Source of the DNA: a virus
DNA: 64,000 bases
Reading direction: 5' to 3' (one strand)
Virus record (IMG/VR): IMGVR_UViG_3300020548_000009
Location: 1 to 64,000 of that record
Shown here piece after piece: positions 1-64,000 of the stretch. The notes beneath the pieces were generated by a model that was not told the DNA's origin, searched no databases, and saw only the letters and a program-made list of their open reading frames with translations. Positions within the stretch are counted from its first letter, which is position 1; every line of letters starts with the position of its first letter. The position numbers and the translations under genes were made by a program.

Positions 1-19
1 CCCTCCCCCTTTCGGGCTT

Positions 20-94
20 CTAGTCCTCGTCGCACTCTTTGAGTGCTTCTCGGATTGCCTCGGCTACTTGCTGCCAGAACTGTTCTTCGGTCAT
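20..94 (-). CDS. 24-aa micropeptide MTEEQFWQQVAEAIREALKECDED (TExxFW family)
   Basis: Translated by hand; preceded by SD AGGAG, ACACA-ATG, a leader hairpin and a promoter at 141-170. Confidence 0.7.
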   Translation of the reverse strand: MTEEQFWQQVAEAIREALKECDED

Positions 95-198
95 TGTGTT
101 CTCCTATTGTGTTAGGTGGAGCGGTTGCCCCACTAAGAACAGGATACCACACTTGTTAGACAGAAACAACCTCTGCGAGCAGATTTCCGAAGAATCTT

Positions 199-325
199 GT
201 CAGGGGGCTTTCACCCCATGCGAGCCGGCTATCTCACCTTGCGCTCTCTAGGGATTGTTGCCTAGGGGGTGAGCCTTACCTAACTCTCTGGCTCAGGGGG
301 CTCGTCTTGAGCAGCCTGACCCGAT
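199..325 (-). ncRNA. Candidate structured ncRNA (~125 nt, multibranch)
   Basis: Promoter TTGCGA-N17-TACACT at 332-360; no RBS or ORF; closing stem GUCAGG/CCUGAC plus internal helices GCUC/GAGC, GAGCC/GGCUC, CUCACC/GGUGAG, CUAGG/CCUAG, GGGG/CCCC. Confidence 0.55.
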
Positions 326-660
326 AAGACCAGTGTATCACACTTGGCAACGCTTCGCAACTCCTAGCGAAGATTTTTTTAGGGGCTCCTCGGGCATTGC
401 GAGAATGAAACTAAGCCCTTAGTCACGGCTTTGAGAAACGAACGCTCTGGGGGCTCTCGGGCGCGTCTGGTGGGTCATCTGGTCGTGGTCGTCCGTGTGT
501 AATACAAGCGTTTAGACTGCCCTGGTGGCGAGCGTTTAGGAAACCTTGCCCTTAGTCAAGGCTTTTCCCGCGCGCCGCTCTTGGGGCTCTCGGGCGCGGC
601 TAACGCACCCCACGCTGCCCCGTCGGGGTAGTACCAGCGTGGGGTGCTGAGCCGTGTGCG

Positions 661-819
661 CTATTCGGCGTGGCGTATCTGGTCTGCGGCGCAGATTTCG
701 CAGAACGACTGTCCGAACGGCGGGTTGCACTCGTGGTCGATGTGAGTCATCAGCCCTGCATCCATCAGGCTGATTATTCGCTCAACTTCTGCCCAGAACT
801 CGGCTTCAGTGCGTACCAT
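661..819 (-). CDS. 52-aa small protein MVRTEAEFWAEV... with a C-terminal H/C Zn-binding-like motif
   Basis: Translated by hand; SD AAGGAG; promoter at 868-896. Confidence 0.7.
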   Translation of the reverse strand: MVRTEAEFWAEVERIISLMDAGLMTHIDHECNPPFGQSFCEICAADQIRHAE

Positions 820-1109
820 TGTCTTGCTCCTTCATTGTGTTGGTGGGGCTTGTTCCCCACACTCTTAGTGTATCACACTTCTAGCGATTTCGCAACTTCA
901 CCGAGCGCCGCCCGCCGTGTCGTAGTGCGACGCCAGAATGAAACCTTGCCCTTAGTCACGGAAACTTTTCAGCGCCGCTCTGGGGGCTTCCTATTGCGTC
1001 TGGTTGGCTGTTAGACAGCGCTCGCCGATTGCGTATGCTGGCGGATTTCTGCCTCCGCCGCTCTATCGGGGTTGGGCTTGGCGGGGGTTGCCCGCCAAGC
1101 CCTGCCCGA

Positions 1110-1376
1110 TTAGTCCAGTTGGGGCTTGGCGCTGGTGTCGGCGTAACGCTTGCCGAGCGAGCCTTGCGGGGCGAACAGTGGGTGCTGTTGCGTACCCTTA
1201 TCGGGGTCACCATAGGTAACCTTTGTGCCGAGCACGAACAGCGTCACGCCGTTGCGGGTGTAACGCATGGCACCCTTACGGGCGTTGTCACGGAGCCAAG
1301 CCGTTGGATTGGCTGGCGTTGGGTGGAATGTAATCACTTCGGTAACCTTCCTTCGTGGGTACTTCGTTTTCGCCAC
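1110..1376 (-). CDS. Hypothetical early protein (leaderless)
   Basis: ORF directly after promoter 1384-1412; strong hairpin follows the stop. Confidence 0.6.
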   Translation of the reverse strand: MAKTKYPRRKVTEVITFHPTPANPTAWLRDNARKGAMRYTRNGVTLFVLGTKVTYGDPDKGTQQHPLFAPQGSLGKRYADTSAKPQLD

Positions 1377-1585
1377 TAATACAAGGGTACACTATTGTTA
1401 GACACTTTGCAACTTCTGCGACCATTTGTCACACAATTGTCATACTTCACTGAGAGTGGTCGGTAGTCACGGAGAGTGGTCGCCGTCCTTGGGGTAGGAA
1501 ACTTTGCGATTGTGCGCACTTTCACAAGCCCGTGTCCGCGCCCGTGCCCGGGGCGAACACCTGTTCGCTTCTTGCCTCCGGCCTG

Positions 1586-1646
1586 CCCAAAATATGGTGT
1601 TCCTTGATTATTGGATTTATTTTCGTGCGGAGCGTTCCTTCGGGGC
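1586..1646 (+). repeat. Dispersed ~62 bp repeat, copy 1 of 9
   Basis: CCAAAATATGGTGTTCCTTGATTATTGGATTTATT...CGTTCCTTCGGGGC. Confidence 0.9.
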
Positions 1647-1690
1647 AGTTGGGCTCCCGCTCGCGGCGGGTAGCCCCTCTGCCTTTTGGT

Positions 1691-1834
1691 TTAGTCCCAC
1701 TCGCCCAGAGTTCGGAGGATGTCCTCAGTCCACCTTCTGAAGTCGGGATTTAGGTCAAGGTCTAGCGACCAATCGTAAATCTCTACTCGCTCGTGGTCCT
1801 CTCGGGTGATTTTGTTTTGTTCTCTCGGTGTCAT
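1691..1834 (-). CDS. 47-aa hypothetical early protein
   Basis: MTPREQNKITRED...GEWD; SD AAGGAG; promoter at 1855-1883. Confidence 0.65.
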   Translation of the reverse strand: MTPREQNKITREDHERVEIYDWSLDLDLNPDFRRWTEDILRTLGEWD

Positions 1835-1898
1835 TGTTTTCTCCTTCTGTTTTTAGTATAACATGGCTCGGGCTGTTTGTCAACCCGAGCCATGTTTT

Positions 1899-2138
1899 TT
1901 ATTTTTCCGTGATTCCTGCCAGACGGCAACCCTTGCGGATTTTGCCCATTCCTTGCTTGTCGCTCATTGAGCCCCAACCGTTGCTTACTTGCGTAAGTGT
2001 TCCGTTGGCGATTTCTGCCATGAGCGTTGAATAGTGCCAGATTTGGCGGACGCCTTCAACCTCAACGGCTCTCCATGAAGAAGCCTTGACGGTCTTGCCG
2101 TTTCGCAATGGCACTGTTGCTAGTTCCTGTATTTTCAT
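1899..2138 (-). CDS. Hypothetical early protein
   Basis: ORF with SD AAGGAG and promoter at 2178-2206. Confidence 0.75.
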   Translation of the reverse strand: MKIQELATVPLRNGKTVKASSWRAVEVEGVRQIWHYSTLMAEIANGTLTQVSNGWGSMSDKQGMGKIRKGCRLAGITEK

Positions 2139-2276
2139 TGTGTTGTTCTCCTTGTTTTGGTTTTGCCTTACACCTTCAGTATAGGGTACTGTTAGACATT
2201 TGTCAACCTTATCCGACAGAAACTTATTTTTCTTTTTGAGGTTGCTTTTTGTCTGCCGTTGTGTTATACTATTATT

Positions 2277-2404
2277 AGTGGGGGGAGGAGACGACTCGCG
2301 CCCCTCTCCGGTAAGACGCAGCCCGTGCGCCCCTCTTCGCCCTAGGTCGCCCGTGGTGGCCTCTGGCCGCCCCTTCGGGGGAGGGCTCTCACCCTCCCCC
2401 TTTC
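2277..2404 (+). ncRNA. Candidate plus-strand sRNA A
   Basis: Promoter TTGCTT-N17-TATACT (2242-2270); GC-rich, no RBS/ATG; ends at hairpin GGGGGAGGG/CCCTCCCCC followed by TTT. Confidence 0.45.
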
Positions 2405-2408
2405 GGGA

Positions 2409-2651
2409 CTACTTCGCCTCTTGCGTGTTGAGCAAGGTTCCGTATGCGTACACGATGTCGTAGGCGAGGTTGCTACAACGTCGCTGTACGACCCTCAGTG
2501 CGCCCTGAATGAGGATGCTCTTCTCTTCGTCGTGGGGTGTGTCGGCTGCCTCTGCTTCGGCTGCCTCTACTTGGTCAATTAGTCGACGCAGAATAAACTT
2601 GACTTCCTGCGCCCTCTTCTGTGCTATTTCACTCTCGGTCATTGTGTCCAT
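2409..2651 (-). CDS. Hypothetical early protein
   Basis: Start refined to MDTMTESE after SD AAAGGAG. Confidence 0.7.
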   Translation of the reverse strand: MDTMTESEIAQKRAQEVKFILRRLIDQVEAAEAEAADTPHDEEKSILIQGALRVVQRRCSNLAYDIVYAYGTLLNTQEAK

Positions 2652-2783
2652 TGCTTTTCTCCTTTGTGTTGGGTGAGGCGGTTGCCCCACTACTTCTAGT
2701 GTATCACAACTACTTCTCTTCGTCAACCTGAAACGCAAATTATTTTCATTCTTTGCCCCTGCGCACTTTTTGCCCTGGGTGGG

Positions 2784-2918
2784 TCAGTCCCACTCTCGGC
2801 GGTCGGGTGCCGGCTTGCGCTTGTGGTGGATAGTTACCGCACGGGTGCGCAGTCCGTCTGCGAACGCCTGCTTATCCGCGGGGTTCCAGCCCCTCCGCTT
2901 GCTCTTTTGGTTTTTCAT
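2784..2918 (-). CDS. 44-aa basic small protein
   Basis: MKNQKSKRRGWNPADKQAFADGLRTRAVTIHHKRKPAPDRREWD; SD GGAGGTG; promoter at 2937-2965. Confidence 0.65.
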   Translation of the reverse strand: MKNQKSKRRGWNPADKQAFADGLRTRAVTIHHKRKPAPDRREWD

Positions 2919-3042
2919 CTTCACCTCCATAAGACCAGTGTATCACACTTTTAGTGGTTTCGCAACTCGTTCCGCAAGATTTTGCCCCTGCGCGAACTTC
3001 GGGCTGAGAGGGCACTTCTCGTCCCCCTCAGCCCTTGCGCTC

Positions 3043-3240
3043 TTAGGCGTTGGCGTTTTCTTTCTTTGCCTTCACGGTTGGGTTTCCCAACTTGCGAGCG
3101 ACATCTACGATGTCACCAGTCAGGTTCAGGAACACCGTTCCGTTCTCTCCGTCTCGGAGTTCAATGCTCAACATTCCGTTGGTCATTTCTGCCGTGACAT
3201 CGTCCGCGGTGAGGTGGACGAATAGGTGTGTGCTTATCAT
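3043..3240 (-). CDS. Hypothetical early protein
   Basis: Start MISTHLF after AAGGAAGG. Confidence 0.7.
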   Translation of the reverse strand: MISTHLFVHLTADDVTAEMTNGMLSIELRDGENGTVFLNLTGDIVDVARKLGNPTVKAKKENANA

Positions 3241-3416
3241 TTCTGTTTCCTTCCTTGTTGTGTAAGGCGGTTGCCCTACTACTATTAGTGTATCACACTT
3301 GCGAGAGTTTCGCAACTCTTTGCGCCACCTTTTTTAGATTCTGCCCCAGCGGCCTTCGCTGGGCGAGTTTGGGGTGGCAAGGCAAGGAGGTAGAACCCTG
3401 CCACCCTCACTCGTTC

Positions 3417-3704
3417 TTATCGGGCTACGGCGAGCGAAGCCTTGTTCAGGGCATCGCTACTCTCTCGCCATGCGTCGCTATCGGCTGTCTCTCCGTAGAA
3501 CGCTTGACGATAGATACGCTTGCCTTTGTGGTACAACTCAACCATAACGGCGTTTGCCTTTATGCTGTCGTCGTATGTCACTTCGGCTTCGTAGGTGACT
3601 TTGGTAATCTCGTCGTAAGCCCACCCCGTAGGGAATAACTCACTGGATACCTCAATCCACTCGCCCGTTCGTTTTGCGCCTCTCGGCAGTCTGTAATAAC
3701 TCAC
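3417..3704 (-). CDS. Hypothetical early protein
   Basis: ORF with GAGG SD and promoter at 3753-3781. Confidence 0.7.
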   Translation of the reverse strand: MSYYRLPRGAKRTGEWIEVSSELFPTGWAYDEITKVTYEAEVTYDDSIKANAVMVELYHKGKRIYRQAFYGETADSDAWRESSDALNKASLAVAR

Positions 3705-3859
3705 TTCATTACCTCTCTCTCTTGTAGGTACTTCGGTTTCCCTACTAACTACACTATACCAGATTGTTAGACACTTGACAACCTTATCGGGCAGATTCCC
3801 GAAGAATCTTTTTGCCGGCTCAGGTTGACTTTTCGCTCATTGTGTGATACAATGATAAT

Positions 3860-3951
3860 AGACGGGGGAGAGGAGAGCCCGCCGCGGCCTCCGCCCGAAC
3901 GTATGTTCGCCCGCGCGCCCCTCTTCGCCCGGGGGTCGTTCTCTTCCCTCA
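3860..3951 (+). ncRNA. Candidate plus-strand sRNA B
   Basis: Promoter TTGACT-N17-TACAAT (3825-3853); closing stem GGGGGAGAGGA/TTCTCTTCCCTC; shares GCGCCCCTCTTCGCCC with sRNA A. Confidence 0.45.
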
Positions 3952-4010
3952 ATCTACTTTTATTTTACAGTGGGGGTGTAACACGGTTTCCCGCGCTACA
4001 CCCCCATTTT

Positions 4011-4322
4011 TTATTTTGCGAAACTCGCTACTGCTACCGCTATGTCCCAAGCATCAAACTCATCTGCTGTACCGTAGTTTTCAGTAGCGTTTTTACCGAA
4101 GTACGGCAGATTATCTTCTAGGTGTTCACGCAACGCTTCAAGCGTTGAGGGACTATCGATAATCTCTTTCAGAACCTCACCTACTTGGCGGAGTCTGTTT
4201 CCGTTGTTGGTGTTCCGAAACTGATAAGCCTCGAACCAATAGGTTCGGCTTTCTTCTGCTTGTTTTAGTGCTTTGCGTAACTCATCAACATACTCTTGGG
4301 TAATCGGCTGTTCGGTAATCAT
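4011..4322 (-). CDS. Hypothetical early protein
   Basis: Start MITEQP after AAGGAG. Confidence 0.7.
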   Translation of the reverse strand: MITEQPITQEYVDELRKALKQAEESRTYWFEAYQFRNTNNGNRLRQVGEVLKEIIDSPSTLEALREHLEDNLPYFGKNATENYGTADEFDAWDIAVAVASFAK

Positions 4323-4523
4323 TGTTTTTTCTCCTTGTTGTTTTGGTTTTGCCTTACACTCTAAGTATAGCATCTGTTAGACACTTTGTCTACTCAGAAT
4401 AGACATTGTGAAATGTTTCTTTTGCCCGCCGCGGCCTCCGCCCGCGGGCAATTTTCTCCCACACCCTATTTTAGCGTGGGGGTGTTACACAGTTATTTTT
4501 TACTGTGTAACACCCCTTTGCTA

Positions 4524-4802
4524 CTAGGCGTTTGCCGTTGCGAGTTTGTCGTAACGGTGTACGGGCTTTATGTCTTCATTCACTGCTCGCCCGATGCTCT
4601 TAGCATTGAGTAGGTCAGTGAGAGTGCCAAGCATGACATCGTAGTAGACATACTCGCTACCGTTTGTGTACTCAATTACCAATTCACCGTAGGCGAGTTC
4701 GTAATTGTCCGACTCGCCATGTTGGGCGAGGTCAATCTCGCTCACCGTATAAGTGAGTTTCCTCACTGCCGTTGAGTTGAGTTGGGTTACTTCTATTTTC
4801 AT
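4524..4802 (-). CDS. KTSC domain protein
   Basis: S-x-A-V-x-x-L-x-Y...L-V-I-E-Y-x-N-G-S-x-Y-x-Y-Y-D-V...L-L-N-A-x-S-I-G pattern. Confidence 0.75.
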   Translation of the reverse strand: MKIEVTQLNSTAVRKLTYTVSEIDLAQHGESDNYELAYGELVIEYTNGSEYVYYDVMLGTLTDLLNAKSIGRAVNEDIKPVHRYDKLATANA

Positions 4803-4890
4803 TTTGTTTCTCCTTTGTTGTTTTGTTATTGCCTTACACTTCTACTATACCGTTGGTGGGGCAGATTTCCAACCTGCCCCACCAGATTTT

Positions 4891-5073
4891 TTAGCGTCCG
4901 AATTCTTCCTGCCAGAGTTCTTCTGCTTTGTCTAGGATTCTGTCGGCGTAGCGAGTGCTCATGTAGTCGTCGTCAATCCACGGAATGAATCCGTTTCCTG
5001 CGAGGTGCTCTATGGCTCTCTCTACGAATCGCTCTTGCTCTTCTTCGCCTAGTTCACTGAATTCGGTAATCAT
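4891..5073 (-). CDS. Acidic hypothetical early protein
   Basis: ORF with AAAGGAG. Confidence 0.7.
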   Translation of the reverse strand: MITEFSELGEEEQERFVERAIEHLAGNGFIPWIDDDYMSTRYADRILDKAEELWQEEFGR

Positions 5074-5246
5074 TGGTTTCTCCTTTGTGTTGTTTTGCCT
5101 TACACTCTAATTGTACAGCATGGGTGTACCATAATTGCGCATTTACGCCATTTGTCACACAATTGTCATAATCGGCTGTTAGGCTCACCTAACAAGTGAT
5201 AGTGCGAATTTTCACAAGCCTCCGACCGAAGGTCGGCTCCCGGTAG

Positions 5247-5308
5247 CCCAAAATATGGTGTTTCCTGATAATCGGATTTATTTAGTGCTGTGGCGTTTCC
5301 CTTGGGGC
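5247..5308 (+). repeat. Dispersed repeat copy 2
   Basis: CCAAAATATGGTGTTTCCTGATAATCGGATTTATT...GCGTTTCCCTTGGGGC. Confidence 0.9.
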
Positions 5309-5362
5309 TGAGCGAAGGGGGTGAGCGCCCGGCCTGGTCGCCCACCCCACATCATTTTGCTC

Positions 5363-5515
5363 TTAGAGCCACTCAGAGACGTCGCCGTCGGCGATTTCTG
5401 AGTAGTCCAATCCATGAGCGTCGGCTACTGCTTGCCAGAAGTCTTCTTCTGTAAGCGGTGCTTGACCCTCTTGAACGTCTTCTGGGAGATGCTCCCACCA
5501 CGTTGTTTTATTCAT
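5363..5515 (-). CDS. 50-aa acidic protein containing TEEDFWQAV
   Basis: Translated by hand; SD GGAAAGGA. Confidence 0.7.
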   Translation of the reverse strand: MNKTTWWEHLPEDVQEGQAPLTEEDFWQAVADAHGLDYSEIADGDVSEWL

Positions 5516-5539
5516 TGTGTTTCCTTTCCTGTTGGGTAA

Positions 5540-5740
5540 TTACAGTGTATCACACTCTAGGAGTTTTAGCAACTCTTTCTGGGTCATTTCCTGAATCTGT
5601 GCCGCGTCTAGGTCTGCGGGTTTGATGACCTCAATGATTTGGCCCCTGCCTTGCGCGACTTCGCGGGCTGAGTAGAGGCTGAGGTACGGGCCGAGGTAGA
5701 TATCTCCCGCGGCTGTGTTGAGTTTGATGATGTAGTTCAT
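5540..5740 (-). CDS. Hypothetical early protein
   Basis: Start MNYII after AAGGAG. Confidence 0.6.
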   Translation of the reverse strand: MNYIIKLNTAAGDIYLGPYLSLYSAREVAQGRGQIIEVIKPADLDAAQIQEMTQKELLKLLECDTL

Positions 5741-5803
5741 GTTTCTCCTTGGCCTCCGGGCGGCGGCTGGTGGGGCACTTCTCGTCCCCACCAGCCTGAC
5801 CCG

Positions 5804-6268
5804 TTAGGCGTTGATTAGTTCTTTCTGAGCCTTGACCCACTGCTCGTAGTTCCAGGCTTCGGTTGTCACGATTGCCTTGATTACCTTGAGGGGAATCTCG
5901 GCTTGGTTATTGCCGTACTTCACGGCGTTGTTTGCCCACTCAGTGATGCTGTAGGTGCTGTGGTTGGTGCTGAGTCCGACCATCTCATCTACCATCGCTG
6001 GCGTGATGTAGAGGTTGTGGCGTTCGCCATCTTCTCTCCACTCGTACATCATCGGGCTTTGGCTCATCGCCTCAACAGCCTTAGACCGACCGTAGTAGTC
6101 AGCCGCGTTGGCTTCGGTGATGCGCCCGTATCCGACTACGCCACCCCAGAAGATGAACGTCTGAATGTCGCCGCGTACGTTGTCATGACCGTACTCGTCT
6201 TTGACCCAGACTCCCTCGGGGTTCTTGGCGTAAGCCTTTGTATTTCCGATATCCCATGTCAATGGCAT
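5804..6268 (-). CDS. Hypothetical early protein
   Basis: Start MPLTWD after AAAGG. Confidence 0.75.
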   Translation of the reverse strand: MPLTWDIGNTKAYAKNPEGVWVKDEYGHDNVRGDIQTFIFWGGVVGYGRITEANAADYYGRSKAVEAMSQSPMMYEWREDGERHNLYITPAMVDEMVGLSTNHSTYSITEWANNAVKYGNNQAEIPLKVIKAIVTTEAWNYEQWVKAQKELINA

Positions 6269-6384
6269 TGTGTTTACCTTTCCTTTGTTTGTGTGGGGCG
6301 GTTGCCCCACTACTAATATTGTATCACCTATTCTGCTGTCTCACAACCTCGGCGGCAAGGTTTTGCCTCCGGGCGGTGCTCGCC

Positions 6385-6621
6385 CTACCTTTCGGTAGGG
6401 ACGAGACCAGCGGGCTTCAGTGAGTTATTCAGCACGAGGCCGTAGAAGTGGCCTGTGACTGCATCCTTCACGAACGAGTGTCCCATTGTGCCGTTTGGCG
6501 GTGCGCCAAGGCCACCTGAGCACTTCACCACGAGGGTTCCACGCTTTGGCTGGTGTGGGCGGGCATCAAAGATGTCCATCCCGACGGGTTCGTATCGGTA
6601 TTGCCTGATTTTCTTGGTCAT
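6385..6621 (-). CDS. Hypothetical early protein
   Basis: Start MTKK after GGAGG. Confidence 0.7.
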   Translation of the reverse strand: MTKKIRQYRYEPVGMDIFDARPHQPKRGTLVVKCSGGLGAPPNGTMGHSFVKDAVTGHFYGLVLNNSLKPAGLVPTER

Positions 6622-6769
6622 TGTGTTTTCCTCCATGATGTTAGTATAACAGATGTTTTGCGGTATTGCAACCTTCTTTTATTCCTTTATTGCCCCTGCC
6701 GGCTTTGCCGGAGGGAGGTCTTGGGCTGGTGGGGGAAGGAGGTAAGGAACCCCACCAGCCGCACTCGAC

Positions 6770-7036
6770 CTATGCTTTCAGTGTATCACACTTTTCACGC
6801 TCTCGCAACTCTGCCAGCGTGATTTCACCCTTTATCAAGGATGCCCACTCTGATAGGTCTGCGACATTGAGACGCTCCGGCTCGGTGCCGCAAGGGTACT
6901 TGGCGGCTTGGTGCCAAGCCTTTGCGTCACATTCTCCGCAAACGGGCGTGCCGTCAAACGACCACCACGAATGCGTGAGGTAGTTAGCCTCAGCCTCTTC
7001 TTTAGTTCCCTGAAACGGGACTGGAACATTTGCCAT
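6770..7036 (-). CDS. Small Zn-binding-like protein (CxxC...H...C)
   Basis: Start MANVP; CGECD...WHQAAKYPCG. Confidence 0.65.
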   Translation of the reverse strand: MANVPVPFQGTKEEAEANYLTHSWWSFDGTPVCGECDAKAWHQAAKYPCGTEPERLNVADLSEWASLIKGEITLAELREREKCDTLKA

Positions 7037-7112
7037 TTTCTTACCTTTCTTGTGTTGGTGGTGCTTCTGCCCCACATCTACAGAATACCAGATGTGGGGC
7101 AGAATGACAACC

Positions 7113-7490
7113 TTATTTTAGGATTTTTTCTAGTGTCTGTTGGTAGGTCTGCCATTGTGACGGGATACCGTTTTTTCCCATTGCCACAGCCTTGTCAAAG
7201 TCTGTTTCGCCAGAGCCCAGGATTTTTCGGACTGCCAGAATGCGGTCACGGACTGCTTCACGGTCTGCGCTATCACCGTCAAACGGGAATAGCGGGGACG
7301 GGTCAGTCAGATGAGCCATTGCCGCATCACAGATTTCGTCGTATGTGGCAAACGGATACAGCGAGGTTTCTTCACTGCTGAATAGATAGAACTCACAGCA
7401 GTATTCGCTGAACTGTTCGTATCGGTCTATTCTCTCTAATCTCTCTATTGCGCTTCCAGCATACGGGCTGGTACCTTGTGTGGTGGTCAT
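7113..7490 (-). CDS. Hypothetical early protein (leaderless)
   Basis: ATG 6 nt after CATAAT. Confidence 0.7.
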   Translation of the reverse strand: MTTTQGTSPYAGSAIERLERIDRYEQFSEYCCEFYLFSSEETSLYPFATYDEICDAAMAHLTDPSPLFPFDGDSADREAVRDRILAVRKILGSGETDFDKAVAMGKNGIPSQWQTYQQTLEKILK

Positions 7491-7615
7491 ACATACATTA
7501 TGCCGTACTGTTAGACAGATTACAACCTTATTCGTATTACAGAAGTATTACATTTGGCTTGTGCTTGTTCGCACTTTCACAAGCCCGGGGCCGGTGAAAT
7601 TGATTTTTGCCCCTG

Positions 7616-7678
7616 CCCCAAAATATGGTGTTCCTTGATTATTGGATTTATTCTGCTTTGCGCCGTTCCCCTTGGGGC
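7616..7678 (+). repeat. Dispersed repeat copy 3
   Basis: CCAAAATATGGTGTTCCTTGATTATTGGATTTATT...GCCGTTCCCCTTGGGGC. Confidence 0.9.
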
Positions 7679-7720
7679 TGGGCTGGTGGGGGATTGCCCC
7701 ACCAGCCTCGCTGACCATTC

Positions 7721-8131
7721 TTAGAGGTACTTGGCTACTGCGCCGTAGGAAGAAGTACGGACATACTCTTCGTCGGACAGTTCTAGCACTCGGATTGCGT
7801 TCGCAAGTTCCTCTTGCGCTTCTTTATTGATGCGCTCGCTGAAATTGCTTTCCAAAGTGGGAAGTGAAATCTTGTGACTGAAAGTCACGGTGACTTCATT
7901 TACTTCTTCTTGGTTGTAGCGGTAAGGGTAAGCAAACGATACCTCTTTCGGCGTGAGTTTGCCAGACTTCACAAGCGCGGCGACAGACTTCTTGATGTCT
8001 GCGATTGCCTGCTTCTGAGCCTTCTCAGCCTTAGCGTGGTTGTTCGCTTCCTCAACCTTGCGGTTAAGTGCCTCGTTGAGCGCTTTGAGCAACTTGCCCT
8101 TGGCTACCCGTACATTGATTGTCTTACTCAT
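7721..8131 (-). CDS. Hypothetical early protein
   Basis: 136-aa ORF with SD and promoter. Confidence 0.75.
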   Translation of the reverse strand: MSKTINVRVAKGKLLKALNEALNRKVEEANNHAKAEKAQKQAIADIKKSVAALVKSGKLTPKEVSFAYPYRYNQEEVNEVTVTFSHKISLPTLESNFSERINKEAQEELANAIRVLELSDEEYVRTSSYGAVAKYL

Positions 8132-8193
8132 TGTGTTTATTGCCTTTCCTGTTTTGTTGGTAGTGGGGAGGTTTCCCCACTACTATTATTGTA

Positions 8194-8592
8194 TCACAGG
8201 TTGCGCTCTTTGGCAACCCGTGACGCGATTTTCTTTCGCTGGTTGTTGGTACGCCAGCATGACGCTTGGTAGGCGATTTCGCTTACCTCGTCGCAGTAGA
8301 TGCCGACAAACTCGGTCTCGATGACTGCCTGATTGCGCTTTGCGCCGCTGGTGACACGGCGAACGCAACGCACACGGTAGGTGTCGTTGAAGTCCAGCGT
8401 GATTTCCACCATGCGAGCACGCCCGACAGGGAGCCATACGCCGATTGTGTTTTGTTCAGCGTCACGGAGAGAACCCCAACGACCACCGGAGATGGCGAAT
8501 AGGTTCATCATGCCGACTTGACGGATGATTTCCGCTGGGTCGCATTCACGACCTTCACGGTTGAGTATTGGGAGTGTGTATGTGTTTGTCAT
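8194..8592 (-). CDS. Hypothetical early protein (leaderless, start MTNTY)
   Basis: ATG 6 nt after TATAAT. Confidence 0.7.
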   Translation of the reverse strand: MTNTYTLPILNREGRECDPAEIIRQVGMMNLFAISGGRWGSLRDAEQNTIGVWLPVGRARMVEITLDFNDTYRVRCVRRVTSGAKRNQAVIETEFVGIYCDEVSEIAYQASCWRTNNQRKKIASRVAKERNL

Positions 8593-8776
8593 ACTCTCAT
8601 TATACGACCTGTTAGACAAATTAGCAACTCTTTTAGTGAACTTTCTGAGTGGCCGGCTGACCACGGAGAGTGACCTCGGCCCCTGTGGCTTATTTGCATG
8701 GCTTGCAAATAAGCAACTGTTGTGATTTGCCCCTGGGATGGGCGGGCAGGAAAGGATTGCCTGCCCACCCTCCGCG

Positions 8777-8995
8777 TCAGGAGTTTGCCTCCATTTCGCA
8801 GAATCGTTCCCATAGGTCTTCTTCGGTGTTGTAGCGGTCGCCCAAGTCATCGACGCCAATCGGTCTGCCCGTGGCACCGCACCATTCGTAGAAGCGGTCT
8901 ACCTTTTTCTTCCAGTTAGCGTAAGTGCTAACAAGTTGAGGGTCGCCCATCCAGACAAATCCCCGGTACGGACGGCTCACTATTTTGCTATTCAT
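8777..8995 (-). CDS. Hypothetical early protein
   Basis: ORF with AAAGGA; ends TEEDLWERF. Confidence 0.7.
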   Translation of the reverse strand: MNSKIVSRPYRGFVWMGDPQLVSTYANWKKKVDRFYEWCGATGRPIGVDDLGDRYNTEEDLWERFCEMEANS

Positions 8996-9125
8996 TGTGT
9001 TTTCCTTTCTTGTGTTGTTACTTCTATTGTATCACACTTATTGTCAGTTTGCAACTCCGGTTGGAGATTCTGCCCCTGCGCTCGGGCGAGCCGTGGGCTG
9101 GTGGTTTCCCACCAGCCCGACAGAC

Positions 9126-9572
9126 TCAGCCGAAGATTGCTCCTACTGCGTCAGCGAGTGCGCCTTGCGCCTTGCCTTCGTCAATAGTCAGTTCGTCGTT
9201 GCCTGCCATTGAGAGTGCGCTGGCGATAGAACCGTCACGGCTCACCACGACCAGCAACTCCACACGCCGACGCTCAGGGTGCTGAGACGGGGGGGTGTTG
9301 TCACCGTCTGCGACGGGCGAAGCCCAGCCAGCAGTAATAACGCCGTAGTAGTTTGCTGACTTGTCTGGGGTGACATTGTCCAGCAGGTCGTAGACATCTC
9401 CACCACACTGCTCCATGTCCTTTATCCAGATTGGGTGTCCGTCATGGAACGCCACGGGTGCTACCCGAGCCTTTGACGGGGTATTGGTTGGGTTGGTGTT
9501 GAGACAGTCCACGCCGAGCAGTGCGACGATTTCCGCCACGCTCAGGTCTGTCGTATTCGTGAGTGTATTCAT
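9126..9572 (-). CDS. Hypothetical early protein
   Basis: Start MNTL after GGAAAGG. Confidence 0.7.
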   Translation of the reverse strand: MNTLTNTTDLSVAEIVALLGVDCLNTNPTNTPSKARVAPVAFHDGHPIWIKDMEQCGGDVYDLLDNVTPDKSANYYGVITAGWASPVADGDNTPPSQHPERRRVELLVVVSRDGSIASALSMAGNDELTIDEGKAQGALADAVGAIFG

Positions 9573-9666
9573 TGTGTTGCCTTTCCTTGTTTTGTTGTGG
9601 GCGGGATTGCCCACTACTTAGATTGTACCACCGTGTTAGACATTTGTCAACTCGGCCAGCGAGAAT

Positions 9667-9892
9667 CCACTACGAAGCCACCGACAGCAAGCGTCCTTGC
9701 CCATTCCGTTGCGACTCATCGGGTAGCAAGCCCGATTGCCGCCAATAGCAGGGACTAGCAGGGACGGCTACATCGCAGGAGAGGAACTGAGTGTGTGCCG
9801 CGGCACTTCTCTCGTACATCGCTGGTGATACAACGTGTGTCTGGTAATGCTATTCGTATGTTGTCAGTAACTTCGTAGTGGTTTCCCACTAC
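9667..9892 (-). ncRNA. Candidate large structured ncRNA (~225 nt)
   Basis: Own promoter at 9897-9925; the ends pair over ~20 bp (CCACUACGAAGUUACUGACA/UGUCGGUGGCUUCGUAGUGG) with G-U pairs only on the minus strand. Confidence 0.7.
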
Positions 9893-9945
9893 TAATACTG
9901 TATCACATTCTAGTCGCTCTCGCAACCTTATTCTGAATTATTTTT

Positions 9946-10000
9946 GTGGGGTGGTGCCGACTACGACACTCTTACTCGGGTATCATTGCGAACCCCACAC
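9946..10000 (-). ncRNA. Candidate small ncRNA (~55 nt)
   Basis: Promoter TTGGAA-N17-TACAAT at 10005-10033; stems GUGGGG/CCCCAC and AUGAUAC/GUGUCGU; no ORF. Confidence 0.45.
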
Positions 10001-10088
10001 TTAGATTGTACCACATCAGGGGCATGATTCCAACCTTGTGCAAAGATTCTTTTGCTGGTGCCGGGCCCGGCAACAAACTCTGCCCCTG

Positions 10089-10153
10089 CCCCGAAAAAAT
10101 GGTGTTCCTTCATGTTCGGATTTATTCTGTTGTGCTGGCGTTTCCCTTGGGGC
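10089..10153 (+). repeat. Dispersed repeat copy 4
   Basis: AAAAAATGGTGTTCCTTCATGTTCGGATTTATT...GCGTTTCCCTTGGGGC. Confidence 0.9.
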
Positions 10154-10191
10154 CGGGTTCTGCCCCTGCGCGCGCCGGTGCGCTCGCGGCC

Positions 10192-10220
10192 CGAACATCT
10201 GTTCGCCGAACGCGTGTTCG
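10192..10220. promoter_or_regulatory. Two tandem LexA (SOS) boxes CGAAC-N4-GTTCG
   Basis: CGAACatctGTTCG and CGAACgcgtGTTCG; further copies at 1554-1567 and 3896-3909. Confidence 0.7.
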
Positions 10221-10250
10221 GGTGGGGCTTTCGCCCCACCCTTTACGCGG

Positions 10251-11294
10251 TCAGACTCCGAGGAGTTGGAGAACCTTTCGGTCACTCTGCTCGGTCTTGC
10301 CCATGAGCGCGTTCATCATGTTGCGTTCTGCTCGGTTGTCCGAGTTTCCAACGACATGGTGGTTGTAAGTGTTGAACGCTTGAAGAACTCCAAGTGCTGA
10401 ACCCTTCCACGGTGCGACGCGCACATCGTAGTTGTAAAGACTGACAATTTCTTCGCGCTTGTTCTCTGCGCGAGTCACTGCCGCTTTATTCTTATCGTCT
10501 GGCATGAGCGTCGGAATCGGCGCGAGTGCTTCAAGCACTTTCTGCCATTCTGCGTCGCTCACTTTGTGCTCGGACAGTTTCGTAATCTCTGCCATGATGT
10601 TGTCGGTCATCTTGTGAACGATGCCGAGCGCATCACGCGCTGACTGAATCCGCATTGCCGAGTTCTTGCTGTGGCGAGTCTTGAATTGACTCGTGTTCTC
10701 TTTCATCGCCATTGCGTGAGTGTTGTCGCACACTACGAAAGTGGAGACACTCTTGTAGGTGGTTGCCAACATTCCGTTGTGCGATGTCGTGGCGAGCAAG
10801 TGAGGACGGACGCTGAATCCTTCCAACACTTCTACCGACTCTGGCATTTCCAAAGATACGAACGCGACTGCGCCGTTCTTCAAGATGCCTGCCGAGCCAA
10901 AGTTGATGTCATCATCAACGATGTTCGCCAAGTTCTGAACGAGCCATTCTGGATACTGGTGCGAGCAGTAATCTTTGCCGAAGATTTCCATCAGGTCGTT
11001 AGTGTCTGAGCGCAAGATTGCCTGACGCTCTACCTCTACGAACTTGATTGGGTTTCCGTTATCGTCCACGCCTGTGGCATCGTCAAGCGTTGCTGGAACG
11101 CGAACGAACACTGGCGCGCTGACTGCCGACCACGCGAAGAGCCGACGCAAGATGTCATCGGTCGGAATTGCGCCTTCGTAGTGGTTGGGCTCGGTGCCTT
11201 GTAGGTCGGCGCGGTAGTGCCACGCGTTGCCACGCTCGGCGGTGAACCCGACGAGGATGTTGGAGTTGAGCCACTCCATGGTTTCTTTGGACAT
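10251..11294 (-). CDS. DUF932 / phage-plasmid-like protein (TIGR03299-type)
   Basis: AWH motif near the N-terminus, LLATTSHNG, VVCDNT, RHS motifs. Confidence 0.8.
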   Translation of the reverse strand: MSKETMEWLNSNILVGFTAERGNAWHYRADLQGTEPNHYEGAIPTDDILRRLFAWSAVSAPVFVRVPATLDDATGVDDNGNPIKFVEVERQAILRSDTNDLMEIFGKDYCSHQYPEWLVQNLANIVDDDINFGSAGILKNGAVAFVSLEMPESVEVLEGFSVRPHLLATTSHNGMLATTYKSVSTFVVCDNTHAMAMKENTSQFKTRHSKNSAMRIQSARDALGIVHKMTDNIMAEITKLSEHKVSDAEWQKVLEALAPIPTLMPDDKNKAAVTRAENKREEIVSLYNYDVRVAPWKGSALGVLQAFNTYNHHVVGNSDNRAERNMMNALMGKTEQSDRKVLQLLGV

Positions 11295-11461
11295 TGTGTA
11301 TTACCTTTCTGTGTTTGGTTGTTTGGGTTGGTATTGCTATTACTAAGTGTATCACATTGCTGTTGCTTTCGCAACCTTATCGGAAACTATTTTTGTAGTT
11401 CCCGCTACTGATACCACTGTATAGGCGAAACAATCAAAGCACAACCTATTTACAGAATTAT

Positions 11462-11482
11462 TTATCCACAGGCTGTGGATAA
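11462..11482. promoter_or_regulatory. Inverted pair of perfect DnaA boxes, 3 bp apart
   Basis: TTATCCACA-ggc-TGTGGATAA. Confidence 0.75.
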
Positions 11483-11537
11483 CTTTCGGCCCGGGCCCCC
11501 GTTGTTTATATACAAAGCGTTATGGGTTTTGCCCCTG

Positions 11538-11599
11538 CGCGAAAATATGGTGTTCCATGAATATTGGTTTTATTTGGGCAGCGGCCGTTCCCTTGGGGC
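11538..11599 (+). repeat. Dispersed repeat copy 5
   Basis: AAAATATGGTGTTCCATGAATATTGGTTTTATT...GCCGTTCCCTTGGGGC. Confidence 0.9.
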
Positions 11600-11605
11600 C
11601 AGGGG

Positions 11606-11692
11606 GCCCGCCCAGGACAGAAAGGGAATAAGAACCTGGGCGGGCGCCACACCCGACGACTGGGACACAAGGAAGGAAAGACCCAGCCGCGT
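11606..11692 (-). ncRNA. Candidate two-hairpin anti-RBS sRNA
   Basis: Promoter TTGACA-N16-TGtCATACT (11698-11725); two stems with C/U-rich loops complementary to phage RBSs. Confidence 0.6.
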
Positions 11693-11732
11693 TGTCAAGT
11701 ATGACAGTTATTTTATTTATGTCAAGCAGCCG

Positions 11733-12257
11733 CTACTCGCCACCCTCAAAGTTGAGGATTGCTTTGATGAGTTTCTCTGCTTCTTCTGGTGTGAACTCAT
11801 CTGGCTGTTTGATGGCCGCGCGAGTCTGTTCGTGCTGAATGAAACTATCCACGTCCCACAGAATGTCTGCGGTACGGCGGAAGAGTTCTACGTCAACGCG
11901 ACCCAACTTCTGGACGTACGAGACGTGCTCAGCCGGAGTTCCACTGATTCCTATTTCGTGGACTTTAATCCAGCCCGTAGGAGTGAGGTATTCCAGCCGC
12001 GCGTATGACTGGTCGTCGTACGCGTTGCGGGCGATGTAGACACGCCGCGCGTTCGTATTCGTCTTGCGCATCACTTCTGTGAAGTGCCACGTTTGATGGT
12101 GGTTCCACAGACTGATGAGTCTGTTGTCTTCTACGTACGTGACGCCACTATCTGTCGCATCGGACAGATAGACAACGTCTTCGTACTTGGTTCCGCGTTT
12201 TTCGGTGTATCCGTTTGTTTCGGTGTAGTTGTTCATGACCATACCTTCTTTACGCAC
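11733..12257 (-). CDS. Hypothetical protein
   Basis: ORF in operon; true start probably near 12242. Confidence 0.7.
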   Translation of the reverse strand: MRKEGMVMNNYTETNGYTEKRGTKYEDVVYLSDATDSGVTYVEDNRLISLWNHHQTWHFTEVMRKTNTNARRVYIARNAYDDQSYARLEYLTPTGWIKVHEIGISGTPAEHVSYVQKLGRVDVELFRRTADILWDVDSFIQHEQTRAAIKQPDEFTPEEAEKLIKAILNFEGGE

Positions 12258-12703
12258 GTAAGGACATTGAGTGTGACTCCGTCAAACAGCCAGCGCCACT
12301 CAGCACCGTCTTCGCCGCGCCAGTCAACAACACTGTCTTTCTCAACGTATTTTGCGATTGCTGAGAAGAAGTGGTCTTCTGAACCCGTCTTGTTGTCGTA
12401 GTAAATAGCGAACAGGTCACCATCGTCGTTGTACTCGGCTTCAAATCCAAGAGCGTCAATGATTTCCTGAAAGGTCTTGTATTTATTTGGGTAATCCGCT
12501 GGCATCCACGCGAACCACTTGGCAGGATGATGGTCCATGCCTTCTGGTCGTGGGCTGCGAGCATCAACTCCGTCGCCGCCGTACGAGCCGCCAGACTTCA
12601 AGTCGTCGCGGTCGTTGAGAGCGCACATTGCCTCGTAACACTTGACAAAGTGCTCTTTCTTGATTGTTATGTCATTGTTGGTTGTTTGAACAAAGTATCC
12701 CAT
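12233..12703 (-). CDS. Hypothetical phage protein
   Basis: 156-aa ORF with promoter and leader hairpin. Confidence 0.75.
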   Translation of the reverse strand: MGYFVQTTNNDITIKKEHFVKCYEAMCALNDRDDLKSGGSYGGDGVDARSPRPEGMDHHPAKWFAWMPADYPNKYKTFQEIIDALGFEAEYNDDGDLFAIYYDNKTGSEDHFFSAIAKYVEKDSVVDWRGEDGAEWRWLFDGVTLNVLTCVKKVWS

Positions 12704-12927
12704 TGTTTTCTCTTTCTATTGAGTTGGTGAGGCGGTTGCCTCATTACTTACATTGTATCACGTTGTTGGTTGGTTTGCAACTTCTGCTTCAAGGTGTAGG
12801 CGAATATCCAGCAGCAGGTCTGTCATCTCCGAGGAGGAGACAAGGTCTCTGCCGGAGATTTCCGACAGAGCCTCATCCACGAGTTTTCTTGCTGCTTCGT
12901 ATTTGTCGCCAGTCATAGGCTCAGACA

Positions 12928-13146
12928 TTAGTGCTTCCCGATGTCTAGAAAACCTGTTTCGTTGCCTTCTGGGTCAGACATTACGAGAGCGTCGGTCCCA
13001 TCAGTGAACTCCAAAATGCATGTTGGTGTTTTTGAATAAAGCCAACCTGTTTCTTTGTTCTCTTCGTCCGTCAGTTCACGAACGTTCTTGATGGTCTTGC
13101 CGACAAGCGACTCAGCGTAATGAGTTTTGTTTATTACTGTGCTCAT
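12928..13146 (-). CDS. Hypothetical protein
   Basis: ORF coupled to the XRE gene. Confidence 0.7.
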   Translation of the reverse strand: MSTVINKTHYAESLVGKTIKNVRELTDEENKETGWLYSKTPTCILEFTDGTDALVMSDPEGNETGFLDIGKH

Positions 13147-13409
13147 ACCTTGATGCCTGTCACGAGTTCTTCTGGACGCGTATCAAGCGCGTAGCAGATA
13201 CGGAAAAACGTATCCAGCGACGGAGAGAAGTGTCCATTCTCGATTCTGTTGATGGTCTTGCGGTCAATGCCTGCGCTCTTAGCCAAATCGCCCTGAGAGA
13301 GACCGATGGTCTCGCGCAGGCTCTTTACTCGGCTTGCAACTTCAAGCAGTGCCTTTTTGTTCATTGCGTTGTTCATTGTTTGTCTTTCTTTCTGTGGGTG
13401 TTGTGCCAC
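13143..13409 (-). CDS. XRE-family HTH transcriptional regulator
   Basis: LRETIGLSQGDLAKSAGIDRKTINRIENGHFSPSLDT. Confidence 0.9.
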   Translation of the reverse strand: MAQHPQKERQTMNNAMNKKALLEVASRVKSLRETIGLSQGDLAKSAGIDRKTINRIENGHFSPSLDTFFRICYALDTRPEELVTGIKV

Positions 13410-13510
13410 ACTTACATTGTACCATGACCGAGTCAGGCTTGCAACCTTCCCGAAAAAATATGTTCGCGGATATTGTTGCCGTCTGACCCGGCCAAGGATT
13501 TTGCCTCTGG

Positions 13511-13570
13511 CCCGGAAATATGGTGTTCCAGAGAAATCGGATTTATTTTCGTAGCGCCGTTCCCTTGGGC
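13511..13570 (+). repeat. Dispersed repeat copy 6
   Basis: AAATATGGTGTTCCAGAGAAATCGGATTTATT...GCCGTTCCCTTGGGC. Confidence 0.9.
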
Positions 13571-13598
13571 TGGTTGTACAGCCGCAAGGGACAGGTGC

Positions 13599-13769
13599 CT
13601 AGCCGCGCTTCTTGAGGTAAGCCTCAATAGCGGACTTGATGACTGCGGACTTGCTGACCTTGTCCTCTTTGGAAACGGTCGCGATTTTGCGAGCCATGTC
13701 CTCGGAAAGACGGAAGGCGATAAGTGGGTACTTAGCCTTTGGGGTAGTTGCTGTCTTGGTCTTGCTCAT
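13599..13769 (-). CDS. Ribbon-helix-helix (CopG/Arc-like) DNA-binding protein
   Basis: IAFRLSEDMARKI...VSKSAVIKSAIEAYL. Confidence 0.8.
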   Translation of the reverse strand: MSKTKTATTPKAKYPLIAFRLSEDMARKIATVSKEDKVSKSAVIKSAIEAYLKKRG

Positions 13770-13972
13770 TGCTTTCTTCTTTCTATGTGTGTTGGTATTA
13801 CATCTCAATTATACATTGTGTCTAACGCATCTACAACCTCTGTGCGCGAGTTCACTCGCGCTTTGGGGTTAAGTGACGGTTATATGACGGTTAAGGGACG
13901 GTTAGATAGAAATGGTACAGGCTCAAACCCTTACTGGGTAAGGGTTTCCGGGCTTTTGTACCATATTTGCGG

Positions 13973-14103
13973 GTGACAATCTGTCACCTTGGGGGTGACA
14001 ACCTGTCACCCCGGGGGTGACAACCTGTCACCCCCTAGTGACAATCTGTCACTACTTGTGGCGGCCGTCACATACTACATGTAGTGGGGTGACAACCTGT
14101 CAC
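13973..14103. repeat. Five palindromic iteron-like units GTGACA-AYC-TGTCAC (candidate origin)
   Basis: Starts at 13973, 13995, 14017, 14038, 14089 (22/22/21/51 bp spacing). Confidence 0.85.
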
Positions 14104-14119
14104 CCCCTACATCTAGAGA
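14072..14119. promoter_or_regulatory. Tandem NrdR-box-like sites 32 bp apart
   Basis: ATACTACATGTAGTGG and CCCCTACATCTAGAGA versus consensus acaCwAtATaTwGtgt. Confidence 0.6.
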
Positions 14120-14121
14120 GG

Positions 14122-14802
14122 CTAGACGCCAAGAAGTTCGGCTACTGCCTCGCTTCTCTTCTCTCTGTAGACATCCGAATACTCGGTTCGCCAGTCGCTC
14201 TGCTGGTCCAAGGCTTCGTCTATGTCATCTTTGTCAAAGAGTTTCGCAAGTTTCTTTGGCATCTGTGGCTCTTCGCCCTCTTCGTATGTCATCTCGCCGT
14301 TACGGAATACGGAACAGCCGACAAAGGCGTCTCCTTCTTCCGTGTAAACAAGTGAGAACACGAGCGTTGGGAACTGCTTGGAAATCTGTCTGATGAGACC
14401 TTCGGCAGGCGACCACGCACTCTCAAAGTATGCGCCGATGTATTTGGCATCATCGTTTACTTTGTCGTTCTTGGTGACAAACGAGGTCCAGTCAAATTGG
14501 CAAGCACCCCACTTGGTTCCCCAATTGGCGTTACACCACGAGTACCAGTCTCTGTGACCGTACTTCTTGATGTTCTCTTGCTGTTTGTCTTCCAGTTGCT
14601 TCTGCTCTTGCTCGTCACTGAACCAGCCAGATGTCGTGTTGGTGAGTTCTTCTGGGCAAGGGAAGAGGTGGTTGAGACCGGTAGTTTCTTTGGTCTCGCC
14701 AGTCTCTTCGTCTTTGTGGGTTGTCTTGGTGGCGTCAACGAGCCTTCGCAGTTCGCTGACCTCACCGTGTACTTCTAATTCGTTATAGCACCAGTTTGGC
14801 AT
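14122..14802 (-). CDS. DUF1281/YubB ferredoxin-like domain protein
   Basis: MPNWCYN, DWYSWCNANWGTKW, FESAWSP motifs. Confidence 0.8.
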   Translation of the reverse strand: MPNWCYNELEVHGEVSELRRLVDATKTTHKDEETGETKETTGLNHLFPCPEELTNTTSGWFSDEQEQKQLEDKQQENIKKYGHRDWYSWCNANWGTKWGACQFDWTSFVTKNDKVNDDAKYIGAYFESAWSPAEGLIRQISKQFPTLVFSLVYTEEGDAFVGCSVFRNGEMTYEEGEEPQMPKKLAKLFDKDDIDEALDQQSDWRTEYSDVYREKRSEAVAELLGV

Positions 14803-14859
14803 TTCTTATTCCCTTTCATTGAGTTGGTTATTGCTTACACTTACATTGTAGCACAATAA

Positions 14860-15958
14860 TCAGCCATCTCCAACCTCTCCACGACAGTATTCCCGAGGAG
14901 AAGGCATTTCTTCGACAGTTCCGTTCATTTGTGCGTTTGTATATTGCTCTGAGTAGGCACCGCGGTCTGCGTCGGACATCACATTGTCCCACGCATTCCA
15001 GTCGGCGTCATCCCAGTTTTGTGTCTCGATGCGTACCGGCGGGGCAAGAAACCACGTCCCACTTTCAGCATCACAGTAGACAATGCTCATTGTTTGTTCC
15101 TTTCGTTTATTTTGATGTCAATCGCTATTACTGCCGCCACTAAAGCAAACAACATGGCCACCACGATGATGTCAATCATTCGTGACCCCACGATGCTTCG
15201 CCGTGTTTTGTTTTGTTGTAGCACTCAGTGTGGTAGTTGCCGTAGTTGTAGATGTTTCCTTTTACGGACTCAACACGAACTTCGGTGTCTAGGTAAATCT
15301 GTTTTCCACACTCGTCGCACTCAAAGCCTGAGCACTCAGCGCAACCCCAGCCGTCATCGACTGGAATACGGTTCACGAACAGGCCGTTGCCGCTACCAAA
15401 CGCCGTTGAGCGTTGGCAGTAGACACATGGGTCAATAGTCGTTATCACAGCATCCCCAATTCCTTGAGGTCGTTGTTTACTTGCTCTTGAACCCAGACGC
15501 GGTTGGCTTCAGACGCCGCGTAATAGGCGACTGCCTGCTTGGTTTGGGTCTGCTTGAGTTGCTCGCCGTAGCCAGCCTTCTCAAGCAGTCCCCAAACTTC
15601 GTCTAAGCACTCGCCGTCATTCGCCTCGTCTCCGTGGCGCGTAAGGGCTGTGATGATGTCGTTGATAAGGGTTGGGTAATCGGTTGTGTTGGTCATACTT
15701 AGAGTGTATCACACCATTTGCCGTTTGACAACCTTATTCGGCATCAAGTGGCTGAATATTCCACTTGGTACACCAGTGGTCGTAGCAACCATCGCACAGA
15801 TAAGTGTTGTCCTGGTAAATACGCTTAGTGTTGTTCTCGCCGGAGCCAACCGGTGCCAAGTTCCAGTCGTCAATCATGACAACATCGCACTCGGAACAGA
15901 TTCGCTGTTTTGTTTTTGTCATCTCAATCACCACGAACTCTGGTAGGTAAACTCCCAC
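14860..15958 (-). CDS. Run of small hypothetical genes (14860-15090, 15176-15448, 15445-15696, 15734-15958), two with CxxC Zn-ribbon motifs
   Basis: Coupled ORFs following promoters. Confidence 0.6.
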
Positions 15959-16398
15959 TCATCAGGCATCTTGAGGATGTCTGTAAGCATGGAGATACTT
16001 CTCTTTAGTTCCTCAAAGTAATACTCGTCGTAGTCCTGAGAGCCGAAGAAACAGCCAGCAGAAGTTGGCAAGAGTTCATCCGCCTTCTTCGGGTTCTTCT
16101 TGACTTCTTTGCACAAGCCGAGAAGTTCCTGAAGTTTTTCACGGGAGACATAAGTCGTGCGACAGTCGTCCTCTCCGTTTTGGCAGTTTTCTACAAACCA
16201 TTGGTGGATTTGATTTGCCTTACGCCAGTAGCCGACTGAGATTTCCAGATAGGCAGATGGCATAAAGGTATGTTTCATGTAACTGTCAGGAATATTGGCA
16301 AACTCCTTGAGTTCGTCAAACGCCTTCTTGCTTTCTTCACCACGCCAGTTCGCACTTGAGTAGAACTTCTTGGCATTGAGGTACATATCCAGTCCCAT
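15928..16398 (-). CDS. Conserved phage hypothetical protein (MGLDMYL...YWRKANQIH...FFG...YQSSW family)
   Basis: Motif pattern recalled from many phage proteins. Confidence 0.75.
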   Translation of the reverse strand: MGLDMYLNAKKFYSSANWRGEESKKAFDELKEFANIPDSYMKHTFMPSAYLEISVGYWRKANQIHQWFVENCQNGEDDCRTTYVSREKLQELLGLCKEVKKNPKKADELLPTSAGCFFGSQDYDEYYFEELKRSISMLTDILKMPDEWEFTYQSSW

Positions 16399-17872
16399 TA
16401 GAGAACTCCTGCTTCAATCCACTTGGCAAGGTCTGTTGCTGGCATCGGCGTCAGTTTTTCAACTTCGTTGATTTCAACAACATCCCAAGCCTTGTCCCAA
16501 TCAAGAACTTCAACCCAAAGGATTTTGTTTCTGTCAAAGGGCTCGTTGCTGTATTTCTCCATAGCCTCATCCGCATCGTTGGCTTCAACGATGTATTGGA
16601 GGTTTATGTCAATTGACTGCTGAATAATAAATTGTTTCATTGTGTTTGCCTTTCTATTTGGTTGGTACTTACATTGTAGCACAATCTAGGTCGTTTTCCA
16701 ACCTAGATGTCGTTGCCGTCCTCATCTTGGAAGATGAGTTCGTGGCGGGACGGGGCTGAGCGCATATCTTCGTATGCCAACCTAGCCACCATCTCCATCA
16801 CATCGTCGTCGGATACTTCCAACTCGGGGTCGTTGTTGTTTTCCCGAATTGACTCTTTGACTGACTCCACATCGTAGGTGAAGGTACGGATGACGTTAAT
16901 TGTCTCCATCACGCATACTCCTCTTCCTCTTCCTCGCGGCGCGCCTCATCTTCGGCGCACTGAGGAATGAGACTGGTGAAGCCTTCGTTGGGGTCAGCCT
17001 CGTTGGTTTCCACTGCTGAGATGAACTTGAGTGGGCATGAATCTTCGTACCACTTCTCAAGCGTTGCCAGCATTACATCTGGATACGCGGTCTGAGTGTG
17101 TTCGTAGTTTTCTCGGAACCACTGAGCCTGAGTCTCGTCAAGAGCAAGATAAATCTTGTGGCAACCGTCAAACGCGATACATTTCGCGTATTCCAGTTGT
17201 TCCTTGACTTCGTGCCAATAATCTTCCATTACAGCCATTGTGTTTTCTTCTTTCTGTTGAGTTGGTTATTACTTACAATTACAGTATAGGGGTCTGTATC
17301 ACAGTTTGCAACCTTATTGGTCAAATATTCCCTCATCGTGCCAACGATAGGACTCGTTTTGCTGAATTACTTCTTCTGAAGGTACGCCAATTATCTGAAG
17401 TGTGTGTTGGTCAATGATACGGAAACACCGTTCACATAGGTAGTGGGTTCCGTCCCACCCTTGCTCGTCGGGCTCGCACCTCGCGCCAATTTCGCTACAA
17501 GGGCTGAATCCGTCAAAGTGTGGCTCGTTCTTACACTTACAAATCCACCAGTCTTCACTGTCTTCAATGATGTAGTCAGGAATACTTTCTGGTGGGGCAA
17601 GGAGCATGTCCGTCCAGTCTGGTTTATTTTCCATTCTTAGCCGCCCAGTACGCCTGTACCTCGGTTTGTTCATCGTCTGTGCCGTCCGATAGGACAATCT
17701 CAAACTGGTGAAGCCCGTTGATGACGCGGAAGGTCTCGGCGTTCGCCACACTGTCCCAAGTGAGAGCATTACGAAGCGAATTGGTAGTTCCGCCTCGGTC
17801 TCCCAAGAGTTTTGCGCAGAAGCGTCGGTAGCCTTTGTCGTTGGTTTTCTGTAATAGGTATTGTGTTGTCAT
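16398..17872 (-). CDS. Run of small acidic hypothetical genes (16398-16640, 16703-16912, 16909-17238, 17314-17634, 17624-17872)
   Basis: Coupled ORFs following promoters. Confidence 0.6.
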
Positions 17873-17984
17873 GACTCTATTGTAGCACAAACAATCCGGT
17901 TTCGCAACCTTGTTCACAATTTCACAAATACTTTCAGGTATTTTATTTGAGACACTTTTCAGTTTTTGTCTTATTTGCCCCTAG

Positions 17985-18046
17985 CCAAAAATATGGTGTT
18001 CCATGGAAAATGGTTTTATTTTTAGGGACAGGCCGTTCCCTTGGGC
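17985..18046 (+). repeat. Dispersed repeat copy 7
   Basis: CCAAAAATATGGTGTTCCATGGAAAATGGTTTTATT...GCCGTTCCCTTGGGC. Confidence 0.9.
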
Positions 18047-18048
18047 CC

Positions 18049-18285
18049 CTACGGGCGGTCTGCGTCCTTCACCGATGCAAGCACGCCCATGTCGTTGAAT
18101 TTATTCCGAAGTTCTCGGACGGCATCTACCGACATGCAGACGTGCCCGGTGACAGTCCAACCCATGCCGCGCTTTGCTTCATGCAGCATGAGTTCTCCTG
18201 TTTCATCTAACTCGCGAAGAACTGCAATTACTTTCAGTCCCTCACTCCGAGTGTTGACAGCAGCGCTGACAGTGATTGGCTTCAT
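18049..18285 (-). CDS. Ribosomal protein bL12 (L7/L12) C-terminal-domain-like protein
   Basis: KVIAVLREL..G.L.L.EAK...MS.D...EL..KF.DMGV.ASVK parallels the bL12 CTD. Confidence 0.5.
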   Translation of the reverse strand: MKPITVSAAVNTRSEGLKVIAVLRELDETGELMLHEAKRGMGWTVTGHVCMSVDAVRELRNKFNDMGVLASVKDADRP

Positions 18286-18561
18286 GTCCGGCAATCTAGC
18301 CCACCCATCTTCCAAAGACGGTGTAGCCGTCTTCTTCGCGCCGCACAATCCATTCCGTGCCCGGATATCGCTTCTTATACTGCTGGGCTTTTGAGTGACC
18401 CGTGCGTGCGATGTTTCCGGTGCAGTACACCGCCCACGCGCCTGGAGTCTCTTTGAGTTTGTCTACGAACTGCTTCACCTGATACGGGCTGCCGTTGCGC
18501 GGTCCCGGCGGCTGCCGGAACTCCGTTTTCCTTGTCATGTTATGTATCTTTCTTTGTTTTA

Positions 18562-19023
18562 TTAAAAGGGAAGTCTGAACCACATGTCCTTGCCGCGCGC
18601 ACAGTCATGCACGCTGCTTAGCCCAATCCGCTTGTACATCGCCCGCGTATTCGCGTTTGAGTCAATGGCGTGGTATTTACCTGTGTCGTTACCAAACTTT
18701 TTAAATACTCGATTGACCATCTGATACTCCTTGATTGCCGGAGCATCTTGTCCATCGATGTCTGTGTCGTTGAAGAGGGCGAGGTCTGGCTGCCATCCGG
18801 TACGGTCATAGATGCGCTTCAACGTGGGAATGGCCCACTTGATGTTGCGTGCCGTAATCAGGATGGTGAACTCCGGTTCAAGGAGTTCTGTCATCCACTT
18901 GCGATAGTCCTCGTGATTGCTCACGAAGTCATCAAAGGCGTGGTTACGCATCTCGCTGAAGTTGGACGACAAAGCCACGTTCAAGTCCATCAGTACGATG
19001 CGCTCGGTTGACTTCTTAGCCAT
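18562..19023 (-). CDS. HAD-superfamily-like protein (degenerate motif I, DLN)
   Basis: IVLMDLN, ILITAR, AIKE, AIDSN. Confidence 0.55.
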   Translation of the reverse strand: MAKKSTERIVLMDLNVALSSNFSEMRNHAFDDFVSNHEDYRKWMTELLEPEFTILITARNIKWAIPTLKRIYDRTGWQPDLALFNDTDIDGQDAPAIKEYQMVNRVFKKFGNDTGKYHAIDSNANTRAMYKRIGLSSVHDCARGKDMWFRLPF

Positions 19024-19516
19024 TCTTCTCTCGTTCTCTATCCGCTTTCGGGTCTCTGACTTCCCACGAACCACGCTGTATTTTGCGGAAGTAAGGGGAT
19101 GTTTTGAGATAGTTTAGAACCGTCGGATAGGAAAATCCCGAAAGGCCGACAATCTCTTCAGTGGTTACTTCCTTGTAAAGATTGTTCTTGCACCACTCTT
19201 CAAGGGCTTTCCACTTGTCTGCGCGTCGCTCCGGCTTCTTTTCCTGAACGGCCTCTTTTAGCCGTTCTTTTCCAAGATATTCCGAAACCAGATACTCAAT
19301 GACTGGTGTGGAGATTGAGTAGTCGCGCATAAAGCGAACCACGTTGCCTGCGGACGGCGTCTGCTGCCAGACCTGCATGACATACAGCCCGCGGATGAGT
19401 TCGCCCATACGGGCCGACTCGTCGCGCGGAACTTTGTATATCGTGCCGTGCTTGGCTGCAGCGTCGCGCCACAGTTCTGCGTTTTTCTTATCAACTATTT
19501 CGTCTGTAATTTTCAC
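19016..19516 (-). CDS. Hypothetical protein with C-terminal winged-HTH-like region
   Basis: VTTEEIVGLSGFSYPTVLNYLK...RGSWEV. Confidence 0.6.
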   Translation of the reverse strand: MKITDEIVDKKNAELWRDAAAKHGTIYKVPRDESARMGELIRGLYVMQVWQQTPSAGNVVRFMRDYSISTPVIEYLVSEYLGKERLKEAVQEKKPERRADKWKALEEWCKNNLYKEVTTEEIVGLSGFSYPTVLNYLKTSPYFRKIQRGSWEVRDPKADREREKNG

Positions 19517-20427
19517 CAGCCGTCTCCTGCTGCATCGTAGATTCCGTTAAAAAATGCCATATTCCAAAACGCGCTATTGCCACGTGAGAGCCCTGCGCAC
19601 ATCTCGCAAATCCATGCGCCGCCTTCTTGCTCTATGAGCATTGGGCGAGGCATGCAGCACGCATCACACTCAGCATCCGGCTCATGCGCCACGGTCACGG
19701 TGTACGTGACGATGGGCGTGGTCGGTGCACTCTTGTGACGACTGGGCCTTTTCTTACGACGGGCCATAAGCGCTTGAATCCTCTCAGTAGTTGAAATGGG
19801 GTTGGGAATTGATGGAATTTGAGGAATTTAAATACTCCTCCAGTGAATTGCATACTCGGGAAAAAGATAGCCCACAGCATGGACACGGCAACCAACGTTG
19901 GCGACGCATCCGTCACTGGCAGTATCCCAAAGGACAGCACCAAGATGACGAACCACTGGAACCACTTGTTCTTGATTAATTGCATTCGGTTACTCCTCTG
20001 GGATTAGGTTGGTATTGAGTGTAAGCCAGTGGCGAAGGTATGACGACATGTCTGCATACATTGCGCCTTCCAGCATCGGGTCAAAGTCGCCGCCGAATGA
20101 TTCGGGGAAATGCTTGACGATGGTCGTCCAGAAAGACTCAAGGCCCTTGTCAACGGCCTCTTCTACACGTGCTTCTAGTTGGATATTCATTTGGTTCACC
20201 TCCTTCATTGGGTTGGTTATCATGCTCTATCACAGTATATCATGCTCTAGCACAATCAACAACCCGGAACAACCAGATTCTTGATTGCGTAGTCACCCTA
20301 TCCATGATAGAGCGTGATAGAGCATACGACAACCTCGTTCCGGAAATATTTTTGACTCTCGGTAGTTTTATTTTGAGTGACGCTCGTGAAAGTGCGCACA
20401 AGCACAATCACGTATTTCTGCCTCTGT

Positions 20428-20482
20428 CCCAAAAAAATGGTGTTCCAGCCAGGATGGCTTTATTCTGCTCGCGCCGTTTCTT
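20428..20482 (+). repeat. Dispersed repeat copy 8 (runs into a -10 TAGACT and leaderless ATG at 20494)
   Basis: AAAAAATGGTGTTCCAGCCAGGATGGCTTTATT...GCCGTTTCTTAGACT. Confidence 0.8.
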
Positions 20483-20493
20483 AGACTGTTTTC

Positions 20494-21081
20494 ATGCCGC
20501 GCCCACGAGACAATCAGCGCAGCCGCCTGTACGCAGCAGAGTGGGAGTGCTTTGGGTGGACACACATGCAGTTCAAAGACTTTCCGGCAACCGAGAAATA
20601 CCTGTGGAAGGTTTTATCAAACAGATATGTCCAGCGTAAATACCAAATCGCCCGCGATATCAAGTCTGGAATCATTCCGTTGAAAATATCCAAGGGCGAC
20701 GGCTCTCGTGTTGCATGGGCCCGGATACTCCCAGAAAAAATGTGGGTGTCATTCCCGCGCAAATGGAGGAACGACTTCACCGTCATCCATCAAATCGCCC
20801 ATCTGCTCACACCACCGGATGTTCAGGAACACGGAAGAGAGTTTTGCCGAACGTACCTGCATTTAGTACTTGTCATGATGGGCCGGGAAAAGCAAAAACA
20901 ACTGAAGGCCGCGATGAAGAAACATAACTGTAAGTACTCCAAGAGACACACGCCATACAAAAGACCATTCACTCAGGAGGAAAAGGACGCAATGCTCGCT
21001 AGATTGATGAAGAACAACTATGGCAACAAATCACAAATGGAACACGCTGAACATCATGCGCTTTTACGCGCGAATCGGTAA
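20494..21081 (+). CDS. Rv0185/TIGR04338-like metallohydrolase homolog with HQxxH
   Basis: RDNQRSRLYAAE N-terminus; VIHQIAHLL...EHGREF. Confidence 0.65.
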   Translation: MPRPRDNQRSRLYAAEWECFGWTHMQFKDFPATEKYLWKVLSNRYVQRKYQIARDIKSGIIPLKISKGDGSRVAWARILPEKMWVSFPRKWRNDFTVIHQIAHLLTPPDVQEHGREFCRTYLHLVLVMMGREKQKQLKAAMKKHNCKYSKRHTPYKRPFTQEEKDAMLARLMKNNYGNKSQMEHAEHHALLRANR

Positions 21082-21346
21082 GCAATTCAACGCTGATATC
21101 TACCTACAGTTCATTGGACCACAGGAAGCATCACACGCAAAGGTCAAAACACTCCCATCACGCTCTGAAATCCTCAATATCATCAGACGACACGTCGAAA
21201 ATGGTTGGTGTATCAGAGTGGGGAACAATGTGGTGATTACCGACAAGGGGATTGCTGCACTGATGGCGTGGGAAAAACAAAAATATCTACGGGAAGCAGA
21301 AGTTTCTTCCGAAACACTACGACGGAGAAAATTATTGCAGGACTAG
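21020..21346 (+). CDS. Hypothetical protein (winged-helix-like)
   Basis: ...VVITDKG motif. Confidence 0.55.
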   Translation: MATNHKWNTLNIMRFYARIGKQFNADIYLQFIGPQEASHAKVKTLPSRSEILNIIRRHVENGWCIRVGNNVVITDKGIAALMAWEKQKYLREAEVSSETLRRRKLLQD

Positions 21347-21350
21347 GTTA

Positions 21351-21399
21351 CGAAAAAATGGTGTTCCAGCCGATTTGGGTTTAATTCGCGCCGTTTCTT
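21351..21399 (+). repeat. Dispersed repeat copy 9 (shortened)
   Basis: AAAAAATGGTGTTCCAGCCGATTTGGGTTTAATTCGCGCCGTTTCTT. Confidence 0.75.
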
Positions 21400-21458
21400 C
21401 AAAAAATTATCGCGCACACACGTGTCGATTTTTTAACCTTTCGCCTAACTAATTGTAC

Positions 21459-22013
21459 TTATCGCCGTTTTTTCGGCTTCAACGGTCTCTTCCTGACAGT
21501 CTTTTTACCGGACTTATTTACTTTCTTCCCATTTGACTTTCCAGATTTTTTGCTCGCTCGTGTGCGAGAGTATGCTACTGTATGCGACAGTGTGCTTGAC
21601 GTACGGCGTACCGGCACTTTTGGCAGAGTCAAGTGCGGTGCAATCATCTCTGCCAGCGCATCCGTTACCCTCTCATTGACGTAATCAATTCCCTTCTTGC
21701 GTTCTGAGAACGTACGGGGTGATAACTCTTCCAAGTGTTCTTCTGCGATTTCGTTTATTGCGTTTAGGTGGCAGTGCATAAGTTCGTGAGCAATCGTGCT
21801 TCGCATCACGCTTGGTGACCACTTACGCCAGTCCCGGCATAGCGAGAGTTGTGCGGAGTGTTGTGCGGGGGAGACCAAGATTTCTGCGAATGCTGTATCG
21901 ATGCAATAGTTGTTTTCAAACTCGATGTTCCAGTGAGCCAGTTTCATCTCGTTCTGGAGCCTCTTGACATAGTTCTTCAGCCAGGTCGGGTAAGAGGTTT
22001 TCCGTCCAGTCAT
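21459..22013 (-). CDS. HExxH metalloprotease-like protein with Lys-rich tail
   Basis: IAHELMH; leaderless after TACACT. Confidence 0.6.
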   Translation of the reverse strand: MTGRKTSYPTWLKNYVKRLQNEMKLAHWNIEFENNYCIDTAFAEILVSPAQHSAQLSLCRDWRKWSPSVMRSTIAHELMHCHLNAINEIAEEHLEELSPRTFSERKKGIDYVNERVTDALAEMIAPHLTLPKVPVRRTSSTLSHTVAYSRTRASKKSGKSNGKKVNKSGKKTVRKRPLKPKKRR

Positions 22014-22088
22014 GTGCCTCAGTGTAGGGTCATGCCTTGTGTATCGTTGTGATAGTACCGCGAGTATAGAGTCTATGTATGAATCGAA

Positions 22089-22700
22089 TTGTGGGGTTTG
22101 AGGATGAGTTCAACAGCCATCGGTAACAGAACGGGCGTCAACAAAGGCACCCACATGGAGTTCATGATGTTCACGCCCGAGGAGTGCCAGCACATCGTGG
22201 ACTGGGCTATCCGGCATGGCTATGCCCAACCTGGCCTTGTCCACCGATATAAGACCGGAGAAGCCGTAGGAACCGATTTAAGGCGTTGTAAAGAGTATTT
22301 GGTAGAACCGGGCGATATTCGCTTTAAAAACGATTCTACGCTCTCTGAGAGGGTTCTGGCGGGGTTTGAGCGTGGAAATGTCTGGGGCCTGTCCTATACC
22401 GGGGTTCCTTCCATCCGAGTACTGGAGTATCAGGCCGGAGACGGGTACGGCTGCCATACCGATTGGTCATACGGTGCAGCACGGGAGCGCAAGTTGTCCA
22501 TGACCGTGCAGTTGTCTTCCCACTACCACTACAAGGGCGGGCGGGTTGTGTTGTATGCGGGGCCGCAGGATGACTCCATCTCCGTTGTTCAGGGGATGGC
22601 GACCGTGTGGCCGTCATGGACCCTTCACGAGGTCTTGCCAGTGGAGTCGGGGGTTCGCTATGCCCTAACGACGTGGGCACATGGAGAGGCGTACCGATAG
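22089..22700 (+). CDS. 2OG-Fe(II) oxygenase (PKHD/P4H-like)
   Basis: HTD, RKLSMTVQLS, Y.GG, PSWTLHEV.PV..G.RY. Confidence 0.85.
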   Translation: MWGLRMSSTAIGNRTGVNKGTHMEFMMFTPEECQHIVDWAIRHGYAQPGLVHRYKTGEAVGTDLRRCKEYLVEPGDIRFKNDSTLSERVLAGFERGNVWGLSYTGVPSIRVLEYQAGDGYGCHTDWSYGAARERKLSMTVQLSSHYHYKGGRVVLYAGPQDDSISVVQGMATVWPSWTLHEVLPVESGVRYALTTWAHGEAYR

Positions 22701-23490
22701 CGTTTGAGGTGAGAGAGGAAAACTTATGGCAAACAAAAAACAGCATGGCACGTTAGGCAAAATCTCAATCAAAGGACAACTGACTGATTGTGTTTACGTG
22801 ATTTGGCATACCAGGGACCCAAGGAAGACTTGGTTCGTGAATGCAAAATCTAAAGACGGCTTTTTTAGATGCAGACTCAAATCACTTATTGACCGGCGTC
22901 CTCATGAAGTGAACAGCGGGTTCACTCAGGATGCGTGGTCGTACGAGATTGTCGACGAAGATACGTTTTTGCAGATTCAAAGGGGTGGCGTTCCGATACC
23001 ACCCAGGGACTTGTAACTCAGTAGTCGTCGCGTTCTTCGCGGCGCTTTTTTTCTGCCCAGAGGCGCAGTCTCTTGAGGTGTGGGTTGTAAGACTCATACA
23101 AATCGCGCATTGAGGTTTTATATGCCTTGCCTGCGTAGTCAAAGCCCATTTGCTTGATTGCACTGTTGTACTCATTGAGTATCCGCATTCTCTTGGAGAT
23201 TGGCGGGTGTGTGACTGTCTCGTCGTTCATACCGTAATACTACCGGGGTAGCAAAATGATGTTCGGGGTTTCTTAGTCTTCTTGGCTTCTACGCTGACTC
23301 TTGGTCAACTTCTTCTTTTTCCCGACGGGGCCGTGAAGGTCGTGGGTGCGTAGTGGGTCTCCGTAAGAAAGTCGCGTCCGGCGTTTTCCGGCTTTTGTTC
23401 CGGGAACAATCTCGGTCTTTCCGGTCAGGTAGTTGAAGCGTTCGCGCTGTTGTGCGCCGCGGGCGACCTTCTTATTCTTCTTACCCATGA

Positions 23491-23880
23491 CTACACGCGC
23501 TGGCCTGTTTTCTCAATCACGAAGCCATCTTCGCGGTTCAGTACGACATAGTGATAATCGACCAAGTCAAAGTACTTTTCGCATGCTTCAAGTACTGCGT
23601 CGGTTGGGAGTGTTGAGCATGTGTAGAGGTCAAATTGCACGCGCGCCGGAACTTCTTCATCCCACACGTGAAATGCGATGTGAGAAGTTTCAATGCACAC
23701 TGCTGCAGTGATGCCGCGGTTGCCTTCTGCTTCTACGTAGTGAGCATGAGGACCTGTAACAATCTTCATGCCGATATTGCTAACTAATTCAGTCAACCAA
23801 GCCTTGACTGATTCGACGTCGCGCGGTGGCTGATAAGCCTGACCGTTCATCAAAAGGTGGTTGTGCAAGATTTTTGTCAT
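23491..23880 (-). CDS. speD: S-adenosylmethionine decarboxylase proenzyme family
   Basis: GITAAVCIETSHIAFHVWDE...FDLYTC. Confidence 0.8.
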   Translation of the reverse strand: MTKILHNHLLMNGQAYQPPRDVESVKAWLTELVSNIGMKIVTGPHAHYVEAEGNRGITAAVCIETSHIAFHVWDEEVPARVQFDLYTCSTLPTDAVLEACEKYFDLVDYHYVVLNREDGFVIEKTGQRV

Positions 23881-24343
23881 GGGCTACTTTCTTGATAAAT
23901 GCAATATCTTCTGGATGGACAATATAGTCGACAATGTTCCTATACCTCAAGAAGGATGCCCTGATGTTCCACGTCCTTTTGTTTTCGATTCCCCAAAAGC
24001 GTCCGACTATCGCCCTGACCTGTTCTGGGAATCCACCCCAAATCCCTTGTGGCTCAAACTCCAGGGAGTACAAAAAGCACTCTTGGCGGATAGGGCAAGA
24101 GCGGCACATCTCAATGGCTTCTCTTCGCTTTGACACTTGGTCTTTTGTGTAGTGCCCGTTCACCTGAGAGGGGAAGAACATTGAGGTGTCTTGACCTTCG
24201 CAGGCGCCGCCGCGCGGCGCTTTCTGATTTCCTTCAACCAGATATTTGTTGTTCTGAAGAAACAGGTCTTGCGGTACCTGCATTCGAAACTTTGGGTCCG
24301 GGCTAAATGCTCCGTTTTCGCGCATTCGATTTTGTGTGGTCAT
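23789..24343 (-). CDS. whiB: WhiB-family Fe-S transcription factor with extended termini
   Basis: GAC...FFP...CRSCPIRQEC...GIWGG. Confidence 0.9.
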   Translation of the reverse strand: MTTQNRMRENGAFSPDPKFRMQVPQDLFLQNNKYLVEGNQKAPRGGACEGQDTSMFFPSQVNGHYTKDQVSKRREAIEMCRSCPIRQECFLYSLEFEPQGIWGGFPEQVRAIVGRFWGIENKRTWNIRASFLRYRNIVDYIVHPEDIAFIKKVAHDKNLAQPPFDERSGLSATARRRISQGLVD

Positions 24344-25016
24344 TATTCTTCTTCCTTATCGTTGGATTGTTGGCCATTACCATACGACCATGTATGTCGT
24401 TCTTCCAACATCAATACGGCAATTTTGAACACGACATCTTCTTCGTCGGTAAAGATTCCGTTTGATGTGCAGAGATGATGTATTTCCTGGCTTCTCAGCA
24501 TCTGGCACTCACTGGGGTCAAGTGAGTGGCGCTGGAGAGTGTGAGTTAGTACAACCGCCGAGGCGTACATGCGCTGCCAGTATTTCGCGCTGCCGCCTTC
24601 AGAACTAAAGGGGATACCACCCTCTTTGAATACAAATCGATGACGTTGTCCCAAGTTTCTTCTGATGGTGCGGGGAATCCTGCTTCGTTGGCAATTTTCG
24701 CACGGTACTTGATTGACATATTTTTTACATTGAATAAGTGAAGTCCGAGTTGTTCAATTCGGTCAACAATTCTTACTGCCTTGTAGAATCGGTTTTGACG
24801 CCGATATGGGTTTGGTTCAGTCACTGAATGGGACTTCCTTTCGTAACGCCCATACGCTAGTGCTTGACTTTGGCTTCTCAAAATCCTTTGTCTTGTTTTT
24901 CAATTCCTCGTGCTCAGCCAAGAGAGCGCCGAAAGATAGAGAAACTACCGCAAGCATTGACATCAATAAAATTGCGCCGAACCATCCAAGGATGGCAGCA
25001 ACCATCCAAAACATAT

Positions 25017-25301
25017 TTACTCCAGAGGTGCGCGACCACCAGCAACGATTTTGCGGGCAAGCGCAACCATCTGCTGGATGAGTGGCTTTGATACGGTGAG
25101 TTCGCCAGCCATTTCAGAGTAAGAAAGTCCTTCTGCGTCTGCTCCGCCAAATTCGCATGACTCTTTGATTGCAAGAGCGCGCTGCTCGATGATGTTGCGA
25201 CGGATTTCTGCAACTGCAGGGAGAAGTTCAAAATGAAGAACGCGAGCGCGCTCGACTGGGTCAGAAATCTTTGTGACCTCTTTTAGTTTGTTCTCAATCA
25301 T
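25017..25301 (-). CDS. HTH DNA-binding protein
   Basis: GLSYSEMAGELTVSKPLIQQM. Confidence 0.7.
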   Translation of the reverse strand: MIENKLKEVTKISDPVERARVLHFELLPAVAEIRRNIIEQRALAIKESCEFGGADAEGLSYSEMAGELTVSKPLIQQMVALARKIVAGGRAPLE

Positions 25302-25304
25302 GTC

Positions 25305-25679
25305 CTACTCCAACTCGATAATTTCTATAGTCGCCTTACTCTCGCCAGAGATGACCGGCGCCTCGAATATCAGTCTACGCACAGTATCCGGTCCATCGCC
25401 AGTAAGGATGCCGGCATCTACGAGCCCGTCAATCATGGCTTTTGCTACTGGGAAGTGCCCACCAGTGTCTGCTAGGCCCCGTTTGTTCACACGGTGGGGG
25501 GTGAAGCGGACCTCGATTGCCGTCATCTTGGGAATCTTGCGGGCAATGGCAGACACGCAGGCGGCCTCACGCCATTCCTTGACCTTCTTGGCGCGGGTGA
25601 AGTGATGAAGCGTGCGTTCTTTGTTGAGGGTCCACATTTCACCCCAAACCTCAAGCGTGTAGGTCTTTGGCTTCTTCAT
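25305..25679 (-). CDS. rusA: RusA-like Holliday junction resolvase
   Basis: D...K..IDGLVDAGILTGD pattern. Confidence 0.7.
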   Translation of the reverse strand: MKKPKTYTLEVWGEMWTLNKERTLHHFTRAKKVKEWREAACVSAIARKIPKMTAIEVRFTPHRVNKRGLADTGGHFPVAKAMIDGLVDAGILTGDGPDTVRRLIFEAPVISGESKATIEIIELE

Positions 25680-26395
25680 TTGAATGCCACCCAACCAGCA
25701 AAGTTCAGGCACTGCCAGAAACGCTGCACATTGGTGAACCCAGCGTCTTTGAGCATCTGCTCGTTTTCTGAACCACGCAACGGGACGAGCACACCCTGAA
25801 GTGCCTTTCTCTTTTCCTCTATCTGTTCTTGTGTATAACCTTTATCGGCTTTGAATGTGTGATAAATGTCAACCAACAAATCCTGACAAAGCGGTGTCTC
25901 GCCAAGTATCTTCTCCACGAGAATAAACGCACCATTTAAGGACAAACCATTATGCACTTGCTGATAGAAGTTTTGGCGAATATCAAGGTGAATGAATTGC
26001 GCGGTGAGTACCGACGTGATAAGCGAGTATTCGAGGGGCCGTATCTCGATATCGCTGACATCCGCACAAACAAAACGAACGTTGTTAAAGTTCCCAAAAA
26101 GTTTAGTAGCAGCGTCAATCATGGGCTGACTGGAGTCGACACCAACAGCGGTAGCCGGAACGTCGGCAGGAAGAGCGTCAAGGATTTGGTAGATAGTTTC
26201 ACCACGGCTGCAACCAATATCCAAAAAATTTGACACGTTCGCTGAGCAGAGAATCGGCGCAGCAACTCGCACAACAGAATCGCGCATGGTCTGATACCCA
26301 GGGATTGACCTAGAAATCATGTCGTCAAATACTTTTGTTACGCCTTCATCAAAGGCCCACTTGCCAGTTGGCTTGTAGTTATCGCGCTCGCTCAT
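25676..26395 (-). CDS. cmoA: CmoA-like (carboxy-SAM synthase / SAM-dependent) protein
   Basis: WAFDEGV..VFDDM..RSIPGY, LDIGCSRG, EK, KRKAL.GVL.P, FWQCLNF. Confidence 0.75.
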   Translation of the reverse strand: MSERDNYKPTGKWAFDEGVTKVFDDMISRSIPGYQTMRDSVVRVAAPILCSANVSNFLDIGCSRGETIYQILDALPADVPATAVGVDSSQPMIDAATKLFGNFNNVRFVCADVSDIEIRPLEYSLITSVLTAQFIHLDIRQNFYQQVHNGLSLNGAFILVEKILGETPLCQDLLVDIYHTFKADKGYTQEQIEEKRKALQGVLVPLRGSENEQMLKDAGFTNVQRFWQCLNFAGWVAFK

Positions 26396-27939
26396 AACTT
26401 CATTCCCAAGCGCTTGGAAAATGCTGCCTTTGCCTCTTCTGCCATTCCGAGTCGGCGTCCTTCTGGATGCGGGACATTGAACTCAAACTCAATAGCGGCG
26501 CGCAATTCGTCTTCCCCAATTTGCCTAGCGTTAAACCCGACTGCCTGCACCAGTCCGTTCTTTGCGGTCAAGAACGTAAGAACCTGTTTATAGCCGTGAG
26601 AGATAAGAGCACCAAACTCTGTTTCGGTGTGGTACTTCTGGACCTTTGGCTTTAGCGCTATATCGGAGATGATGATGCGTGGCTCATAATCAAGGGCAAA
26701 TCCGTTGCTTGATGTGTCGTGACCCTTCTTTAAATCACCACGAGTGTGATTGAACCAGCGGTCTGACTCCGTGCAGATTGCGGCTGTATGGAGTTTTGTA
26801 TGCGGCGAAGATAGGGCGGCAACGATTGCGATGACGTGTTTACGGTCCTGGAGAAACGGAATGCTATTGAATACCGAGGCAATGAAGATGCTGTCCCATT
26901 CCGTACCGTCAGCCACGCGTTCTAGGAATTTTGCTGTTAGTTCGCGCGCTGCGTCGGTATCAATAGTTTCGTTATCTTTTGCAAGGAAGAATGGCTCAAA
27001 TGCAACCGCATCCACTCCCATGTTCTTGAGAATCTCTGTTTTATCGCAAAGGCCTGCACCGAAGTCGATGACATGATTGCCGTAGTAGTCCTTCCACAAC
27101 TCAACGTGACGTGGATTGTTTAGGTCAAATGCGCCGTTGCGATTGCCGGAGTTGATGAAGTGGCGGAGAAAGTCCTCCAAGAACGTCGGGGTGAGAATCT
27201 GGACTCGCTGATTCTTGCGCCGGAAAGAGTTGTAGCGCAGAAGGTCTTCGTAGCGCTCTTGAATGTTGTAGTCCATTGTGAGAAGGTTCAGCATCGCACG
27301 AACTTCTTCGGCAATTTCTGGCGCCACCTGAACCGTCTGTACGGTGTCTTCGTTTACCGATATCGCGTAGGTCAATCGAGCGAGGCCATTGAGAACCTTG
27401 TAATCAGTTGTGCAGATAACGGGCATTTGCGGGAGGCCGTTTGTCTTCAACTGGGCTGCCATTGCAACTGCGTGTTGTTCTGGCCATTTGCCGTTTAGTT
27501 GGATGAGCCTGAGCGTAGAGACTGGCTTGGTCTTCAGTACTGGATACCATTCCGGAGAATCAACAGGGATGTCCGGGAGCATCTTGATTTTCTCAAGGTC
27601 TCCAAGTTTTGTCATCAGGTCATCTTTGAGTTCTGTGGTCGAACGGGTTTTGTACATGTCGTTCGTGGCGCGGTTGTATAAAACGTTGATTCCCATGCGT
27701 CGCTCAATCTTGAACGTGGGCACCCGCACAACGGGAACCATCGTGGCTCCCATGTTCGTAGCAACCATGTGGCGCTGGTGACCACTGAGAATCTCGCCAT
27801 CTTTGTCTGCGTAGATGGGCAGCAGCCAGCCAAACTTACGCAGCGATAATTCGACAAGTTCCAGCCTCTCTGCATCCGCTTTGCGCGGGTTGTATGCAGA
27901 TGGCCTTAAGTCTGTTACTGGCGTAAGAACTGGCTTCAT
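26392..27939 (-). CDS. ParB-like N-terminal domain fused to a SAM-dependent methyltransferase domain
   Basis: LRPSAYNPR...ILSGHQR; C-terminal VIDFGAG, FEPF, DSIFIASVFNSIP. Confidence 0.75.
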   Translation of the reverse strand: MKPVLTPVTDLRPSAYNPRKADAERLELVELSLRKFGWLLPIYADKDGEILSGHQRHMVATNMGATMVPVVRVPTFKIERRMGINVLYNRATNDMYKTRSTTELKDDLMTKLGDLEKIKMLPDIPVDSPEWYPVLKTKPVSTLRLIQLNGKWPEQHAVAMAAQLKTNGLPQMPVICTTDYKVLNGLARLTYAISVNEDTVQTVQVAPEIAEEVRAMLNLLTMDYNIQERYEDLLRYNSFRRKNQRVQILTPTFLEDFLRHFINSGNRNGAFDLNNPRHVELWKDYYGNHVIDFGAGLCDKTEILKNMGVDAVAFEPFFLAKDNETIDTDAARELTAKFLERVADGTEWDSIFIASVFNSIPFLQDRKHVIAIVAALSSPHTKLHTAAICTESDRWFNHTRGDLKKGHDTSSNGFALDYEPRIIISDIALKPKVQKYHTETEFGALISHGYKQVLTFLTAKNGLVQAVGFNARQIGEDELRAAIEFEFNVPHPEGRRLGMAEEAKAAFSKRLGMKL

Positions 27940-29258
27940 TATTCTCCGTTTGCTCTACGCGGGCTGACTTTCTTTGAGCGTCGCTGTCGTGTAGAAACCC
28001 ATGCATCGTTCTGAATATCAAGAAGAGAGACGATTCCTGCGCATACTTCGTCGTATGAGTATCCAAACTCAACGAACATTGCCTCTTCCCAATCCTCGTA
28101 AAAGTTCGGCGCCATCTTGAATTCCCACTTACCGATAATCGCAGTCACGTTTCTTGGCTTGTCGTTCTTTTCCTTAACCGGCTTTTCTTTGATGCCCCAA
28201 CCGGCGACCTCATGCATCAGTTCATCTAGGTCATCTCCTGTGTATCCAGTTCCGTCAAACACCGGGAGGGACTGAAGAATCTCTGCAAGTTCTACGTGGT
28301 CGTACGAGCCAAGGTCGGCAGTTTTGTTATCAACCAGGACAATCTTTGCCGCAGATTCTTCATCACAGTCAACAAATGTTGTGGCGATTTGCTTCCAGCC
28401 AAGCATCTTGGCGGCTTTCCATGTGTGATTGCCAACGAGAATCGAGTTATCTCGCTTGTTCACCACAATTGGCCTGAACTGACCGTTCTTGCTCAGAGAC
28501 TCTGCAATAAGGCCGATATCGCCCTGTCGTGCATTCATCGGGTATGGGAAAACACTGTTGATATCCACGTTCTCAGTGGACAGCATGACTGAGTGCATTT
28601 GCTGCCTGTCGATGTTGCGCTTTTGACGCTTGGGCTTTGATTTTTCCGGCGGCAAATGATTCACATCCGAAAGACGCAAACGCTTCTTGAGTTCCACAAG
28701 AACCTTGTCCTCATCTCCAACCTTTCCAATAAGGTCATCTGCCCAATCGGAATAAACATCGTCATCCACAAGAATTCTGTAACTGCCCACGCAAACGCGA
28801 ATCTCTTTGCCGACAGCGCCTGTTCTATCCCGATTCGGCGCTTCGAATTCTCCGTCACCACTAATCAGCGCCTCAAGTTGGTCGAGGTCAACTTGCTGGA
28901 ATCCAGTTCCCTCCAAGGTTGAAAGCGACTGAAGAAGGTCAAGCAATTTTGAATCGTCGTATGACGACATGTCGGATGTTCTGTTGTCTGCAAGGACAAT
29001 CTTCTGTGCACCGTAGTCGTCCACGTCCACAAACGAAGCAGAGATGTGAGTCCACCCAAGGCTTCTAGCGGCTCTCCATGTGTGGTTTCCGGCAAGAATC
29101 GTGTTATCGCGCTTGTTGACGACAATCGGCTTGTATTGTCCGTTGACCTGCAGCGATTGAGCAATAGCCTCAACATCTCCACGCCGTGGATTCTTTGGGT
29201 ATGGCTTTACGCTGGTGATTTCAACAACTTCAGTATTTACCTTGATATTGTCCGACAT
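27939..29258 (-). CDS. Protein with two tandem ParB/Srx-like domains
   Basis: Internal duplication PYP.N.R.GD...NGQ..PIVVNKRDN.IL.GNHTW.AA..LGW. Confidence 0.85.
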   Translation of the reverse strand: MSDNIKVNTEVVEITSVKPYPKNPRRGDVEAIAQSLQVNGQYKPIVVNKRDNTILAGNHTWRAARSLGWTHISASFVDVDDYGAQKIVLADNRTSDMSSYDDSKLLDLLQSLSTLEGTGFQQVDLDQLEALISGDGEFEAPNRDRTGAVGKEIRVCVGSYRILVDDDVYSDWADDLIGKVGDEDKVLVELKKRLRLSDVNHLPPEKSKPKRQKRNIDRQQMHSVMLSTENVDINSVFPYPMNARQGDIGLIAESLSKNGQFRPIVVNKRDNSILVGNHTWKAAKMLGWKQIATTFVDCDEESAAKIVLVDNKTADLGSYDHVELAEILQSLPVFDGTGYTGDDLDELMHEVAGWGIKEKPVKEKNDKPRNVTAIIGKWEFKMAPNFYEDWEEAMFVEFGYSYDEVCAGIVSLLDIQNDAWVSTRQRRSKKVSPRRANGE

Positions 29259-29281
29259 GCGGACAAGTATAGTTCAGGTAT

Positions 29282-29650
29282 TTACTTGGGAGCGGACAGC
29301 CCTGCTCGTATCTCAGCGATGATTGCAGAGATTCTTTGCCTGTCCTCTTCGGTTTCGGGCTTCTCAAGCGCCTTACGCTCTGAGTCACGACGCTCTTTTT
29401 CGAGCCAAATTCGATGTTCATGAAGGGGCGCGATTGCTTCCCTAAATTCAGCCCAAGATGGGAAGAATTTGCTGTGGTCTTCAATCTTCTTTACTGCGCG
29501 TCGCGCATCCTCAAAATGGAATATTTCCAGATTTTGTTCCCAACGACGAACCTCTTCTACTACAAGATTCTTTGAAGGAAAACAAATGTTGAGTTCCGCG
29601 ATAATTGCGTCTGCTTGGTCAGGTGTCATTTTGTGTAACTGTTTCTCCAT
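29282..29650 (-). CDS. Replicative helicase loader/inhibitor (G39P-like)
   Basis: W...L.......AV......SKFFPS.AE pattern, downstream of the initiator. Confidence 0.6.
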   Translation of the reverse strand: MEKQLHKMTPDQADAIIAELNICFPSKNLVVEEVRRWEQNLEIFHFEDARRAVKKIEDHSKFFPSWAEFREAIAPLHEHRIWLEKERRDSERKALEKPETEEDRQRISAIIAEIRAGLSAPK

Positions 29651-29919
29651 TGGCTTGGCGAATGAGCATCCTCAACCGCCTTTTTGTGGGTGTCATCTTG
29701 GTAGAGGCGAATCATATGCATGCATGGGTCATTGGATTCAAACTCCTCAATTTCGTCTTCCGACATTGGCAGTCCATCGTGGGTATAGCAGACCGGAGGA
29801 CCGCACCAACCGCGGCTGATACCAAAGGCCATCCAATCGTCAAACGATGTTTCGCCAGGGATTGGATTTCTACCAACTCCTAGGTAATTCTTTTCGGGGT
29901 CATAAAATGACTCAGACAT
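29626..29919 (-). CDS. Conserved hypothetical protein (GWCGPPVCYTHDG)
   Basis: ORF in operon. Confidence 0.65.
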   Translation of the reverse strand: MSESFYDPEKNYLGVGRNPIPGETSFDDWMAFGISRGWCGPPVCYTHDGLPMSEDEIEEFESNDPCMHMIRLYQDDTHKKAVEDAHSPSQWRNSYTK

Positions 29920-30580
29920 TCAACTCACCTTTCACTGTTACTGTTTCGGACAGGCGTTGCTCGCGCGCAGCCTTGATTGCGTTCCAGCCTTTAGGTACGA
30001 CTCCATTGAGGCCGTTCATTGGCTGATTTGCTGGGTCACACTCTGACCAGCGATTCACAAGCGCAGACGGTGTCATCGTTGCGTTTGGAAACTTTTGTCT
30101 ATAAATAGCGGCTCTTGCCTGAATGTCTTCAGGCGTAGCCTCGCACTCATTGAGCACTCGTACCATTCGCCCATAGCGAGATGCCTCAGAAGAGTTCACT
30201 TTGTCTGGGTTTACGTTGCAGACAACCAAGAGCGTGTCCCAAATTGGGTTTCTTTCGCGCTTGGAAACTGCCTTTTTCTTCTGTGGGGCAACAACCTCAA
30301 CTTCCGTAGAGATGGAAGCCTTTTTGTGAGTCACAATTTTGTAGAGGCTTGAGGTTCCATGACGCTTTACTACTTCAAGTTCGCCAAGGGCCACCAAGTC
30401 CTGCAAACGGCGCTTCACCGTTCGCTCAGACACATTTGCGCGCCTAGCAATAACGCTGATGCGCGGAAAAGCATCCTCACCTTCGCTATTGCAATGGTCT
30501 GCAATAACCAAAAGGATTAGGCGCTCAATGCCTTGAGCCTTTGAGTTCTCAAAGACCCAGTCCATGATTTTAATTGACAT
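29912..30580 (-). CDS. Replication initiator with N-terminal HTH_36
   Basis: MSIKIMDWV...LILLVIADHC...FP.I..IA....VSERTV.R.L..L. Confidence 0.75.
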   Translation of the reverse strand: MSIKIMDWVFENSKAQGIERLILLVIADHCNSEGEDAFPRISVIARRANVSERTVKRRLQDLVALGELEVVKRHGTSSLYKIVTHKKASISTEVEVVAPQKKKAVSKRERNPIWDTLLVVCNVNPDKVNSSEASRYGRMVRVLNECEATPEDIQARAAIYRQKFPNATMTPSALVNRWSECDPANQPMNGLNGVVPKGWNAIKAAREQRLSETVTVKGELNV

Positions 30581-30745
30581 TCTTCCTCGCTGATTCTGTT
30601 GCTATCCGAACTAATGACTGCGCAATGACCTCTCGACTGTACCGGAGTGCGGAAGCAATACCGTGTATTGAGGGCGTCTTTTTTGCTTTGCGCAAGTACT
30701 GAAAAACCGTTATATCCACAATATCTGGATTGTCGCGTGTAGGAA

Positions 30746-31288
30746 TCATTGTTTCTTCCTAATCGAAACCCGCTCACTCTTTTCTACTTCACAAAAATCG
30801 TCTGGGTTGAGGCCCGGAATCATTGCCCGCAAGGCAGTGACACGCCAGTCGGCGACTCGCGCCGCCTTCGTTACGTGGTCAACGACAGTGTCAATAAGTG
30901 GCTTTGCCACCGTTGATAGGTCGATTACTTCGCCAGTGGCTGGGTCAACGACAATTGATGATTCCTCAGCAAGAGCCTTGTTTACTACAGCCTCAAGAAG
31001 AACCTGATGGTCCCAATTCTTTCTGGTTGAAGCAATTTTTCGCTCAGCGGTGTAACTGCCACGCTCAAGGAACTTATCGCCGTTCATCCTCATGTGCTCG
31101 GTAAGAAGAGCATTAAGTTTGCCTTCCACATCACGAACAATGTGCTTTAGTTCGCCAATGTGGACGAGCGTGTCAAACACCTCGTCCTGATTGATTTCTT
31201 CTGCTCCACGCTCAATTCTGGCAATTGTCTTGCCAAGCGAGTCAGAAAGTGTTTCTGATACTGAATCAATTACTTCGTGCATTTGCAT
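30746..31288 (-). CDS. Hypothetical replication-module protein
   Basis: ORF in operon; contains DPATGE. Confidence 0.65.
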   Translation of the reverse strand: MQMHEVIDSVSETLSDSLGKTIARIERGAEEINQDEVFDTLVHIGELKHIVRDVEGKLNALLTEHMRMNGDKFLERGSYTAERKIASTRKNWDHQVLLEAVVNKALAEESSIVVDPATGEVIDLSTVAKPLIDTVVDHVTKAARVADWRVTALRAMIPGLNPDDFCEVEKSERVSIRKKQ

Positions 31289-31289
31289 T

Positions 31290-31637
31290 TCACTCTCTCC
31301 AAACGTTGATTTTTAAACCTGGTTGATTGACATTTGTGCTTGATACGACAATGGAATGGACGGATGCATTCCATTTTTCTCCAGCATCAAGTTTTGGCGC
31401 CATGATTAACGCAATAAGTCGTGGCAAATGGCCAATCGTGCCATTTGCTGTGTCCACGCGAATTGAGTTTTCGTCGTGCTCGTTGTCGGGCTCACGCACC
31501 AAGGAGCACGGAGCATTCATGACTGCCGTATCTTTGGCAAGTGCATAAATGTTTTCCGGATAGTCCTTGGAGAACGATACCCCTACAACTTTGGTGACGA
31601 ATTGTTCTGGCATTGTTCCGTCGATGTACGACGTCAT
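31290..31637 (-). CDS. HIRAN domain protein
   Basis: KVVGVSF, LVREPDNEHDENSIRV, IGHLPR. Confidence 0.85.
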   Translation of the reverse strand: MTSYIDGTMPEQFVTKVVGVSFSKDYPENIYALAKDTAVMNAPCSLVREPDNEHDENSIRVDTANGTIGHLPRLIALIMAPKLDAGEKWNASVHSIVVSSTNVNQPGLKINVWRE

Positions 31638-32482
31638 TCAGTTTCCGAAGCAGCCTCGAATACCTGAACCATCTTGTCGTACTCTTGCTCGCTCAACTCA
31701 GCAGGCCAAGTTGTTGGGTCACCAAGTTGCTCGCGAACAATTTCCTGAATCCGAGGCGAGGAAAAATCAAACATTGACTTAACAGCCATGACGTCAATCT
31801 TTCCGTCATCATCTTTCTTGTTTGCACGGATGCCTTCAAGTGTGATGATGAGGGTGTTCAATTCGGCTTTCTGCATGGGCCAAGCGCGATTGTTGAGTTT
31901 TTCATGCGCGTCACGCAGTGTCTCAAGGTCATCTGGGGAAAGGTCTGAGCAAGACTGCTTGAACAATCGGTGCGCCTCTTCGCGCTCAGTGTCTGAGCGC
32001 CAATCCATAAGCGGCTTTACTGGCTGTTCTTTTGACTCAATCGGGAGTTGTGGCTGTGTCAGCGCAACGCCAGCGACAACGGATTTGGTCTCAGTCTGTG
32101 GCGCTTGCTTTGGCGGTGTGGGAGTTGCACTTCCAGTTGCTTCGCGAAAACGCATCCACACCTTGAGGTCGTTCATGTTGTCTGGGTAGCCAGCCTTCTT
32201 TAGTGCTCGCCCCATTGCCTTTGAGCAAAGGACGTTCCACGAATCGGTATCGCGACCTTTAGCGTCAGAAAGGGTCTTGTAGCCAATCATTTGGCGCTCG
32301 TCACCAGAGAAGCGAGTGATGGTCGCAATACATACCTTCTCGTCTTTCTTGGAAAACGATGAGGGGATTCCGGCTTCGCCAGCGGTCCCTTCCGAGAATT
32401 CGACAGTGGCATCAGGCCAATCTGCCTTGAACATTGCCCACCTCAGTGAAGTGGAGATGTAATCGTCAAAGTTTATGGGCAT
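31634..32482 (-). CDS. Putative single-strand annealing protein (Sak/Rad52-like)
   Basis: FDDY...R...F...P, S.A.GRAL...GY; first gene after the promoter at 32522-32551. Confidence 0.5.
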   Translation of the reverse strand: MPINFDDYISTSLRWAMFKADWPDATVEFSEGTAGEAGIPSSFSKKDEKVCIATITRFSGDERQMIGYKTLSDAKGRDTDSWNVLCSKAMGRALKKAGYPDNMNDLKVWMRFREATGSATPTPPKQAPQTETKSVVAGVALTQPQLPIESKEQPVKPLMDWRSDTEREEAHRLFKQSCSDLSPDDLETLRDAHEKLNNRAWPMQKAELNTLIITLEGIRANKKDDDGKIDVMAVKSMFDFSSPRIQEIVREQLGDPTTWPAELSEQEYDKMVQVFEAASETE

Positions 32483-32539
32483 ACGCCCTCCTAACTTGTT
32501 TGTGGTTTATTCGGTTGCGAACACTATACAGGGGGTGTT

Positions 32540-32710
32540 CTAGTTTTGCAACTCTCCGCCATCGGTAATCGAATTTTGCTGATTTTGCTCCTGAAATGCA
32601 GCAATTGTGGCCTTGAGGATTGCATTTTCCCGAACCAAGTTTGCTATCTGCATGGTGAGTTCGCCGATAACACGATTCACATCTGGGGCAATCTGACTTG
32701 AAGGGCTCAT
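32540..32710 (-). CDS. 56-aa coiled-coil protein
   Basis: Translated by hand: MSPSSQIAPDVNRVIGELTMQIANLVRENAILKA... Confidence 0.55.
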   Translation of the reverse strand: MSPSSQIAPDVNRVIGELTMQIANLVRENAILKATIAAFQEQNQQNSITDGGELQN

Positions 32711-32713
32711 GAT

Positions 32714-34069
32714 TTATTCTCCGTAGGCTTTCTTGTTTTTATAACTGTACCAAGTAACCGCAGTATGCCTATTCCCAAACAAAACTGGATTGACCCTGTG
32801 GACAAAAGGAAACGATGATGAAAAAAGGACTATTTTTCCTGCTTTTGGTTCGACAACCAAATTGTGATTTTCAAATACCAGTTCCCCACCAGAAAAATCA
32901 TCGTTCAGGAACATAATAACTGATATCACTCTTGGAAATTCAGCACAATCATCTGTGTGGTTATGAAACTTATCGCTTCGTTCATACCTCAAAAGAGACC
33001 AGGTATGAGACTCTAAATCCAAGATATTATACATTTTTGCAAAGTCTTTTACTATCGGCTCCACTCCTGCCTGAAGGCTTGAATATAAGCGGTTTGCCGG
33101 GTCGTGAGGATGGCACTCTTCCGCAGAACTGTTTAAGAAATTTACATAGCAGCGCCTTGCGTTATAGTCGACAGTCGGTTTCCTGTCCGGACTCAAAACC
33201 TCAGCGCGCTTCCAAAATCTAAAACAAACATTTCTAGTGAGTCCGTCAAGAGTGAGCGATGCTTCTCGTGGAACCATGTACTCGACAATTCCTGGAGCAA
33301 GAACCTTTTTTGACAATATTGGCAATTCGGTTATCTCCACCTCGTCATCAGTAAACTTGCTAAACATTTCCGTGTATGTTCCCAAAACATTTGAGTAGTC
33401 GTGGCACGGGCAAACTGGCTGTTCAACTGGACAATCTGGAAGTGGTATGTATCTGTTTTTATTAAAATATCGAATGTCTCCATCTCTTCCATATTTTTGC
33501 ACGCCGTTTTTTTCAGTTTGAATCCAGTGGCTTGGCTGAGTGAAATGCATGAACAAAACAACAGTGCTCAATGAGTCATCCGTGGTTGGATACGGTGGCC
33601 GTGCGTGCATGTGCTGTTGACCAGCGAAAATGATTGCGCTGTTCGCTTCTTGCTTGTAGTCAACCCTCTCAACACGAAGGTCCCAATTAGCAGTGTTTTC
33701 AATTGTTAAATCTATTGTTGTCTGGGTGCCATTCTGGTCATAGTGTTCCCAAAGAGATGGTGTGCAGCCATTTTGAATTTGATATCTAGAAACAAAGAAA
33801 TATGCCTTCTCTAATGTGTCGTCATTAAAGATTTCTCTTGCCATTTTTAGACAGTATTCCTCAATGTCTGGGTCTAGGGATATTGACGATTCCCATCTAC
33901 CTATCATCGTGTGATATTGCTTGTTGCCACTTGGGCCAAGTTTTAAATCATCTACAGATTTTTTTACTCTTTTAAATAATTCTTCTGGCAGAAAATTATT
34001 GATTAATTGTGGCTCATCAACCAGCGGCGTTGGCAAATCAAACTTAATTACGCCGTCACGCCTTGGCAT
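32714..34069 (-). CDS. Two-domain 2OG-Fe(II) oxygenase (C-terminal P4H-like)
   Basis: HYD...HARP in domain 1; HTD..R.IS..FLNDDFSGGEL...F.H.V.PV..G.R in domain 2. Confidence 0.8.
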   Translation of the reverse strand: MPRRDGVIKFDLPTPLVDEPQLINNFLPEELFKRVKKSVDDLKLGPSGNKQYHTMIGRWESSISLDPDIEEYCLKMAREIFNDDTLEKAYFFVSRYQIQNGCTPSLWEHYDQNGTQTTIDLTIENTANWDLRVERVDYKQEANSAIIFAGQQHMHARPPYPTTDDSLSTVVLFMHFTQPSHWIQTEKNGVQKYGRDGDIRYFNKNRYIPLPDCPVEQPVCPCHDYSNVLGTYTEMFSKFTDDEVEITELPILSKKVLAPGIVEYMVPREASLTLDGLTRNVCFRFWKRAEVLSPDRKPTVDYNARRCYVNFLNSSAEECHPHDPANRLYSSLQAGVEPIVKDFAKMYNILDLESHTWSLLRYERSDKFHNHTDDCAEFPRVISVIMFLNDDFSGGELVFENHNLVVEPKAGKIVLFSSSFPFVHRVNPVLFGNRHTAVTWYSYKNKKAYGE

Positions 34070-34072
34070 AAA

Positions 34073-34330
34073 TCACCACTTATTGAGTGGACAAACAGCA
34101 TGGCCAAGCCTTGCCTTAAGCGGCATTATGCATCCACACTCGCGACATTGGCTTGTTTTGCTAATAAATGAATCGCAACCCTTGCAAATTTCAAGCCTTG
34201 CAGCAACTACATCGTCTGGGACGTGCATTCCAGGATTCAATAGATGCCATGGCCGCGCCTGACCTTGAGCAGCAAGTTTTTTCTTAAACTTATCCCAGTT
34301 TGTTTCAGGTTGGTTCTGTGAAGTTTCCAT
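34073..34330 (-). CDS. Cys-rich small protein (DUF6171-like)
   Basis: RLEICKGC...CRECGC...K......CPLNKW. Confidence 0.65.
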   Translation of the reverse strand: METSQNQPETNWDKFKKKLAAQGQARPWHLLNPGMHVPDDVVAARLEICKGCDSFISKTSQCRECGCIMPLKARLGHAVCPLNKW

Positions 34331-34945
34331 TTGAGTATCCCCATCCAGCCATAACCGCGTAGTTGTCAGCCTCTATCCTTGCAAGTGTAGCCCCACTTGT
34401 TAGCGCGGCAGCAAGAAGTTCACTTGAGATATGTAATACGTATTGAGTATTGCCTTCTTTTTGAATTTCTATTACTGCGTGTCCTTCTTGAACATTGTGA
34501 TTGCCAGATTCAGTTACGTCAACAATGTTGCCACCGTTTAGGGCTTCCCAAATTGGCGGGTAGGTTGGGAATGTTGCCACTACCTGATTGCCCATTATCA
34601 CCGCAACTGCGACACCCAAAGAAGAGCCCTTTTCCAAGCCGCGTTGCTCGGAGGGAATCCACCTATACCCACACTCGACCCCATCGTAAAAAAGCCCAGA
34701 TGTTTCTGTAATCATTTCATCCTCACAATTTCGTTAGTAAATGCTTATTCTTCTGGAGCGTGAAAAGAAGTCCCATCGTATGTCCACCCAGGCAAAACCT
34801 CTGGTGAATCAGTAACTTCGACAACTGTTGGATTACTAGAAAGTCCAGCGGCCCACATAGGCGCTTTTGAATCATAATCATCCTGCATTACAAGTTGCAT
34901 AAATACATCGCCTTGAGCGATAAATACGAAACGACGGCGTGCCAT
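34305..34945 (-). CDS. Two small tail-operon proteins (34305-34715, 34745-34945)
   Basis: Both end in similar LAAAL/WAAGL...GW.Y.G..F motifs. Confidence 0.6.
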
Positions 34946-34957
34946 AGTTGTTAAATC

Positions 34958-37900
34958 TTATCCTATGCAGGTATTGGTCGCTACACACGTAAATCCTGGT
35001 TCGCATGGCGGGTCACAGACAGGAGGAGGGCTTACTGGCGGAGTAACAGGAGGTGTCACCGGCGGAGTAACTGGCGGAGTAACTGGCGGCGTGACCGGCG
35101 GAGTAACAGGCGGCGTGACCGGCGGAGTAACAGGCGGCGTGACCGGCGGAGTTACCGGCGGCGTTACCGGGGGAGTGTAGATGCCGTTACAGTCATTCGG
35201 CGCGTTCTGGAATGGCGCAAGGCATTGATTTTCATAACCACAAATTTCGTTAATGTAAAGGAACGTCGTGCATAGTTGACCCTCATAGGAAGGTTCCACT
35301 GGAGATACTGGGTCAACCGGGGCAACTGGACCAACTGGGTCGACCGGGGATACTGGGTCAACTGGGCTTGGCGAACCAGCGCACTCTTCAAGACAATAAA
35401 TTGTTTCCGTGTTGTCATCATGAACAATGCGGGCAAATAACGTAAGGGTATCTGCGTCCCAAAAGAATCCGATTCTGTCCGTGTAATCATTTGCTTGATA
35501 TTGAATTCCTTCTTTCCATACTGCAAGTTTTTCTGTTGTTGCCGGGTTGCCATCAGATGCCCACAACTCAAGTTTTTCCCATGTCAAAATTGATTTTGAA
35601 CCAAATGAGTCAATGCTTTCTGGACCATTCAATTTCATTCCTGCCGCGTCATACCCTTGACTGTCCGCCCATCCTTCAGCAGAATCAAGGTTTCCAATAA
35701 ACATATTCCCCAAGAATGTGCCGCCAAGTTGTAGATATCCAGGTTGTATTTCCAGGTCTCCGATTTTTCCTGTTGCTGCAGTCATGTAACCAGCATTTGT
35801 TACCGAAAATGGAGCATTGCTTATGCTGGCGGAACCGGACCACATGTCTCCATTTGCACCAACGTGGAAAGATGTGGCGTCAAAACCACCAATATCAATT
35901 GTTGAACCAATAATTTGACCAGCAAAATATCCGTCAACTGTGTAAAGGTCACCAGTCACGGAACTAATTTGAGTTACCAAATCTCCGGCGTTATTGAATG
36001 CTCGGAGTCCTGAAGAATCTATGATAATTCGAGGATTAGATGTAGATGTTTGGAGCGTTGGTGCGGTAAGTGTTCCTTGAACCCATGTGCCATTTCGTAC
36101 TGTTACTGAGTTGAGTTCTGCATCTCCAGATGCTTCAATTGTCCATCCGCTTGTGTCTGCAACATAGTTGTTTGAGCGGATTGCTCCGTTGAACAAGACC
36201 TGAGCGCTTGCCGAAGCGGTGAAGGAAAACGGAGGAGATGGCACGCCGGACTGACCGTTTGTCGTATATGGAAGAATTGTAAATTGGTATTCTCGCCCAG
36301 GAGCAGCAAGATTCTCAAACACTGCAGAGTTTTTGTCTGCGGCAACCGTGGCCGAGTGACGCTCAACAATTCGAGTTACGTCTCCGACAGATGCTGTTCC
36401 TGTTGGGATGTCTGGGCCTACGTCGTCAAATGTAAAAAAAGTTGCTGACGCACTTGTCAAAAACACAAGAGTTCTGTCAAAGTATCCGTCTGTAGTGCCA
36501 GTGATATTGATTAAGTCGCCAACATTAAAGCCATGCTGGTCATCGACTTCTGCATAAGCAATATTTCCGTCACGGTAGATGTCGACAATTGGATAACTAA
36601 TTGCTATTCCAACACTGTTTTGCTCTTCTCGGTAAACAATCGCTTCGTAATGAGTAGCGCTTGTGTTGTCTGGGGATTCCCAAGAGGCAACAACTCTGTT
36701 GCTCATCCCAACAACTTCAGCGCCAACAGAAGTTCCTGTTGGCGCCAACGGCTTTGATGATGTGCCGCGAAGCGTAAATGTTGGTATTTCAGCAGCACCG
36801 AGACGCCCGTAGTTTGCTGCGTACTTTAGGTTGCTTGCAATATCCTGAAAGATGTCTCCGAAAGTGACTTCAATTGTTTCGTTGCCGTTTTCGTCGATAG
36901 AAGCACTTATCGCACTGATAATTCGTTCGCTGAATACTCCTGTATCAATTTCCACGAGTACTTTGTCGCCAATGTCAAAGTCTTCCCACGCGGTCATGCC
37001 GTCTCGCTCAGCAAATGATGTGGTTATTTGCAACTTGCCATCGCGAACCTGGCGAACCGCAGAGGCAGTGATATTTGCAACGGCCGGAGCATCTTCCGAC
37101 GTATTCTCAATAAACATTTCACGGAAACCGTAAGTTCCTGTGCGGTCAGAGATTTGCCTATCCAGATTGAACCCGTCCGAGCCATAAACAACTGTTCGTA
37201 GTTCAGAAACTGACGTTCGTGTTTCTACGGTCTCCAGCATTGGAAGACTAAAAATGAGTGCTGCAGAACCACTGGTCATGTCATCGCCAAATGGTTCGTC
37301 AAACACAATTGTGTCAGTGGTAAACGGCCTTACTGCAACACTGATAACGCCGCTTGGCGAGACATGCCAATCCACGCCAGTATTTGCGGAAACTTCGTTT
37401 ATTACATCAAGAAGAGTTCGGCCAACTGCAATGTTGAAGTTTCCTCCATCTCGAACGACTCGCCCTTTCGAGTCTGTTTTACCCAAAGATGATGTGAGGG
37501 TTGCATCAAGAGAAAGTGGCCAGTCAACCGCGTATCCGATTCCTCCACGGCCGTTAAGAGTTTTGATTGCGCCAAAGTCTTCCTTCTTTGTCGAATACTC
37601 ATAGCCAGTATCTGCTTCTGTAAAGAGGATGTAAAAGGCAGATATTCCAGTGAACGCACCAAGCGAAACTTCGGTCCAGACAATGCTTACTGAGCCAACT
37701 TGATTTGATGATGTCAGACCACCATTTGATGTAATAGCAAAAGATTTATACCCATTAGTTGTTCCTTCATTTACGAAGGCTGCGTTGCCGACTTCAAGGT
37801 CTGAGATTGGACTTCCGTCTGCCCTTGCAGTGCGCTGAATAACCCAAGGATTTGAAGAGCCACCAATAGAAACAATCCAATAGACACCGTTATGGGCTTG

Positions 37901-38518
37901 TGTTGTTTGGTTTTTTACAAGGATGGTGTCGCCGACGACCAGGTCTGTAACGCCATCAATTCCGGAGTTGTTTATAGAACCATTGGCAGTTGCTGTAAGG
38001 CGTGCTCCAGCACCAGCCACATCTGTCTGTGGACCAGATTCATAGGTGGCAGAGAGATTGCCAGTCGTTGCAACTCTTACGTTATATGCGTAACCGGGGA
38101 ACAGTCGGTCAAAAAACTTCGGTCGCTGTGTTGTGCCTGCAGTTGCTCGTGCCTGATTGCTGAAATCCTCTGGAAGGACAATTCCCCACCCAAGAGCAGA
38201 AGCAATGCCGCGCCCACCAATAACAAGCGGCTGACTTACTCCGGCGCGGTCAACTTGCACATCCTCAATAAAAAACGTAAATACCGGGTCTCCATCTCTG
38301 CGAACTTGCAGAGCGTATGGACCGTCAAGCAAAGAATCTCCACGCTCTGCTTGAAAAGCATCAAAGAATGGGTCTGAAAAATCGTGCTCCAAAGTTGCTG
38401 AGCCAACGTCGTTTAATTGGTCGGATAACTGAATTGACTTCCAGCGCGGCAAATACGCAATTGTTTGGTTTGGGTCGTTTGCTAGAACAACCCAAACATC
38501 CCAGGTTGTTTTAGCCAT
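34958..38518 (-). CDS. Minor tail (Tal/baseplate-fibre) protein with Fn3-like region and C-terminal Pro-rich, Cys-rich tail
   Basis: Follows Dit; tail-fibre-like GD.ILVKNQT...NG.Y motif; PPVT repeats. Confidence 0.8.
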   Translation of the reverse strand: MAKTTWDVWVVLANDPNQTIAYLPRWKSIQLSDQLNDVGSATLEHDFSDPFFDAFQAERGDSLLDGPYALQVRRDGDPVFTFFIEDVQVDRAGVSQPLVIGGRGIASALGWGIVLPEDFSNQARATAGTTQRPKFFDRLFPGYAYNVRVATTGNLSATYESGPQTDVAGAGARLTATANGSINNSGIDGVTDLVVGDTILVKNQTTQAHNGVYWIVSIGGSSNPWVIQRTARADGSPISDLEVGNAAFVNEGTTNGYKSFAITSNGGLTSSNQVGSVSIVWTEVSLGAFTGISAFYILFTEADTGYEYSTKKEDFGAIKTLNGRGGIGYAVDWPLSLDATLTSSLGKTDSKGRVVRDGGNFNIAVGRTLLDVINEVSANTGVDWHVSPSGVISVAVRPFTTDTIVFDEPFGDDMTSGSAALIFSLPMLETVETRTSVSELRTVVYGSDGFNLDRQISDRTGTYGFREMFIENTSEDAPAVANITASAVRQVRDGKLQITTSFAERDGMTAWEDFDIGDKVLVEIDTGVFSERIISAISASIDENGNETIEVTFGDIFQDIASNLKYAANYGRLGAAEIPTFTLRGTSSKPLAPTGTSVGAEVVGMSNRVVASWESPDNTSATHYEAIVYREEQNSVGIAISYPIVDIYRDGNIAYAEVDDQHGFNVGDLINITGTTDGYFDRTLVFLTSASATFFTFDDVGPDIPTGTASVGDVTRIVERHSATVAADKNSAVFENLAAPGREYQFTILPYTTNGQSGVPSPPFSFTASASAQVLFNGAIRSNNYVADTSGWTIEASGDAELNSVTVRNGTWVQGTLTAPTLQTSTSNPRIIIDSSGLRAFNNAGDLVTQISSVTGDLYTVDGYFAGQIIGSTIDIGGFDATSFHVGANGDMWSGSASISNAPFSVTNAGYMTAATGKIGDLEIQPGYLQLGGTFLGNMFIGNLDSAEGWADSQGYDAAGMKLNGPESIDSFGSKSILTWEKLELWASDGNPATTEKLAVWKEGIQYQANDYTDRIGFFWDADTLTLFARIVHDDNTETIYCLEECAGSPSPVDPVSPVDPVGPVAPVDPVSPVEPSYEGQLCTTFLYINEICGYENQCLAPFQNAPNDCNGIYTPPVTPPVTPPVTPPVTPPVTPPVTPPVTPPVTPPVTPPVTPPVTPPVSPPPVCDPPCEPGFTCVATNTCIG
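35030..35176 (-). repeat. 12-bp coding tandem repeat (PPVT x ~11-12)
   Basis: Direct reading of DNA and protein. Confidence 0.95.
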
Positions 38519-39390
38519 TAGTAATAGGCCTTCCGATAGGAAATTGTCACTGTTCCGGACCCGGATGTGCGGCTACATGAAATCGTGTTGCTTAATGGGA
38601 ATATCTCAAACCATGATTGACGAGCGCCAGCACGATACAAATTGGCAATATCATTAACGTTATTTTTCTTTAGCGTCAAAGCGTCAGTATCAATAACAAC
38701 AGATTGTCCAGTTGGTATTGTGCCGTTGTAACCAATTGCTGTTTGACTCGAAGCGTAGGTTTCGTTAACAAGGCGAGGATTGGTCAGATTGTTAGTGGAA
38801 GTAAAAGTAATTGTCATATAGGTAATCGGCGCAGTGCCTACTGCGCTCGCGGACATCGGAACCGCAACCGGAGTGGTGGAGAAGTTTGCAGATGCTGAAG
38901 TGCTTGTAAGGGCAAACCATCTTGGGTCAGGAAACTGAACATCAACTGTAAATTCAGTTACGTTCAAGTCACGATGGTCCGAAACAGTTACTGCGCCAAC
39001 AACTTCACCGTAAGCAACTCGCGAAGAATAATTCAAAGGGTTGTCTGGATTGATGCGAACATGGGTGACCGTAAGAAGTTCAGGCATTTCGTTAAGCAGA
39101 TTAAAAACCGTGTCGTAGTTTTCGTTGAACTGTGAGCGTCGTCCAGCCTCAGTCGCTGCGACCGAGCCGCTTACTGGGTCATTGTCACTAACCCAAATGG
39201 TCCATGTTTCTGTACGTGTGTCAAGCCGTTTTTCACGCCATTGTGTTCCGTGAATAATGGCCGAGCCAACATTTTCTCCCTTTTTAGCGGGAATGCCGCG
39301 CTCAACACTTGAAAGCATGTAGCCGTGAGTGGCAAGTTCTACCCCATTGACGTCGTACCACTCAAGAACATTTGGAAGCGCTGTAGACAC
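38518..39390 (-). CDS. Distal tail protein (Dit)
   Basis: Position after TMP; PDPRW, NPRL, IDT motifs. Confidence 0.8.
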   Translation of the reverse strand: MSTALPNVLEWYDVNGVELATHGYMLSSVERGIPAKKGENVGSAIIHGTQWREKRLDTRTETWTIWVSDNDPVSGSVAATEAGRRSQFNENYDTVFNLLNEMPELLTVTHVRINPDNPLNYSSRVAYGEVVGAVTVSDHRDLNVTEFTVDVQFPDPRWFALTSTSASANFSTTPVAVPMSASAVGTAPITYMTITFTSTNNLTNPRLVNETYASSQTAIGYNGTIPTGQSVVIDTDALTLKKNNVNDIANLYRAGARQSWFEIFPLSNTISCSRTSGSGTVTISYRKAYY

Positions 39391-39395
39391 CTATA

Positions 39396-42300
39396 TCACC
39401 CGAACAATCCACTGTTTGCCAGAACCTTCATGCGGCGGGTGATTGAATCTTCCGCTGCTGCAGGTACTGGGTTATTGACCGTGACAATAATAGGCTGGCC
39501 AGACGACGTCTGTGGTGTCGCTGTTTGACGTTGTGTGTTTCTGGTGTATCGCTCAAGAGCGGAATTCGTGACGATTGTTCCGGAAACCTTTGGAATAAAC
39601 ATTTCCGGGCCACGCTCCCCAACAACATATGGCATTTCACCGGAAACAGGCCCACCAACAGCCCTAAAGCCCGCAAGATACTTATTCCATTCACTATTCA
39701 AAATGCTCTTGTATCGAGTATCGAACGCCCCAGAGGCAACCAACTGGTTCCGGAACTCTTGGCCGCCTCCTGCATACTGGCCGCCAAAACTTGCCAATGT
39801 GGCGTTCTCGACCGACTTCTTATTTGCACTCAGCCATTGCGAATATGTCATCGGCTTTGTGCCAAGTCCGCTTTGTGATGAGTCTGGGTTTATCCCGCCA
39901 CCGCCGCCGCCATCAACGATTGCAGTAACTGGAATTCGCAAAACAAGTGGCGACTTGGCAAATGATTCGTTCGCCGAAAACTGGATTGCCTTAAAAATTG
40001 CTGGACCCAATGAGTTAAGGTCCTTCCACATTTGACTGTCTTTATTGAGGAGCCCGGCAGCAAGATTTTTAAATTCAGCCCCAATGCCGGCGGTCAGTGT
40101 ATTGAGATTTCCACCAGCCTTTACAATCTTTGCAAATACTCCGTCTGGACCGTCAAGAGTTGTGTTGAATGCTTGACCAGTTACTTCAATATTGTTACCA
40201 AGAGTAGAAACATAACCGCCAACAGTTGACACATAGCCACCGTATGTGCCAACTTGGGTTCCAAGGGTGGTTAGGTTGGTTGTGCCAACTTGCAACTTGC
40301 CACTAGCAATTCCAGTCGCTGTTGCCAAATTGTTATAAACAGTCTCAAGTTCTTTATGATTTGCGTAAAGTTCTGCTGCTGCTTCTTGTACTCCTTGGTA
40401 AGCGGAAAGGACGTTTACCGTTGCATCAGCAAGATTAAGTTGTTTGTTTTCAACATCAACAGATGCATCGATGAACTTGTTTTGCGAATCAATAACTGTG
40501 TCGTTTACCTCGGATGCTGCTGCACGCGCTTCAAATAGGGCGATTTCTGCATCTACAAGTTGGACATATGATGCGCGCCCCATTGCATAGTCGCGTGAGA
40601 CACGTTCAAATTCCAATTGCAATTCATCAAGTTGTGCTTGTTCGTACCCTGTTACTTGTGCGCCTCCACCAACGCCAAAGCGCGTTTCCGCATACTGCTG
40701 TTCACGAGCGGCTCGTTTTCTGCGGTCATCAAGCGCTCGCTGCATGTTGATGAGTTTTGCCAAGTCGGCTTGAGCCTTGCGGAAGTTTAACTGCGACTTG
40801 ATATAACCAGAAAGTGAGCCAATAATGTCCTTCATTCGACCCATTACTGCTTTTACGTAATCTGTGGCGGGTGTTTCGACATTGTCTTTTTGCTCAAGGA
40901 ACTTTTTGAAGAAAGCGCCAGCACCCCTATAGCCACCCTTCTTGTATGCGTTCATAATGGCATTTTGCATTGACTTCTCAATTACACGACCAGAACGACC
41001 AGCCATTTCTGCCTGGAATCCAACAGCGACACCTTCTGCGGACGGTGTACCAACTTCTTTTGCCATTACCGTTGACGGGCTCTTGATGCCGAGGCGGCGC
41101 TTCAGACGAGCAATTACATCATCGCCAACAGCGTCAATCGCTTGCGAAACATATGGTCGACCATTTTCAATACCCATGGCAAATCCAGCCATGAGGTCAT
41201 TGCCGACTTGTTGCATTTCCTTGCCTTGTGCATCTTTTGCGCCAAAAAGAGTTTTAATTATGTCCGGCATGATTCCATCACTGCTCGTACCAAATTGATG
41301 CATTTCCAAGAACTTAGTAATGTCCACTTCGCTCAATCCGGCTGCCATTCCGTCCCCAACGATTCGAGCAATTCCTTCGCCTAGCGCACGTGTTGCTCCA
41401 GCCTCGTCTCCAGCAAGTGCAAATTGATTTACGACCTCAAGAACACTGTCCATTGCATCAAGAAGGCCTTCTTGGGCCTTGTCGGCGTTAACACTTCCGG
41501 AGAACAGGTCGCCACCGGCTTTCGATGCATCCTCCCTGAAGTTACGCATAGAATCACGGAAGTCAATTTGTGCTTCTGTCATTCCTCTCGTGACACCCAT
41601 AAGGGCTTCTTGGCCTCGTTGGAAATTCTTAAGTGCTGCTTGCGCTGCATCAAAATCATCAACCAGACCCTGTATTTCAGGATGCAAGCCTTCAGAGAAA
41701 CGGTCGCCAAGAGCAGTTACCGCAGTATCAAGGCTGTAAACGCTGCGCACAACCTCCTCTGATTTAACGCTCATTTCCCCAAGGGCATCAACTAAAACTT
41801 TTGCCGATGCGGCAGCACCTTTTGCGCCAGATGGGATAGCCCTCATTCGGTCTCGAAGAACCTCTAATATTTCAAGTGCGCGCTGTCCCTCAACACCAAA
41901 TGTATTTTCAATAAACTTAATGGCAGCAGTTTCATTTGCAGTCTTTAGAAAAACATCCCTAAAGTTTCCGGCCGATTCGCCAACAAGTTCAAAATCTCCA
42001 GTCAGACCCTTAAGTGCTGGACCAACGATTTGAGAAATAACTTCTGCTTGAGTATTTGAGGATGTTCCAGCAGATTCAAAATATGCTTGCCACTTTCTAA
42101 TATTTGCAACAAGCGGGTTGAGTTGTCCAGTATTTTGAATTGTGTCAGTAAATGCTTGACCGTACGCACCAAGCGCTTCTTTGCTTCGGTACGCATGTTC
42201 TTCCATTTCTGTGTCGGTAACTTTTTTAATAAATGTTTCGAGTCCATCGCCAGCCTTAATTGATTCGCTGGAAATTACATCTGCCCCACTTGCCACAGCA

Positions 42301-44312
42301 GATGCAAGAGCCTGAAATGTCTCCGCATTGGTAAGTGGGTCACCAAATGCTTCGTTGTAGTCAACACTTGCGCCAAGTTCTCTAAAGGCTTTTGCAACAT
42401 CTGGTCGCACCGAAAGCATCAGGGCAACAAAAGTGTCTTTAAATTCTTTTGTATTTCCGGCAAATGCGGTATCAAGCATTGACTGGATATATAGCGCTCC
42501 TGCTTGTGCGCCCTGCTTTGTGACCATGCTCTTAAAATCAGGAATGAGGTCTGGCGACTGTTCTTCAATTTCTTCCCTCATTCGCTTAACAGCCGCCATT
42601 GCATCGGCGTTATCCGTATTAATTGTTACGTCAAATACAAGATTTGACCTTCCGTATTTAACGGCTTCGTCTAGCAACGTGTTTAGTTTTCCAACACTTC
42701 CCGCAAGAGAGTCAGCGCCTTCCTTACCACTATTGAACATTCCAGCAATAAACTTGAAACCCTCAAACAACAACAAGCCAATTGTTAGAACTGGGATGAT
42801 ATAAGCCATTGATTTAGTCAAGAAATTCATGGAGAGGGCAACCATTCTGATTGAGCCTGCCAAAAATCCGTTTGCCGCAGTCCATGCACCGATTGACTTT
42901 GTTACTGTTCCTGTAGCCGTACTAGCAGTCATTGTTGCTGTTGTGTATTTTGTAATCGCGCCAGTTGTTGCGTTGTATCTAAATTGAGTTCCGAACAATG
43001 TAATATTTAAGTTTGAGCCCAAGCGAATGAGTGCCGACATTGTTTTCATAACTGTTGCAAGTGCAGCAACAGCGATTACCGCACCAGCGGCAACACGAGC
43101 AAATCCCCTACCAAATCCAGTTCCCAAAAATGCGCCAAAAGTTTTGGTTATCGCGGTTCCAAGTTTTAACAACGATGTTATGACTGGCTTTAAGCCTTCG
43201 CCAAGTTTAATTAACATTGTCTGTTGTTCCGCCATCGCCTTATTAAATTGCGCATCTGTTGTATTCGCGTAAGCAGAAAATGCATAATCCAAGTCTCCAG
43301 TGGCAGATTGCATGCGCTCGAAGATTTGTGCATTTTCTTCTGCGGCAGGACCAACCAAAGAAAGCACTGCCGTAAGGGCTCGTACGTTTCCGAATACTTT
43401 TGTAAAGTCCGCAGCGTTTTCAATGCCGCCAAGTTGGTCTCGCAATTCAATCAGGGCCGGAAATAAACCTTTTTCTTGGATATTCTTGCGAATTTCGTCT
43501 GCGTTAGTTCCAACACCAGCAAGAACTTCTTGCGCTTGCTTTGATGGCTTTAGCAACTGAGACAATGTTTGACGAACATAAATAGCAGCAGTTCCAGCGG
43601 ACAAACCACCTCGCGAAAGAGCGGCGATTGCAGCAGATACGTCTTCAAATGATGCGCCGTATGCCGCGGCAACTGGCAAAACCTTACCGAGTGCCGGAGC
43701 AAACGTATCTGCTTCCGCCTTACCTTCACGTACAGTTGCAACAAGAATGTCAGTGGCTTTTGCCGCTGAGTAATTTTCTTGTCCGTATGCATTCAATGTA
43801 GAAGTGACGGCGTCGGCAACAGTGTTAGTTGTTCCCAGACCAGCAGCGGCCGCCTTTGCTGAAGCCTCAAGTACTTCAAGCGCAGTGCTTGCCTCTTTAA
43901 TACCGGCAGAAGTGATGTAGTAAAGAGCGTCAGCGAGTTCCAATGGTGCTCTGGTTGTTTCTCCGGCAAGAGAAAGAACCTTTTCTCGCATCGTGTCAAT
44001 GCTGTCACCACCAACGACGACCAAGCCCCTAATGCGGGAAAATGCCAACTCAAACTGTCTCTGCATTTGAATTGCCTGTTTGCCGGCATTCATAAATGCA
44101 CCAACAACCGTGTACTTCATCAGGGTCGCTGTCATTCGCATTGCATCGCCAAGAGTTCTGGTGGATATTGAACTGGCAGCAAGCGACTTGCTCATTGAGC
44201 CGCCAGCGCGCGTGACGGCGCTCATTCCGCGCGCAGCAGCATTTACACCAGTGGTGGTGATGCGCACCTGTACGTTAAGTGGGCTTACCCCACCAGTTCC
44301 TGCCGCGGCCAT
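39396..44312 (-). CDS. Tape measure protein (TP901-type core)
   Basis: 1638 aa, Ala-rich; LADALYYITSAG, ATD.L..TV..GK; C-terminal Y.VGERGPE.F.P. Confidence 0.95.
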   Translation of the reverse strand: MAAAGTGGVSPLNVQVRITTTGVNAAARGMSAVTRAGGSMSKSLAASSISTRTLGDAMRMTATLMKYTVVGAFMNAGKQAIQMQRQFELAFSRIRGLVVVGGDSIDTMREKVLSLAGETTRAPLELADALYYITSAGIKEASTALEVLEASAKAAAAGLGTTNTVADAVTSTLNAYGQENYSAAKATDILVATVREGKAEADTFAPALGKVLPVAAAYGASFEDVSAAIAALSRGGLSAGTAAIYVRQTLSQLLKPSKQAQEVLAGVGTNADEIRKNIQEKGLFPALIELRDQLGGIENAADFTKVFGNVRALTAVLSLVGPAAEENAQIFERMQSATGDLDYAFSAYANTTDAQFNKAMAEQQTMLIKLGEGLKPVITSLLKLGTAITKTFGAFLGTGFGRGFARVAAGAVIAVAALATVMKTMSALIRLGSNLNITLFGTQFRYNATTGAITKYTTATMTASTATGTVTKSIGAWTAANGFLAGSIRMVALSMNFLTKSMAYIIPVLTIGLLLFEGFKFIAGMFNSGKEGADSLAGSVGKLNTLLDEAVKYGRSNLVFDVTINTDNADAMAAVKRMREEIEEQSPDLIPDFKSMVTKQGAQAGALYIQSMLDTAFAGNTKEFKDTFVALMLSVRPDVAKAFRELGASVDYNEAFGDPLTNAETFQALASAVASGADVISSESIKAGDGLETFIKKVTDTEMEEHAYRSKEALGAYGQAFTDTIQNTGQLNPLVANIRKWQAYFESAGTSSNTQAEVISQIVGPALKGLTGDFELVGESAGNFRDVFLKTANETAAIKFIENTFGVEGQRALEILEVLRDRMRAIPSGAKGAAASAKVLVDALGEMSVKSEEVVRSVYSLDTAVTALGDRFSEGLHPEIQGLVDDFDAAQAALKNFQRGQEALMGVTRGMTEAQIDFRDSMRNFREDASKAGGDLFSGSVNADKAQEGLLDAMDSVLEVVNQFALAGDEAGATRALGEGIARIVGDGMAAGLSEVDITKFLEMHQFGTSSDGIMPDIIKTLFGAKDAQGKEMQQVGNDLMAGFAMGIENGRPYVSQAIDAVGDDVIARLKRRLGIKSPSTVMAKEVGTPSAEGVAVGFQAEMAGRSGRVIEKSMQNAIMNAYKKGGYRGAGAFFKKFLEQKDNVETPATDYVKAVMGRMKDIIGSLSGYIKSQLNFRKAQADLAKLINMQRALDDRRKRAAREQQYAETRFGVGGGAQVTGYEQAQLDELQLEFERVSRDYAMGRASYVQLVDAEIALFEARAAASEVNDTVIDSQNKFIDASVDVENKQLNLADATVNVLSAYQGVQEAAAELYANHKELETVYNNLATATGIASGKLQVGTTNLTTLGTQVGTYGGYVSTVGGYVSTLGNNIEVTGQAFNTTLDGPDGVFAKIVKAGGNLNTLTAGIGAEFKNLAAGLLNKDSQMWKDLNSLGPAIFKAIQFSANESFAKSPLVLRIPVTAIVDGGGGGGINPDSSQSGLGTKPMTYSQWLSANKKSVENATLASFGGQYAGGGQEFRNQLVASGAFDTRYKSILNSEWNKYLAGFRAVGGPVSGEMPYVVGERGPEMFIPKVSGTIVTNSALERYTRNTQRQTATPQTSSGQPIIVTVNNPVPAAAEDSITRRMKVLANSGLFG

Positions 44313-44360
44313 ATAAATATTTTCGCACAGGCTGTGGAAATGTCAAATTTGCGAAAAGCC

Positions 44361-45019
44361 TTACTTTTCTATCTTTAGCCCCATCTGAGCAGCAAAGGAC
44401 ATAAGTTGTTCTTGTCCTGCTCGCTGCTTCATCCAGCCACGCGCTTCAAAAACTACGCCCAACTGGGCCGGACTTAGTTCCCAGAATTCTTCGAGCGGCT
44501 GGCCCGTTTGGGCCCAGAGTCCGAGCCACTGTTTCCAGTCTGCAAATCCGGTAGTGCTTGGGCCAGACTTTCTGCCAGACGCTTTTTGTTTTCTTCGGCG
44601 AGTGCGATTGTCTGAGTGAGCATTCGACTCGCCACGATAGGGTCCACGCCATTGGCAATTGACCACGCCGTTCCAATCACGTTTGAGTAGCCGACAATTT
44701 CTCCATCAAGCATTGCTTCGCCAACATCGTAAATTGAGCGCTTCAGAACGAATGCAAGTGTCTGCCTGAGTGTTGTGTATGGCTTTTGCTCAAGTGTTTC
44801 TTGCCATTTTTCAAGATTGCCGAAAAATTCTTCAATGTCAGAAATTGAATTGTTTGTGAATCTGACGTGAATCGTTTCGGTGATTGGCTCACCTTCTTCT
44901 GTCGTCAGGCGACCCCAATCTTCTTCGGAAGGTCCGGTTTTTGTTGTTTTTACAAAAAGGCAAGGGACGCCTTTGTTCTTGAGTACTAGCGGTGTATAGT
45001 CCATGCACACAGCATACAT
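44361..45019 (-). CDS. Tail assembly chaperone G (44474-45019) and probable frameshifted GT extension (to 44361)
   Basis: Lies between tail tube and TMP; overlapping -1 frame ORF with FWELSPAQL; candidate slip site TGGAAAC at 44531-44537. Confidence 0.7.
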
Positions 45020-45040
45020 ACATAGTCATAAACGCGCAAA

Positions 45041-45079
45041 CGCCAGTCTTGGGGCCACACAAATCCCCAAGACTGGCGT
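45041..45079 (-). terminator. Hairpin terminator/attenuator after the tail tube gene
   Basis: CGCCAGTCTTGGGG/CCCCAAGACTGGCG followed by TTTG on the minus strand. Confidence 0.7.
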
Positions 45080-45104
45080 GAACGCCAGCAGAACTATTCA
45101 GTTA

Positions 45105-45662
45105 TTAAGCGGAAAGACCCGATGCAGCCTCGCGGAGCGTGACTGTTCCGAAGCCGATACCTGTTGCAATCGGGAGGATTGCTTCGGCGTCGAACGACGG
45201 TGTCGAGAAGTTGTCTGTCGAGCCGGACATAATCGTGCCACCAGTAATCTGGCACTTGTTCAGCGTGAAGACCATTTCTGCAAGGTCGGACTCAAGGTCG
45301 TTGACCAAGACTTCAATCTTGAAGTACGGAAGGGTGTCGCCATCGAACTCGTAAGCCGCTGCTTCAGCCGAACCGCTGCCCGATGTCGTTGTCGAACCAC
45401 CGAAGATGGTTGCGAGAACATCGAGGCTCAATTCGCTGTATGTTGCGGAGAAGTTGAGACGGTCGACCTTACCCTTCTTGGCAAGAACCTTTCCGTCACC
45501 CTTCAACTCAACCGAGATGAAGTTTGGCTCAACCGAGACTTCCTGGATACCAGGAACGTCAACGGCAGCGCCGTAGGTGATGCCACCAGTGGCATCTGAT
45601 GCGACGGGGTAGACCTTGCAGTCATGAACGTCAAATGAAATTGTTGATGTGGATGCAGCCAT
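45105..45662 (-). CDS. Major tail (tube) protein
   Basis: TYG.AV.VPG..EVSVEP.....L.GD, PYF pattern; position. Confidence 0.8.
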   Translation of the reverse strand: MAASTSTISFDVHDCKVYPVASDATGGITYGAAVDVPGIQEVSVEPNFISVELKGDGKVLAKKGKVDRLNFSATYSELSLDVLATIFGGSTTTSGSGSAEAAAYEFDGDTLPYFKIEVLVNDLESDLAEMVFTLNKCQITGGTIMSGSTDNFSTPSFDAEAILPIATGIGFGTVTLREAASGLSA

Positions 45663-45747
45663 TGTTATGACTCCTTTGTTCTGCTAGTTATTCACTTTCG
45701 TGAACGGGTAAAGTCTCACAGGTTTATATGTATAGATGAAGTATTCT

Positions 45748-46614
45748 CTACGGATTTACTTTCGCCCAAGTCTTGTGATTGACAATGCCCGTTTCTTCCA
45801 GACCAACTTTCTTCTGGAACTCCTTCACGGCCTGTTCAGTCTTTGGACCGAAGTCGCCGTCTGTTGCGCACTTCACTCCTGCTTTGTTCAGGAGTTGCTG
45901 AAGAGTTCTTACTGCGGCGCCGCTTGAGCCGACCTGCAAAATCGGATTTGACGCCGCGTTTGCTTTTCCCCTCTTGACAGCCTCTCCACCGCTCTGCGGA
46001 GCAACGGCTGGTGTTGTGATGGGGCGAGGGGCTGCAGCAGGTTCTGCTGCTGGTGCTGCAACTTCACCTGGCTTGCACACTTCGGCAGGATTTGCGTCCA
46101 TCCATGCCTTTACGGCTTCTGGAACATCATCGCCTTTGGTATAACGAATATGCCATGGCTCTTCTGGCACCACTTCCCAACTCCAGCCAAACTTGCGACA
46201 GTTTGCAATCATCCACTTGAGGCGCTCACCACTTGCCGTATGAACGTCAACAGCCAAACCGCTATTGTGCTGAGATGTGCCTGGGGCCGCAAGGCTGGCA
46301 AGTTTTTCAGACTTCTTGTACCACTTCACGCCTTCAAATGTGCGTGTGCTATTGCCGTTCGGCTCTTTTGTATAGCGCTCAAGAAACACCTTGAGTTGTG
46401 CATCGTACGAACGATACAGGTCGCCGGCAGATGTTGGCTTAAGTTCAACGCCTTCCGCAGCAGCAGCGGCTTTGAGTGCCTTCCAAGCATTTGCGGCGAG
46501 CCAGTGCAGGCGTCCACCATCGACTTTGGAAAGAAGTCCATCTGGCAATCTTCCTGGCTTGTGTCCGGCAACATCCTTTGGTGGTGTCAGTTTGTCAATG
46601 TACAGTTCGGACAT
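45748..46614 (-). CDS. Endolysin: M15 (VanY-like) peptidase plus peptidoglycan-binding domain
   Basis: YRSY..Q, A.PGTSQH..GLAVD, EPWH; L..GS.G.AV..LQ..L...DG.FG..T..AV..FQ. Confidence 0.9.
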   Translation of the reverse strand: MSELYIDKLTPPKDVAGHKPGRLPDGLLSKVDGGRLHWLAANAWKALKAAAAAEGVELKPTSAGDLYRSYDAQLKVFLERYTKEPNGNSTRTFEGVKWYKKSEKLASLAAPGTSQHNSGLAVDVHTASGERLKWMIANCRKFGWSWEVVPEEPWHIRYTKGDDVPEAVKAWMDANPAEVCKPGEVAAPAAEPAAAPRPITTPAVAPQSGGEAVKRGKANAASNPILQVGSSGAAVRTLQQLLNKAGVKCATDGDFGPKTEQAVKEFQKKVGLEETGIVNHKTWAKVNP

Positions 46615-46624
46615 CTTCTATCTC

Positions 46625-46873
46625 CTATTGGTGTGCTGGATTTTCTTGTTCAACTTTTGCAAACACCTGGTTCACTTCATCTTCAGACAGTTTTCCGTCA
46701 GTAAGGAAAGCACGAGCCAAGCCTTCAAGAACATTCGCCACGCCGCCGATTCCTGCCATAAATACGGCCTTCTCCATTGATACGCCAGCAATGGTGCCTG
46801 CGCCAATGACTCCGAGACCGGTCACAACGAAAGTTGCGAAGATTCGCAGAATTACATTTTTGATGAGTTCCAT
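46625..46873 (-). CDS. Holin-like membrane protein
   Basis: Two hydrophobic helices, next to the endolysin. Confidence 0.6.
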   Translation of the reverse strand: MELIKNVILRIFATFVVTGLGVIGAGTIAGVSMEKAVFMAGIGGVANVLEGLARAFLTDGKLSEDEVNQVFAKVEQENPAHQ

Positions 46874-46943
46874 AATTATTCAGCCAGAGTGTGCGCCCAG
46901 CGGAGTGTTTACGCACTGAGCGCACACACCGAGGTAGCGATAC

Positions 46944-47153
46944 CTATTTCTTGGCTTCCTCCTTTTTCGCAAGGAACGAGGCAACCGACGGGTCGCCGAC
47001 CTTTGTGCTCGCCCATGCAAAAACGGCGGCAGCAAGCGGCATCAAAAGAGCCGTGAGTGTTGGGTCGACGTTGTACTTGTCGCAAAGGTAAACAACGACG
47101 CCGAGTGCGCCACCCTTAACGACTTGGTCGATTGTCTGGTTCTTCTTGTCCAT
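46944..47153 (-). CDS. Small membrane protein (holin/antiholin-like)
   Basis: Start MDKK after AAAGGAG; two hydrophobic segments. Confidence 0.55.
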   Translation of the reverse strand: MDKKNQTIDQVVKGGALGVVVYLCDKYNVDPTLTALLMPLAAAVFAWASTKVGDPSVASFLAKKEEAKK

Positions 47154-47228
47154 GATGACTCCTTTGTTAGGGCATAACGCCACTAACAGTCTCAACTAAG
47201 GAGTCGTATAGCCGGACTATGGTCCGAT

Positions 47229-49421
47229 TTATTCTGCTTTAGCCAAAAGCCTCTTCATCAAATCTTTGACAACAGATTGCTGCTCAACTTCATCACCTTC
47301 TGTAACTGCATCAACGATTTTTCTCTTTGCATCAACGAGGTCATAGATATCTTCGTCAATCGTGTCTGCGGCAAGTAGATACCACGCTTGCACATTGTTC
47401 TTTTGACCGATTCGGTGACAGCGGTCTTCTGCTTGGTCATGCTCGCCTGGCGTCCAGCCCATTTGAACAAATACAACATCTGAACCAGCAGTAAGTGTGA
47501 TACCAACTCCACCAGCCTGCAAGTTGAGAACAATCACTCGTGCTTCCTTGTCATTTTGAAAAGCGTCAACTGCGCGCTGTCGCTCTTCGAGCGTGTCGCG
47601 ACCAGAAACCCTAAAGCCTCCGTATTTGTTTGAAAGGTGGTCAACTACATCAACGTTGTGGGCGAACACAACAAGTTTGCGGTCGCATGACTCCAAGAAA
47701 GAATCAATCCACTCTTCTACCGCGTCCATCTTTGCCCACGCCGCAAGTTTTTTTAGAACCTGCGTTCTTGCCAGATGTTCAGATGAGTCTTTTGCTTTGT
47801 AGCCGTTTGCGCTTAGGAATGAGACAAGGTCATTTTCTGCATTTCTGTAGTCCTTGAATCCAGCACCGGATACATCAAGGTGAACGACATTTCGCACCTT
47901 GTCTGGAAGTTCTTGTAGCACCTCGTCTTTTGTTCTGCGGATGTAGCAGTTCTGACGGAGTTTTGTATTCAGTTCAACAAGGTTGCTGGCACCACCGGTA
48001 TCCCAGCCAAATCCATTGTGATGAGCATTTGCATACCGTTTCAGGAATGACCACTTACCACCAAAGCGACTCAGCATTCCCATAATCTCCAACTGAGATA
48101 CAAGTTCTGCTGGTCGGTTCATAACTGGAGTTCCGGACAAAAGAAGAACTGCGCCAGACCTGCTTACCGAAGCGGCAATATCTTTTGCTGCCTTGGCACG
48201 TTTTGATGTCGCATTTTTTACATAGTGCGACTCATCAAGTATCAGTCCATTTGGTTCTAGGTGCTTGATTGGCTCAACAAACTTATACAGAATGTCGTAG
48301 TTCACCACGTTCACATCACATGAAACAATATCAGTTTTCCCAGATACAACATTGACCGTTCTGTGGGGCAGCCATTTTGCAAACTCTCTGCGCCAGTTTT
48401 CCTTCAGGGATGCAGGGCACACGATGATTGCCGGGAATGCATCCTTTGATTCCAGCGTTGCAATCGCCTCAACCGTCTTGCCAAGACCCATCTGGTCAGC
48501 GATAAGACACCTTCCAACTGTTGATGCATATGCAACTCCGGCCTTTTGATAAGGCATAAGAGTTCCAGAAAGAGTGGGGATTACCACATCTGCATCGGTA
48601 GATGTGGACGCCTCAAGCAATTCAGTTTCGCGCTTTGCTGCCTTTAGCAGCGTGTCGCGCAGGGACTTGGAAATCGAAAACCCGTATTTGTCTGCAATCT
48701 CAACTGCGCTCAGCGAGGGCGGGGCTGTCCATACCCGCTTCTTTACATCCCACAAGCGACCTTGAAGTTGCTTGATTTCAGCAACAATATCTTGGTCGTA
48801 GGGAAACTCAAAGACAAGACGGCCGCTCTTTGAGACCGTTATTGTTCTGGTCGTATCTACGGTTTGTTCTTCTGCAACTATTTTCATATCATCGAATTCT
48901 TTCGTTGTGTTGAACTTGTACTGCTTTATCAAAGACGCTACCTGCTCTTTGCTTGAGAGCGGAGCCAGCCACATGCTTGCTTCTTGGTTCCATAGGGCGC
49001 CAGGTATTTTTTGTAGTTCGCCTATCAGTTGCTCATCGTACTCGCACTCAATAGCAAACACTTCGCCATTTGTTGAGACCCTATTGACTCCCTTTTGGCG
49101 AAGTTCTGACATTATTGATGTTGCATCTGCACCTAAATAATTCTTGGGTCTTGGGGGCGGAACTATTTGGTCATAGTCAATTCCATGACTTTTGAGTTGG
49201 CCAACATAACGTCCAAGAACCGTCCAGGCTATGTACGAAATTGCTGGCGACCACTTTGTGTCCGGAAGCAACGAAGCGAGCGCCCCGAAACGAGAATCTG
49301 CCTTACTGAAACCAACACCATCCTGCTGCTCTGCGCCATCGCACAGACCTGCAATTTTTCTAAATGCCGTTGCTAGTGGCTTTACATCGTAGGCATTTGT
49401 TATGCCTGGACTGTCGACCAT
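47229..49421 (-). CDS. SNF2-family helicase (SMARCAL1/HARP-like)
   Basis: ADQMGLGKT, ILDESH, LSGTP, QAEDRCHRIGQ; two N-terminal HARP-like repeats. Confidence 0.9.
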   Translation of the reverse strand: MVDSPGITNAYDVKPLATAFRKIAGLCDGAEQQDGVGFSKADSRFGALASLLPDTKWSPAISYIAWTVLGRYVGQLKSHGIDYDQIVPPPRPKNYLGADATSIMSELRQKGVNRVSTNGEVFAIECEYDEQLIGELQKIPGALWNQEASMWLAPLSSKEQVASLIKQYKFNTTKEFDDMKIVAEEQTVDTTRTITVSKSGRLVFEFPYDQDIVAEIKQLQGRLWDVKKRVWTAPPSLSAVEIADKYGFSISKSLRDTLLKAAKRETELLEASTSTDADVVIPTLSGTLMPYQKAGVAYASTVGRCLIADQMGLGKTVEAIATLESKDAFPAIIVCPASLKENWRREFAKWLPHRTVNVVSGKTDIVSCDVNVVNYDILYKFVEPIKHLEPNGLILDESHYVKNATSKRAKAAKDIAASVSRSGAVLLLSGTPVMNRPAELVSQLEIMGMLSRFGGKWSFLKRYANAHHNGFGWDTGGASNLVELNTKLRQNCYIRRTKDEVLQELPDKVRNVVHLDVSGAGFKDYRNAENDLVSFLSANGYKAKDSSEHLARTQVLKKLAAWAKMDAVEEWIDSFLESCDRKLVVFAHNVDVVDHLSNKYGGFRVSGRDTLEERQRAVDAFQNDKEARVIVLNLQAGGVGITLTAGSDVVFVQMGWTPGEHDQAEDRCHRIGQKNNVQAWYLLAADTIDEDIYDLVDAKRKIVDAVTEGDEVEQQSVVKDLMKRLLAKAE

Positions 49422-49867
49422 AGCCTGATGTCGTGCGGTTCTGCTGTGTACTCGCCCTCAAACGACGCGCGCTTGTGTTCAATAATCGCCTTGTAAAGTT
49501 TGGCGTTTTCTTCCACGAGGTCTAGCGAAGTTGTGTCGGCAAGTATCGTTTTTACTTCGGAGAGGCGCTTACTAATCCCGTTCCGGTACCGCTGGGATTT
49601 GCGGACCCACTCGTCAAACTTTTGCTTTTCTTCGTAGTAGTCATTTGCGTCTTTGATGCCGAGTTCCACATCTTTTGCCATCATGTCAATCCGGCTCTTG
49701 TGGAACACAACCTGAGACTCGCTATCTGACAAGGCTGTAATTAGCGCATGGCACCATGCCAGCCGATTTTCTTCGGCGTGAAGCCATTCAATTTCATGGT
49801 CTGTTGCCAAGCCTTTGCACTCGCGCTTGGCCATATCGAGAACATCTAGTTCTGGTTGCATTTGCAC
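49400..49867 (-). CDS. Hypothetical protein
   Basis: ORF coupled to the helicase. Confidence 0.65.
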   Translation of the reverse strand: MQMQPELDVLDMAKRECKGLATDHEIEWLHAEENRLAWCHALITALSDSESQVVFHKSRIDMMAKDVELGIKDANDYYEEKQKFDEWVRKSQRYRNGISKRLSEVKTILADTTSLDLVEENAKLYKAIIEHKRASFEGEYTAEPHDIRLWSTVQA

Positions 49868-49910
49868 CTCTTTGGGTTGGGGGTATTCGGTGCGCTTAGT
49901 CTAGCGTCAA

Positions 49911-52604
49911 TCAGCCTTCTTCAGGCTCTTTCATGTGCAAATACATGGCGGCGGCGATTGCCAGAACTGTTGATACTCCAGCAATTCTCTGAATAGGCCC
50001 AGACAAAGTTAAATACACAACAAGTGAGCCAGCAATCGTAAAGCCCATGTTGAGCAAGCCGTAGACGAACTTCTTGATAAATGCTTTCCAGTTCATAACC
50101 TTCACCCCATTTACATATCTGTAAATACTTATACTCTTAATCCAATCCAGACCGTCGCCGGCAATTTCGCCAGCAGCCTCAGATTCTTCCTCTTCATTCC
50201 GTCTAGTGGCTGTGTCTTGCTTTGTAGTCGGAGAAGAACCGCTAGGGCCACCGGAACCACCGGAACTTGGCCCGATTGGACCACTGGCGCTCAGCGCGGC
50301 TGCGGATGCCGTGAGCAGGCTTGCGGCAACGACGGTACGACGCTGTCCAACATCGATGGTTTGGCCCAGCATCGTGTAATTATCAAATGCACCCTGGAAT
50401 AGGTCCACAACCTCTTCAAACACCCCTCTAATGGCTTCTGGAGCGCTCTGGACGGCCTCTACGACTGCCTCTGCCTGCTCATCGCTAAGGCTTTCTGCGG
50501 ATACCTGCTCAAAGACCGCCTCTGCTTGGGAGGAATCTATGGACTCAAGTACGGCTGCGCTAGAGGCCAACTCTGCAGCCACCGAGGAATCAACACCAGC
50601 GCTTAAGACCGCCTCAACCACAGCGACAATCTTCTCCTTTTCTTCCTCTGTGAGTTCTTCAACTGGCTTGTCTTCTGAAATTGAGTCAAGAATGGCCCCT
50701 ACGACGGCGACCAATTCCTCTTCGTCAGTGATTGATTCTAGAACTTCCCCAACAGCCTCAATGATTTCTTCCGCCGAAGCATCATCATTAAGAACTGCAT
50801 CTAGTTCCTCAACTATTTCTGTTACAGTTTCATCTTGTGGGGATTCTGATTCTGTTTGGCTTTCTTGGTTTTCTGGTTCTGTCGTCTGTGGCTCTTCTTG
50901 CTGTCCTGCTTCTTCATCAAGTGGAAGAGTTTGCTCCTCATCAGGCTGAGTCTCAATCGGAGTAGTCGTTGCTGTTTCGTCTTCTTCTTGAGGCGGTAAA
51001 GTCGTGGGTGTCGTTACTGAAGGCTCTTCGTCTTCATCGGGAAGAGTCGTATCAGTCTCATCAGGCACAGTCGTTCCAGGCTCGGTCTCTTCTGGCTCAG
51101 GAACAGTGGTTGTCGGGGGAGGCGTTGTCTCCACGGGAGGAACAGTCGTCGTGGTCTGAGGGGCGACATAAACAGTCGTAGTTGTCGTAGTTGTGGTTGT
51201 AGTAGTTGTAGTTGAATTCGGGTCAATAACAGTTGCATCAACAGTTACTTCGGGTCCGTATACACACGGACCTACGCCTTCGCCAGAGAAGCAACTTTGA
51301 TTTCCCGCTTTAATGCCAAAGCGCACAGGTCCAAATCCAGTAGTTACGGGGTTGCTTCCAGAAAACATTCCAGTACTTAGCGAGTAGTTGGTGCCTTGGT
51401 TAGTCCACACACCCCAGCCACCTGACGTTGTTCCGCCAATTTCATCAAGGTCGTAAAAACTAACTGAGTAGCCGTAGACATTTAAGTTGCTTGATGCTGG
51501 AGCATCCCAGTCAAGGTCTATGCTTCCATCTGCGTTTGCTACAGCAGTGAGATTTGTGACTGCGTTGTAATATGGCGCAACCGTCGTTGTTGTAGTCGGC
51601 GGAACAGTAGTAGTTGTGGAAGTAGTCGTAGTTGTAGTCGTTTCAATTGCAGGGGCAGTTTCATTATTTGGCTGCACGCCACCAAATGTTGTGCAATTGC
51701 TTCCATCTGTGGCGCAACGATTTGTTACGCCAGCCGTATCATCAATCATTAACACTGGAGACAATGCGGTGTCGCCAAGGTTGAAAGATGCAAATCCAAG
51801 TTTGTATGTTCCGGTTACGGAAACTTCATAAGTGGAGGTTTGCCAGCCAGTTGAACCGTATGAATTAACCGAGTAGTCGCCAGTTCCTGGATTTGTAAAT
51901 CCCAAAAGTGCATACTGTGCTGTGTAGTTGTTAACTTTTATTACTGGAGTTGACCCAACCGTCACCGGAACAAGGGAAGTTATCGAGCCGTCGTTAAATG
52001 GAACATAGTCAGTACCGACATAGTTCCAGGACATCGTGTATGTAACATCTGCCGTCAACTCGACTTCTTTGGTAATCCAAGCAGCATTGGTTGGATTTGG
52101 GCTTCCGTTGCCGGATGCCTGTGCATCTGCTATCAATTCATTTTGTATTGCTGTTTGCGGTGAGCCGGACAAGCCGAGTGCTGACATTGCGGCCGAAAAG
52201 GTTGCCTCGTTATTCTTTGGCTGCAGTAAAGCAGCGTATGAATTGTTGTTTGGAGAAAATGTCCAACTTCCTGCTGCAACAGCAGGCGCATAATACTTAT
52301 TTGGCTGACCGTTTACCGTTGGACTGCCCATCGCGCCGTGGGGGCCATGCGTAAATGTTCTGGAACCGTTAAAAACAGAAACACCTGTTCCATTTCCGTT
52401 AATGGATGCACCAAGAGTCCCAGTCTGTGAGCCTTTGTCCCACCCAGTTAGGTTGCCAGCCTCAAATCCAGCACCTTGTATCGATTGTGATGGTATTCCA
52501 GTTGAATCTGCTACGGCCGGATACACGCCTATCAGCGCAATAAGAAGGGACACCGGGCCAAGAATGCGGGCAAGTGCTTTTCGGTGGCGGTTCAGCGTAG
52601 ACAT
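49911..52604 (-). CDS. Large secreted/membrane-anchored protein with Fn3-like domain, poly-Thr linkers and acidic stalk
   Basis: Signal peptide (..AVA-D), Thr runs, two C-terminal TM helices. Confidence 0.75.
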   Translation of the reverse strand: MSTLNRHRKALARILGPVSLLIALIGVYPAVADSTGIPSQSIQGAGFEAGNLTGWDKGSQTGTLGASINGNGTGVSVFNGSRTFTHGPHGAMGSPTVNGQPNKYYAPAVAAGSWTFSPNNNSYAALLQPKNNEATFSAAMSALGLSGSPQTAIQNELIADAQASGNGSPNPTNAAWITKEVELTADVTYTMSWNYVGTDYVPFNDGSITSLVPVTVGSTPVIKVNNYTAQYALLGFTNPGTGDYSVNSYGSTGWQTSTYEVSVTGTYKLGFASFNLGDTALSPVLMIDDTAGVTNRCATDGSNCTTFGGVQPNNETAPAIETTTTTTTSTTTTVPPTTTTTVAPYYNAVTNLTAVANADGSIDLDWDAPASSNLNVYGYSVSFYDLDEIGGTTSGGWGVWTNQGTNYSLSTGMFSGSNPVTTGFGPVRFGIKAGNQSCFSGEGVGPCVYGPEVTVDATVIDPNSTTTTTTTTTTTTTVYVAPQTTTTVPPVETTPPPTTTVPEPEETEPGTTVPDETDTTLPDEDEEPSVTTPTTLPPQEEDETATTTPIETQPDEEQTLPLDEEAGQQEEPQTTEPENQESQTESESPQDETVTEIVEELDAVLNDDASAEEIIEAVGEVLESITDEEELVAVVGAILDSISEDKPVEELTEEEKEKIVAVVEAVLSAGVDSSVAAELASSAAVLESIDSSQAEAVFEQVSAESLSDEQAEAVVEAVQSAPEAIRGVFEEVVDLFQGAFDNYTMLGQTIDVGQRRTVVAASLLTASAAALSASGPIGPSSGGSGGPSGSSPTTKQDTATRRNEEEESEAAGEIAGDGLDWIKSISIYRYVNGVKVMNWKAFIKKFVYGLLNMGFTIAGSLVVYLTLSGPIQRIAGVSTVLAIAAAMYLHMKEPEEG

Positions 52605-52669
52605 TTTGCAACAAAGTTATGTTGCAAAAACAAATAGTCTTCATAAGACCCAGTACCTGTATAGGCAAA

Positions 52670-53764
52670 CTACAAACTACTTATTTCCTTAAACACAGAC
52701 ACCCATTCCGGTCCAGTCTTTGACATAGTAAATTCTTTTTCAATAATCTTGTTTATCTTTTTTGACTCTTCTTCGCGTACCTTGAACTTCATAAGTTCAT
52801 CAAAATGACCTATCCAATCGGCATCGCATTTTGCAATTCTTCCAACTCCCATCGATGAGAGATACTCATATTCCGGCAAAGCAGAAGCAACAAAAGGTAT
52901 TCCAGAGGCGGCATACTCAACGCCTTTGATAAAGGATTTTGCCCTATTAAACGGAATATCATTTAGCGGTACTACACCGATGTCAAATTTTGCGTGGGCG
53001 TCCTGCATTTCAAACAGTGGAACCATTCCGCTAACTGTGCAGTTCTTGGGATTTATGCCAAGCCTCAAGTATGCCGCTGGAGCCCATATCAGGTGGCCTG
53101 CGTGATGAAATTTTATTTTATTTTTTTCCAAGTACGAATCCAAGAAAGGTTGCATTACCTCAAGGTCCATTGACCGCCACGGTGTAGCGCCAAGCCAGCC
53201 GATTACTGGCGCTCTGTTAACCGCTTTTAAGCGCTTAAATGAATTGTTCTGTATGGCGTTGCGAACCATAAATATTGGCTTTGACGGATACTTCTTTGAA
53301 AAGTAATCGCGTATAAATGGGGTTGAGCAAATTAGCGCATCAGAGACTTTGATTATCTCTGCGTATATTTCTCTATTGTTATCTTTGTTGGAATTTGGCG
53401 AACTGGATTGATATGCCAAATTGGTTGAATGCAGTTCGTCATAAAGGTCATCTATGTCAACAACTATCTTTTGACCACGTGACTGTGCCTTTGGAATTCG
53501 CTCAAGAACTTCCTTTGACATAATAACTTTCAACACAATAATATTGTTGTTGTTAGAAAAACTTTTATTCAATCTTTTGATTGCAAACTCTCCATTTGGT
53601 TTTACTGACAAAAATCCAAAAGCAGATGCAGCGCCAGCAAGATTTAACTGCTGCGACGGAAGTATGGACCGATACCAAGTGCACCCATTTGGAACATGCT
53701 GGCCGTCAACGACTGACCAGTCAAGAGATGCAAATCCAACATTCATTTTGGATAATTTGTTCAT
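52670..53764 (-). CDS. Glycosyltransferase (GT-B, GT4-like)
   Basis: VVDIDD, DIGVVPL..IPFN.AKS.IK..EY...GIP. Confidence 0.85.
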   Translation of the reverse strand: MNKLSKMNVGFASLDWSVVDGQHVPNGCTWYRSILPSQQLNLAGAASAFGFLSVKPNGEFAIKRLNKSFSNNNNIIVLKVIMSKEVLERIPKAQSRGQKIVVDIDDLYDELHSTNLAYQSSSPNSNKDNNREIYAEIIKVSDALICSTPFIRDYFSKKYPSKPIFMVRNAIQNNSFKRLKAVNRAPVIGWLGATPWRSMDLEVMQPFLDSYLEKNKIKFHHAGHLIWAPAAYLRLGINPKNCTVSGMVPLFEMQDAHAKFDIGVVPLNDIPFNRAKSFIKGVEYAASGIPFVASALPEYEYLSSMGVGRIAKCDADWIGHFDELMKFKVREEESKKINKIIEKEFTMSKTGPEWVSVFKEISSL

Positions 53765-54874
53765 TTACTTGATGTCCATAATATTCATGAATACGTTTTC
53801 CCATTCTTTTGCAATGACGTCCATAGAGAATTGTTCTTTAAGTATTTCTTGAGAAACTTCTGCTTCATCATTTCGCATATTGTGATTCAGTAACTCATCA
53901 AAATGGTAAAGCCAATCCGACTCTGAATAGGCTACTCTCCCAATACCGCTTTGGGCAAGGACTTCGTATTCCGGCGAATAAGAAGCAACAAAAGGTATTC
54001 CTGCCGCCGCATACTCAAGGCCCTTCAGGTAGGACTTGGCATGATTGAACGGAATATTGTTCAGGGGAACAATGCCGATATCTATTTTCTTAAAAAGTTC
54101 TGGCAAGTTGAGTATTGGAATCATTCCTTGTGTCGTTGACTTATCACTTGGAGCCCCAATAAGTTCAGATGCTTTTTGCGCGCCGTCTATGTGGCCCGAA
54201 TGGTGAAAGGTCAACTTATTTCGCAAGAGATAATCTCCAAAAAAGCCACTTAGTTGCTCCAGGTCATTGCCCCTCCATGGAGTTGCCCCGACCCATCCAA
54301 TAACCGGTTTTTTGTAAAAGTGCTTTTTCTTCTTCCATCTACCCAGGTCAATTCCATTTCTAACCATAAATATCGGCTTCGATGGGTATTTGAGTTTGTA
54401 TTGCTCATATAGAAATGGAGTTGAACAAATGAGGGCGTGGGCTCTATTAATTACTGAAAAGTAGATATCTCTGTTGTTCTCTTTATTTGTTTCTGGATTT
54501 GTAGTTTCAAATGCCCTATTTGATTCCGGCAAGCCGTCAAACCAGTCATCGATATCTACAACAATCTTTTGCCCGCTTGACTCTGCTTTTTCAATTGCGG
54601 TCAAGTTGGATATGTGCATGGCAAGTTTGAACACGATTATGTTGAGTCCACTTGCCGTTCCTTCTTGTGAATAAAGTGGCTTTCGTATACCTATGCCTAT
54701 TTCTCCGCTAGAAGATGATGCAACAGTTCCGACAACAGCACCATGTCCAAACTTTTGAAGTTCTTTTAGCGGGAGCACACACCTATACCAAGTGCATCCA
54801 TTTGGGATTAGCAGTTCTCCAACTTTGGACCAGTCCTGAGAAGCAAACCCGACAGAAAACTTAGACACATTCAC
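53765..54874 (-). CDS. Glycosyltransferase (paralog of 52670-53764)
   Basis: Same motifs; clearly similar end to end. Confidence 0.85.
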   Translation of the reverse strand: MNVSKFSVGFASQDWSKVGELLIPNGCTWYRCVLPLKELQKFGHGAVVGTVASSSSGEIGIGIRKPLYSQEGTASGLNIIVFKLAMHISNLTAIEKAESSGQKIVVDIDDWFDGLPESNRAFETTNPETNKENNRDIYFSVINRAHALICSTPFLYEQYKLKYPSKPIFMVRNGIDLGRWKKKKHFYKKPVIGWVGATPWRGNDLEQLSGFFGDYLLRNKLTFHHSGHIDGAQKASELIGAPSDKSTTQGMIPILNLPELFKKIDIGIVPLNNIPFNHAKSYLKGLEYAAAGIPFVASYSPEYEVLAQSGIGRVAYSESDWLYHFDELLNHNMRNDEAEVSQEILKEQFSMDVIAKEWENVFMNIMDIK

Positions 54875-54881
54875 AATGTAA

Positions 54882-55751
54882 CTATTTTGTATCTAAACCA
54901 ATGACAAAGTAATGTCCACCACCTAAATGGTCCGGCACATTTACTGGCGAAGCAAACACGTTACCGACTGGAATATGTCGATTCTCAAGGTTGCCATGCG
55001 TAAGTTTGGATGCATCTTCCCTGAGATTTTTTACCCACTTGATTGAATCGAGTTCCGATGTTTTTTGACTTGGGGATGGTGTTGATTCGTTCCTGCCTTG
55101 GGCAAACCAAGACAGATACGCATAACGAACACCTTGGATAACTGGCTTTATGCTGTGGCAGCCAGCATAAGAAGATGGGTACATGAGAATGTCTCCCACC
55201 TTTGGCTTGAATTCAATACCCCAAGGTGCATAAGAGACCTCTCCTCCAACATAATCATCATTGAGGATGACCGCTGCGGTGACAGTATTACAGATAGGGA
55301 AGGACGAAAGCGGAGTTGCGTTGTCTTCACCGTATGGCAAATCGCAGTCCGAGTGAGGTCCTATTCCTTGACCCTCTTCATATCTGATGAAATAACCTCT
55401 TGTTCTCCATCGAATTGAATTAATCACTACCGGGAATAGCGCAGCATACTGAACCATGCTTTGATAAAGGGCATTTTCCAACGAAAGAATGAAATCAACA
55501 TGCTCTTTCGGCATGTCCTGATAAAGATAATTGTTGTACCTTATTGGAGCAGATTGGATGTCTTCATCTGAATATTCGTATAAACCGTTGTTTAGTTTTA
55601 CATCTTTCGATATTGGCGATTCCGTGTACCCTTGAGGCAGTGTATTTTTTTCAATACCACTCATTACCTCTTTAAATAAATCTTGATTTATCAAAGACAA
55701 GTTTCCAAATTGGACAATTCCTGAGCCGTGATGATGGATGTTCATTACCAA
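54882..55751 (-). CDS. 2OG-Fe(II) oxygenase (P4H-like)
   Basis: HSD, LNDDYVGGE, H.I.PV..G.RY. Confidence 0.85.
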   Translation of the reverse strand: MVMNIHHHGSGIVQFGNLSLINQDLFKEVMSGIEKNTLPQGYTESPISKDVKLNNGLYEYSDEDIQSAPIRYNNYLYQDMPKEHVDFILSLENALYQSMVQYAALFPVVINSIRWRTRGYFIRYEEGQGIGPHSDCDLPYGEDNATPLSSFPICNTVTAAVILNDDYVGGEVSYAPWGIEFKPKVGDILMYPSSYAGCHSIKPVIQGVRYAYLSWFAQGRNESTPSPSQKTSELDSIKWVKNLREDASKLTHGNLENRHIPVGNVFASPVNVPDHLGGGHYFVIGLDTK

Positions 55752-56620
55752 ATCCTTGATACGAGTGTGTGTAGGTGAGAACTGCCAGATGGGTCTTTTT
55801 TGTTGGCAAAAGCCAAAACATCCTCACGGAGTGAAGGCATGTACACATTAGTGGCCGATGAGTTAACCGAAGGGTCCACTACATATTCTCCAACTGCCTG
55901 ATTTGGCGTTCCGTGCGCATACCAGCCCAAGTACGAGTACCTGTGCCCTCCAGTGACGGTTCTCACTTCGTGTCCTGCAACATAGTTGGAAGGAAACATC
56001 AGCACGTCACCCTTTTGTGGCTTGTATGTTATGTTCAAATAATTAAAGTGATGGTGGCCGCCAGTAAAGTTTTTTCCGTCTAATTCTTCTTCTGTATCAA
56101 CGCAATCGTTGAGATAAATCAAACATGAAACACTGTTTCTTGTGGCCAACTGTTGCTTTGGGTGGTCAAAACCATATGCATAGTCGGCACTCGTATCGCT
56201 ATGAATCCCCAAGTAAAGTCCGCCCTTTGTTGGCGAATAAGAAACGAAATGCCCCTTAACTTTCCACCACACAACCTTGTAGGCCAACGGATATTCCCAA
56301 AAATAATGAAGCAGGCATTCATCTCTTGTTGATTCAAGCGCGTTAAGCAAGTTGACAACATCGGCATCATTTGATTGGTGCGCCACCGAGCATCTGCGGG
56401 GCATGTCGCCTGCTGCGTCTTCGGAATAGATATAGTCGCTTTTGTTTGAAAGAATCTTTTCGCCAGTTTCTGGGTCTATTGCCGGCTTGTACATTGATGG
56501 CGAATCAAGGTCTACCAGTTCCTCGGCAATATCAAATACCGAGTCCCAATCCAGGGAGATTGCGTTCTTGAACAAAACTACGCCACCGCCCAAGTTCTCT
56601 ATCAAGCAATTGCTATTCAT
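55745..56620 (-). CDS. 2OG-Fe(II) oxygenase
   Basis: HSD, YLND, FPSNY..HEV..V..G.RY. Confidence 0.85.
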   Translation of the reverse strand: MNSNCLIENLGGGVVLFKNAISLDWDSVFDIAEELVDLDSPSMYKPAIDPETGEKILSNKSDYIYSEDAAGDMPRRCSVAHQSNDADVVNLLNALESTRDECLLHYFWEYPLAYKVVWWKVKGHFVSYSPTKGGLYLGIHSDTSADYAYGFDHPKQQLATRNSVSCLIYLNDCVDTEEELDGKNFTGGHHHFNYLNITYKPQKGDVLMFPSNYVAGHEVRTVTGGHRYSYLGWYAHGTPNQAVGEYVVDPSVNSSATNVYMPSLREDVLAFANKKDPSGSSHLHTLVSRIW

Positions 56621-57530
56621 TTACAATGTTCCTGCTTTGCGGTAAATATTTTTTAGTGCTTGAACTATGAGTTCTTGTTGGAACCCCAGTCATCAATGGC
56701 TTTAGTTTACTTGATGAATGCTTTTCACTAATGTACGAAACATAATCGTCAACAATAGTTGGCAGCCAAACCTGGCTTTGCTTGCCAACCGGGACACTTG
56801 GTCCTGGCTGTATGCCTCGTTCGATATGGGCTGAGCCATGCGAAAAATAAGAAATGTAAACGTATCTCTCCCCACTCAGGCATGGCCTCACTTCATGTGT
56901 GCCAAGGTAGTTTGATGGGAATATGAGCAAATCGCCAGATTTTGGTTGATGTACAGAATTGGCATATACGAATTCAATTTCTCCACCGCTGTATTCATAT
57001 TTGCCTAGTTCTTTTTGACTCCCAACGGACGAATTTAAATACAGCAACACACTCAATACATGCCTTGTAGCAAGTTGTAAATCCGGCTCAAAACCAACTT
57101 GATAATTCACTTCGTTGTCGTTGTGAGTCCCCATGCTGCTGCCTGCGCCATAAGCGGCCACATGGCCAGTTTCCGTCCACCATATATTTGGGAGAACATG
57201 CGGGTACATTTCTATGTACATCAAAAGATGTTCATAGATGGTTTTTTCACATTCATTAAAAAATTCAACCAACTCTTTCGGACTATCTTCGTTGATGAAG
57301 TCCATGATGTGACTTGCGCTCTTTTTTATGTCTTCAATTTCGTATCTGTGGCCGCTTCTGTTTATCGCATAAGGCTCTTGTCCATCCTCATGAACAATGG
57401 TGTAATCGTCTTTAATTGCCTTCTCTTTGAGCGATGAAAAATATGGAATAACCAGGTCTTGGTCAACTTCTATAGAATTTGGGAAACAGACAATGCCCAT
57501 GCCGTAATTTATTGAAGTTTCCATACACAA
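56613..57530 (-). CDS. 2OG-Fe(II) oxygenase
   Basis: HND, YLN, FPSNY..HEV.P...G.RY. Confidence 0.85.
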   Translation of the reverse strand: MCMETSINYGMGIVCFPNSIEVDQDLVIPYFSSLKEKAIKDDYTIVHEDGQEPYAINRSGHRYEIEDIKKSASHIMDFINEDSPKELVEFFNECEKTIYEHLLMYIEMYPHVLPNIWWTETGHVAAYGAGSSMGTHNDNEVNYQVGFEPDLQLATRHVLSVLLYLNSSVGSQKELGKYEYSGGEIEFVYANSVHQPKSGDLLIFPSNYLGTHEVRPCLSGERYVYISYFSHGSAHIERGIQPGPSVPVGKQSQVWLPTIVDDYVSYISEKHSSSKLKPLMTGVPTRTHSSSTKKYLPQSRNIVNE

Positions 57531-57563
57531 ATACTATATGGGCACAAACCCACAAGCAAGAAT

Positions 57564-58310
57564 CTAATTCTTTACAAAAACCGTAACCCCGTAAAATTGC
57601 GGAAAATGATACGAGGTTCCCGACAAGCCTTTGAGATTTTCATGGAACTGGTAATACGGGTGCCAAGTGTATGAGGACGAGTACATATTTGATGCATCGT
57701 TTGTTGCGGAAATAACAAGCGTCCCGCCCGGAGCCAAAGCGTTGACCAACGAATCGAGATACTCCATATCAAACGCCACATCCCAGGATTGAACTGCAAT
57801 CATTTCAAATTGTTCATCGATTCCAGAAATAAGTTCTGACTTGTCGTACACCGAGTACCCAAAGGAGGTGTGCTCGTAAACGTTTTTTAGATTTTTCTCA
57901 TACATGAAAAGGCCGACATCGTTCACAAAATTTATATTTGCATTTTTGAAACCGTCAAAAACATTTTCTGGCGCCAAAAGAAAACGAGACACCGAACTGC
58001 TAAGTCCCCCAACAAACAGTATTGATGTTGGTTGCTTGGTGCGAATTAAAAAATCCTCTATTGCCATTTGGGGAATTATCGCGCCAACCCAAAATTCATC
58101 AGTCATGTCTTTTGAAACTCGCCACTGCATTGACACGGTGGACAAACCCACAGCGTTATGGCTCAAGTCAACACTTGCCTCGGCCATCGTGTTCCAGCAC
58201 TTGGTTGACCAGTCTTCCATGTTTGTTTTAAATTCATTGGAGACCAGCGACGTGCCAGACGAAGAAAGTTGTGTACTTACCATTCCGGCGAAAAGGACTT
58301 CTGGTTTCAT
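57564..58310 (-). CDS. SAM-dependent methyltransferase-like protein
   Basis: SILFVGG, FEMI, LAPGGTLVI. Confidence 0.55.
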   Translation of the reverse strand: MKPEVLFAGMVSTQLSSSGTSLVSNEFKTNMEDWSTKCWNTMAEASVDLSHNAVGLSTVSMQWRVSKDMTDEFWVGAIIPQMAIEDFLIRTKQPTSILFVGGLSSSVSRFLLAPENVFDGFKNANINFVNDVGLFMYEKNLKNVYEHTSFGYSVYDKSELISGIDEQFEMIAVQSWDVAFDMEYLDSLVNALAPGGTLVISATNDASNMYSSSYTWHPYYQFHENLKGLSGTSYHFPQFYGVTVFVKN

Positions 58311-59272
58311 AGTTCTTTCCCGTATTTAGATACTTGCAAATAGAAAAAAGCATTTCTAAGTTTCGGTATAAAGAAACTGTAATTGCGATAAATAAATGGA
58401 TACGCTGGGTCTCTTCCAAATCCAGAATCTTTTGTGGAAAAAGTTTCTCTTAGGGCAGTGATAATTTGACCAATTTCGTAACTTTCAAAGTTGGCAGGGT
58501 CGAGACCGGTAACAAAAAGAATTTCAGCGATGTCTTGCCACAAATCCACAATATGCTTATCTGCGTCAAAAAGTTTTTCTGCTGAATTGGCAGCACACGA
58601 CCTTGGCATATCTTTACTGCTCTTTCGCTAAAAATCGGTCAGTGATATCGCAATTCATCATTTGACCGTTTTTAAATTCCCACTGCCTTGTGTCTGGGTT
58701 CCATTGAGCAACATTGTTCTCATAATCCTTATACCTCAGCATGCGCGGCTTTTCTTCCTTTGCCTCATCTAGGTGAAGTGGAACAACTGGCTTTGGAATC
58801 ATGTCTAAGAGTCAGAAATCAAAACGTAATTGGCTACTTGACGCTTCAGCGATTCATGAGCAGCATATTCCGAATGCCCCTCTGGCAAATCGTGGTCGTA
58901 TGAATCATCAATTGTCGATACGTCGACGCCAAGCGACATGCACAAGACGCCGATTGAGTGCTCAAGAAGTTTTTTTGCTTCTTGTTTTGCCTTGGCAAGT
59001 TGCGCTTCTGAGAGGTTCATTGATTACCCAAGTTTTTCTAGACGTGATTTGAGGGACGCAATCGTTTCAAGTTTTTTCTTTACGTCCAGTTTCCATTGCT
59101 GAACATCTGTCTGGTTCTCGGCGAAAGACTCAGAAAAAGTGGCTTCGTCAAAGGTGTCAACGTCTACCCCGTAGCGAAGCAGTACGCCAAATACTTCTGT
59201 TTCCTGCGCTGCAATTGCCTCTTCCACAAGGCGCTTTTGTGTCGCTACGTCAATATTTGTGTTGAGTTTCAT
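58307..59272 (-). CDS. Four small hypothetical genes (58307-58609, 58614-58802, 58805-59020, 59024-59272)
   Basis: Tightly packed ORFs; three share an L...G.D...(F/I)(D/E) pattern. Confidence 0.6.
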
Positions 59273-59353
59273 TGGTCTCCTTTTAGCCGCGTCTTGACCG
59301 TTGTTGATTCAATAATAGCACTGCTACTCAAAAAAAGGCAAAGGTGGCGACGC

Positions 59354-60385
59354 CTATAGCGACTGAACCTTGCCTCGTTTATTGTTGGCATCAAATACGT
59401 CTGAGTGCCTGTACGCCTGCTTCAGGCCATCCTCCCCTTCTAGCGACCTATTTTGGAAAAGGGGATTTGGCTTACCGCTTAACTCCTCCTCGGATTTACC
59501 AAACTCCTCAATGCCACAGTACTTTTTATAATCTTCGTATAATGGCTCTAACCAATGCGGCTCGCACCACGCCTTTACCGTATCAACGTCGAATACTTCC
59601 ACGAGCACATTGGGGTCACTGCTTCCTTGAGCGTAAAAAGTTAAATATCCGTACCGATTTCCTTCGGTGACAGTGCGAACGCCATGAGTCGCAATGAAAT
59701 TACATGGAAACACAACTATGTCTCCTGCTTTGGCCTGATACTCAACCCCCAAATAAGGAAAGAATAATTCGCCGCCTGAATACTGGTTCTCGCCAACCGT
59801 TCCCTCATCGACGCAATCGTTGAAATAAGCCATGATTGCAATTGTCTGACGTGCACCCAATTGTCCCTTCGGTATGTACTTCTTACCTTTTTCGGCTCTA
59901 AAATTTGTGTCGTTGTCATTGTGAACTCCCAAGTAGTTGCCCTTGGAGTATCTCAAAGCATGCCCTCTAGTCCTCCACCAAAGAGTTGGCAAAACCATTG
60001 GAAATTCGTGTATGTATTTCAGTACACATTTATAAATTGAATCTTCCAGATATCGAAAGAAATCAATCATATTTTGTTCGGTGTTCTCGTTGACAACCTG
60101 AAGCACTCTCACCGGCACTTCGTTCATCTGCTCTATGGAGAATTTATTGCCGTCTTCGTTTACGGCATATTTATTTCCTTCTAGGTCGTAGTCAAATTTC
60201 CATCTTTGCTCATGCGCATGCTTCCCTTCTTTGTCAATCCATGGAAGTAATTGTTCTTGATTTACCTTGAAGGCATTTGGAAATGCGATTACACCGCCAC
60301 CAAGTTTGACCATGTCCATAGCCATGATTTCCTTGACTGCTTGGTCATCAATTGTTGGATAATAACCAAAGTATCTATCGTCCAT
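59354..60385 (-). CDS. 2OG-Fe(II) oxygenase
   Basis: HND, YFND, SGGEL, FP.NF..THGV..V..G.RY. Confidence 0.85.
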   Translation of the reverse strand: MDDRYFGYYPTIDDQAVKEIMAMDMVKLGGGVIAFPNAFKVNQEQLLPWIDKEGKHAHEQRWKFDYDLEGNKYAVNEDGNKFSIEQMNEVPVRVLQVVNENTEQNMIDFFRYLEDSIYKCVLKYIHEFPMVLPTLWWRTRGHALRYSKGNYLGVHNDNDTNFRAEKGKKYIPKGQLGARQTIAIMAYFNDCVDEGTVGENQYSGGELFFPYLGVEYQAKAGDIVVFPCNFIATHGVRTVTEGNRYGYLTFYAQGSSDPNVLVEVFDVDTVKAWCEPHWLEPLYEDYKKYCGIEEFGKSEEELSGKPNPLFQNRSLEGEDGLKQAYRHSDVFDANNKRGKVQSL

Positions 60386-60401
60386 AAGGCAAATTATAAC
60401 A

Positions 60402-61109
60402 TTATTGATTTGGAACAGAAATTACAGGAAGTCCTGTGAATGTTGGCCCAATAGTATTGCCATCAGCGTCAAGACCTGTCTTTATGCCTTTTGTCCATGT
60501 CCATGGACGTTCATTATTGTTGTCGCTCTTTAGTTGTCCATATTTCATTCTTTGTTCCATAAGTTCTTTGTCATCCCATAAATTTGATACCGAAACGGTC
60601 GCATCCGTCATAACCCTGTTGTCGTATATGTTAAAGAAGCAAATTGGCTCACCGGCCTTGAATGTGACAGGCGCGCCAATGACATTAATTTTCCAGTTCA
60701 TTTGAACCTCGTCTGGCCACCAAAATGTAGGAACAGTTGCTGAAAGTGCCTGTGCGTCACTTCTCAAATAGTTTGGCGAACCAGAAAACCAAGTACTGTA
60801 ATTTTTTTCTGTTCTCACGACCCAGCCCATTGCAAAAGAAACCATTCCAATTATTGAGCAGTGGACTTGTGTAAAACCGCTTGATGTTTTTTCGCCAGAC
60901 AATATTTTGGGGACTGAGTTGCCGCCATCCCACTGGACAACAACATCCTCACTCAGCACCAGTTCCCAACCTAAAACATTCGCGACAGACATTGGCATGC
61001 ATTGATAAGCATGCTTTTTGTAGGTCTCATCCATCCAGTCTCGCTTGATTCGCGACTGTCTAATTTCTGGCGGGTTTTGTGTCGTTTTTACAAACTGAAC
61101 ATTTGTCAC
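60402..61109 (-). CDS. DUF6065-like protein
   Basis: RDWMD....HAY.C.P...AN..GW; F..GEPIC. Confidence 0.7.
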   Translation of the reverse strand: MTNVQFVKTTQNPPEIRQSRIKRDWMDETYKKHAYQCMPMSVANVLGWELVLSEDVVVQWDGGNSVPKILSGEKTSSGFTQVHCSIIGMVSFAMGWVVRTEKNYSTWFSGSPNYLRSDAQALSATVPTFWWPDEVQMNWKINVIGAPVTFKAGEPICFFNIYDNRVMTDATVSVSNLWDDKELMEQRMKYGQLKSDNNNERPWTWTKGIKTGLDADGNTIGPTFTGLPVISVPNQ

Positions 61110-61795
61110 TGTGATGTGCTCACCCCACGTGTTGCCGCAACTGGAGAATAAGACTGAACCTGCTTGTGGTTCTTGTCGTTGTAGTCAAACATTGTGACGG
61201 CAGAATATTTCACTCCGCTCTGAACTGGAAGTGCTGCGTGAGCGAAAATGTATGTCGATGGGAAGAAAACAATGTCTCCTGCTTCTGGCTTGAACTTCAA
61301 GTCAAAATATGGGAAGAACAGTTCTCCACCTTCATAATCATCGTTTAGATACATGATGGACGATATCGTGCATGTGTAAGAAAATCCGTGGTCGGTGTGA
61401 GTTTGAAAGTGTTGTTTTGGTCCGTACTTGACGTAATTAATTGCTTCCATCCATTCCATTTTTACGTTGTACATTGACTCATAATGACGCAAGCACGGCG
61501 TGAGTCTTTCGATTGTGTCTGACCAAATGGCCTTTATTTCCAAGAACTCGCCTGGCGCCTGGTTCGCAAGTTGTTCGCTAATTTTGCAGTCAAAACAGTC
61601 CCTGTAGTCGGGCATCTTTTCCTGGTGTCCGACAAGGGCCTCCATCCACATGTACGGGGGTGTTGTGCTCGTCCCTATCGTCTCCTCCAAGCGCTCTATC
61701 AAACGCAGTTCTTTGGGGAGCATATTTCTGTAGACCATAATCGCGAAGCGAGGGTCTCCAAGATATTCGCACGAAACATTTATGGCTGAGTTCAT
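61106..61795 (-). CDS. 2OG-Fe(II) oxygenase (P4H-like)
   Basis: HTDHG, YLNDDYEGGEL, FPS.Y...H...PV.SG.KY. Confidence 0.85.
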   Translation of the reverse strand: MNSAINVSCEYLGDPRFAIMVYRNMLPKELRLIERLEETIGTSTTPPYMWMEALVGHQEKMPDYRDCFDCKISEQLANQAPGEFLEIKAIWSDTIERLTPCLRHYESMYNVKMEWMEAINYVKYGPKQHFQTHTDHGFSYTCTISSIMYLNDDYEGGELFFPYFDLKFKPEAGDIVFFPSTYIFAHAALPVQSGVKYSAVTMFDYNDKNHKQVQSYSPVAATRGVSTSQ

Positions 61796-61844
61796 TGTAT
61801 TGGACCTTTCTTGACCTGGGATGTCGTGATAGTAGAATGTTCTT

Positions 61845-62708
61845 ATGAGTATAGCGCCTATTTCGGGGGCAATCGAAACCCTGCCATTGTCTATTTACGA
61901 CATAAAAATCAAGTCAGCCGACGGGAAAAACAGTGACGTTTTGGGTGACGCAAGGGGTAAGGTAACCCTGCTTTTCAATGTCGCCGCAGGCTGCGGGAAT
62001 ATTCCTCAACACGGCGTAATTGAGCAACTTCATCAAATGTATAAGGGAAACCCAGATTTTAAAATTTTGGCTGTGGTTGTTGACGACTTTGTGTGTCACG
62101 GATACGAACAGTTCCAGGGCGGACTCGCTTCTTATGCTGAAAAAAATGCGCTGAGCATGACCCCAGGTCAAATAGCACAGGATTATGCCAAGACCCATTT
62201 CGGCTCAACATACGAATTCACTGAGTTGACAAACGGTAGATACGACAAGCACTCGTACAGCGAAGACTATGTTCCAAATGCTCAAAAGATTCAGGACATT
62301 CATGAATTGTGGTTTTATTTGACTGGTTGTCATTCGGCAGATTTTCAAGAAAACGGAACCCCCTATACTGACGAATTTATTCCTTGGGCAAAAGTAAAGG
62401 CGTCAAAGCCAGATGACAAAAGGGGAATGTCCAATTTGACTGGTAATTTTACAAAGTTTTTGATTGATAGGACAGGAACGCAATATTTGCGCTATCACAA
62501 TGGATTTCTTCTCGGTGAACGAACACCGCATGGCGAGCCATTCCCTTGGTGGCAGGGTGAGGGTTTGGAAAAACTCAAACAAGAATTGGGAGAAAAAGAA
62601 TTTTTTGAGTGGACAAACGCCCCGTATCCAACAAAGTTGCAACAAAAGGGAATTAACGAATCCCTGAGAATAATCAAAAACGATATCGATTACATGCTCG
62701 GGATGTAA
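61845..62708 (+). CDS. Glutathione-peroxidase-like thioredoxin-fold protein
   Basis: GKVTLLFNVAAGCG..PQ and NFTKFLIDR. Confidence 0.7.
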   Translation: MSIAPISGAIETLPLSIYDIKIKSADGKNSDVLGDARGKVTLLFNVAAGCGNIPQHGVIEQLHQMYKGNPDFKILAVVVDDFVCHGYEQFQGGLASYAEKNALSMTPGQIAQDYAKTHFGSTYEFTELTNGRYDKHSYSEDYVPNAQKIQDIHELWFYLTGCHSADFQENGTPYTDEFIPWAKVKASKPDDKRGMSNLTGNFTKFLIDRTGTQYLRYHNGFLLGERTPHGEPFPWWQGEGLEKLKQELGEKEFFEWTNAPYPTKLQQKGINESLRIIKNDIDYMLGM

Positions 62709-63728
62709 TCACTTAATCAGAAACAACTTATTCCTATTTGGGATGGGTAGCAAAGAGTCTTTATTGTCCTCAATATTGACTTTTTCAAATATGCCAAACA
62801 GCGCGTTTCTCGTTAGTGATTTTTCGTTGTTTGGTATCGCATCGCAATACAATGACTTCCCTTGCCATGCGATTGCGTCGCCTTCCATGGGCATGTGTTG
62901 ATATATTTTCCCAACATCTGCATTTGCCAACCTGTGACAGTAGTGAATATATTCGTTGTATTTTTCATTGGAGGTTAGGTCCCCAATGATGTTTTGGTCA
63001 AGGTCCAGCGCATGCGAACCTGCCGCTATTTGTAATACTCCAGAAATTGGATGATGGTCTTCTATGGCAACCATTTCTATAACTGTGCCCGGCGAAGTGA
63101 TTGGCTCATTGCACCATGGCGCCTCCATCTTCCAATGGTGCTGCGACGACCATGTAAAAGCATGAACAAATCTAAGTCCATATGCCGTGTTCATTGAATC
63201 TGCCAATGACTCCATGAAGTCGTTGCACAGAATAGAGACAATTGACTCCGATACAAGATATTCTTTTGTTGAAAACAAATAAGACTTTTTTTTGGTGCCC
63301 GTCTTTAAAAGCATTTCTTTTGCATATTTTGATTTGTAGTCGCTAATCGCATCTTTTGGTGCTCCGCCTAAACAAACGGAATAACCCTTATCTACAAAAT
63401 CACCATGATTTTCGCTAGAGGTGTACTGCTCAAGTAATCGATAGTCAATATATGATTTACGTCCGCCATTTGTTTTATGCCCATATCCGTTGATATGAAT
63501 GTTTTTCCCAAAAGTATTTAAAGCATGAAGGAAGCCAACGGACTCAACAAAACCCACATCCAAACCAAGTTCGTCTATTTTTCCTTCTGCTATTTGTGCC
63601 CATGCATTGGCTACGGCTTGATATCCAGTTGTTTCCCCAACCCAGAAGTGTCTAGCAATAATTTCGGTAACTGTGTAGTCGTGCCACGCAGTTGATGTAT
63701 CAAAATCTTTTGGTTTATTTACACTCAC
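62709..63728 (-). CDS. PhyH-like dioxygenase-fold protein (probably degenerate)
   Basis: VAIED.....G.LQ...GSH and GD...W motifs; distal His not evident. Confidence 0.5.
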   Translation of the reverse strand: MSVNKPKDFDTSTAWHDYTVTEIIARHFWVGETTGYQAVANAWAQIAEGKIDELGLDVGFVESVGFLHALNTFGKNIHINGYGHKTNGGRKSYIDYRLLEQYTSSENHGDFVDKGYSVCLGGAPKDAISDYKSKYAKEMLLKTGTKKKSYLFSTKEYLVSESIVSILCNDFMESLADSMNTAYGLRFVHAFTWSSQHHWKMEAPWCNEPITSPGTVIEMVAIEDHHPISGVLQIAAGSHALDLDQNIIGDLTSNEKYNEYIHYCHRLANADVGKIYQHMPMEGDAIAWQGKSLYCDAIPNNEKSLTRNALFGIFEKVNIEDNKDSLLPIPNRNKLFLIK

Positions 63729-63750
63729 AAATTCAGACTATCATAACTAT

Positions 63751-64000
63751 ATGGGAATAAACCGTGTCGTCGGCCTTGTTTCTCTTGGAGTAATGGGGTC
63801 ATCGCTTGCGTCATCATTGCTTTCGTCTGGGCATTCGGTTATATGGGCCTCCCATGGTCGTTCACAAAAAACAATTGACAGGGCTCGCTCTGTGGGCGCC
63901 ATTGATGTTGGGACAATCAAAGAACTTTCAGACCGTTCTGATGTAATTATGTCTGTTGGGTTTGGCAATAGCGGGCCAGAAACCGCAGAACGTTTGATAC
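63751..64000 (+). CDS. NAD(P)-dependent oxidoreductase (3-hydroxyisobutyrate/6PGDH-type NAD-binding), truncated by the window edge
   Basis: Translated by hand: MGINRVVGLVSLGVMGSSLA..L...GH.V....GRS..T..RA...SDVIMSV. Confidence 0.7.
   Translation, partial: MGINRVVGLVSLGVMGSSLASSLLSSGHSVIWASHGRSQKTIDRARSVGAIDVGTIKELSDRSDVIMSVGFGNSGPETAERLI

Follow-up and report, generated by a model that had tools for sequence, protein, structure and literature searches.

Candidate host LexA and DnaA boxes in the intergenic islands of the early region of freshwater actinophages

Motifs matching the LexA and DnaA sites of actinobacteria are strongly enriched in the early region of this phage, are confined to that region and are kept in related phages while their flanks diverge. 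Both consensuses are taken at the level of the actinobacterial phylum, and the motifs of the host itself may differ from them. The window is a 64,000-nucleotide stretch of IMG/VR record IMGVR_UViG_3300020548_000009 and belongs to a family of uncultured freshwater (lake) actinophages, with related contigs from lake metagenomes. The record is a fragment that is 64% complete by CheckV, with an estimated genome size of approximately 130 kb. The host is an actinobacterium, judging from a WhiB domain gene and the lake metagenome origin. None of six contigs (that of the window and those of its relatives) gave an integrase, no lysogeny genes were found in the phage family and the record yielded no gene for a LexA-like S24 peptidase. 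The early region is about 28% non-coding and carries dozens of small minus-strand genes, mostly ORFans, each with its own predicted sigma-A-type promoter and leader hairpin; 35 promoter-like sites are predicted against 13 expected. A single gene of this region, encoding a Cro/CI-type HTH protein, is recognisable as that of a DNA-binding protein. GC hairpins are frequent behind stop codons in the islands, which also have predicted promoter-driven non-coding units and gave no Rfam matches.

A first-pass annotation had described these islands as GC-rich gaps holding sites for many host global regulators, mostly outside -10/-35 elements, that could act as decoys. Its motif coordinates are all correct (Table 1). 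The non-coding DNA has a GC content of 50%, against 52% in coding DNA, so the gaps are not GC-rich. Only two of the six motif classes, LexA and DnaA, stand as candidate host-regulator sites, whereas Rex, NrdR and IdeR fall to consensus and symmetry tests. The expectation that boxes would be kept in relatives while flanks diverge was borne out for LexA and DnaA. The placement outside promoter elements holds for the LexA-type boxes and fails for the DnaA pair, the TTGTCA repeats and the box at 17910, all of which abut predicted promoters.

Table 1. Features of the early region (positions are those of the window)
Feature	Position	Strand	Remarks
TTGTCA-N5-TTGTCA	1426..1442	-	36 nt from the -10 of predicted minus promoter 1412-1384 (about -51.5/-62.5)
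24-mer, first read as Rex-like	1504..1527		Phage-family element; degenerate copy of TTGTGAAAGT-GCGA-ACTTTCACAA
LexA-type box CGAACACCTGTTCG	1554..1567		25 nt left of 62-bp element
62-bp element, core	1587..1622	+	9 co-oriented copies
62-bp element, other copies	5248, 7618, 10092, 11540, 13513, 17986, 20430, 21351		
LexA-type box CGAACGTATGTTCG	3896..3909		About +43 downstream of predicted plus promoter 3825-3853
TTGTCA-N5-TTGTCA, identical	5152..5168	-	Same spacing to predicted -10 at 5115-5110
Palindrome TGTTAGG-ctca-CCTAACA, first read as IdeR-like	5177..5194		Family form TGTTAGGC-N2-GCCTAACA
24-mer, second copy	5194..5217		
24-mer, third copy	7557..7586		GCTTGTG-N14-CACAAGC
Tandem LexA-type boxes	10192..10220		15-bp period; abut GC hairpin after DUF932 gene stop
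DUF932 gene	10251..11294	-	Pfam PF06067, E 5e-36; phrog_1221
Putative conserved promoter P2	11416..11444	-	TTGTGC-17-TACAGT; just downstream of DnaA pair, towards DUF932 gene
Inverted perfect DnaA boxes TTATCCACA-ggc-TGTGGATAA	11462..11482		Boxes at 11462/11474
Cro/CI-type HTH gene	13143..13409	-	Pfam HTH_3, E 5e-14
GACGGTTA iterons, n=3	13875..13904		11-bp period; conserved in G001-G004
Five palindromes GTGACAAYCTGTCAC	13973..14103		The last lies between NrdR-like words at 14072 and 14104
18-mer, first read as Rex-like	17910..17927		2 nt upstream of the -35 of predicted minus promoter 17907-17879
24-mer, opposite orientation	20384..20407		Upstream of plus-strand operon

The word CGAAC-N4-GTTCG occurs as four perfect copies in the first 22 kb (1554, 3896, 10192 and 10207), where 0.01–0.08 are expected, in agreement with the earlier count; the other 62.7 kb (22–84.7 kb) have no box, and one-mismatch forms are absent. 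Each of five related phage contigs carries two to seven boxes. The early regions of the family, which amount to 163 kb, yield 28 perfect boxes where 0.15 would be expected, and this word is their commonest 5-N4-5 palindrome. The arms are invariant (28/28) and the spacer varies in the form RNNY, with A or G at position 1 of every box (4/4 in the window, 28/28 in the family). One-mismatch forms number 10 against these 28, and in degenerate copies the pairing is broken without compensation. The bases flanking the boxes are G/C, where the actinobacterial TCGAAC..GTTCGA consensus has T/A.

Relatives have a LexA-type box at the same junction as that at 1554 with a different spacer, and strain variants in lake DNA runs retain CGAACATGTGTTCG at this site. 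The box at 3896 is conserved in G003 and lies inside a plus-strand non-coding unit; a wastewater contig, in which 3870 is joined to 4424 between GCCCGCCGCGGCCTCCGCCCG repeats, is without this cassette. Past the end of the DUF932 gene, the proximal box is invariant in five genomes, in an island of 60% identity, and the tandem form is also present in G004 and G005. No LexA-type box is found within -40 to +20 of a predicted promoter, and none of the 28 family boxes overlaps one; the nearest predicted promoter is at least 43 nt away, typically at -67 to -325 or +43 to +123. The boxes instead lie at the boundaries between units, namely after the end of the DUF932 gene, next to 62-bp elements and within short plus-strand units. 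Their spacing to the 62-bp element is loose (37–45 nt or 87–109 nt), so no precise mechanism can be derived from the geometry. They are perfect, conserved candidate sites for host LexA in early spacers, and not promoter operators.

The inverted pair of perfect DnaA boxes reported at 11462 is present (two boxes, where 0.15 such occurrences are expected) and is conserved in G001–G005, within a block of approximately 60 nt that is nearly invariant in five genomes. Family early regions contain 21 perfect DnaA boxes against 2 for a reversed control word, and TTATCCACA ranks 48th of 75,615 9-mers. Each early region has one to four boxes, typically as an inverted pair upstream of a predicted promoter. 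In relatives the variants are TTTTCCACA, with TTWTNCACA as the relaxed form; the left box exhibits an A/T change at position 3 that still fits this form and breaks the hairpin pairing without compensation. The putative P2 promoter appears conserved from the aligned sequences, its columns reading TTGGCA-17-TATATT in G001, TTGTGG-17-TACATT in G002 and TTGGTA-17-TACCCT in G004. The pair is located at a fixed -57/-69 of predicted P2, with no indels to the conserved -35/-10, and would therefore be a promoter input. The DUF932 gene is flanked by the DnaA pair upstream and LexA-type boxes downstream, and this cassette is conserved in G000–G004.

The islands share further repeated material, including repeat families D1–D5 and the 62-bp element. 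All nine copies of the latter are co-oriented regardless of gene direction and 55 copies occur in the family, with no conserved RNA structure across the 48 copies compared. The islands of relatives differ in how they combine the LexA, DnaA, GAGTGGTC and TGTTAGGC modules.

Most of the apparent matches to operator consensuses in such islands are phage-specific elements. The five sites first assigned to Rex (TTGTGAA-N4-TTCACAA, 18 bp) match that consensus no better than background: the best copies have two to three mismatches and no family copy has one or fewer. The element is a phage-family 24-mer of another symmetry, with perfect 24-bp palindromes in G002 and G003 and half-sites 10 nt apart, not 4. 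At 7557..7586 the outer arms co-vary in relatives (GC..GC to GT..AC), and the 17910 box is conserved in G002. The 19-mer at 5174, called IdeR/DtxR-like, differs from TTAGGTTAGSCTAACCTAA at 5/19 positions and is symmetric about another axis, as TGTTAGG(C)-N2-4-(G)CCTAACA, which removes that assignment. The proposed NrdR box pair (acaCwAtATaTwGtgt, 31–32 bp apart) has 4/16 mismatches at 14072 and a poorer second box at 14104; NrdR matches with three or fewer mismatches number four in the family against 1.6 in shuffles, two being the 62-bp core, a match no better than background. The five-palindrome layout at this location is repeated in five genomes with concerted changes in each genome.

The 11-bp-period repeats at 1426, 5152 and 13867, previously grouped as OmpR/PhoB-type, are real and conserved and do not form one motif, as the first two and the third are unrelated sequences. 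The repeats at 1426 and 5152 combine an 11-bp period with a -51.5/-62.5 placement, and that at 1426 is conserved as two copies of TGTAACACAAC in G001. The word GTCACA presumably resembles MtrA sites.

We tentatively favour, at somewhat under an even chance, a reading in which the islands serve the early region as modular control cassettes between its genes. An island would be built from shared modules: GC hairpins that follow the preceding gene, the co-oriented 62-bp element as a proposed protein-binding element, and the phage-family modules (the 24-mer, the TGTTAGGC palindrome, GAGAGTGGTC, the TTGTCA repeats, the GACGGTTA iterons and a GTGACA-N3-TGTCAC array). Two modules, the LexA and DnaA boxes, would be exact host-factor sites, which host LexA and DnaA may bind and through which they may act in cis; the remainder would most likely be operators bound by proteins that the phage itself encodes. 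Promoter-proximal input would come from the DnaA pair and from the TTGTCA repeats. More speculatively, and assuming that LexA can roadblock elongation, the LexA boxes could be SOS-sensitive roadblocks, insulators or timers that are released on LexA cleavage; read-through from one early unit into the next would then depend on the SOS state or on time after infection. Another proposal, which we hold to be unlikely but worth stating, is that a virulent-looking family spreads perfect, promoter-independent LexA boxes, along with DnaA boxes, over the DNA that it expresses first, either as a cleavable roadblock by which the SOS state would time or gate the early programme or as a LexA sink on the replicating genome that would induce host SOS without a phage protein.

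It is improbable that the boxes are operators of phage proteins that share or copy the LexA and DnaA words, with host proteins uninvolved. The many other family-specific palindromes of the islands must have phage-specific binders, and both the ORFan character of most early genes and the G/C flanks of the LexA-type boxes would suit such proteins. Exact matches to two unrelated host consensuses, including the RNNY spacer and the tolerance at the DnaA W position, argue against them, as does a record with one recognisable HTH gene and no S24/LexA-like gene.

Slightly less probable still is the decoy proposal of the first-pass annotation, in which hundreds of perfect sites on the amplified phage genome would sequester LexA and DnaA in trans, derepress SOS and disturb chromosome initiation. 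The LexA boxes would suit titration in being perfect matches to the consensus, often tandem, promoter-distal and loosely placed, and in numbering two to seven per contig, as if presence outweighed place. Four to seven boxes on at least 100 genome copies would outnumber the few dozen SOS boxes of a host. Only two regulator classes are real, however, and one LexA site keeps its place in five genomes. Titration depends on late copy number and its sites could sit anywhere, yet all of them are in the early region. One so-called Rex box, like the DnaA pair and the TTGTCA repeats, occupies a fixed promoter-side position, the outcome that the annotation had itself named as counting against decoys; geometry speaks for cis roles of the pair and the repeats and is neutral for LexA. 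None of the results favours titration specifically. Islands acting as sensors of host state that gate early expression, which the annotation offered as its second reading, appear to fit the data better.

We give a lower probability again to an architectural role in DNA entry, like that proposed for the T5 injection-stop region, in which host proteins would hold, pause or protect the first-entering genome end. The region resembles the pre-early part of T5-like genomes in that it is rich in non-coding DNA, carries repeats, palindromes and DnaA boxes and is placed towards one end of a genome estimated at approximately 130 kb, and the common orientation of the 62-bp element (9/9) would also agree with this; against it, the contig, a fragment, begins within a repeat unit and need not reach a physical genome end, the T5 model is itself unproven and the DnaA pair has promoter geometry. 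A coincidental likeness of 3' UTR or small-RNA hairpins (terminators, stability elements) to operators is highly improbable, since the many hairpins after stops and the non-coding units, one containing the 3896 box, are outweighed by a single arm sequence in 28/28 LexA-type boxes with no compensatory variants and unpaired degenerate copies, the uncompensated DnaA box change, the unstructured 62-bp element and the blank Rfam search.

The reading as modular control cassettes can be set beside several known systems. The stoperators of mycobacteriophage L5 are numerous phage-repressor sites in transcribed intergenic DNA that are oriented with transcription and stop elongation; they bind a phage repressor, whereas the boxes described here match host LexA and DnaA consensuses. 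The datA locus of the E. coli chromosome titrates DnaA and works with IHF. Bacillus phage GIL01 has SOS boxes at its promoter P1, where LexA acts together with gp7 (PMC4551915). Both phages carry consensus host SOS boxes without a LexA of their own, and an integrase is lacking in both. In GIL01-type elements the boxes overlap the promoter and control a lysogeny switch, whereas here they are at unit boundaries, off predicted promoters. CTXphi and coliphage 186 (Tum) are other LexA-controlled mobile elements.

T5-like phages have a DnaA-box array in the non-coding injection-stop (iss) region (bioRxiv 10.1101/866236), with eight boxes in one oriC-like array, whereas the present early regions have one to four, combined with LexA-type boxes. 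The E. coli uvrB gene has both DnaA and LexA sites, DnaA acting there as a promoter-proximal transcription factor (PMC6015884). The DUF932 cassette likewise has both kinds of site at one locus, with high-affinity-type DnaA boxes at a fixed distance upstream of the -35; uvrB belongs to the host and its LexA boxes are at the promoters, whereas here the LexA-type boxes are 3' of the gene. As in the promoter-early stem-loop (PeSL) cassettes of T4-type phages (PMC2839356, PMC4122927), repeated units of predicted promoter and stem-loop flank small, variable ORFan genes, and one natural variant lacks an entire cassette bounded by repeats. Neither sites for host regulators nor a co-oriented element such as the 62-bp repeat is reported for PeSLs, whereas the islands here have the 62-bp element and candidate sites of that kind. 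Known host-factor sites on phage DNA are mostly promoter operators of temperate elements; in contrast, these abundant lake actinophages exhibit no sign of lysogeny and have LexA boxes off promoters and DnaA boxes at one. If host LexA and DnaA do bind, the start-up programme of the phage would read, or disturb, the DNA-damage and replication state of its host, which would offer a way into the control of infection in hosts that are difficult to culture.

The non-coding islands between the small early genes of this phage are built from a toolbox of short modules, among them two that match host-factor sites (LexA and DnaA); their combination differs from island to island, and they are exchangeable as cassettes. 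The first-pass annotation had described GC-rich gaps carrying sites for many host regulators. Neither description holds, as the gaps have 50% GC vs 52% in the genes, and only the LexA and DnaA modules in this toolbox are of host-factor type.

Four copies of CGAAC-N4-GTTCG lie exactly where LexA operators had been annotated (1554, 3896, 10192 and 10207), against 0.08 or 0.01 expected by two estimates. They are confined to the early region, with no perfect copy in the remaining 62.7 kb of the record, and one-mismatch copies are absent. The boxes are kept in the five related phage contigs (6, 2, 5, 4 and 7 copies; 1, 0, 0, 0 and 0 for a reversed control word), again only in early regions. Across 163 kb of early DNA from the window's phage and its relatives there are 28 copies against 0.15 expected, present in 8 of 8 stretches, and this is the commonest 5-N4-5 palindrome of that DNA. 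The first spacer base is A or G and the last is T or C, matching the Gram-positive consensus CGAACRNRYGTTYC. At homologous sites across the relatives the arms are constant and the spacers variable, and tandem boxes with a 15-bp period are recurrent. The relatives keep the boxes while the flanks diverge: past the 3' end of the DUF932 gene, the box adjoining the hairpin shows no difference among five genomes, within an island that is only 60% identical. Among strain variants in lake DNA runs, the sequence left of 1571 differs and CGAACATGTGTTCG is retained. Degenerate copies have lost their pairing without compensation, which speaks for recognition by a sequence-specific protein, not for an RNA stem.

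None of the LexA boxes is located within -40 to +20 of a predicted promoter; their positions are -67 to -325 from predicted minus strand promoters and +43 to +123 from predicted plus strand promoters. Approximately 12 of the 28 lie no more than ~110 nt from a 62-bp repeat element, with loose spacing. In one contig of a wastewater run, position 3870 is joined directly to 4424, the junction lying between two GCCCGCCGCGGCCTCCGCCCG copies (window 3871-4423). This contig therefore represents a natural variant without the whole cassette of LexA box 3896, terminator and gene 4011-4322. The word GAGTGGTC is found in islands of all relatives, usually between a TGTTAGGC palindrome or DnaA box and a LexA box.

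The inverted DnaA pair reported at 11462 was likewise confirmed as perfect. The sole change in its left box, A to T at position 3, stays within TTWTNCACA and destroys complementarity, which fits DnaA recognition, not a hairpin. Perfect DnaA boxes number 21 in the family early regions vs 2 for a control word, and the more distant relatives retain DnaA boxes and not LexA boxes. As read from the alignment, a conserved predicted promoter follows 17 nt downstream of the pair with no intervening indels (TTGTGC-17-TACAGT in the window, TTGGCA-17-TATATT in G001, TTGTGG-17-TACATT in G002 and TTGGTA-17-TACCCT in G004), which would place the DnaA boxes at approximately -57/-69 relative to a promoter directed into the DUF932 gene. 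G000-G004 all keep the cassette order DnaA pair, promoters, DUF932, hairpin and LexA box, and DnaA and LexA boxes are frequently immediate neighbours in the relatives.

The Rex, NrdR and IdeR assignments are wrong. The five 18-mers assigned to Rex carry 2-3 mismatches, with no family copy at one or fewer, and are copies of one phage-specific element that forms a perfect 24-bp palindrome, TTGTGAAAGT-GCGA-ACTTTCACAA, in G002 and G003; its Rex-like half-sites are 10 nt apart, vs 4 in Rex, and the copy at 17910 abuts a -35. The NrdR match at 14072 has 4 mismatches in 16, which is background level, and family matches with three or fewer mismatches number 4 vs 1.6 in shuffles, two of the four being the 62-bp core. 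In the island at 13809-14121 the two NrdR-like words lie on either side of the last of its five GTGACAAYCTGTCAC palindromes; the island also contains a covarying hairpin, three GACGGTTA iterons and a GGTACA...TGTACC hairpin. This layout is conserved in five genomes, the palindrome arms change in concert per genome, and a Cro/CI-type HTH gene is nearby; the island may serve one or more phage proteins as an operator or iteron hub. The IdeR match has 5 mismatches in 19 and its actual symmetry is TGTTAGG(C)-N2-4-(G)CCTAACA. Among the OmpR/PhoB-type repeats, 1426 and 5152 share one sequence, TTGTCA-N5-TTGTCA, and each sits exactly 36 nt from the -10 of its neighbouring minus strand promoter (~-51.5/-62.5), where upstream activator or UP-like sites are located; the repeat at 13867 has a different sequence. 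No PafBC (RecA-NDp) type promoters or parS sites were found, and CRP/GlxR sites have chance-level spacing.

The 62-bp element has a rigid core, AAAAWATGGTGTTCC-N9-GGNTTTATT, and nine copies, all in plus orientation. Seven are located past the 3' end of a minus strand gene and two flank the sole plus strand operon, whose first gene product lacks a family match and is conserved at its N-terminus (MxRPRDxQRS). An IMG/VR search with the core identified 25 true family loci, with several copies per contig. G001 is syntenic with window 330-16800 at ~80% identity, G002 is ~70% identical, and G003-G005 are more distant. Prophage relatives were dismissed, as the pattern gave only chance single matches lacking the extended consensus in 185,579 prokaryote genomes. 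A structured RNA was rejected on the basis of zero conserved base pairs in 48 copies, which makes the element a DNA-level site. A role as plus strand promoter of short terminated RNAs was rejected, since a terminator-like hairpin follows no more than 4 of 39 copies. The element of G002-like relatives is placed between a strong plus strand sigma-A promoter (TTGGTT-17-TATAAT) and the conserved plus strand gene, and is thus not simply a promoter. One reading is that a protein bound to the element would block transcription at unit boundaries.

Essentially all genes of the first 20 kb are on the minus strand, as indicated by AT skew, Shine-Dalgarno/start contexts and Pfam hits (DUF932 and HTH_3), and the majority are small ORFans. 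Upstream of each small early gene are a leader hairpin and a sigma-A-like promoter of the form TTGNNN-17-TAYAMT, in many cases with TG. Promoter-like sites number 35, where 13 would be expected, and almost all of them are minus strand sites; terminator-like sites show no overall enrichment. Non-coding DNA accounts for ~28% of 0.6-20.2 kb. Eight early minus strand promoters (window 162-9642) have the spacer word TGTCTAACA between -35 and -10 in common, and in another minus strand class of this interval the -10 region itself is a 13-bp palindrome, AGTGTATCACACT.

Coordinates of features in the window
Feature	Position	Strand	Remarks
Repeated word GAGAGTGGTC	1452-1481		Two copies, 20 nt apart
Non-coding units	2236-2410; 3825-4010	+	Strong sigma-A-type promoters; GC-rich, antisense to all neighbouring genes; several CCCCTCT/CCCTCC (anti-Shine-Dalgarno-like) words; hairpin and T-run at end; window start falls inside a third such unit
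Gene-free stretch	9573-10250		678 nt; two promoter-driven units without ORFs (promoters 10033-10005 and 9926-9898 region)
Perfect inverted DnaA-box pair	11462/11474		~60-nt block almost invariant in five genomes, 72% mean identity
Only plus strand operon of region	20494-21346	+	Between two 62-bp copies (window 20430-21386)
WhiB domain	24011-24208		Middle part of 184-aa protein (23789-24343)
Lambda-O-like initiator gene	29912-30580		

The window covers the first 64 kb of a single record of 84,684 bp, 64% complete by CheckV estimate, which encodes tape-measure, major head, protease, endolysin, lambda-O-like initiator, ParB-like and SNF2 helicase proteins. The WhiB domain and the near-identical DNA in ~19 lake/freshwater metagenome runs make the host a freshwater actinobacterium. 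Genome searches with the 62-bp pattern and with the WhiB-domain protein (no relative by pattern search in 185,579 prokaryote genomes) gave no true relatives. Integrase, resolvase and S24 peptidase were not found in this 64% complete record, nor tyrosine/serine recombinases in the six contigs, all fragments, of which the five relatives reach up to 106 kb. A phage collection search returned no near match to the window, and Rfam and tRNA scans of it were empty. The one possible RNA run yielded few contigs, of 151 nt, that carry neither strand nor end information.

Both the DnaA pair and the TTGTCA repeats show a fixed geometry, as cis-acting promoter inputs do. What is unusual is the set of LexA boxes, which are perfect and in some cases tandem and lie far from promoters, at unit boundaries, in a family without sign of lysogeny. 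The favoured reading is that they would act in cis, whether as a roadblock, an insulator or a timer sensitive to SOS. Replicated phage DNA may instead titrate LexA, the decoy function proposed in the first-pass annotation, and the LexA observations fit either reading; no paper on LexA/DnaA titration by phage DNA was found in the literature. As modular, exchangeable cassettes, the islands resemble the PeSL cassettes of T4-type phages (PMC2839356, PMC4122927). The closest precedents are the promoter of GIL01 with its LexA boxes (PMC4551915), the DnaA-box array in the injection-stop region of T5 (bioRxiv 10.1101/866236) and host genes under joint DnaA/LexA control (PMC6015884).

Follow-up and report, generated by a model that had tools for sequence, protein, structure and literature searches.

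What function could nine co-oriented copies of one long intergenic element serve in a single part of the genome of an uncultured lake-water actinobacterial phage? When the window, i.e., the whole 64,000-nucleotide stretch analysed, was searched with a 17-mer core at up to 3 mismatches, nine matches were obtained, all on the + strand (9/9), with starts at 1587, 5248, 7618, 10092, 11540, 13513, 17986, 20430 and 21351. These starts fall 0-3 nt from the coordinates given by an earlier, sequence-only reading and bear out the common orientation that it described. In shuffled sequence, the chance expectation for the core is a mean of 0.17 matches, with a maximum of 2. The full 84,684-bp record holds the same nine copies as the window and, according to the core search, no further copy anywhere, as anticipated by the claim that none lies beyond 21.4 kb. 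A profile scan run with --max left a clear gap between the nine copies (E ≤ 3e-9) and the next-best match (E = 0.48). The copies are 0.9-4.5 kb apart, practically the 1-4.5 kb proposed earlier. The putative early character of this region is supported by the excess of sigma-70-like promoters between 1 and 20 kb (35 found vs. 13.2 expected, mostly on the minus strand); between 20 and 40 kb, 24 were found vs. 21.9 expected. Promoters of the GGGGCAGAA type constitute another intergenic motif.

Long ORFs cover 59 kb on the minus strand vs. 9 kb on the plus strand, the large ones encoding a tape measure protein, fibre proteins, a helicase and a low-complexity secreted protein. Since nearly all genes lie on the minus strand, the element has to be reverse-complemented with respect to the sequence first written down, and its consensus in the gene direction is GCCCAAGGGAAC-N9-14-AATAAATCC-N9-GGAACACCATWTTTT-GGnCAGGGGCARA. 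The three blocks described earlier are real, but only the spacer between blocks 1 and 2 is flexible (9-14 bp). That separating blocks 2 and 3 measures 9 bp in 52/52 copies from five contigs, with no length change, and a fourth, G-rich block (CAGGGGCARA) brings the element to ~80-95 bp instead of the ~62 bp initially estimated. About 13 positions are identical in all 52 of these copies, and the fixed 9-bp spacer yields TAAATC-N17-CATWTT, in which A8 and T9 are invariant. Two GGAAC-type boxes, in blocks 1 and 3, accompany an AT-rich box; degenerate copies keep ACCATATTYT and lose GGAACAC. The earlier statement that there is no hairpin holds, RNAalifold having found 0 conserved base pairs among 43 copies; the same 43-copy structure test gave neither dyad symmetry nor a palindrome, and no Rfam family matched at the elements at E ≤ 1. 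An N4-type hairpin promoter and an HUH or attC-type ssDNA hairpin site were rejected on the same count of 0 pairs. This lack of dyad symmetry and of conserved pairing argues for an asymmetric reader rather than an ordinary dimeric operator. Judged from its sequence, which has no hairpin, one fixed and one flexible spacer, this is a duplex-DNA recognition site, asymmetric and built of several blocks, that is read in gene direction, as the multi-part site proposed earlier would be.

The element is also conserved in relatives, contrary to the refuting condition (absence from relatives) set by the sequence-only reading: four related contigs carry 7-13 copies each, and 81 additional copies are found at 44 metagenome loci. 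Copy direction equals gene direction in 52/52 core-anchored copies of the five contigs; the 81 metagenome copies are co-oriented with the genes as well, with 0/44 loci of mixed orientation. In each contig, the element is confined to one small-gene region of 21-27 kb, and gene order is largely colinear among the five. Each lineage tends toward its own version, i.e., CCATTTTTT in 12/12 copies of G003, CCATA in 10/11 copies of its close relative G002, and CCATATTCT in 6/6 copies of G008, in which tandem copies stand 67 bp apart. Such lineage-wide variants are expected from a shared trans-acting reader, or from gene conversion among the copies.

With respect to the genes, the copies follow the end of the preceding unit (a stop codon, then a GC hairpin or T-run) and stand upstream of the next genes, heading multi-gene units. 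The GC hairpins of the preceding units mostly lack a U-tract and vary in sequence and in distance from the element. Read in the gene direction, all nine copies are located on the minus strand. The first in gene order, copy 1 (21330..21419; nhmmer E = 7e-15), is atypical: blocks 2 and 3 are intact, block 1 is shrunk to GAAGAAAC and the G-rich block 4 is missing. It is flanked by convergent genes, directly after an A-run, short hairpin and T-run of weak structure (-8.2 kcal/mol, z = 0.02), and is found at the same position in 4/4 relatives. In copy 2 (20410..20502; E = 9.8e-19), block 1 is degenerate and adjoins the start codon (ATG at 20494) of a conserved gene on the + strand, a departure from the intergenic location that was claimed earlier and that generally applies; the + strand genes at this place show 57-78% identity in four relatives. 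Copy 3 (17970..18057; E = 8.4e-20) is followed by the promoter TTGCGA-17-TACAAT, beginning 95 bp downstream of the core. Copy 4 (13492..13586; E = 1.2e-21) is neighboured by an RHH gene (13599-13808) and an XRE-HTH gene (13143-13409), copy 5 (11518..11614; E = 9.1e-22) has an inverted pair of DnaA boxes downstream (11462-11482), and copy 6 (10071..10165; E = 1.3e-20) bears GGGGCAGA on either flank, with the stop codon of a DUF932 gene (10251) upstream. At copy 7 (7594..7684; E = 6.1e-22), the next sigma-A-like promoter, TTGTAA-17-CATAAT, begins 109 bp downstream of the core. Copy 8 (5225..5317; E = 5.5e-18, and 2.6e-10 in the core scan) has the core variant GAAACACCAT, and copy 9 (1569..1660; E = 1.9e-18), the last in gene order, the core AATAAATCCAATAATCAAGGAACACCATATTTTGG. 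Copy 9 has a GC hairpin upstream and a CRP-like palindrome downstream (1511-1526).

Host-type signals were then compared with the element itself. From the element to the next sigma-A-like promoter, the distance is 68-184 bp and unphased, hence the element is not a direct activator of that promoter. By the criterion of a TTGACA-like -35 and a TANNNT -10 lying 16-18 bp apart, a sigma-70/sigma-A promoter was rejected, TAAATC-N17-CATWTT scoring 2/6 + 4/6 = 6/12 vs. the consensus. The alternative -10 register TWTTTT was also discarded, the essential A at -11 being missing in 26/52 copies, and the promoter scan reported no site at the element on either strand. Nor is the element an intrinsic terminator: its T-run is preceded by GGAACACCA, with no stem, and the terminator scan did not call it. 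Only one row of that scan falls within a copy, at 20447-20459 on the + strand (copy 2); it describes a 5-bp stem located in the variable spacer, and the genes lie on the other strand. We have established that the element exists, that it is almost invariant and co-oriented with the genes, that it keeps to one region and to a given place with respect to the gene units, and that it lacks secondary structure and does not match the sigma-A consensus; a phage-specific promoter or regulator site appears its most likely role.

Within that range, we tentatively prefer a second, phage-lineage-specific promoter class, which fits best among the options raised by the sequence-only reading (co-orientation, unit heads, geometry, T7-like spacing); that transcription initiates at it, and through which factor, is what we infer. 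Host RNA polymerase would use the element only if redirected by a phage-encoded factor. CAAGGGAAC would lie at about -55 and AATAAATCC at about -37 to -29, CATWTT, which follows TAAATC at exactly 17 bp, would act as a -10-like hexamer, GGAACAC, immediately upstream of CATWTT, would be contacted by the specificity factor, and transcription would start in the G-rich tract beyond the T-run. This promoter reading is favoured because every copy is co-oriented with the genes, because the copies are restricted to the small-gene region, which is rich in promoters, at intervals that correspond to a phage-specific promoter layout, because they head gene units after the end of the preceding one, and because a -35/-10-like geometry is combined with a flexible distance to block 1, as for upstream promoter sites. 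As with T7-like promoters, the copies are near-invariant, co-oriented, intergenic repeats heading gene groups.

Two small regulators encoded immediately upstream of the element region are candidate specificity factors, although as leads only. The first is a stand-alone HTH protein of 94 aa with sigma-70 region-4-like features (25017..25301, minus strand), which is a candidate trans-acting factor only, its score against Sigma70_r4_2 (16.8 bits) being under the 25.7-bit cut-off. Its 53 homologues (71-98% identity, nearly all of 94-95 aa) share an invariant recognition helix, and the HTH of its AF2 model (pLDDT 93.9) resembles DeoR, sigma-4 and Mu Mor/C folds with Z of 5-7.8, i.e., in the generic range. 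The second is a WhiB-like protein (23789-24343). Several observations weaken the promoter reading: the most invariant bases (GGAACAC) would sit in the spacer; no sigma gene was found in the five contigs (no match to sigma region 2 and no over-threshold match to region 4); the gene units already possess ~3 sigma-A-like promoters per element, which leaves no obvious need for another class; copy 1 would fire antisense into the conserved + strand operon; and no conserved 5' leader hairpin is present downstream of the element (mean z = -0.5). T7-like RNA polymerase (PF00940) gave no match in the five contigs, and the control genomes gave none either. The phage was found in no RNA run.

The main rival, possible but rather doubtful, is that a phage DNA-binding protein would use the element as a polar operator and so insulate the tandem early units or switch them off. 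Such a site would be bound by a monomer with two reading heads, or by two proteins jointly, and would act by a stoperator-like block of the elongating polymerase or by long-range repression. Its asymmetry and strict co-orientation with transcription are those of Cluster A stoperators (PMC9283540), and the GGAAC-type and AT-rich boxes, together with the DNA-binding proteins encoded nearby (sigma-4-like HTH, XRE HTH, RHH, WhiB-like), are consistent with an operator. Besides, copy 2 has the divergent + operon on one side and the first early promoter on the other, as is typical of autoregulatory sites, and copy 1 stands where an upstream operon must end. However, the unit promoters are found downstream of the element, with ~3 of them per copy, so that most early promoters would escape a roadblock, and it is missing from the remaining genome, whereas stoperators are genome-wide. 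Moreover, its ~35-80 conserved bp far exceed the need of a 13-bp operator, and the phage is probably lytic, without an immunity function to serve, since no integrase or resolvase was found.

An unlikely alternative is a main role as a PeSL-like recombination linker, in which homology at module borders would let co-infecting relatives gain, lose or swap cassettes (precedent in PMC2839356, PMC4122927). Indeed, 47 HSP ends between relatives fall from -80 to +45 of the element vs. 21 expected (2.2-fold), although these counts are non-independent across genome pairs, and 28 HSP ends fall at +0 to +50. G000 lacks a unit of G004 (element + ~1 kb), one border of which falls at position -59 relative to the element, and a 5.9-kb cassette in G002 corresponds to a 0.8-kb one in G003 between two orthologous elements. 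Two of six loose contig ends in a lake run are within 40 nt of an element, but these may be assembly artefacts at repeats. Any constrained motif amid fast-evolving intergenic DNA would give an equal breakpoint pattern, gene order is mainly colinear in the five contigs, and the at least 13 invariant positions over diverged phages need a sequence-reading function beyond shared homology. Tyrosine (PF00589) and serine (PF00239) recombinases were absent from the five contigs, with positive controls. For the recombination site proposed by the sequence-only reading, breakpoints do accumulate at the element edges, but neither enzyme is present; any recombination role is probably passive, via shared homology. 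Integron attC or site-specific cassette recombination was rejected, with neither recombinase family nor conserved structure found.

Quite improbable is a strand-specific nick site in virion or replicating DNA, or a loading point for a sliding factor. Like nick sites, the copies share one strand and a conserved consensus (at least 9 bp), but the nick sites described so far measure 7-20 bp and are distributed over the genome rather than clustered in one region (PMC3517423). A T-run between GC-rich DNA would melt easily and the variable distance to the downstream promoters suits a DNA-tracking factor; still, the scanned proteins included no recognisable nickase or HUH-type gene product. Three raw-read runs contained no reads of this phage. 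An RNA-level motif, unstructured in read-through transcripts and acting through protein binding, processing or termination control, has a similarly slim chance. The element is co-oriented with transcription and occupies the 3' part of the preceding unit, whose hairpins may let polymerase pass, and its T-run resembles the TTNTTT pause motif. Against this stand the missing conserved pairs and Rfam match, a 3-4 bp stem that was tried around block 1 and is not kept across copies, and an A/T ambiguity at one position beside a fully invariant 10-nt core (GGAACACCAT), which points to duplex DNA read-out. The proposed loading site for the ParB-like proteins is very improbable: the domain search gave two ParB_N-domain proteins (26392-29258) and P1 parS is likewise a multi-box asymmetric site, but ParB_N alone was detected, with no HTH and no ParA, the genes belong to a methyltransferase cassette suggestive of DNA modification, the site contains no palindrome, and 9-13 co-oriented copies are not the parS pattern.

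Compared with known systems, the element shares features with several. The localized nick sites known from T5, tf and phiKMV-like phages measure 7-20 bp and are scattered along the genome (PMC3517423); like the element, they have a one-strand consensus in several to 14 copies, kept in related phages with small lineage variants. PeSLs of T4-type phages consist of an ordinary sigma-70 early promoter and a terminator stem-loop (PMC2839356, PMC4122927). Like them, the element belongs to a repeated composite motif (hairpin + conserved element) at module borders of a hyperplastic small-gene region, with indel or replacement borders between relatives; unlike them, it is not a sigma-A-type promoter and its upstream hairpin varies. 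Cluster A stoperators are 13 bp long, number >20 and are spread genome-wide in temperate phages that possess an immunity repressor; their reader is a monomer carrying two DNA-binding domains (PMC9283540). The element resembles them as an asymmetric site in many intergenic copies of an actinobacterial phage, with an orientation tied to transcription, and differs by its conservation over 35-90 bp, its 9-13 copies in one region and the lack of an integrase. It differs from phage-specific promoter classes in that no phage RNA polymerase (the control being also blank) or sigma gene was recognised, in its 3-4 blocks over 60-90 bp instead of 23 contiguous bp or a single -30 box, and in its restriction to the small-gene region. 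Like T7/T3/SP6, T4 MotA middle and Mu Pm/Mor promoters, it occurs in conserved, lineage-specific, co-oriented, intergenic copies, with a 1-4 kb spacing at the heads of gene groups, an own sequence variant per lineage and a tandem arrangement with host-type promoters. The proposed promoter would resemble T4 middle (MotA/AsiA), Mu Pm/Mor and T7-like repeated promoters.

Searching the window for the 17-nucleotide core of the element with at most three mismatches gave matches at 1587, 5248, 7618, 10092, 11540, 13513, 17986, 20430 and 21351, all on the + strand, against a mean of 0.17 in shuffled sequence, so that the nine copies announced by the sequence-only reading were all recovered. In a core profile run without filters, these copies scored E<=3e-9 and all noise lay at E>=0.48. 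The full 84,684-bp record, of which the window is the first 64 kb, yielded the same nine and no extra copy, which extends to the whole record the earlier statement that none lies past 21.4 kb. In gene direction the element reads GCCCAAGGGAAC-N(9-14)-AATAAATCC-N9-GGAACACCAT(A/T)TTTT-GG(n)CAGGGGCA(A/G)A. The alignment contained the three conserved blocks described previously and, beyond them, a G-rich fourth (blocks 1 to 4 are numbered here along the gene strand). The absence of a hairpin was likewise borne out by 0 conserved pairs over 43 copies; a 3-4 bp stem closing block 1 was not kept throughout the copies, and downstream of the T-run no consistent 5' leader hairpin emerged (mean z=-0.5). 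The element matched no Rfam family and is not an intrinsic terminator. The core string retrieved only unrelated primers from the literature, and a 14-mer scan of viral contigs gave chance matches only.

As the sequence-only reading had proposed, relatives were searched, and contigs were fetched with the DUF932 protein (10251-11294) as query. The element was present in four related contigs at 82-90% protein identity, with 7-13 copies each; all of them point in gene direction and lie within a single region. That region is 21-27 kb long in the two contigs of about 105 kb, G003 and G004, where it continues over the contig ends (in G004, 81.4-106.3 kb plus 0.8-2.1 kb). These records, described as linear and 75-79% complete, may hence represent entire genomes in circular permutation. 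Relatives with 51% and 33% identity carried other lineage-specific repeats and no element. This is illustrated by two distant loci in which the element is absent: L122 (1-12454) has more than 20 copies of its own repeat, ACATTACA(G/C)AAACT, just upstream of -35 boxes, and L124 (1-21026) has CTTGACTCAAGTCAAG in promoter/operator units and GAAGGGCAGGCAC before start codons. The element was also found in further viral contigs and in 44 metagenome loci (81 copies), none of them of mixed orientation. Logan contigs are interrupted at the elements, owing to long identical words common to the copies, and none of three raw-read runs contained reads of this phage. Among 185,579 bacterial genomes, 60 single matches in unrelated taxa, about the chance expectation, indicate that the element is not a motif of the host and does not signal a prophage. 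No match was obtained when 1-22 kb and 40-62 kb were compared by megablast with 50,697 phage records, and the closest cultured relatives, Brevibacterium and Gordonia phages, reach only about 45% protein identity. The cis element is real, found throughout the lineage, and of unusual invariance.

The contig is that of a siphovirus encoding a tape measure protein, a major head protein, a portal and a head protease, and its DNA is present in many lake-water metagenomes, no RNA dataset being listed among those that contain it. A WhiB-family protein points to an actinobacterial host. Long open reading frames cover 59 kb of the minus strand versus 9 kb of the plus strand. An 897-aa protein (49911-52604, -) with a signal-peptide-like start and a C-terminal membrane segment had no match in Pfam or PHROG; long Thr/Pro and Glu-rich tracts were seen in it. 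Sigma-70-like promoters were enriched in 1-20 kb (35 found versus 13.2 expected, about three per element), nearly all on the minus strand and many with TGn-extended -10 boxes, and were not enriched in 20-40 kb (24 versus 21.9). This promoter richness makes the label "early region", used in the sequence-only reading, a reasonable one.

The usual order is a gene end, a GC-rich hairpin without U-run, then the element. On its 3' side, a 60-180 bp stretch that differs between copies and contains various palindromes separates it from a promoter of sigma-A-like type (aGGTTGnnn-N17-TAcAAT), behind which the next genes lie. The distance from element to promoter is 68-184 bp, without visible helical phasing. 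The hairpins, strong and with 9-13 bp stems (e.g. 11620-11660 and 7690-7720), lie upstream of most copies and also occur in the relatives' loci L119 and L120; many of their loops are 12-18 nt long, rich in CCTTTCC/CCTCCTTTC, and resemble the 3' end of 16S rRNA. Copy 1 (21351) is exceptional, as it follows an A-run, a short hairpin and a T-run, of weak structure, behind the stop codon of gene 21459-22013, and points towards two + strand genes from their 3' side. These genes (20494-21081 and 21020-21346) form an operon opposed to all its neighbours and flanked by copies 1 and 2, block 1 of copy 2 adjoining the start codon of the first; they are real, four relatives having them at 45-78% identity. 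An HQIAH motif is present in the 195-aa product, for which the protein atlas gave weak SprT/ImmA-like leads only; the 108-aa product has, by eye, a winged-helix look. Copy 4 is flanked by genes for an XRE/Cro-type HTH protein (13143-13409, -; Pfam E=5e-14) and a CopG-type RHH protein (13599-13808, -; E=8e-4).

Other motifs occupy the same region. The sequence (c)aGGGGCAGAA, a second co-oriented repeat that also makes up block 4 of the element, has 19 forward and 3 reverse copies in the 24-kb region; sites in 1-22 kb are 2937-2988, 6318-6369 and 9026-9076 (-) and some 10 others. Copies that are not part of an element mostly precede the -35 box of a simple sigma-A-like promoter by 14-16 nt or 22-25 nt, these promoters being placed after GC hairpins; a few have other settings, for instance a 5' leader hairpin or the inside of a gene. 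Hence, the 3' edge of the element carries a motif found at about -55 of ordinary early promoters, which looks like a site for an activator or a UP-type contact. The motif CTGTCTAACA (154-163, 1009-1018 and 7509-7518, -), with many copies in relatives, falls within the -35/-10 spacer of a subset of sigma-A-like promoters and has the appearance of an operator through which a repressor would act on them. CRP/GlxR-like palindromes, TGTGA-N6-(G/T)(C/A)ACA, stand between elements and promoters (1511-1526, 7566-7581 and 17911-17926, -). A perfect inverted pair of DnaA-box-like 9-mers, TTATCCACAgcCTGTGGATAA, lies between copy 5 and the DUF932 gene promoter (11462-11482) and holds the same place in all four relatives. 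GGGGCAGAA promoters were also noticed among the intergenic motifs.

Over 52 copies, A-18, T-16, A-14, A-13 and the ten bases GGAACACCAT are invariant, one G/A position excepted. This invariance at every position of the 10-nt core speaks against a small peptide across it, which would moreover have no start codon and into which one variant brings a stop. The AT-rich 9-bp spacer is of constant length in the 52 copies, A and T are equally frequent after GGAACACCAT, and block 1 is located 9-14 bp upstream, most often 11-12 bp. Degenerate copies have lost GGAACAC and retained ACCATATTYT. The core has three variants, ATTTT, TTTTT and ATTCT. It has T in 12/12 copies of G003, A in 10/11 copies of its close relative G002, and ATTCT in 6/6 copies of contig G008 (IMGVR_UViG_3300044547_000928; CCATATTCT), in which blocks 2-3 also occur twice in tandem, 67 bp apart (947-1051). 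Such lineage-wide variants amount to concerted evolution, which suggests either that one trans-acting reader serves all copies or that gene conversion operates between them.

From its sequence, the element is tentatively best read as a second, phage-specific class of promoter, at which host polymerase would act together with a phage factor. The inner blocks show the geometry of a promoter (TAAATC, 17 bp, CATWTT), with the invariant A and T at putative positions -11 and -10, block 1 near -55 and the G-rich tract at the putative transcription start. This geometry, the strict co-orientation and the placement directly after the previous gene unit argue for a promoter, as do the T7-like spacing, the lineage-specific variants, the tandem copies and the lack of dyad symmetry. 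However, the match to the sigma-A consensus is only 6/12, the most invariant bases would land in the spacer, and transcription from copy 1 would enter the + strand operon in antisense. The element does not fit a sigma-A consensus promoter on either strand, nor, by eye, the sigma-54, ECF, sigma-28 or sigma-32 consensus.

Regarding the factor, sigma region 2 was not found, no sigma-like gene exceeded threshold, and a search for a T7-type polymerase gave no match, its control being silent too. A 94-aa HTH protein (25017-25301, -) matches sigma-70 region 4 at a sub-threshold 16.8 bits. Its 53 homologues (71-98% identity) share an invariant recognition helix and nearly all measure 94-95 aa, three being shorter (52-79 aa). 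The predicted model (pLDDT 93.9) has a long helix followed by an HTH resembling DeoR, many sigma-4 domains and Mu Mor/C with Z of 5-7.8, which is the generic range, the outcome being an HTH fold of generic kind; no PDB sequence matched and Foldseek gave nothing significant (E>=0.5). GGAAC boxes are read by ECF-type region 4. The protein is a lead as reader of the element, not a finding. It is improbable, although conceivable, that the element defines a new class of promoter, working by sigma appropriation in actinobacterial phages: the stand-alone region-4-like protein would read the GGAAC/AATAAATCC boxes, possibly with the phage WhiB-like protein (23789-24343) docking on region 4 of host sigma-A, and host RNA polymerase would be redirected to the 9-13 sites heading early gene units. 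Full-length WhiB-like relatives occur in contigs G001-G004 and G010 (60-73% identity), but G008, G009 and the element-free G006 match weakly and in the WhiB domain only, so that a conserved partnership was not retained.

The main rival is a stoperator-like polar operator (PMC9283540). It would account for asymmetry and co-orientation, leaves unexplained why the element precedes the promoters, keeps to one region and is so long, and appears rather unlikely. Recombination linkers like PeSLs (PMC2839356, PMC4122927) find some support, since homology ends are enriched (47 versus 21 expected overall, piled at +0 to +50 of the core) and whole units with borders at elements differ between relatives. 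The enrichment agrees with the cassette shuffling suggested earlier, but tyrosine and serine recombinases are absent, the genes are mostly in colinear order, and the same pattern would arise at any conserved island; recombination is likely a side effect. A candidate nick site (cf. PMC3517423) is a further rival. The ParB loading site put forward by the sequence-only reading was set aside, as the ParB-like proteins show a ParB_N domain only.

To our knowledge, most of what is known of transcription control in actinobacterial phages comes from mycobacteriophages. Should the element prove to be a promoter whose reader is a stand-alone sigma-4-like factor or a WhiB factor, it would represent a new route of polymerase redirection and a portable regulatory part for actinobacteria; as a polar operator or nick site, it would add a new group of phages to those small families. 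Whichever reading holds, the element characterizes an entire lineage of lake-water actinobacterial phages, abundant and uncultured, and is a sharp sequence tag for spotting them in metagenomes. Repeated, one-directional intergenic motifs are a means by which phages time and insulate gene expression, and T7 promoters, MotA boxes and stoperators each brought to light a new way in which host RNA polymerase is steered. The present element, unusually long and invariant, fits no class tested. Its mechanism is putative; the general kind, a co-oriented phage regulatory repeat, is known, and what is new is the sequence and the layout.

Follow-up and report, generated by a model that had tools for sequence, protein, structure and literature searches.

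The window analysed here, a stretch of 64,000 nucleotides, belongs to an uncultured phage from lake water. Within positions 1-12000, all genes lie on the minus strand, as do 20 of the 23 listed promoter-like sites. Three early-type minus-strand ORFs are located here: gene 3417-3704 (95 aa, GTG start, leader GAGAGGUAAUGAAGUG), gene 6770-7036 (88 aa, conserved Cys-containing motifs, leader AGAAAGGUAAGAAAAUG; homologs in at least 10 related contigs), and gene 8777-8995 (72 aa, leader AGAAAGGAAAACACAAUG). As the initial annotation had described, each carries a hairpin directly past its stop codon on the sense (minus) strand, with a stop-to-hairpin spacing of 3-10 nt.

The element of hairpin 1 (3362..3416, minus strand) consists of a lower 5-bp stem (CGAGU/ACUCG) around an upper 11-bp stem (3372-3406; arm, loop, and arm GGGUGGCAGGG / UUCUACCUCCUUG / CCUUGCCACCC), which starts 10 nt past the stop of gene 3417-3704 and encloses a 13-nt loop (3383-3395). 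It includes one G-U pair, which is specific to the sense strand, and is recognized by covariance model R1 on the minus strand only (49.9 bits). The element of hairpin 2 (6714..6772, minus strand) is built similarly, with a lower stem (GGUC/GACC) around an upper 11-bp stem (6724-6760; GGCUGGUGGGG / UUCCUUACCUCCUUC / CCCCACCAGCC) that starts 9 nt past the stop of gene 6770-7036, a 15-nt loop (6735-6749), and R1 scores of 54.1 bits in sense versus 30.1 bits in antisense. Hairpin 3 (8740..8770, minus strand; GGGUGGGCAGG / CAAUCCUUU / CCUGCCCGCCC, loop 8751-8759) is a weaker case; its 11-bp stem includes one U-G pair, and with three further outer pairs the element begins 3 nt past the stop of gene 8777-8995. 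The sense folds, including a 5-bp lower stem, have energies of -30.5, -31.1, and -28.2 kcal/mol for hairpins 1, 2, and 3, with z-scores of -5.5, -5.2, and -2.9 in sense versus -2.9, -3.7, and -2.1 in antisense.

All three loops had been proposed to display anti-Shine-Dalgarno (anti-SD) sequences. This holds for hairpins 1 and 2, whose open loops of 13-15 nt contain ACCUCCUU, and more weakly for hairpin 3, which lacks CCUCC, shares UCCUUUC with the 16S tail only when stem letters are counted, and in its minimum-energy fold has its loop shut to 4 nt by two A-U pairs.

A U-tract is absent from all three hairpins, and none of them was found by a terminator scan. Hairpins 1 and 2 are each followed on the minus strand by a second hairpin, a sequence word, and the next promoter, in that order: for hairpin 1, these are the hairpin at 3343..3364 (GCCCAGCG AAGGC CGCUGGGC), the word GGGGCAGAAU, and a promoter with its -35 at 3315; for hairpin 2, they are the hairpin at 6693..6718 (CCCUCCGGC AAA GCCGGCAGGGG), GGGGCAAUAA, and a promoter with its -35 at 6671. 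Another minus-strand promoter of consensus type (6780..6808, TTGCGA-N17-(TGTGA)TACACT) lies within the 3'-terminal part of gene 6770-7036. Hairpin 2 follows 19 nt after the end of the -10 box, and the predicted start is near 6773, an arrangement that allows hairpin 2 to be transcribed as the 5' portion of a separate short RNA. This promoter is kept in the related genome L013 as TTGCGA-N17-TACAAT, and a counterpart is missing in L009, L010, L008, and L093-L099, where the ORF stops earlier. Among the RNA sequencing runs looked at, none holds this stretch, and one doubtful run has no coverage of the hairpins.

The similarity of the loops to the 16S rRNA 3' tail (GAUCACCUCCUUUCU) exceeds chance. 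Five related genomes contain 134 hairpin loops of 7 nt or longer; 20 of these match the tail over at least 7 nt in sense and none does so in antisense, and 23 loops share at least 6 nt with it, compared with a mean of 7.7 and a maximum of 17 for letter-shuffled loops; the loop copies are partly homologous, so these counts are not independent. The longest matches span 9-10 nt (UCACCUCCUU, ACCUCCUUUC). Sense-strand R1 scores are about 50-56 bits, compared with about 30 bits when the same stems are read in antisense, and by our own count the anti-SD hairpins contain at least eight sense-strand G-U pairs, each of which would be an A-C mismatch in antisense; the single mismatch checked, in hairpin 3, is A-A. 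The loops are features of the sense-strand RNA that copy the 16S anti-SD sequence, as initially suggested. In four whole contigs, all matches to the anti-SD hairpin fall within the promoter-dense early-type region. A typical element is a very stable hairpin with an upper GC stem of 11-13 bp on a short lower stem, 3-13 nt past the stop of a small early gene, and a G-free pyrimidine loop of 11-15 nt with the consensus UUCNACCUCCUU(C/U).

Loop conservation was looked at in relatives from IMG/VR and JGI metagenomes, where orthologous genes keep the 3' hairpins and the loops are conserved while the stems are unrelated or changed in a compensatory manner. Between hairpin 1 and its L013 ortholog there are four compensatory pairs, with identity at 11 of 13 loop positions. 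Homologs of gene 6770-7036 in the studied genome, L013, L009, L010, L008, and L093-L099 all have a CCUCC(C)UU loop. Those of gene 8777-8995 in four genomes have three unrelated stems and always ..UCCUUUCC, and in L013, L009, and L010 the loops are open and 12-14 nt long (UCAUCCUUUCCG, CUUACCUCCUUUCC, and CUUCCCUCCUUUCC). Overall, the same loop occurs on at least seven different stems. In the covariation analysis, 100% of the cells were paired and 6 of 11 pairs showed double changes, a result reached by 0 of 500 shuffles, although the hairpins were initially identified by searching for hairpins, which makes the covariation partly circular for all but the syntenic sets. One clade of relatives carries a CCUCCCUU loop, a departure from the true 16S tail, and the hairpin is absent from the homologous loci L091/L092 and L100.

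With regard to pairing partners, the leader words quoted in the initial annotation (GAGGUA, AGGUAAG, and GAAAGGA) are all present, but the proposed pairing of each loop with its own leader proved unspecific. When all ribosome-binding sites (RBSs) of the genome were ranked as partners in RNAduplex predictions for 18 hairpins, the mean rank fraction was 0.47 for the own RBS and 0.51 for that of the next gene; for hairpin 2, the own RBS ranked 15 of 35. Such pairing is generic because any SD pairs with any anti-SD. The top predicted partner of loops 1 and 2 in the genome is the RBS GAAGGAGGUGAA (20196..20207, minus strand) of the 66-aa gene 19990-20190, with energies of -17.5 and -18.2 kcal/mol, respectively, and this RBS is also the exact 12-nt complement of the L009 loop UUCACCUCCUUC. 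It is a target candidate only, since chance alone would be expected to yield a 9-nt match in 85 kb; the best matches are of 8-9 nt, and no extended or specific loop target was found. The SDs of early genes pair about equally well with the loops (-7.1 kcal/mol) and with the 16S tail (-8.65 kcal/mol).

The reading that we favour, to which we assign a probability of roughly 0.45, is that these elements are early-region RNA hairpins whose loop masks SD sites and whose stem protects the 3' end.

A purely structural 3' element, such as a terminator, pause site, or exonuclease barrier, appears unlikely. In this case the G-free C/U loop would be kept for reasons unrelated to SD pairing, such as avoiding misfolding with the G-rich 5' arm, providing a small site for Rho or S1 to bind, or steering folding during transcription. 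The place after the stop and ahead of the next promoter is that of a transcript end, the loops are pyrimidine-rich throughout, and other 3' hairpins of the region combine the same stems with loops that are short or unrelated (CAAUC, GAAA, and ACGAGAAGUG). However, shuffling the letters of the loops, which keeps their composition, makes matches to the 16S tail far rarer, the observed matches reach 9-10 nt, and large loops weaken hairpins and are uncommon in terminators. Mycobacterial RNA polymerase, moreover, requires for termination a U-tract (PMC3993855), which these hairpins lack; the host is only inferred to be actinobacterial.

Rather improbable is cis fold-back, the first option of the initial annotation, in which a short mRNA folds so that its 3' loop pairs with its SD, closing the message and repressing translation or else protecting the 5' end. 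The fbi-tac pairing in type I toxin mRNAs is a parallel. In transcripts as short as about 250-400 nt, intramolecular pairing would be kinetically favoured; in both the studied genome and L013, a 12-bp duplex interrupted by a 2-nt bulge and one mismatch is possible between the loop of hairpin 2 and its own leader AAGAAAGGUAAGAAA, and a CUUA insertion in this loop coincides with GGUAAG in the leader. The icaR mRNA provides a precedent (PMC3868564). On the other hand, the own RBS is no better a partner than others, loops and own leaders do not co-vary in L094, L095, L009, and L010, there is no antisense promoter opposite the three genes, and a dedicated promoter for hairpin 2 would make no sense for a purely cis-acting element. 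The type I toxin analogy also fails at the protein level, as the three products are soluble and acidic, have no hydrophobic segment (maximum KD19 0.55) or family match, and are not toxin-like.

It is doubtful that the loops act as 16S-tail decoys soaking up a single-strand-specific MazF-type abortive-infection toxin or a ribosome-associated factor. They do contain pentads at which anti-SD-removing toxins of Actinobacteria cleave, namely CACCU (MazF-mt11; PMC12274833), UCCUU (MazF-mt3), and UUCCU (MazF-mt6) (PMC5408214), and the mimicry reaches past the CCUCC core. However, naked loops would not compete for RelE1 and RelS because both need assembled 30S subunits (PMC12620021, PMC13284704), the CCUCCCUU variants are poorer mimics, and the sister RNA 11603-11725 clearly targets RBSs instead of mimicking rRNA. 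Finally, it is very improbable that the plus strand is functional, with hairpins showing a perfect SD (GAAGGAGGUAAGGAA), or that the feature is a DNA-level repeat, since, although the near-palindromic stems also fold on that strand and the stem word GGCUGGUGGGG recurs across the region, genes and promoter-like sites point the other way, no start codon follows the plus-strand SD, G-U pairs and z-scores favour the sense strand, and a loop on so many different stems is not one repeat copy.

The sister RNA, at 11603..11725 on the minus strand, is a promoter-driven two-hairpin RNA without an ORF that appears to follow the same strategy as that proposed for the 3' hairpins. Its loops are perfect complements of the RBS of gene 3043-3240 over 13 nt (UUUCCUUCCUUGU) and of that of gene 14122-14802 over 15 nt (UUCUUAUUCCCUUUC). 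The hairpins are kept with stem covariation in L013, L009, and L010, the second also in L008, and the first target is kept in L013 (12 nt). A good analogue is the c4 antisense RNA of phages P1/P7, which, as summarised in PMC12197685, is a processed free RNA whose loops pair around an RBS and block translation, with specific long complementarity to one target, ant/icd; relative to c4, the 3' hairpins offer generic SD complementarity only.

The design of the 3' hairpins matches those of the cuckoo/CcsR and 6C small RNAs, yet an Rfam search of the elements gave no match even at E<=1, and none to the 6C covariance model. Cuckoo RNAs (CcsR1-4; RSs0680, alpha-r14) of Alphaproteobacteria are defined by variable stems and a conserved anti-SD loop; as here, they are multicopy, their stems vary freely via compensatory changes, and sequence conservation is limited to an anti-SD-like motif, CCUCCUCCC, carried in loops that measure 9-27 nt (PMC4615179). 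They are, however, free-standing host sRNAs with 2-4 adjacent motif hairpins (PMC4615179), whereas the elements described here have a single motif hairpin at the 3' end of an mRNA of an actinophage-like phage, a second hairpin without the motif, and a loop (UUCNACCUCCUU) that resembles the 16S tail more closely. The 6C sRNA comes from Actinobacteria, the phylum most resembled by the phage proteins, and has GC-rich hairpins whose C-rich loops pair with purine-rich mRNA sites and bind mRNAs without a chaperone (PMC6486639), but it is encoded by a conserved host gene and has two loops with C runs, whereas the loops described here carry the ordered anti-SD word. In Staphylococcus aureus icaR, the 3' UTR of the mRNA carries an anti-SD-like motif that can pair with the SD, specifically that of its own leader, creating an RNase III site (PMC3868564); here the own leader is not preferred, and the motif recurs past several unrelated genes. 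Intrinsic (Rho-independent) terminators share the GC-rich stem past the stop and ahead of the next promoter but have a U-tract and loops of 3-8 nt instead of 13-15 nt.

In the favoured SD-masking reading, the stem would protect the 3' end of the transcript, and because no U-tract is present, it is more likely to be a 3' exonuclease barrier or processing end point than a classical terminator. Free hairpin RNA could accumulate as a decay-resistant 3' fragment and, for hairpin 6724-6760, could also be made from the dedicated promoter. The loop would pair in vivo with SD sequences and compete with 30S subunits, with a broad target set because it complements the generic SD core and not one leader; effects would be strongest on sites of the GGAGG(U) type, of which gene 19990-20190 has one, and pairing within the mRNA may occur through mere proximity. 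The generic SD blocker proposed initially is plausible, and it gains support because a dedicated promoter precedes hairpin 6724-6760 and an anti-RBS small RNA neighbours these elements. The associated claim of many leaderless phage genes was overstated, with about 4-5 credible cases (starts at 7490, 8592, 15696, 17872, and perhaps 13409), most other candidates being GTG codons within 5' leader hairpins. The hairpins probably cover ribosome-binding sites and damp translation. Given that the loops and the 16S tail are about equally good partners for the phage SDs, a generic blocker of this kind would also affect the genes of the phage itself.

[quoted passage not shown] They represent a real, conserved sense-strand RNA motif whose most likely role is the masking of Shine-Dalgarno (SD) sites, a tentative reading to which we assign a probability of roughly 0.45. 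Hairpins 1 and 2 have an 11-bp GC stem above a 5-bp lower stem (9-10 G-C pairs in the 11 bp of the upper stems), and their loops of 13 nt (UUCUACCUCCUUG) and 15 nt (UUCCUUACCUCCUUC) are fully open, with fold energies of -30.5 and -31.1 kcal/mol and z-scores of -5.5 and -5.2, respectively. Hairpin 3 is weaker (z = -2.9); in the minimum-energy fold, part of its 9-nt loop (CAAUCCUUU) is closed, and the loop matches the 16S tail through UCCUUUC only. According to the z-scores, the sense folds are better than the antisense folds, and hairpins 1 and 3 contain sense-only G-U pairs. Where hairpins are arranged in tandem, the anti-SD loop, with the motif ACCUCCUU, is present in the first of the two only. 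By eye, a YUNR U-turn ahead of CCUCC was recognized in no more than about half the loops.

The window forms the first 64 kb of a single-contig virus record of 84,684 bp (CheckV completeness, 64%), which was found at 96-98% of sampled words in many lake-water and freshwater metagenome runs. Its GC content is ~50%, and nearly all long ORFs of the window are carried by the minus strand. A nucleotide search of the phage collection with the window gave no match, nucleotide and protein database searches identified neither a cultured relative nor a host, and only distant actinophage matches were obtained, the proteins being only 30-45% identical to those of Arthrobacter, Rhodococcus, and Gordonia phages. 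Small genes crowd the first ~14 kb, every one of them with a separate consensus promoter (TTGCAA-N17-TGnTAYAAT type), and 23 promoter-like sites (20 of them on the minus strand) are present in 1-12000 vs. 6.2 expected; by analogy, this part is named the early-type region. The usual SDs of the phage genes are AGAAAGG, AAAGGAG, or AAGGAG, and a few genes are leaderless, not the many that SD blocking had been supposed to favour.

With regard to other elements of the sequence, a plus-strand promoter (TTGACT-N17-TACAAT; 3825-4017) leads into a GC-rich non-coding stretch of ~150 nt, which ends in a canonical terminator (3971-4006) followed by the U-tract TTTTTTATTTT. A GCCCGCCGCGGCCUCCGCCCG-like core is found again at 4420-4450 (element ~4400-4520), adjoining a bidirectional hairpin at 4479-4516, and a wastewater run yielded one contig in which 3870 is connected to 4424 by 7 letters of other sequence, which suggests a variant that lost gene 4011-4322 via recombination between repeated GC-rich non-coding elements. 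A co-oriented repeat of ~60-70 bp, whose sense strand reads ...AAUAAAUCCNAUNAUCAAGGAACACCAUAUUUUGGG..., lies between transcription units (1582-1622, 5246-5305, 7606-7676, 10080-10150, 11530-11610, 13497-13573, 17976-18048, and 20378-20478) and is repeated in relatives too. The word (C)AGGGGCA(G/A)AAU (e.g., 6689-6698, 3337-3346, 9063-9072, and 8726-8735), which alignment shows to be kept in relatives, is located after the second hairpin and 15-35 nt upstream of -35 boxes; possible roles are those of a protein site, a signal for transcript ends, or an UP-like element. Three minus-strand 3′ hairpins contain promoter elements of the next gene, so that transcript end and next promoter overlap: the -35 box (TTGACA and TTGGAA) is in the loop at 1860-1896 and 4854-4884, and the -10 region (TATTCT) is in the loop at 7065-7104, with the -35 just upstream of the stem. 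In or beside the spacer of several early-type promoters (~3765, 4375, 7510, 8610, 9640, and 2190) lies UGUCUAACA, which may be an operator common to them. In leaders of the middle region, the SD is immediately preceded by (A)ACCAAC(N)CAA(U), a common CA-rich word (e.g., 20210-20225, 14818-14832, 17258-17270, and 16650-16665).

Loop conservation in relatives, named as a check in the initial annotation, is upheld: the stems vary, while the loop motif is kept at syntenic positions. A search of IMG/VR contigs for the stem pattern GGCUGGUGGGG...CCCCACCAGCC identified relatives, and colinear loci of four IMG/VR contigs were fetched via a 347-aa neighbour gene; nucleotide identity to this phage is ~80% for contig L013 and ~70% for L009 and L010, L008 being more distant. 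The relatives have many more anti-SD hairpins, with at least seven different GC stems that carry the loops UUCACCUCCUUC, UUCAACCUCCUUC, CUUACCUCCUUUCC, UUCCACCUCCUUCC, UCGCCUCCUUGG, and UUCACCUCCCUUU. In the five genomes, 20 of 134 sense loops of at least 7 nt have 7 nt or more in common with GAUCACCUCCUUUCU, compared with none in antisense, and 23 loops match the 16S tail over at least 6 nt vs. 7.7 after the letters of each loop were shuffled, counts that demonstrate strand and order specificity rather than independent events, since the copies are partly homologous.

Three gene families are traceable by synteny. Homologs of 6770-7036 are followed by a 3′ hairpin that has CCUCC(C)UU in its loop in this phage, L013, L009, L010, and L008, and also in five more metagenome contigs (L093-L099; 46-49% protein identity), one of which has a compensatory G-C to A-U change in the stem; no such hairpin was found after the homologs in loci L091/L092 and L100. 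Homologs of 8777-8995 in four genomes have three unrelated stems, with UCCUUUCC in every loop. After 3417-3704, comparison of the hairpin of this phage with that of L013 shows four pairs with full compensation and one change from G-U to G-C, the loop letters being identical at 11/13 positions. In a 12-row alignment, 100% of cells are paired and double changes occur in 6/11 pairs; none of 500 shuffles reached the observed covariation, and slid controls collapsed. Because MAFFT could not align the differing arm lengths, a covariance model was seeded with the 12 consistently aligned rows. Its scores are 50-56 bits for hairpins read in sense and ~30 bits for their stems read in antisense, and when this phage and three relatives were searched over their entire contigs, all matches fell within the early-type region. 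Loops of another conserved class, ACGAGAAG(U/C)G, occur on different stems (5765-5796 and 3001-3034 on the minus strand; L009 17602-17637; L010 18724-18759); the two genes that flank one copy belong to a single operon, and the genome contains no complement of at least 9 nt to this loop.

A structural-only reading, in which the loop would be kept for reasons other than SD pairing, remains a rival to SD masking. Similar to intrinsic terminators, the phage hairpins have a GC-rich stem of at least 5 bp. However, the loops of hairpins 1-3 measure 13, 15, and 9 nt, compared with ~3-8 nt in terminators, and downstream of the stems stand CCAAACUCGCC, CAAGACCUCC, and AUCCCAGGGG instead of the U-tract that mycobacterial RNA polymerase requires for termination (PMC3993855). 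Given this requirement and the failure of two of the three terminator features, the stem is read as a 3′-end protector and not as a proven terminator; none of the three hairpins was listed by a terminator scan.

The second rival is a cis-only reading, in which each loop would act on its own message. Pairing with the own leader, as proposed in the initial annotation, is predicted (-8 to -11 kcal/mol), but it looks generic and ranks no better than pairing with other leaders: among all genome RBSs, the mean rank fraction for 18 hairpins is 0.47 for the own RBS and 0.51 for that of the next gene. A CUUA insertion in the hairpin 2 loop of this phage and L013 coincides with GGUAAG in their leaders, making a 12-bp interrupted loop-leader duplex possible; ortholog comparison revealed no consistent co-variation of loop with leader. 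Nor do loops 1-3 have a long specific target in the genome, where their longest complements of 8-9 nt (one of 9 nt matches the RBS of 71405-72865, a tail-fibre-like gene) are at chance level for 85 kb. They pair best with the strongest SDs, above all that of gene 19990-20190 (GAAGGAGGUGAA; ~-18 kcal/mol). At the clade level, co-variation of CCUCCCUU loops with GGG-type RBSs (10/117 vs. 10/57) is suggestive, though not significant. An "SD partition", in which phage SDs would avoid the loops, was rejected, as these SDs pair with 16S tail positions 7-13, overlapping the loop motif.

SD masking would gain from two features nearby, which favour an RNA-RNA role as context. Within the 3′ end of gene 6770-7036, a minus-strand consensus promoter (TTGCGA-N17-TGTGATACACT, -10 TACACT; 6808-6780), kept in L013, ends 19 nt before hairpin 2, so that this hairpin can also be produced at the 5′ end of a short RNA of its own; no own promoter was found for hairpin 1 or hairpin 3. 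The other is a minus-strand, two-hairpin RNA without an ORF at 11603-11725 (promoter TTGACA-N16-CATACT), whose loops, both pyrimidine, hold perfect complements of 13 nt to the RBS 3246-3258 (gene 3043-3240) and of 15 nt to the RBS 14803-14817 (gene 14122-14802), with an estimated chance expectation of ~0.001 or fewer. Its second hairpin is kept with stem covariation in L013, L009, L010, and L008, its first hairpin in L013, L009, and L010, and the first target in L013. Such conserved anti-RBS loops make loop-displayed anti-RBS sequences a recurrent device in this phage group. No RNA run was among the listed runs with the stretch; the contigs of one possible RNA run (X20) covered 3660-3752, 3851-3870, 4264-4301, 4424-4546, 4627-4776, 4796-4830, and 7141-7467 only, and not the hairpins.

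Bacteria are known to have small RNAs that carry anti-SD loops, such as cuckoo/CcsR, 6C, RsaE, and RNAIII. The closest known design is the cuckoo/CcsR family, followed by the 6C sRNA of Actinobacteria (PMC6486639), the icaR 3′UTR (PMC3868564), and P1 c4 RNA (PMC12197685). In cuckoo/CcsR, the stems are variable and the anti-SD-like loop is the only conserved sequence signature (PMC4615179), and the phage stems likewise vary via compensatory changes (6/11 double-change pairs; at least seven stems) around a kept loop motif. However, cuckoo/CcsR has 2-4 adjacent hairpins, each with CCUCCUCCC in its loop, whereas the phage architecture, unlike that of all four systems, is a single motif hairpin, with ACCUCCUU, fused to mRNA 3′ ends. 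None of the four, including cuckoo/CcsR (Rfam ar14) and 6C, was matched by covariance model, and Rfam 15 returned only two spurious miRNA-type hairpins for the window at gathering score and for 1-14500 at E ≤ 1.

Among the rivals is also an improbable reading of the loops as 16S-tail decoys for toxins that cut the anti-SD, together with a related switch that would block GGAGG-type host messages and let phage messages escape. Such toxins include MazF-mt11, which cuts at CACCU (PMC12274833), MazF-mt3, which cuts at UCCUU (PMC5408214), and RelE1 and RelS (PMC12620021, PMC13284704). Abundant early phage RNAs would show single-stranded anti-SD copies (CACCU, UCCUU, and UUCCU), and these would sequester host toxins, of the MazF type or others, whose removal of the ribosomal anti-SD aborts infection. 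If true, this would be RNA-based counter-defence through substrate mimicry.

The comparison with type I toxin mRNAs is dropped, as the three products (72-95 aa) are soluble and acidic (maximum 19-residue Kyte-Doolittle mean, 0.09-0.55), neither hydrophobic nor of membrane type, and without a significant family match (the sole Pfam match, VbhA, is at 19.5 bits, below the 25.9-bit cut-off). Opposite the three genes, no plus-strand promoter-like site for a cognate antisense RNA was found, the nearest (3825-3853) pointing away, and Pfam and PHROGs searches of flanking proteins gave nothing useful. The first interpretation is thus supported in part, for the sense-strand, conserved anti-SD loop, whereas own-leader specificity and type I toxin likeness gained no support.

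Beyond the clade, a search with the wider pattern GGGG-UUC..ACCUCCUU..-CCCC revealed that two more viral contigs (L016 and L025) have true hairpins, with stems of 10 bp; no protein detectably common with this phage was found in their fetched DNA. A tRNA-like element (GCCGGGG...CCCCGGCACCA) with a T-arm-like hairpin and a 12-nt loop, UUCACCUCCUUC, at the place of the anticodon arm was observed at 6222-6300 of viral contig L020 and also in L021, L024, and L026-L028, directly before a tRNA-Glu/Leu/Gln array; ARAGORN made no call, and no protein homology of these contigs to this phage was detected. In bacterial genomes, of which ~six times more DNA was searched (rough estimate), the same pattern gave 59 matches, by estimate about the number expected by chance. 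Only two of the 59 have long stems, both in spirochaetes and both with 11 bp on the minus strand: Alkalispirochaeta alkalica (L054 7403-7436, loop UUCACCUCCUUU) and a Spirochaetales MAG (L073 4974-5009, loop UUCGACCUCCUUUU). A U-tract follows each, with a -10-like box, TACAAT, just upstream in L073 and only a weaker TATACA word in L054; these hairpins may be tiny anti-SD small RNAs.

In this phage, a known bacterial device, the anti-SD loop, forms part of several early-type messages at their 3′ ends, is kept across an uncultured freshwater phage clade despite stem turnover, and is adjoined by a predicted, dedicated anti-RBS small RNA. The loop motif is short, which makes it simple to search for and simple to test in vitro. 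If the loops mask RBSs, they would provide a cheap, protein-free means of timing or throttling the translation of the phage's own or host messages, and "terminator-like" phage hairpins could hold regulatory information in their loops.

Follow-up and report, generated by a model that had tools for sequence, protein, structure and literature searches.

A candidate new family of compact structured RNAs closed by a long terminal duplex in uncultured aquatic phages

Introduction

Phage-encoded structured RNAs with a known role are few, and the abundant early RNAs of phages L5 and D29 are unexplained. Y RNAs, 6S RNA and phi29 pRNA bind partner proteins, and the GOLLD and ROOL RNAs are several hundred nucleotides long. 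6S RNA is a rod, double-stranded for the most part, whose large central bubble imitates an open promoter; it binds the RNA polymerase holoenzyme and serves as template for product RNAs, while Ms1 binds the polymerase core. In actinobacteria, the 6C/B11 sRNA carries two loops with cytosine strings, and these C-rich loops pair with ribosome-binding sites (PMC10470900). The mycobacteriophages L5, D29 and StarStuff, finally, make abundant, stable and toxic early noncoding RNAs (PMC5712189).

Here we describe an RNA locus in a 64-kb window (the whole stretch of DNA analysed, 64,000 nt), which forms the first part of an 84.7-kb IMG/VR virus record. We consider it fairly probable that this locus encodes, as a gene in its own right, a stable and highly structured noncoding RNA of about 235 nt, and that this RNA represents a new family confined to one small clade of uncultured siphoviruses from aquatic habitats, the most likely hosts being actinobacteria. 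The family is new within a known, poorly understood kind, namely stable early phage RNAs, and its nearest precedent in kind is the early RNA of L5, D29 and StarStuff. The likeness lies in an actinobacteriophage setting, a position in the early region, a presumably strong promoter, the lack of a conserved open reading frame (ORF) and apparent accumulation above neighbouring transcripts. The L5 and D29 RNAs, however, comprise several species that arise from ~500 bp at one end of the genome, whereas the RNA described here is a single compact fold with a closing duplex of ~30 bp; a cmsearch run with filters off over L5 positions 50500-52297 reached at best 5.4 bits, i.e. no detectable homology.

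Results

Locus, strand and promoter

Nearly all genes of the window lie on the minus strand, and its first ~20 kb constitute an early-type region with small genes. The RNA locus (Table 1) lies in the 678 bp that separate a DUF932/TIGR03299 gene (11294-10251) from a gene for a 148-aa protein (9572-9126). Among isolated phages, those with the nearest relatives of the DUF932 protein are without exception actinobacteriophages (Rhodococcus, Gordonia, Mycobacterium, Microbacterium and others; ≤45% identity), and a homologue of the 148-aa protein is present in one metagenome-assembled genome (MAG) labelled Pontimonas sp., which together make an actinobacterial host likely, as far as such relationships can tell.

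The first-pass annotation had assigned the RNA to the minus strand on account of G-U pairs in its terminal helix. This assignment is confirmed: three U-G pairs of the helix would turn into A-C mismatches if read on the other strand, and the covariance-model match at 9660-9884 scores 232 bits on the minus strand as opposed to 21 bits on the plus strand. Both RNA ends are predicted, position 9661 being where the extended terminal duplex ends. Folded as a single sequence, the RNA reaches -92 kcal/mol (z = -4.1), a stability matched by none of 200 shuffles.

The RNA is preceded by a promoter of the layout TTGCGA-N17-(TG)A-TACAGT, that is, with a 17-nt spacer and a TG-extended -10 element, and a similar promoter is found upstream of the RNA in 11 of 11 alignable homologues as well as at both clade-E loci. 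It scores only 8/12 against the E. coli consensus and for this reason escaped a generic promoter scan. The RNA had been credited with a strong promoter of its own; the promoter is there in the sequence and is kept in homologues, while its strength is suggested by the A/T-rich upstream tract and by this conservation. The window as a whole contains 32 minus-strand promoters of the same type (TTGCRA-N17-TGA-TACANT), about 30 of them within positions 1-20300. Roughly nine of these 32 early promoters have a short GC-rich hairpin of the GUAGUGGGG...CCCCACUAC type at the start site, which probably serves as a 5′ stabiliser of early mRNAs.

Such a hairpin, GUAGUGG-GAAA-CCACUAC, also occupies the 5′ leader of the RNA. 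It had been noticed before as an alternative to the terminal helix (P1) and read as the sign of a folding switch. The hairpin is present in the sequence, but the switch finds no support: the element occurs in the window clade only (5 of 13 homologues) and is absent from clades B-E, and in the full RNA the complete P1 is favoured over it by ~9.8 kcal/mol, the pair probabilities being near 0 for the hairpin and near 1 for P1. Given the similar hairpins downstream of other early promoters, we regard it as a generic leader feature of the phage, which at most forms transiently during transcription. Its GGGAA segment pairs with the 3′ UUCUC within the extended terminal duplex.

No intrinsic terminator is predicted after P1, nor between the tightly packed early units. 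The promoter upstream of that of the RNA (10033-10005) drives a ~60-nt long-stem hairpin, GUGGGGU...ACCCCAC, without an ORF (window 9935-10033, minus strand); this unit lies directly upstream of the RNA's own promoter, and its transcripts would read into the RNA. On the 3′ side, the P1 3′ strand of clades B-D (GGTTGCTT) at the same time provides the -35 element for the promoter of the following gene, and in clade E the next promoter begins right after the terminal helix (loci considered: L004 5620-5670, L006 5575-5625, L141, L132, L137, L157 and L158).

Table 1. Coordinates of the RNA, its structural elements and adjacent features in the window
Feature	Positions	Strand	Remarks
Upstream promoter	10005-10033	-	read-through would cross the RNA too
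RNA promoter	9897-9947	-	A/T-rich upstream tract ~9947-9927; -35 TTGCGA 9925-9920; -10 TACAGT 9902-9897
RNA, about 232-235 nt	9661-9892	-	predicted purine start 9892-9890; 3′ boundary at or beyond 9661
5′ leader hairpin GUAGUGG-GAAA-CCACUAC	9892-9875	-	contributes its 3′ arm to outer P1
P1, 5′ strand	9862-9887	-	core 9881-9862; extension GGGAA 9887-9883
P2, 5′ strand	9855-9860	-	pairs with 9708-9702; both sides change in 3/6 pairs
P3, 5′ strand AAUAGCA	9848-9854	-	pairs with 9750-9744
GUUGUAUCAC block in nominal hairpin	9820-9835	-	invariant block 9834-9825; stem without covariation
49-codon ORF, judged non-coding	9670-9819	-	ATG at 9819
Pb hairpin	9789-9813	-	6-nt palindromic apex CCGCGG 9803-9798
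C/U-rich strand	9751-9787	-	UUCCUCUCCUGCG 9786-9774 plus UCCCUG repeats
P3, 3′ strand UGCUAUU	9744-9750	-	part of second GUCCCUGCUA unit
Pd two-part hairpin	9711-9742	-	7-nt loop CUUGCUA 9730-9724; 9/11 pairs change on both sides
P2, 3′ strand	9702-9708	-	pairs with 9860-9855
Pe hairpin, between P2 and P1	9687-9700	-	GACG loop 9695-9692; 4/5 pairs change on both sides
P1, 3′ strand	9661-9686	-	core 9686-9667; extension UUCUC 9665-9661
Next promoter TTGACA-N17-TACAAT, for 148-aa gene	9622-9650	-	outside the RNA, abutting it

Homologues and distribution

Thirteen distinct homologous sequences, falling into five clades, were obtained from freshwater, estuarine and marine viral contigs, with one RNA copy per phage in all carriers. 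The 11 alignable homologues are 64-99% identical to each other, while clade E is divergent. Related viral contigs were reached via the DUF932 protein, and the region downstream of its gene was conserved in four of them. A three-block DNA pattern, run against JGI/ENA metagenome contigs, yielded ten true matches, five of which repeated known RNA sequences and five of which were new, along with two chance matches (L134 and L136); in viral contigs, the same pattern retrieved only the four already known and one chance match (L155). A single-block pattern scan of IMG/VR returned at least 119 stretches, almost all of them chance matches. Clade E (L157 and L158) was found by a DUF932 profile search followed by a covariance-model search (66 bits, E ~1e-19).

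Beyond these carriers, the RNA is absent from 18 (3 + 15) whole contigs of distant relatives whose DUF932 gene is ≤57% identical, eight of the 15 being 99-100% complete. The RNA family is thus accessory, and it is narrow. A pattern scan of 185,579 species genomes gave two chance matches and no prophage copy, and a blastn search of 50,697 phage records with the intergenic sequence produced no match among isolated phages. An Infernal search of the whole window against Rfam 15, as proposed at first pass, returned nothing at gathering thresholds, and relaxing the cut-off to E ≤ 10 for positions 9500-10300 gave four chance-level matches only.

Covariation supports a branched fold

The homologues collected allowed the predicted structure to be assessed by covariation. 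In a MAFFT alignment (n = 11), 97.1% of cells are paired across the 47 modelled pairs, 22 of which show double compensatory changes, and the covariation score was reached by none of 500 shuffles. As a control, sliding the partner by 1-3 columns left 29-52% of cells paired (n = 11). Judged by this alignment, the fold is maintained by compensatory changes in relatives. From 5′ to 3′, its elements follow in the order P1, ACAA, P2, P3, a joining strand, the GUUGUAUCAC block, Pb, a ~40-nt C/U-rich strand, P3′, Pd, P2′, Pe and P1′, which creates two three-way junctions (P1/P2/Pe and P2/P3/Pd).

P1 is present in all 13 homologues. The ~20-bp terminal helix described earlier corresponds to its 20-bp core, yet the duplex is actually longer in every clade, extending over 27-33 bp with an energy of -35 to -50 kcal/mol. 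Double compensatory changes affect 6 of the 20 core pairs. The inner half is nearly invariant, including conserved U-G wobbles, and the outer extensions are clade-specific in sequence with their complementarity kept (GGGAA/UUCUC in the window; AUACG/CGUAU, GGAACACAAC/GUUGUGUUCC and others elsewhere).

Within P1, the best-covarying helix is Pd. It contains the hairpin AUCGGG/CCCGAU (9736-9731/9723-9718) that had already been picked out at first pass, and its CUUGCUA loop is invariant in the 11 homologues and different in clade E. The GACG loop of Pe is kept in 13 of 13 homologues; pairing of this loop with a CGUC of the C-rich strand was considered and rejected, being broken in 3 of 11 homologues and showing no covariation. 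A long-range helix, P3, became visible after correction of a one-column register shift between clades (hand-registered alignment), with 89.6% of cells paired versus 13-43% in slid controls and up to four pair types per position. P3 also accounts for the tandem GUCCCUGCUA x2 at 9765-9746 reported at first pass: both units are present in the window, but only the second is conserved in relatives, where it provides a P3 strand, its UGCUA pairing with UAGCA at 9852-9848.

Not all conserved elements behave like helices. The nominal stem around the invariant GUUGUAUCAC block shows no covariation and some non-compensated changes, indicating that the sequence rather than the stem is conserved; clade E keeps the block with a one-base deletion. 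The resemblance of GUUGUAUCAC to a promoter complement (it is the reverse complement of the extended -10 motif GTGATACAAY) was dismissed as coincidental, given that clade E has promoters of the CTGCTATAAT type and retains the RNA block. The palindromic apex of Pb reads CCNNGG in the window and in all 12 relatives (CCGCGG, CCAUGG or CCUAGG), with the central two bases changing together and self-complementarity being kept. By analogy, this hints at an apex that may allow loop-loop self-association, three variants being too few to count as evidence. For the C/U-rich strand, no consistent helix around its motif was found in the homologues, the per-sequence folds disagreeing with each other, and in the eight homologues from outside the window clade that were scored it is predicted to be 58-71% unpaired (C 34-41%, G 16-25%). 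The counterpart of UUCCUCUCCUGCG is UCCCUCCUGCG in L137 and clade E, and the other non-window clades carry one-base variants. Finally, positions 9817-9806 (minus strand) hold a string, GUACGAGAGAAG, which we take to resemble the sarcin-ricin loop of 23S rRNA; it occurs in the window clade only and was discarded as a family feature, as the other clades lack it.

The internal ORF is not conserved

An ORF of 49 codons without a ribosome-binding site had been recorded inside the RNA and is indeed present, with no Shine-Dalgarno sequence before its ATG at 9819. Were the unit to encode a 49-residue peptide, this ATG-started frame (9819-9670) would be the product's template. Conservation of the codon type was, however, not found: L142, the closest relative (92% identical), no longer has the ORF, in L009, L135 and L139 it is frame-shifted after ~16 codons, in clades B-E its ATG is missing, and substitutions are spread evenly over codon positions (e.g., 8/7/7). 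Covariation, in turn, is present at the level of the RNA. With no ribosome-binding site either, we give the peptide reading next to no credence.

Relation to the neighbouring 148-aa gene

In clades A, B (L006) and E the 148-aa gene comes after the RNA, in L137 and L141 its homologue comes before the RNA, and L004 and L005 have the RNA without the gene (within their contig DNA). Because the order varies and the RNA persists where the gene is absent, the RNA is not the leader of one particular gene. Overall, 10 of 13 loci have the 148-aa gene next to the RNA, on one side or the other, and five complete relatives that are without the RNA lack the gene as well. The encoded protein belongs to a family of 28 clusters in 5.8 billion proteins and is acidic (pI 4.4 in the window, 4.2-4.7 overall). 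Pfam, PHROG and NCBIfam contain no match to it. Its confident structural model (pLDDT 89) resembles no known fold, RNA-binding folds included (nothing in Foldseek at E ≤ 0.001; best VIA Z 4.2), and protein-atlas leads were weak (at most 0.89). From gene order and distribution, a physical link between the RNA and this protein is only a lead.

RNA signal in lake and river samples

The whole 1-kb stretch around the locus (9300-10300) is present in 15 lake-water DNA runs, while five RNA runs from three studies contain only a small share of its sampled words. In the four RNA runs (two studies) examined over 9300-10300, this share resolves into one contig each, 157-187 nt long and 100% identical, spanning 9677-9863, 9692-9874, 9688-9852 and 9700-9856 without loose ends, i.e. 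wholly inside the RNA. The same four runs have no contig on 9300-9676 or 9875-10300, so that the flanking genes appear bare, although in such a contig-based comparison uncovered flanks are not proof of absence. DNA carry-over would not single out one segment four times, and we read the pattern as a discrete RNA that accumulates in lake and river communities, above neighbouring transcripts. Metatranscriptome contigs are qualitative, however, and carry no strand, true ends or timing, and the mapping tool grades patterns of this sort as a weak hint. The RNA-seq evidence called for at first pass thus agrees with the covariation, the lack of an Rfam match and the non-conserved ORF, which together uphold the initial proposal of a novel phage noncoding RNA with end-to-end pairing.

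Discussion

How might such an RNA act? We propose that the terminal duplex closes the molecule and would thereby shield both of its ends from exonucleases. Going by its length, the duplex would also be long enough for cleavage by host RNase III, which, given that no intrinsic terminator follows, could cut the RNA out of read-through transcripts. It would then act in trans through its invariant single-stranded elements, with the invariant loops and the C/U-rich strand as candidate working surfaces. As a mode of action we tentatively favour, by analogy, pairing of the C/U-rich strand with purine-rich ribosome-binding sites and repression of their translation. The C/U-rich core resembles the anti-Shine-Dalgarno tail of 16S rRNA, and, as with 6C/B11, the setting is actinobacterial and there is C-rich sequence, left unpaired, for which purine-rich ribosome-binding sites would be possible partners. 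Here, however, that sequence forms a ~40-nt joining region in a 235-nt scaffold and there is no Rfam 6C match; membership in 6C/B11 hence fails on architecture and on Rfam, while a similar mode of action is possible. Against anti-Shine-Dalgarno pairing speaks the incomplete conservation of the CCUCC core, the window clade having CCUCUCCU and clade B CCCUUCU. Moreover, the phage genes themselves carry strong purine-rich ribosome-binding sites, so that an RNA of this kind would not obviously spare them. As for more specific antisense pairing, other transcripts of the window offer no complementary stretch of ≥13 nt, and matches of 11-12 nt occur at chance level. It is unlikely that the RNA is a scaffolded mimic of the 16S rRNA 3′ tail, in which the C/U-rich strand, mounted on a nuclease-resistant frame, would blanket purine-rich ribosome-binding sites and so reprogramme translation early in infection, or serve as a decoy for a host endoribonuclease that attacks pyrimidine motifs. 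If the endoribonuclease option were true, the RNA would be an RNA-only counter-defence.

The inner half of P1 and three loops are invariant in sequence, which fits contact sites for a protein no less than sites of RNA pairing. It is possible, if doubtful, and nearly as likely as the pairing mode favoured above, that the RNA is a decoy or scaffold for a host or phage protein bound via the invariant loops and the inner P1, whose U-G wobbles are fixed. Such a role would fit the contrast between elements of fixed sequence (inner P1, the GACG and CUUGCUA loops, GUUGUAUCAC) and the stems beside them, which covary freely. In a variant of this reading the partner would be the 148-aa protein, whose gene adjoins the RNA at most loci in either order, is missing from the five complete RNA-less relatives and belongs to a family as narrow as that of the RNA. 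Yet this protein is acidic, has no match in Pfam, PHROG or NCBIfam and is modelled with no known RNA-binding fold; L004 and L005 keep the RNA without the gene, and adjacency could equally reflect synteny among close relatives. In outline, the RNA is like YrlA Y RNAs and phi29 pRNA in having a long terminal stem formed from both ends, one half of it conserved in sequence, and a structured head. A Ro60/TROVE gene (PF05731) is absent from the phage records G000, G001 and G002 (64-79% complete; controls were detected), ARAGORN finds no tRNA in the window that would point to a tRNA-like module, and the reverse transcriptase of a retron (PF00078) is absent from G000-G002. Unlike phi29, the phage encodes a tape-measure-type minor tail protein and so is not a phi29-like podovirus, and there is no Rfam pRNA match.

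A role in cis appears improbable. The duplex, as an RNase III site or protective structure, would here separate read-through transcripts and stabilise neighbouring mRNAs, with the accumulating RNA as a by-product. A duplex of 27-33 bp, the lack of terminators between tightly packed early units and the overlap or abutment of the P1 3′ strand with the next gene's promoter in clades B-E are all in keeping with a processing or insulator module. By contrast, a conserved promoter of its own with an A/T-rich upstream tract, and a conserved, covarying core of ~180 nt with invariant loops, go far beyond what a cleavage site needs; the position of the RNA relative to genes varies, and the RNA samples show the RNA only and no flanking mRNA. 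More improbable still is an RNA polymerase-binding regulator of the 6S/Ms1 type that redirects host transcription, a kinship the first-pass annotation had raised from size and closed-stem layout. The RNA does appear abundant, stable and closed by its ends, and strong expression of the L5 and D29 early RNAs is toxic to the host (PMC5712189). The anatomical resemblance nevertheless finds no support: where 6S is a rod, this RNA has at least five helices inside P1, two three-way junctions and several hairpins, a multi-branched core with no promoter-like central bubble. No 6S model of Rfam matches at gathering score in the window, and neither 6S nor Ms1 models match at E ≤ 10 in 9500-10300. What remains of the likeness is an apparently stable and abundant RNA with paired 5′ and 3′ ends.

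With GOLLD, ROOL and other RNA-only assemblies (PMC12286853; bioRxiv 10.64898/2026.07.01.735769), the RNA shares being phage-borne and elaborately folded and coming from lake metagenomes, and its self-complementary loop apex might mediate self-association. At about 235 nt it is much smaller than GOLLD and ROOL, and it matches no Rfam model.

The family thus combines a compact fold, on which covariation places good constraints, with clearly recognisable invariant elements and with direct signs of accumulation in natural lake and river communities. It is a tractable candidate for solving the structure, for pulling down partners and for testing whether phages use RNA to take over actinobacterial hosts or to counter their defences, and covariance model R2 could be used to annotate freshwater viral metagenomes.

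Apart from the RNA, the window contains nine co-oriented elements of 60-100 nt, one at 10078-10160 and the others starting at 1586, 5247, 7617, 11539, 13513, 17986, 20430 and 21351. They share conserved blocks such as ATGGTGTTCC and GGATTTATT (plus strand), and the copies examined closely (7604-, 10078- and 11526-) lie just downstream of minus-strand genes.
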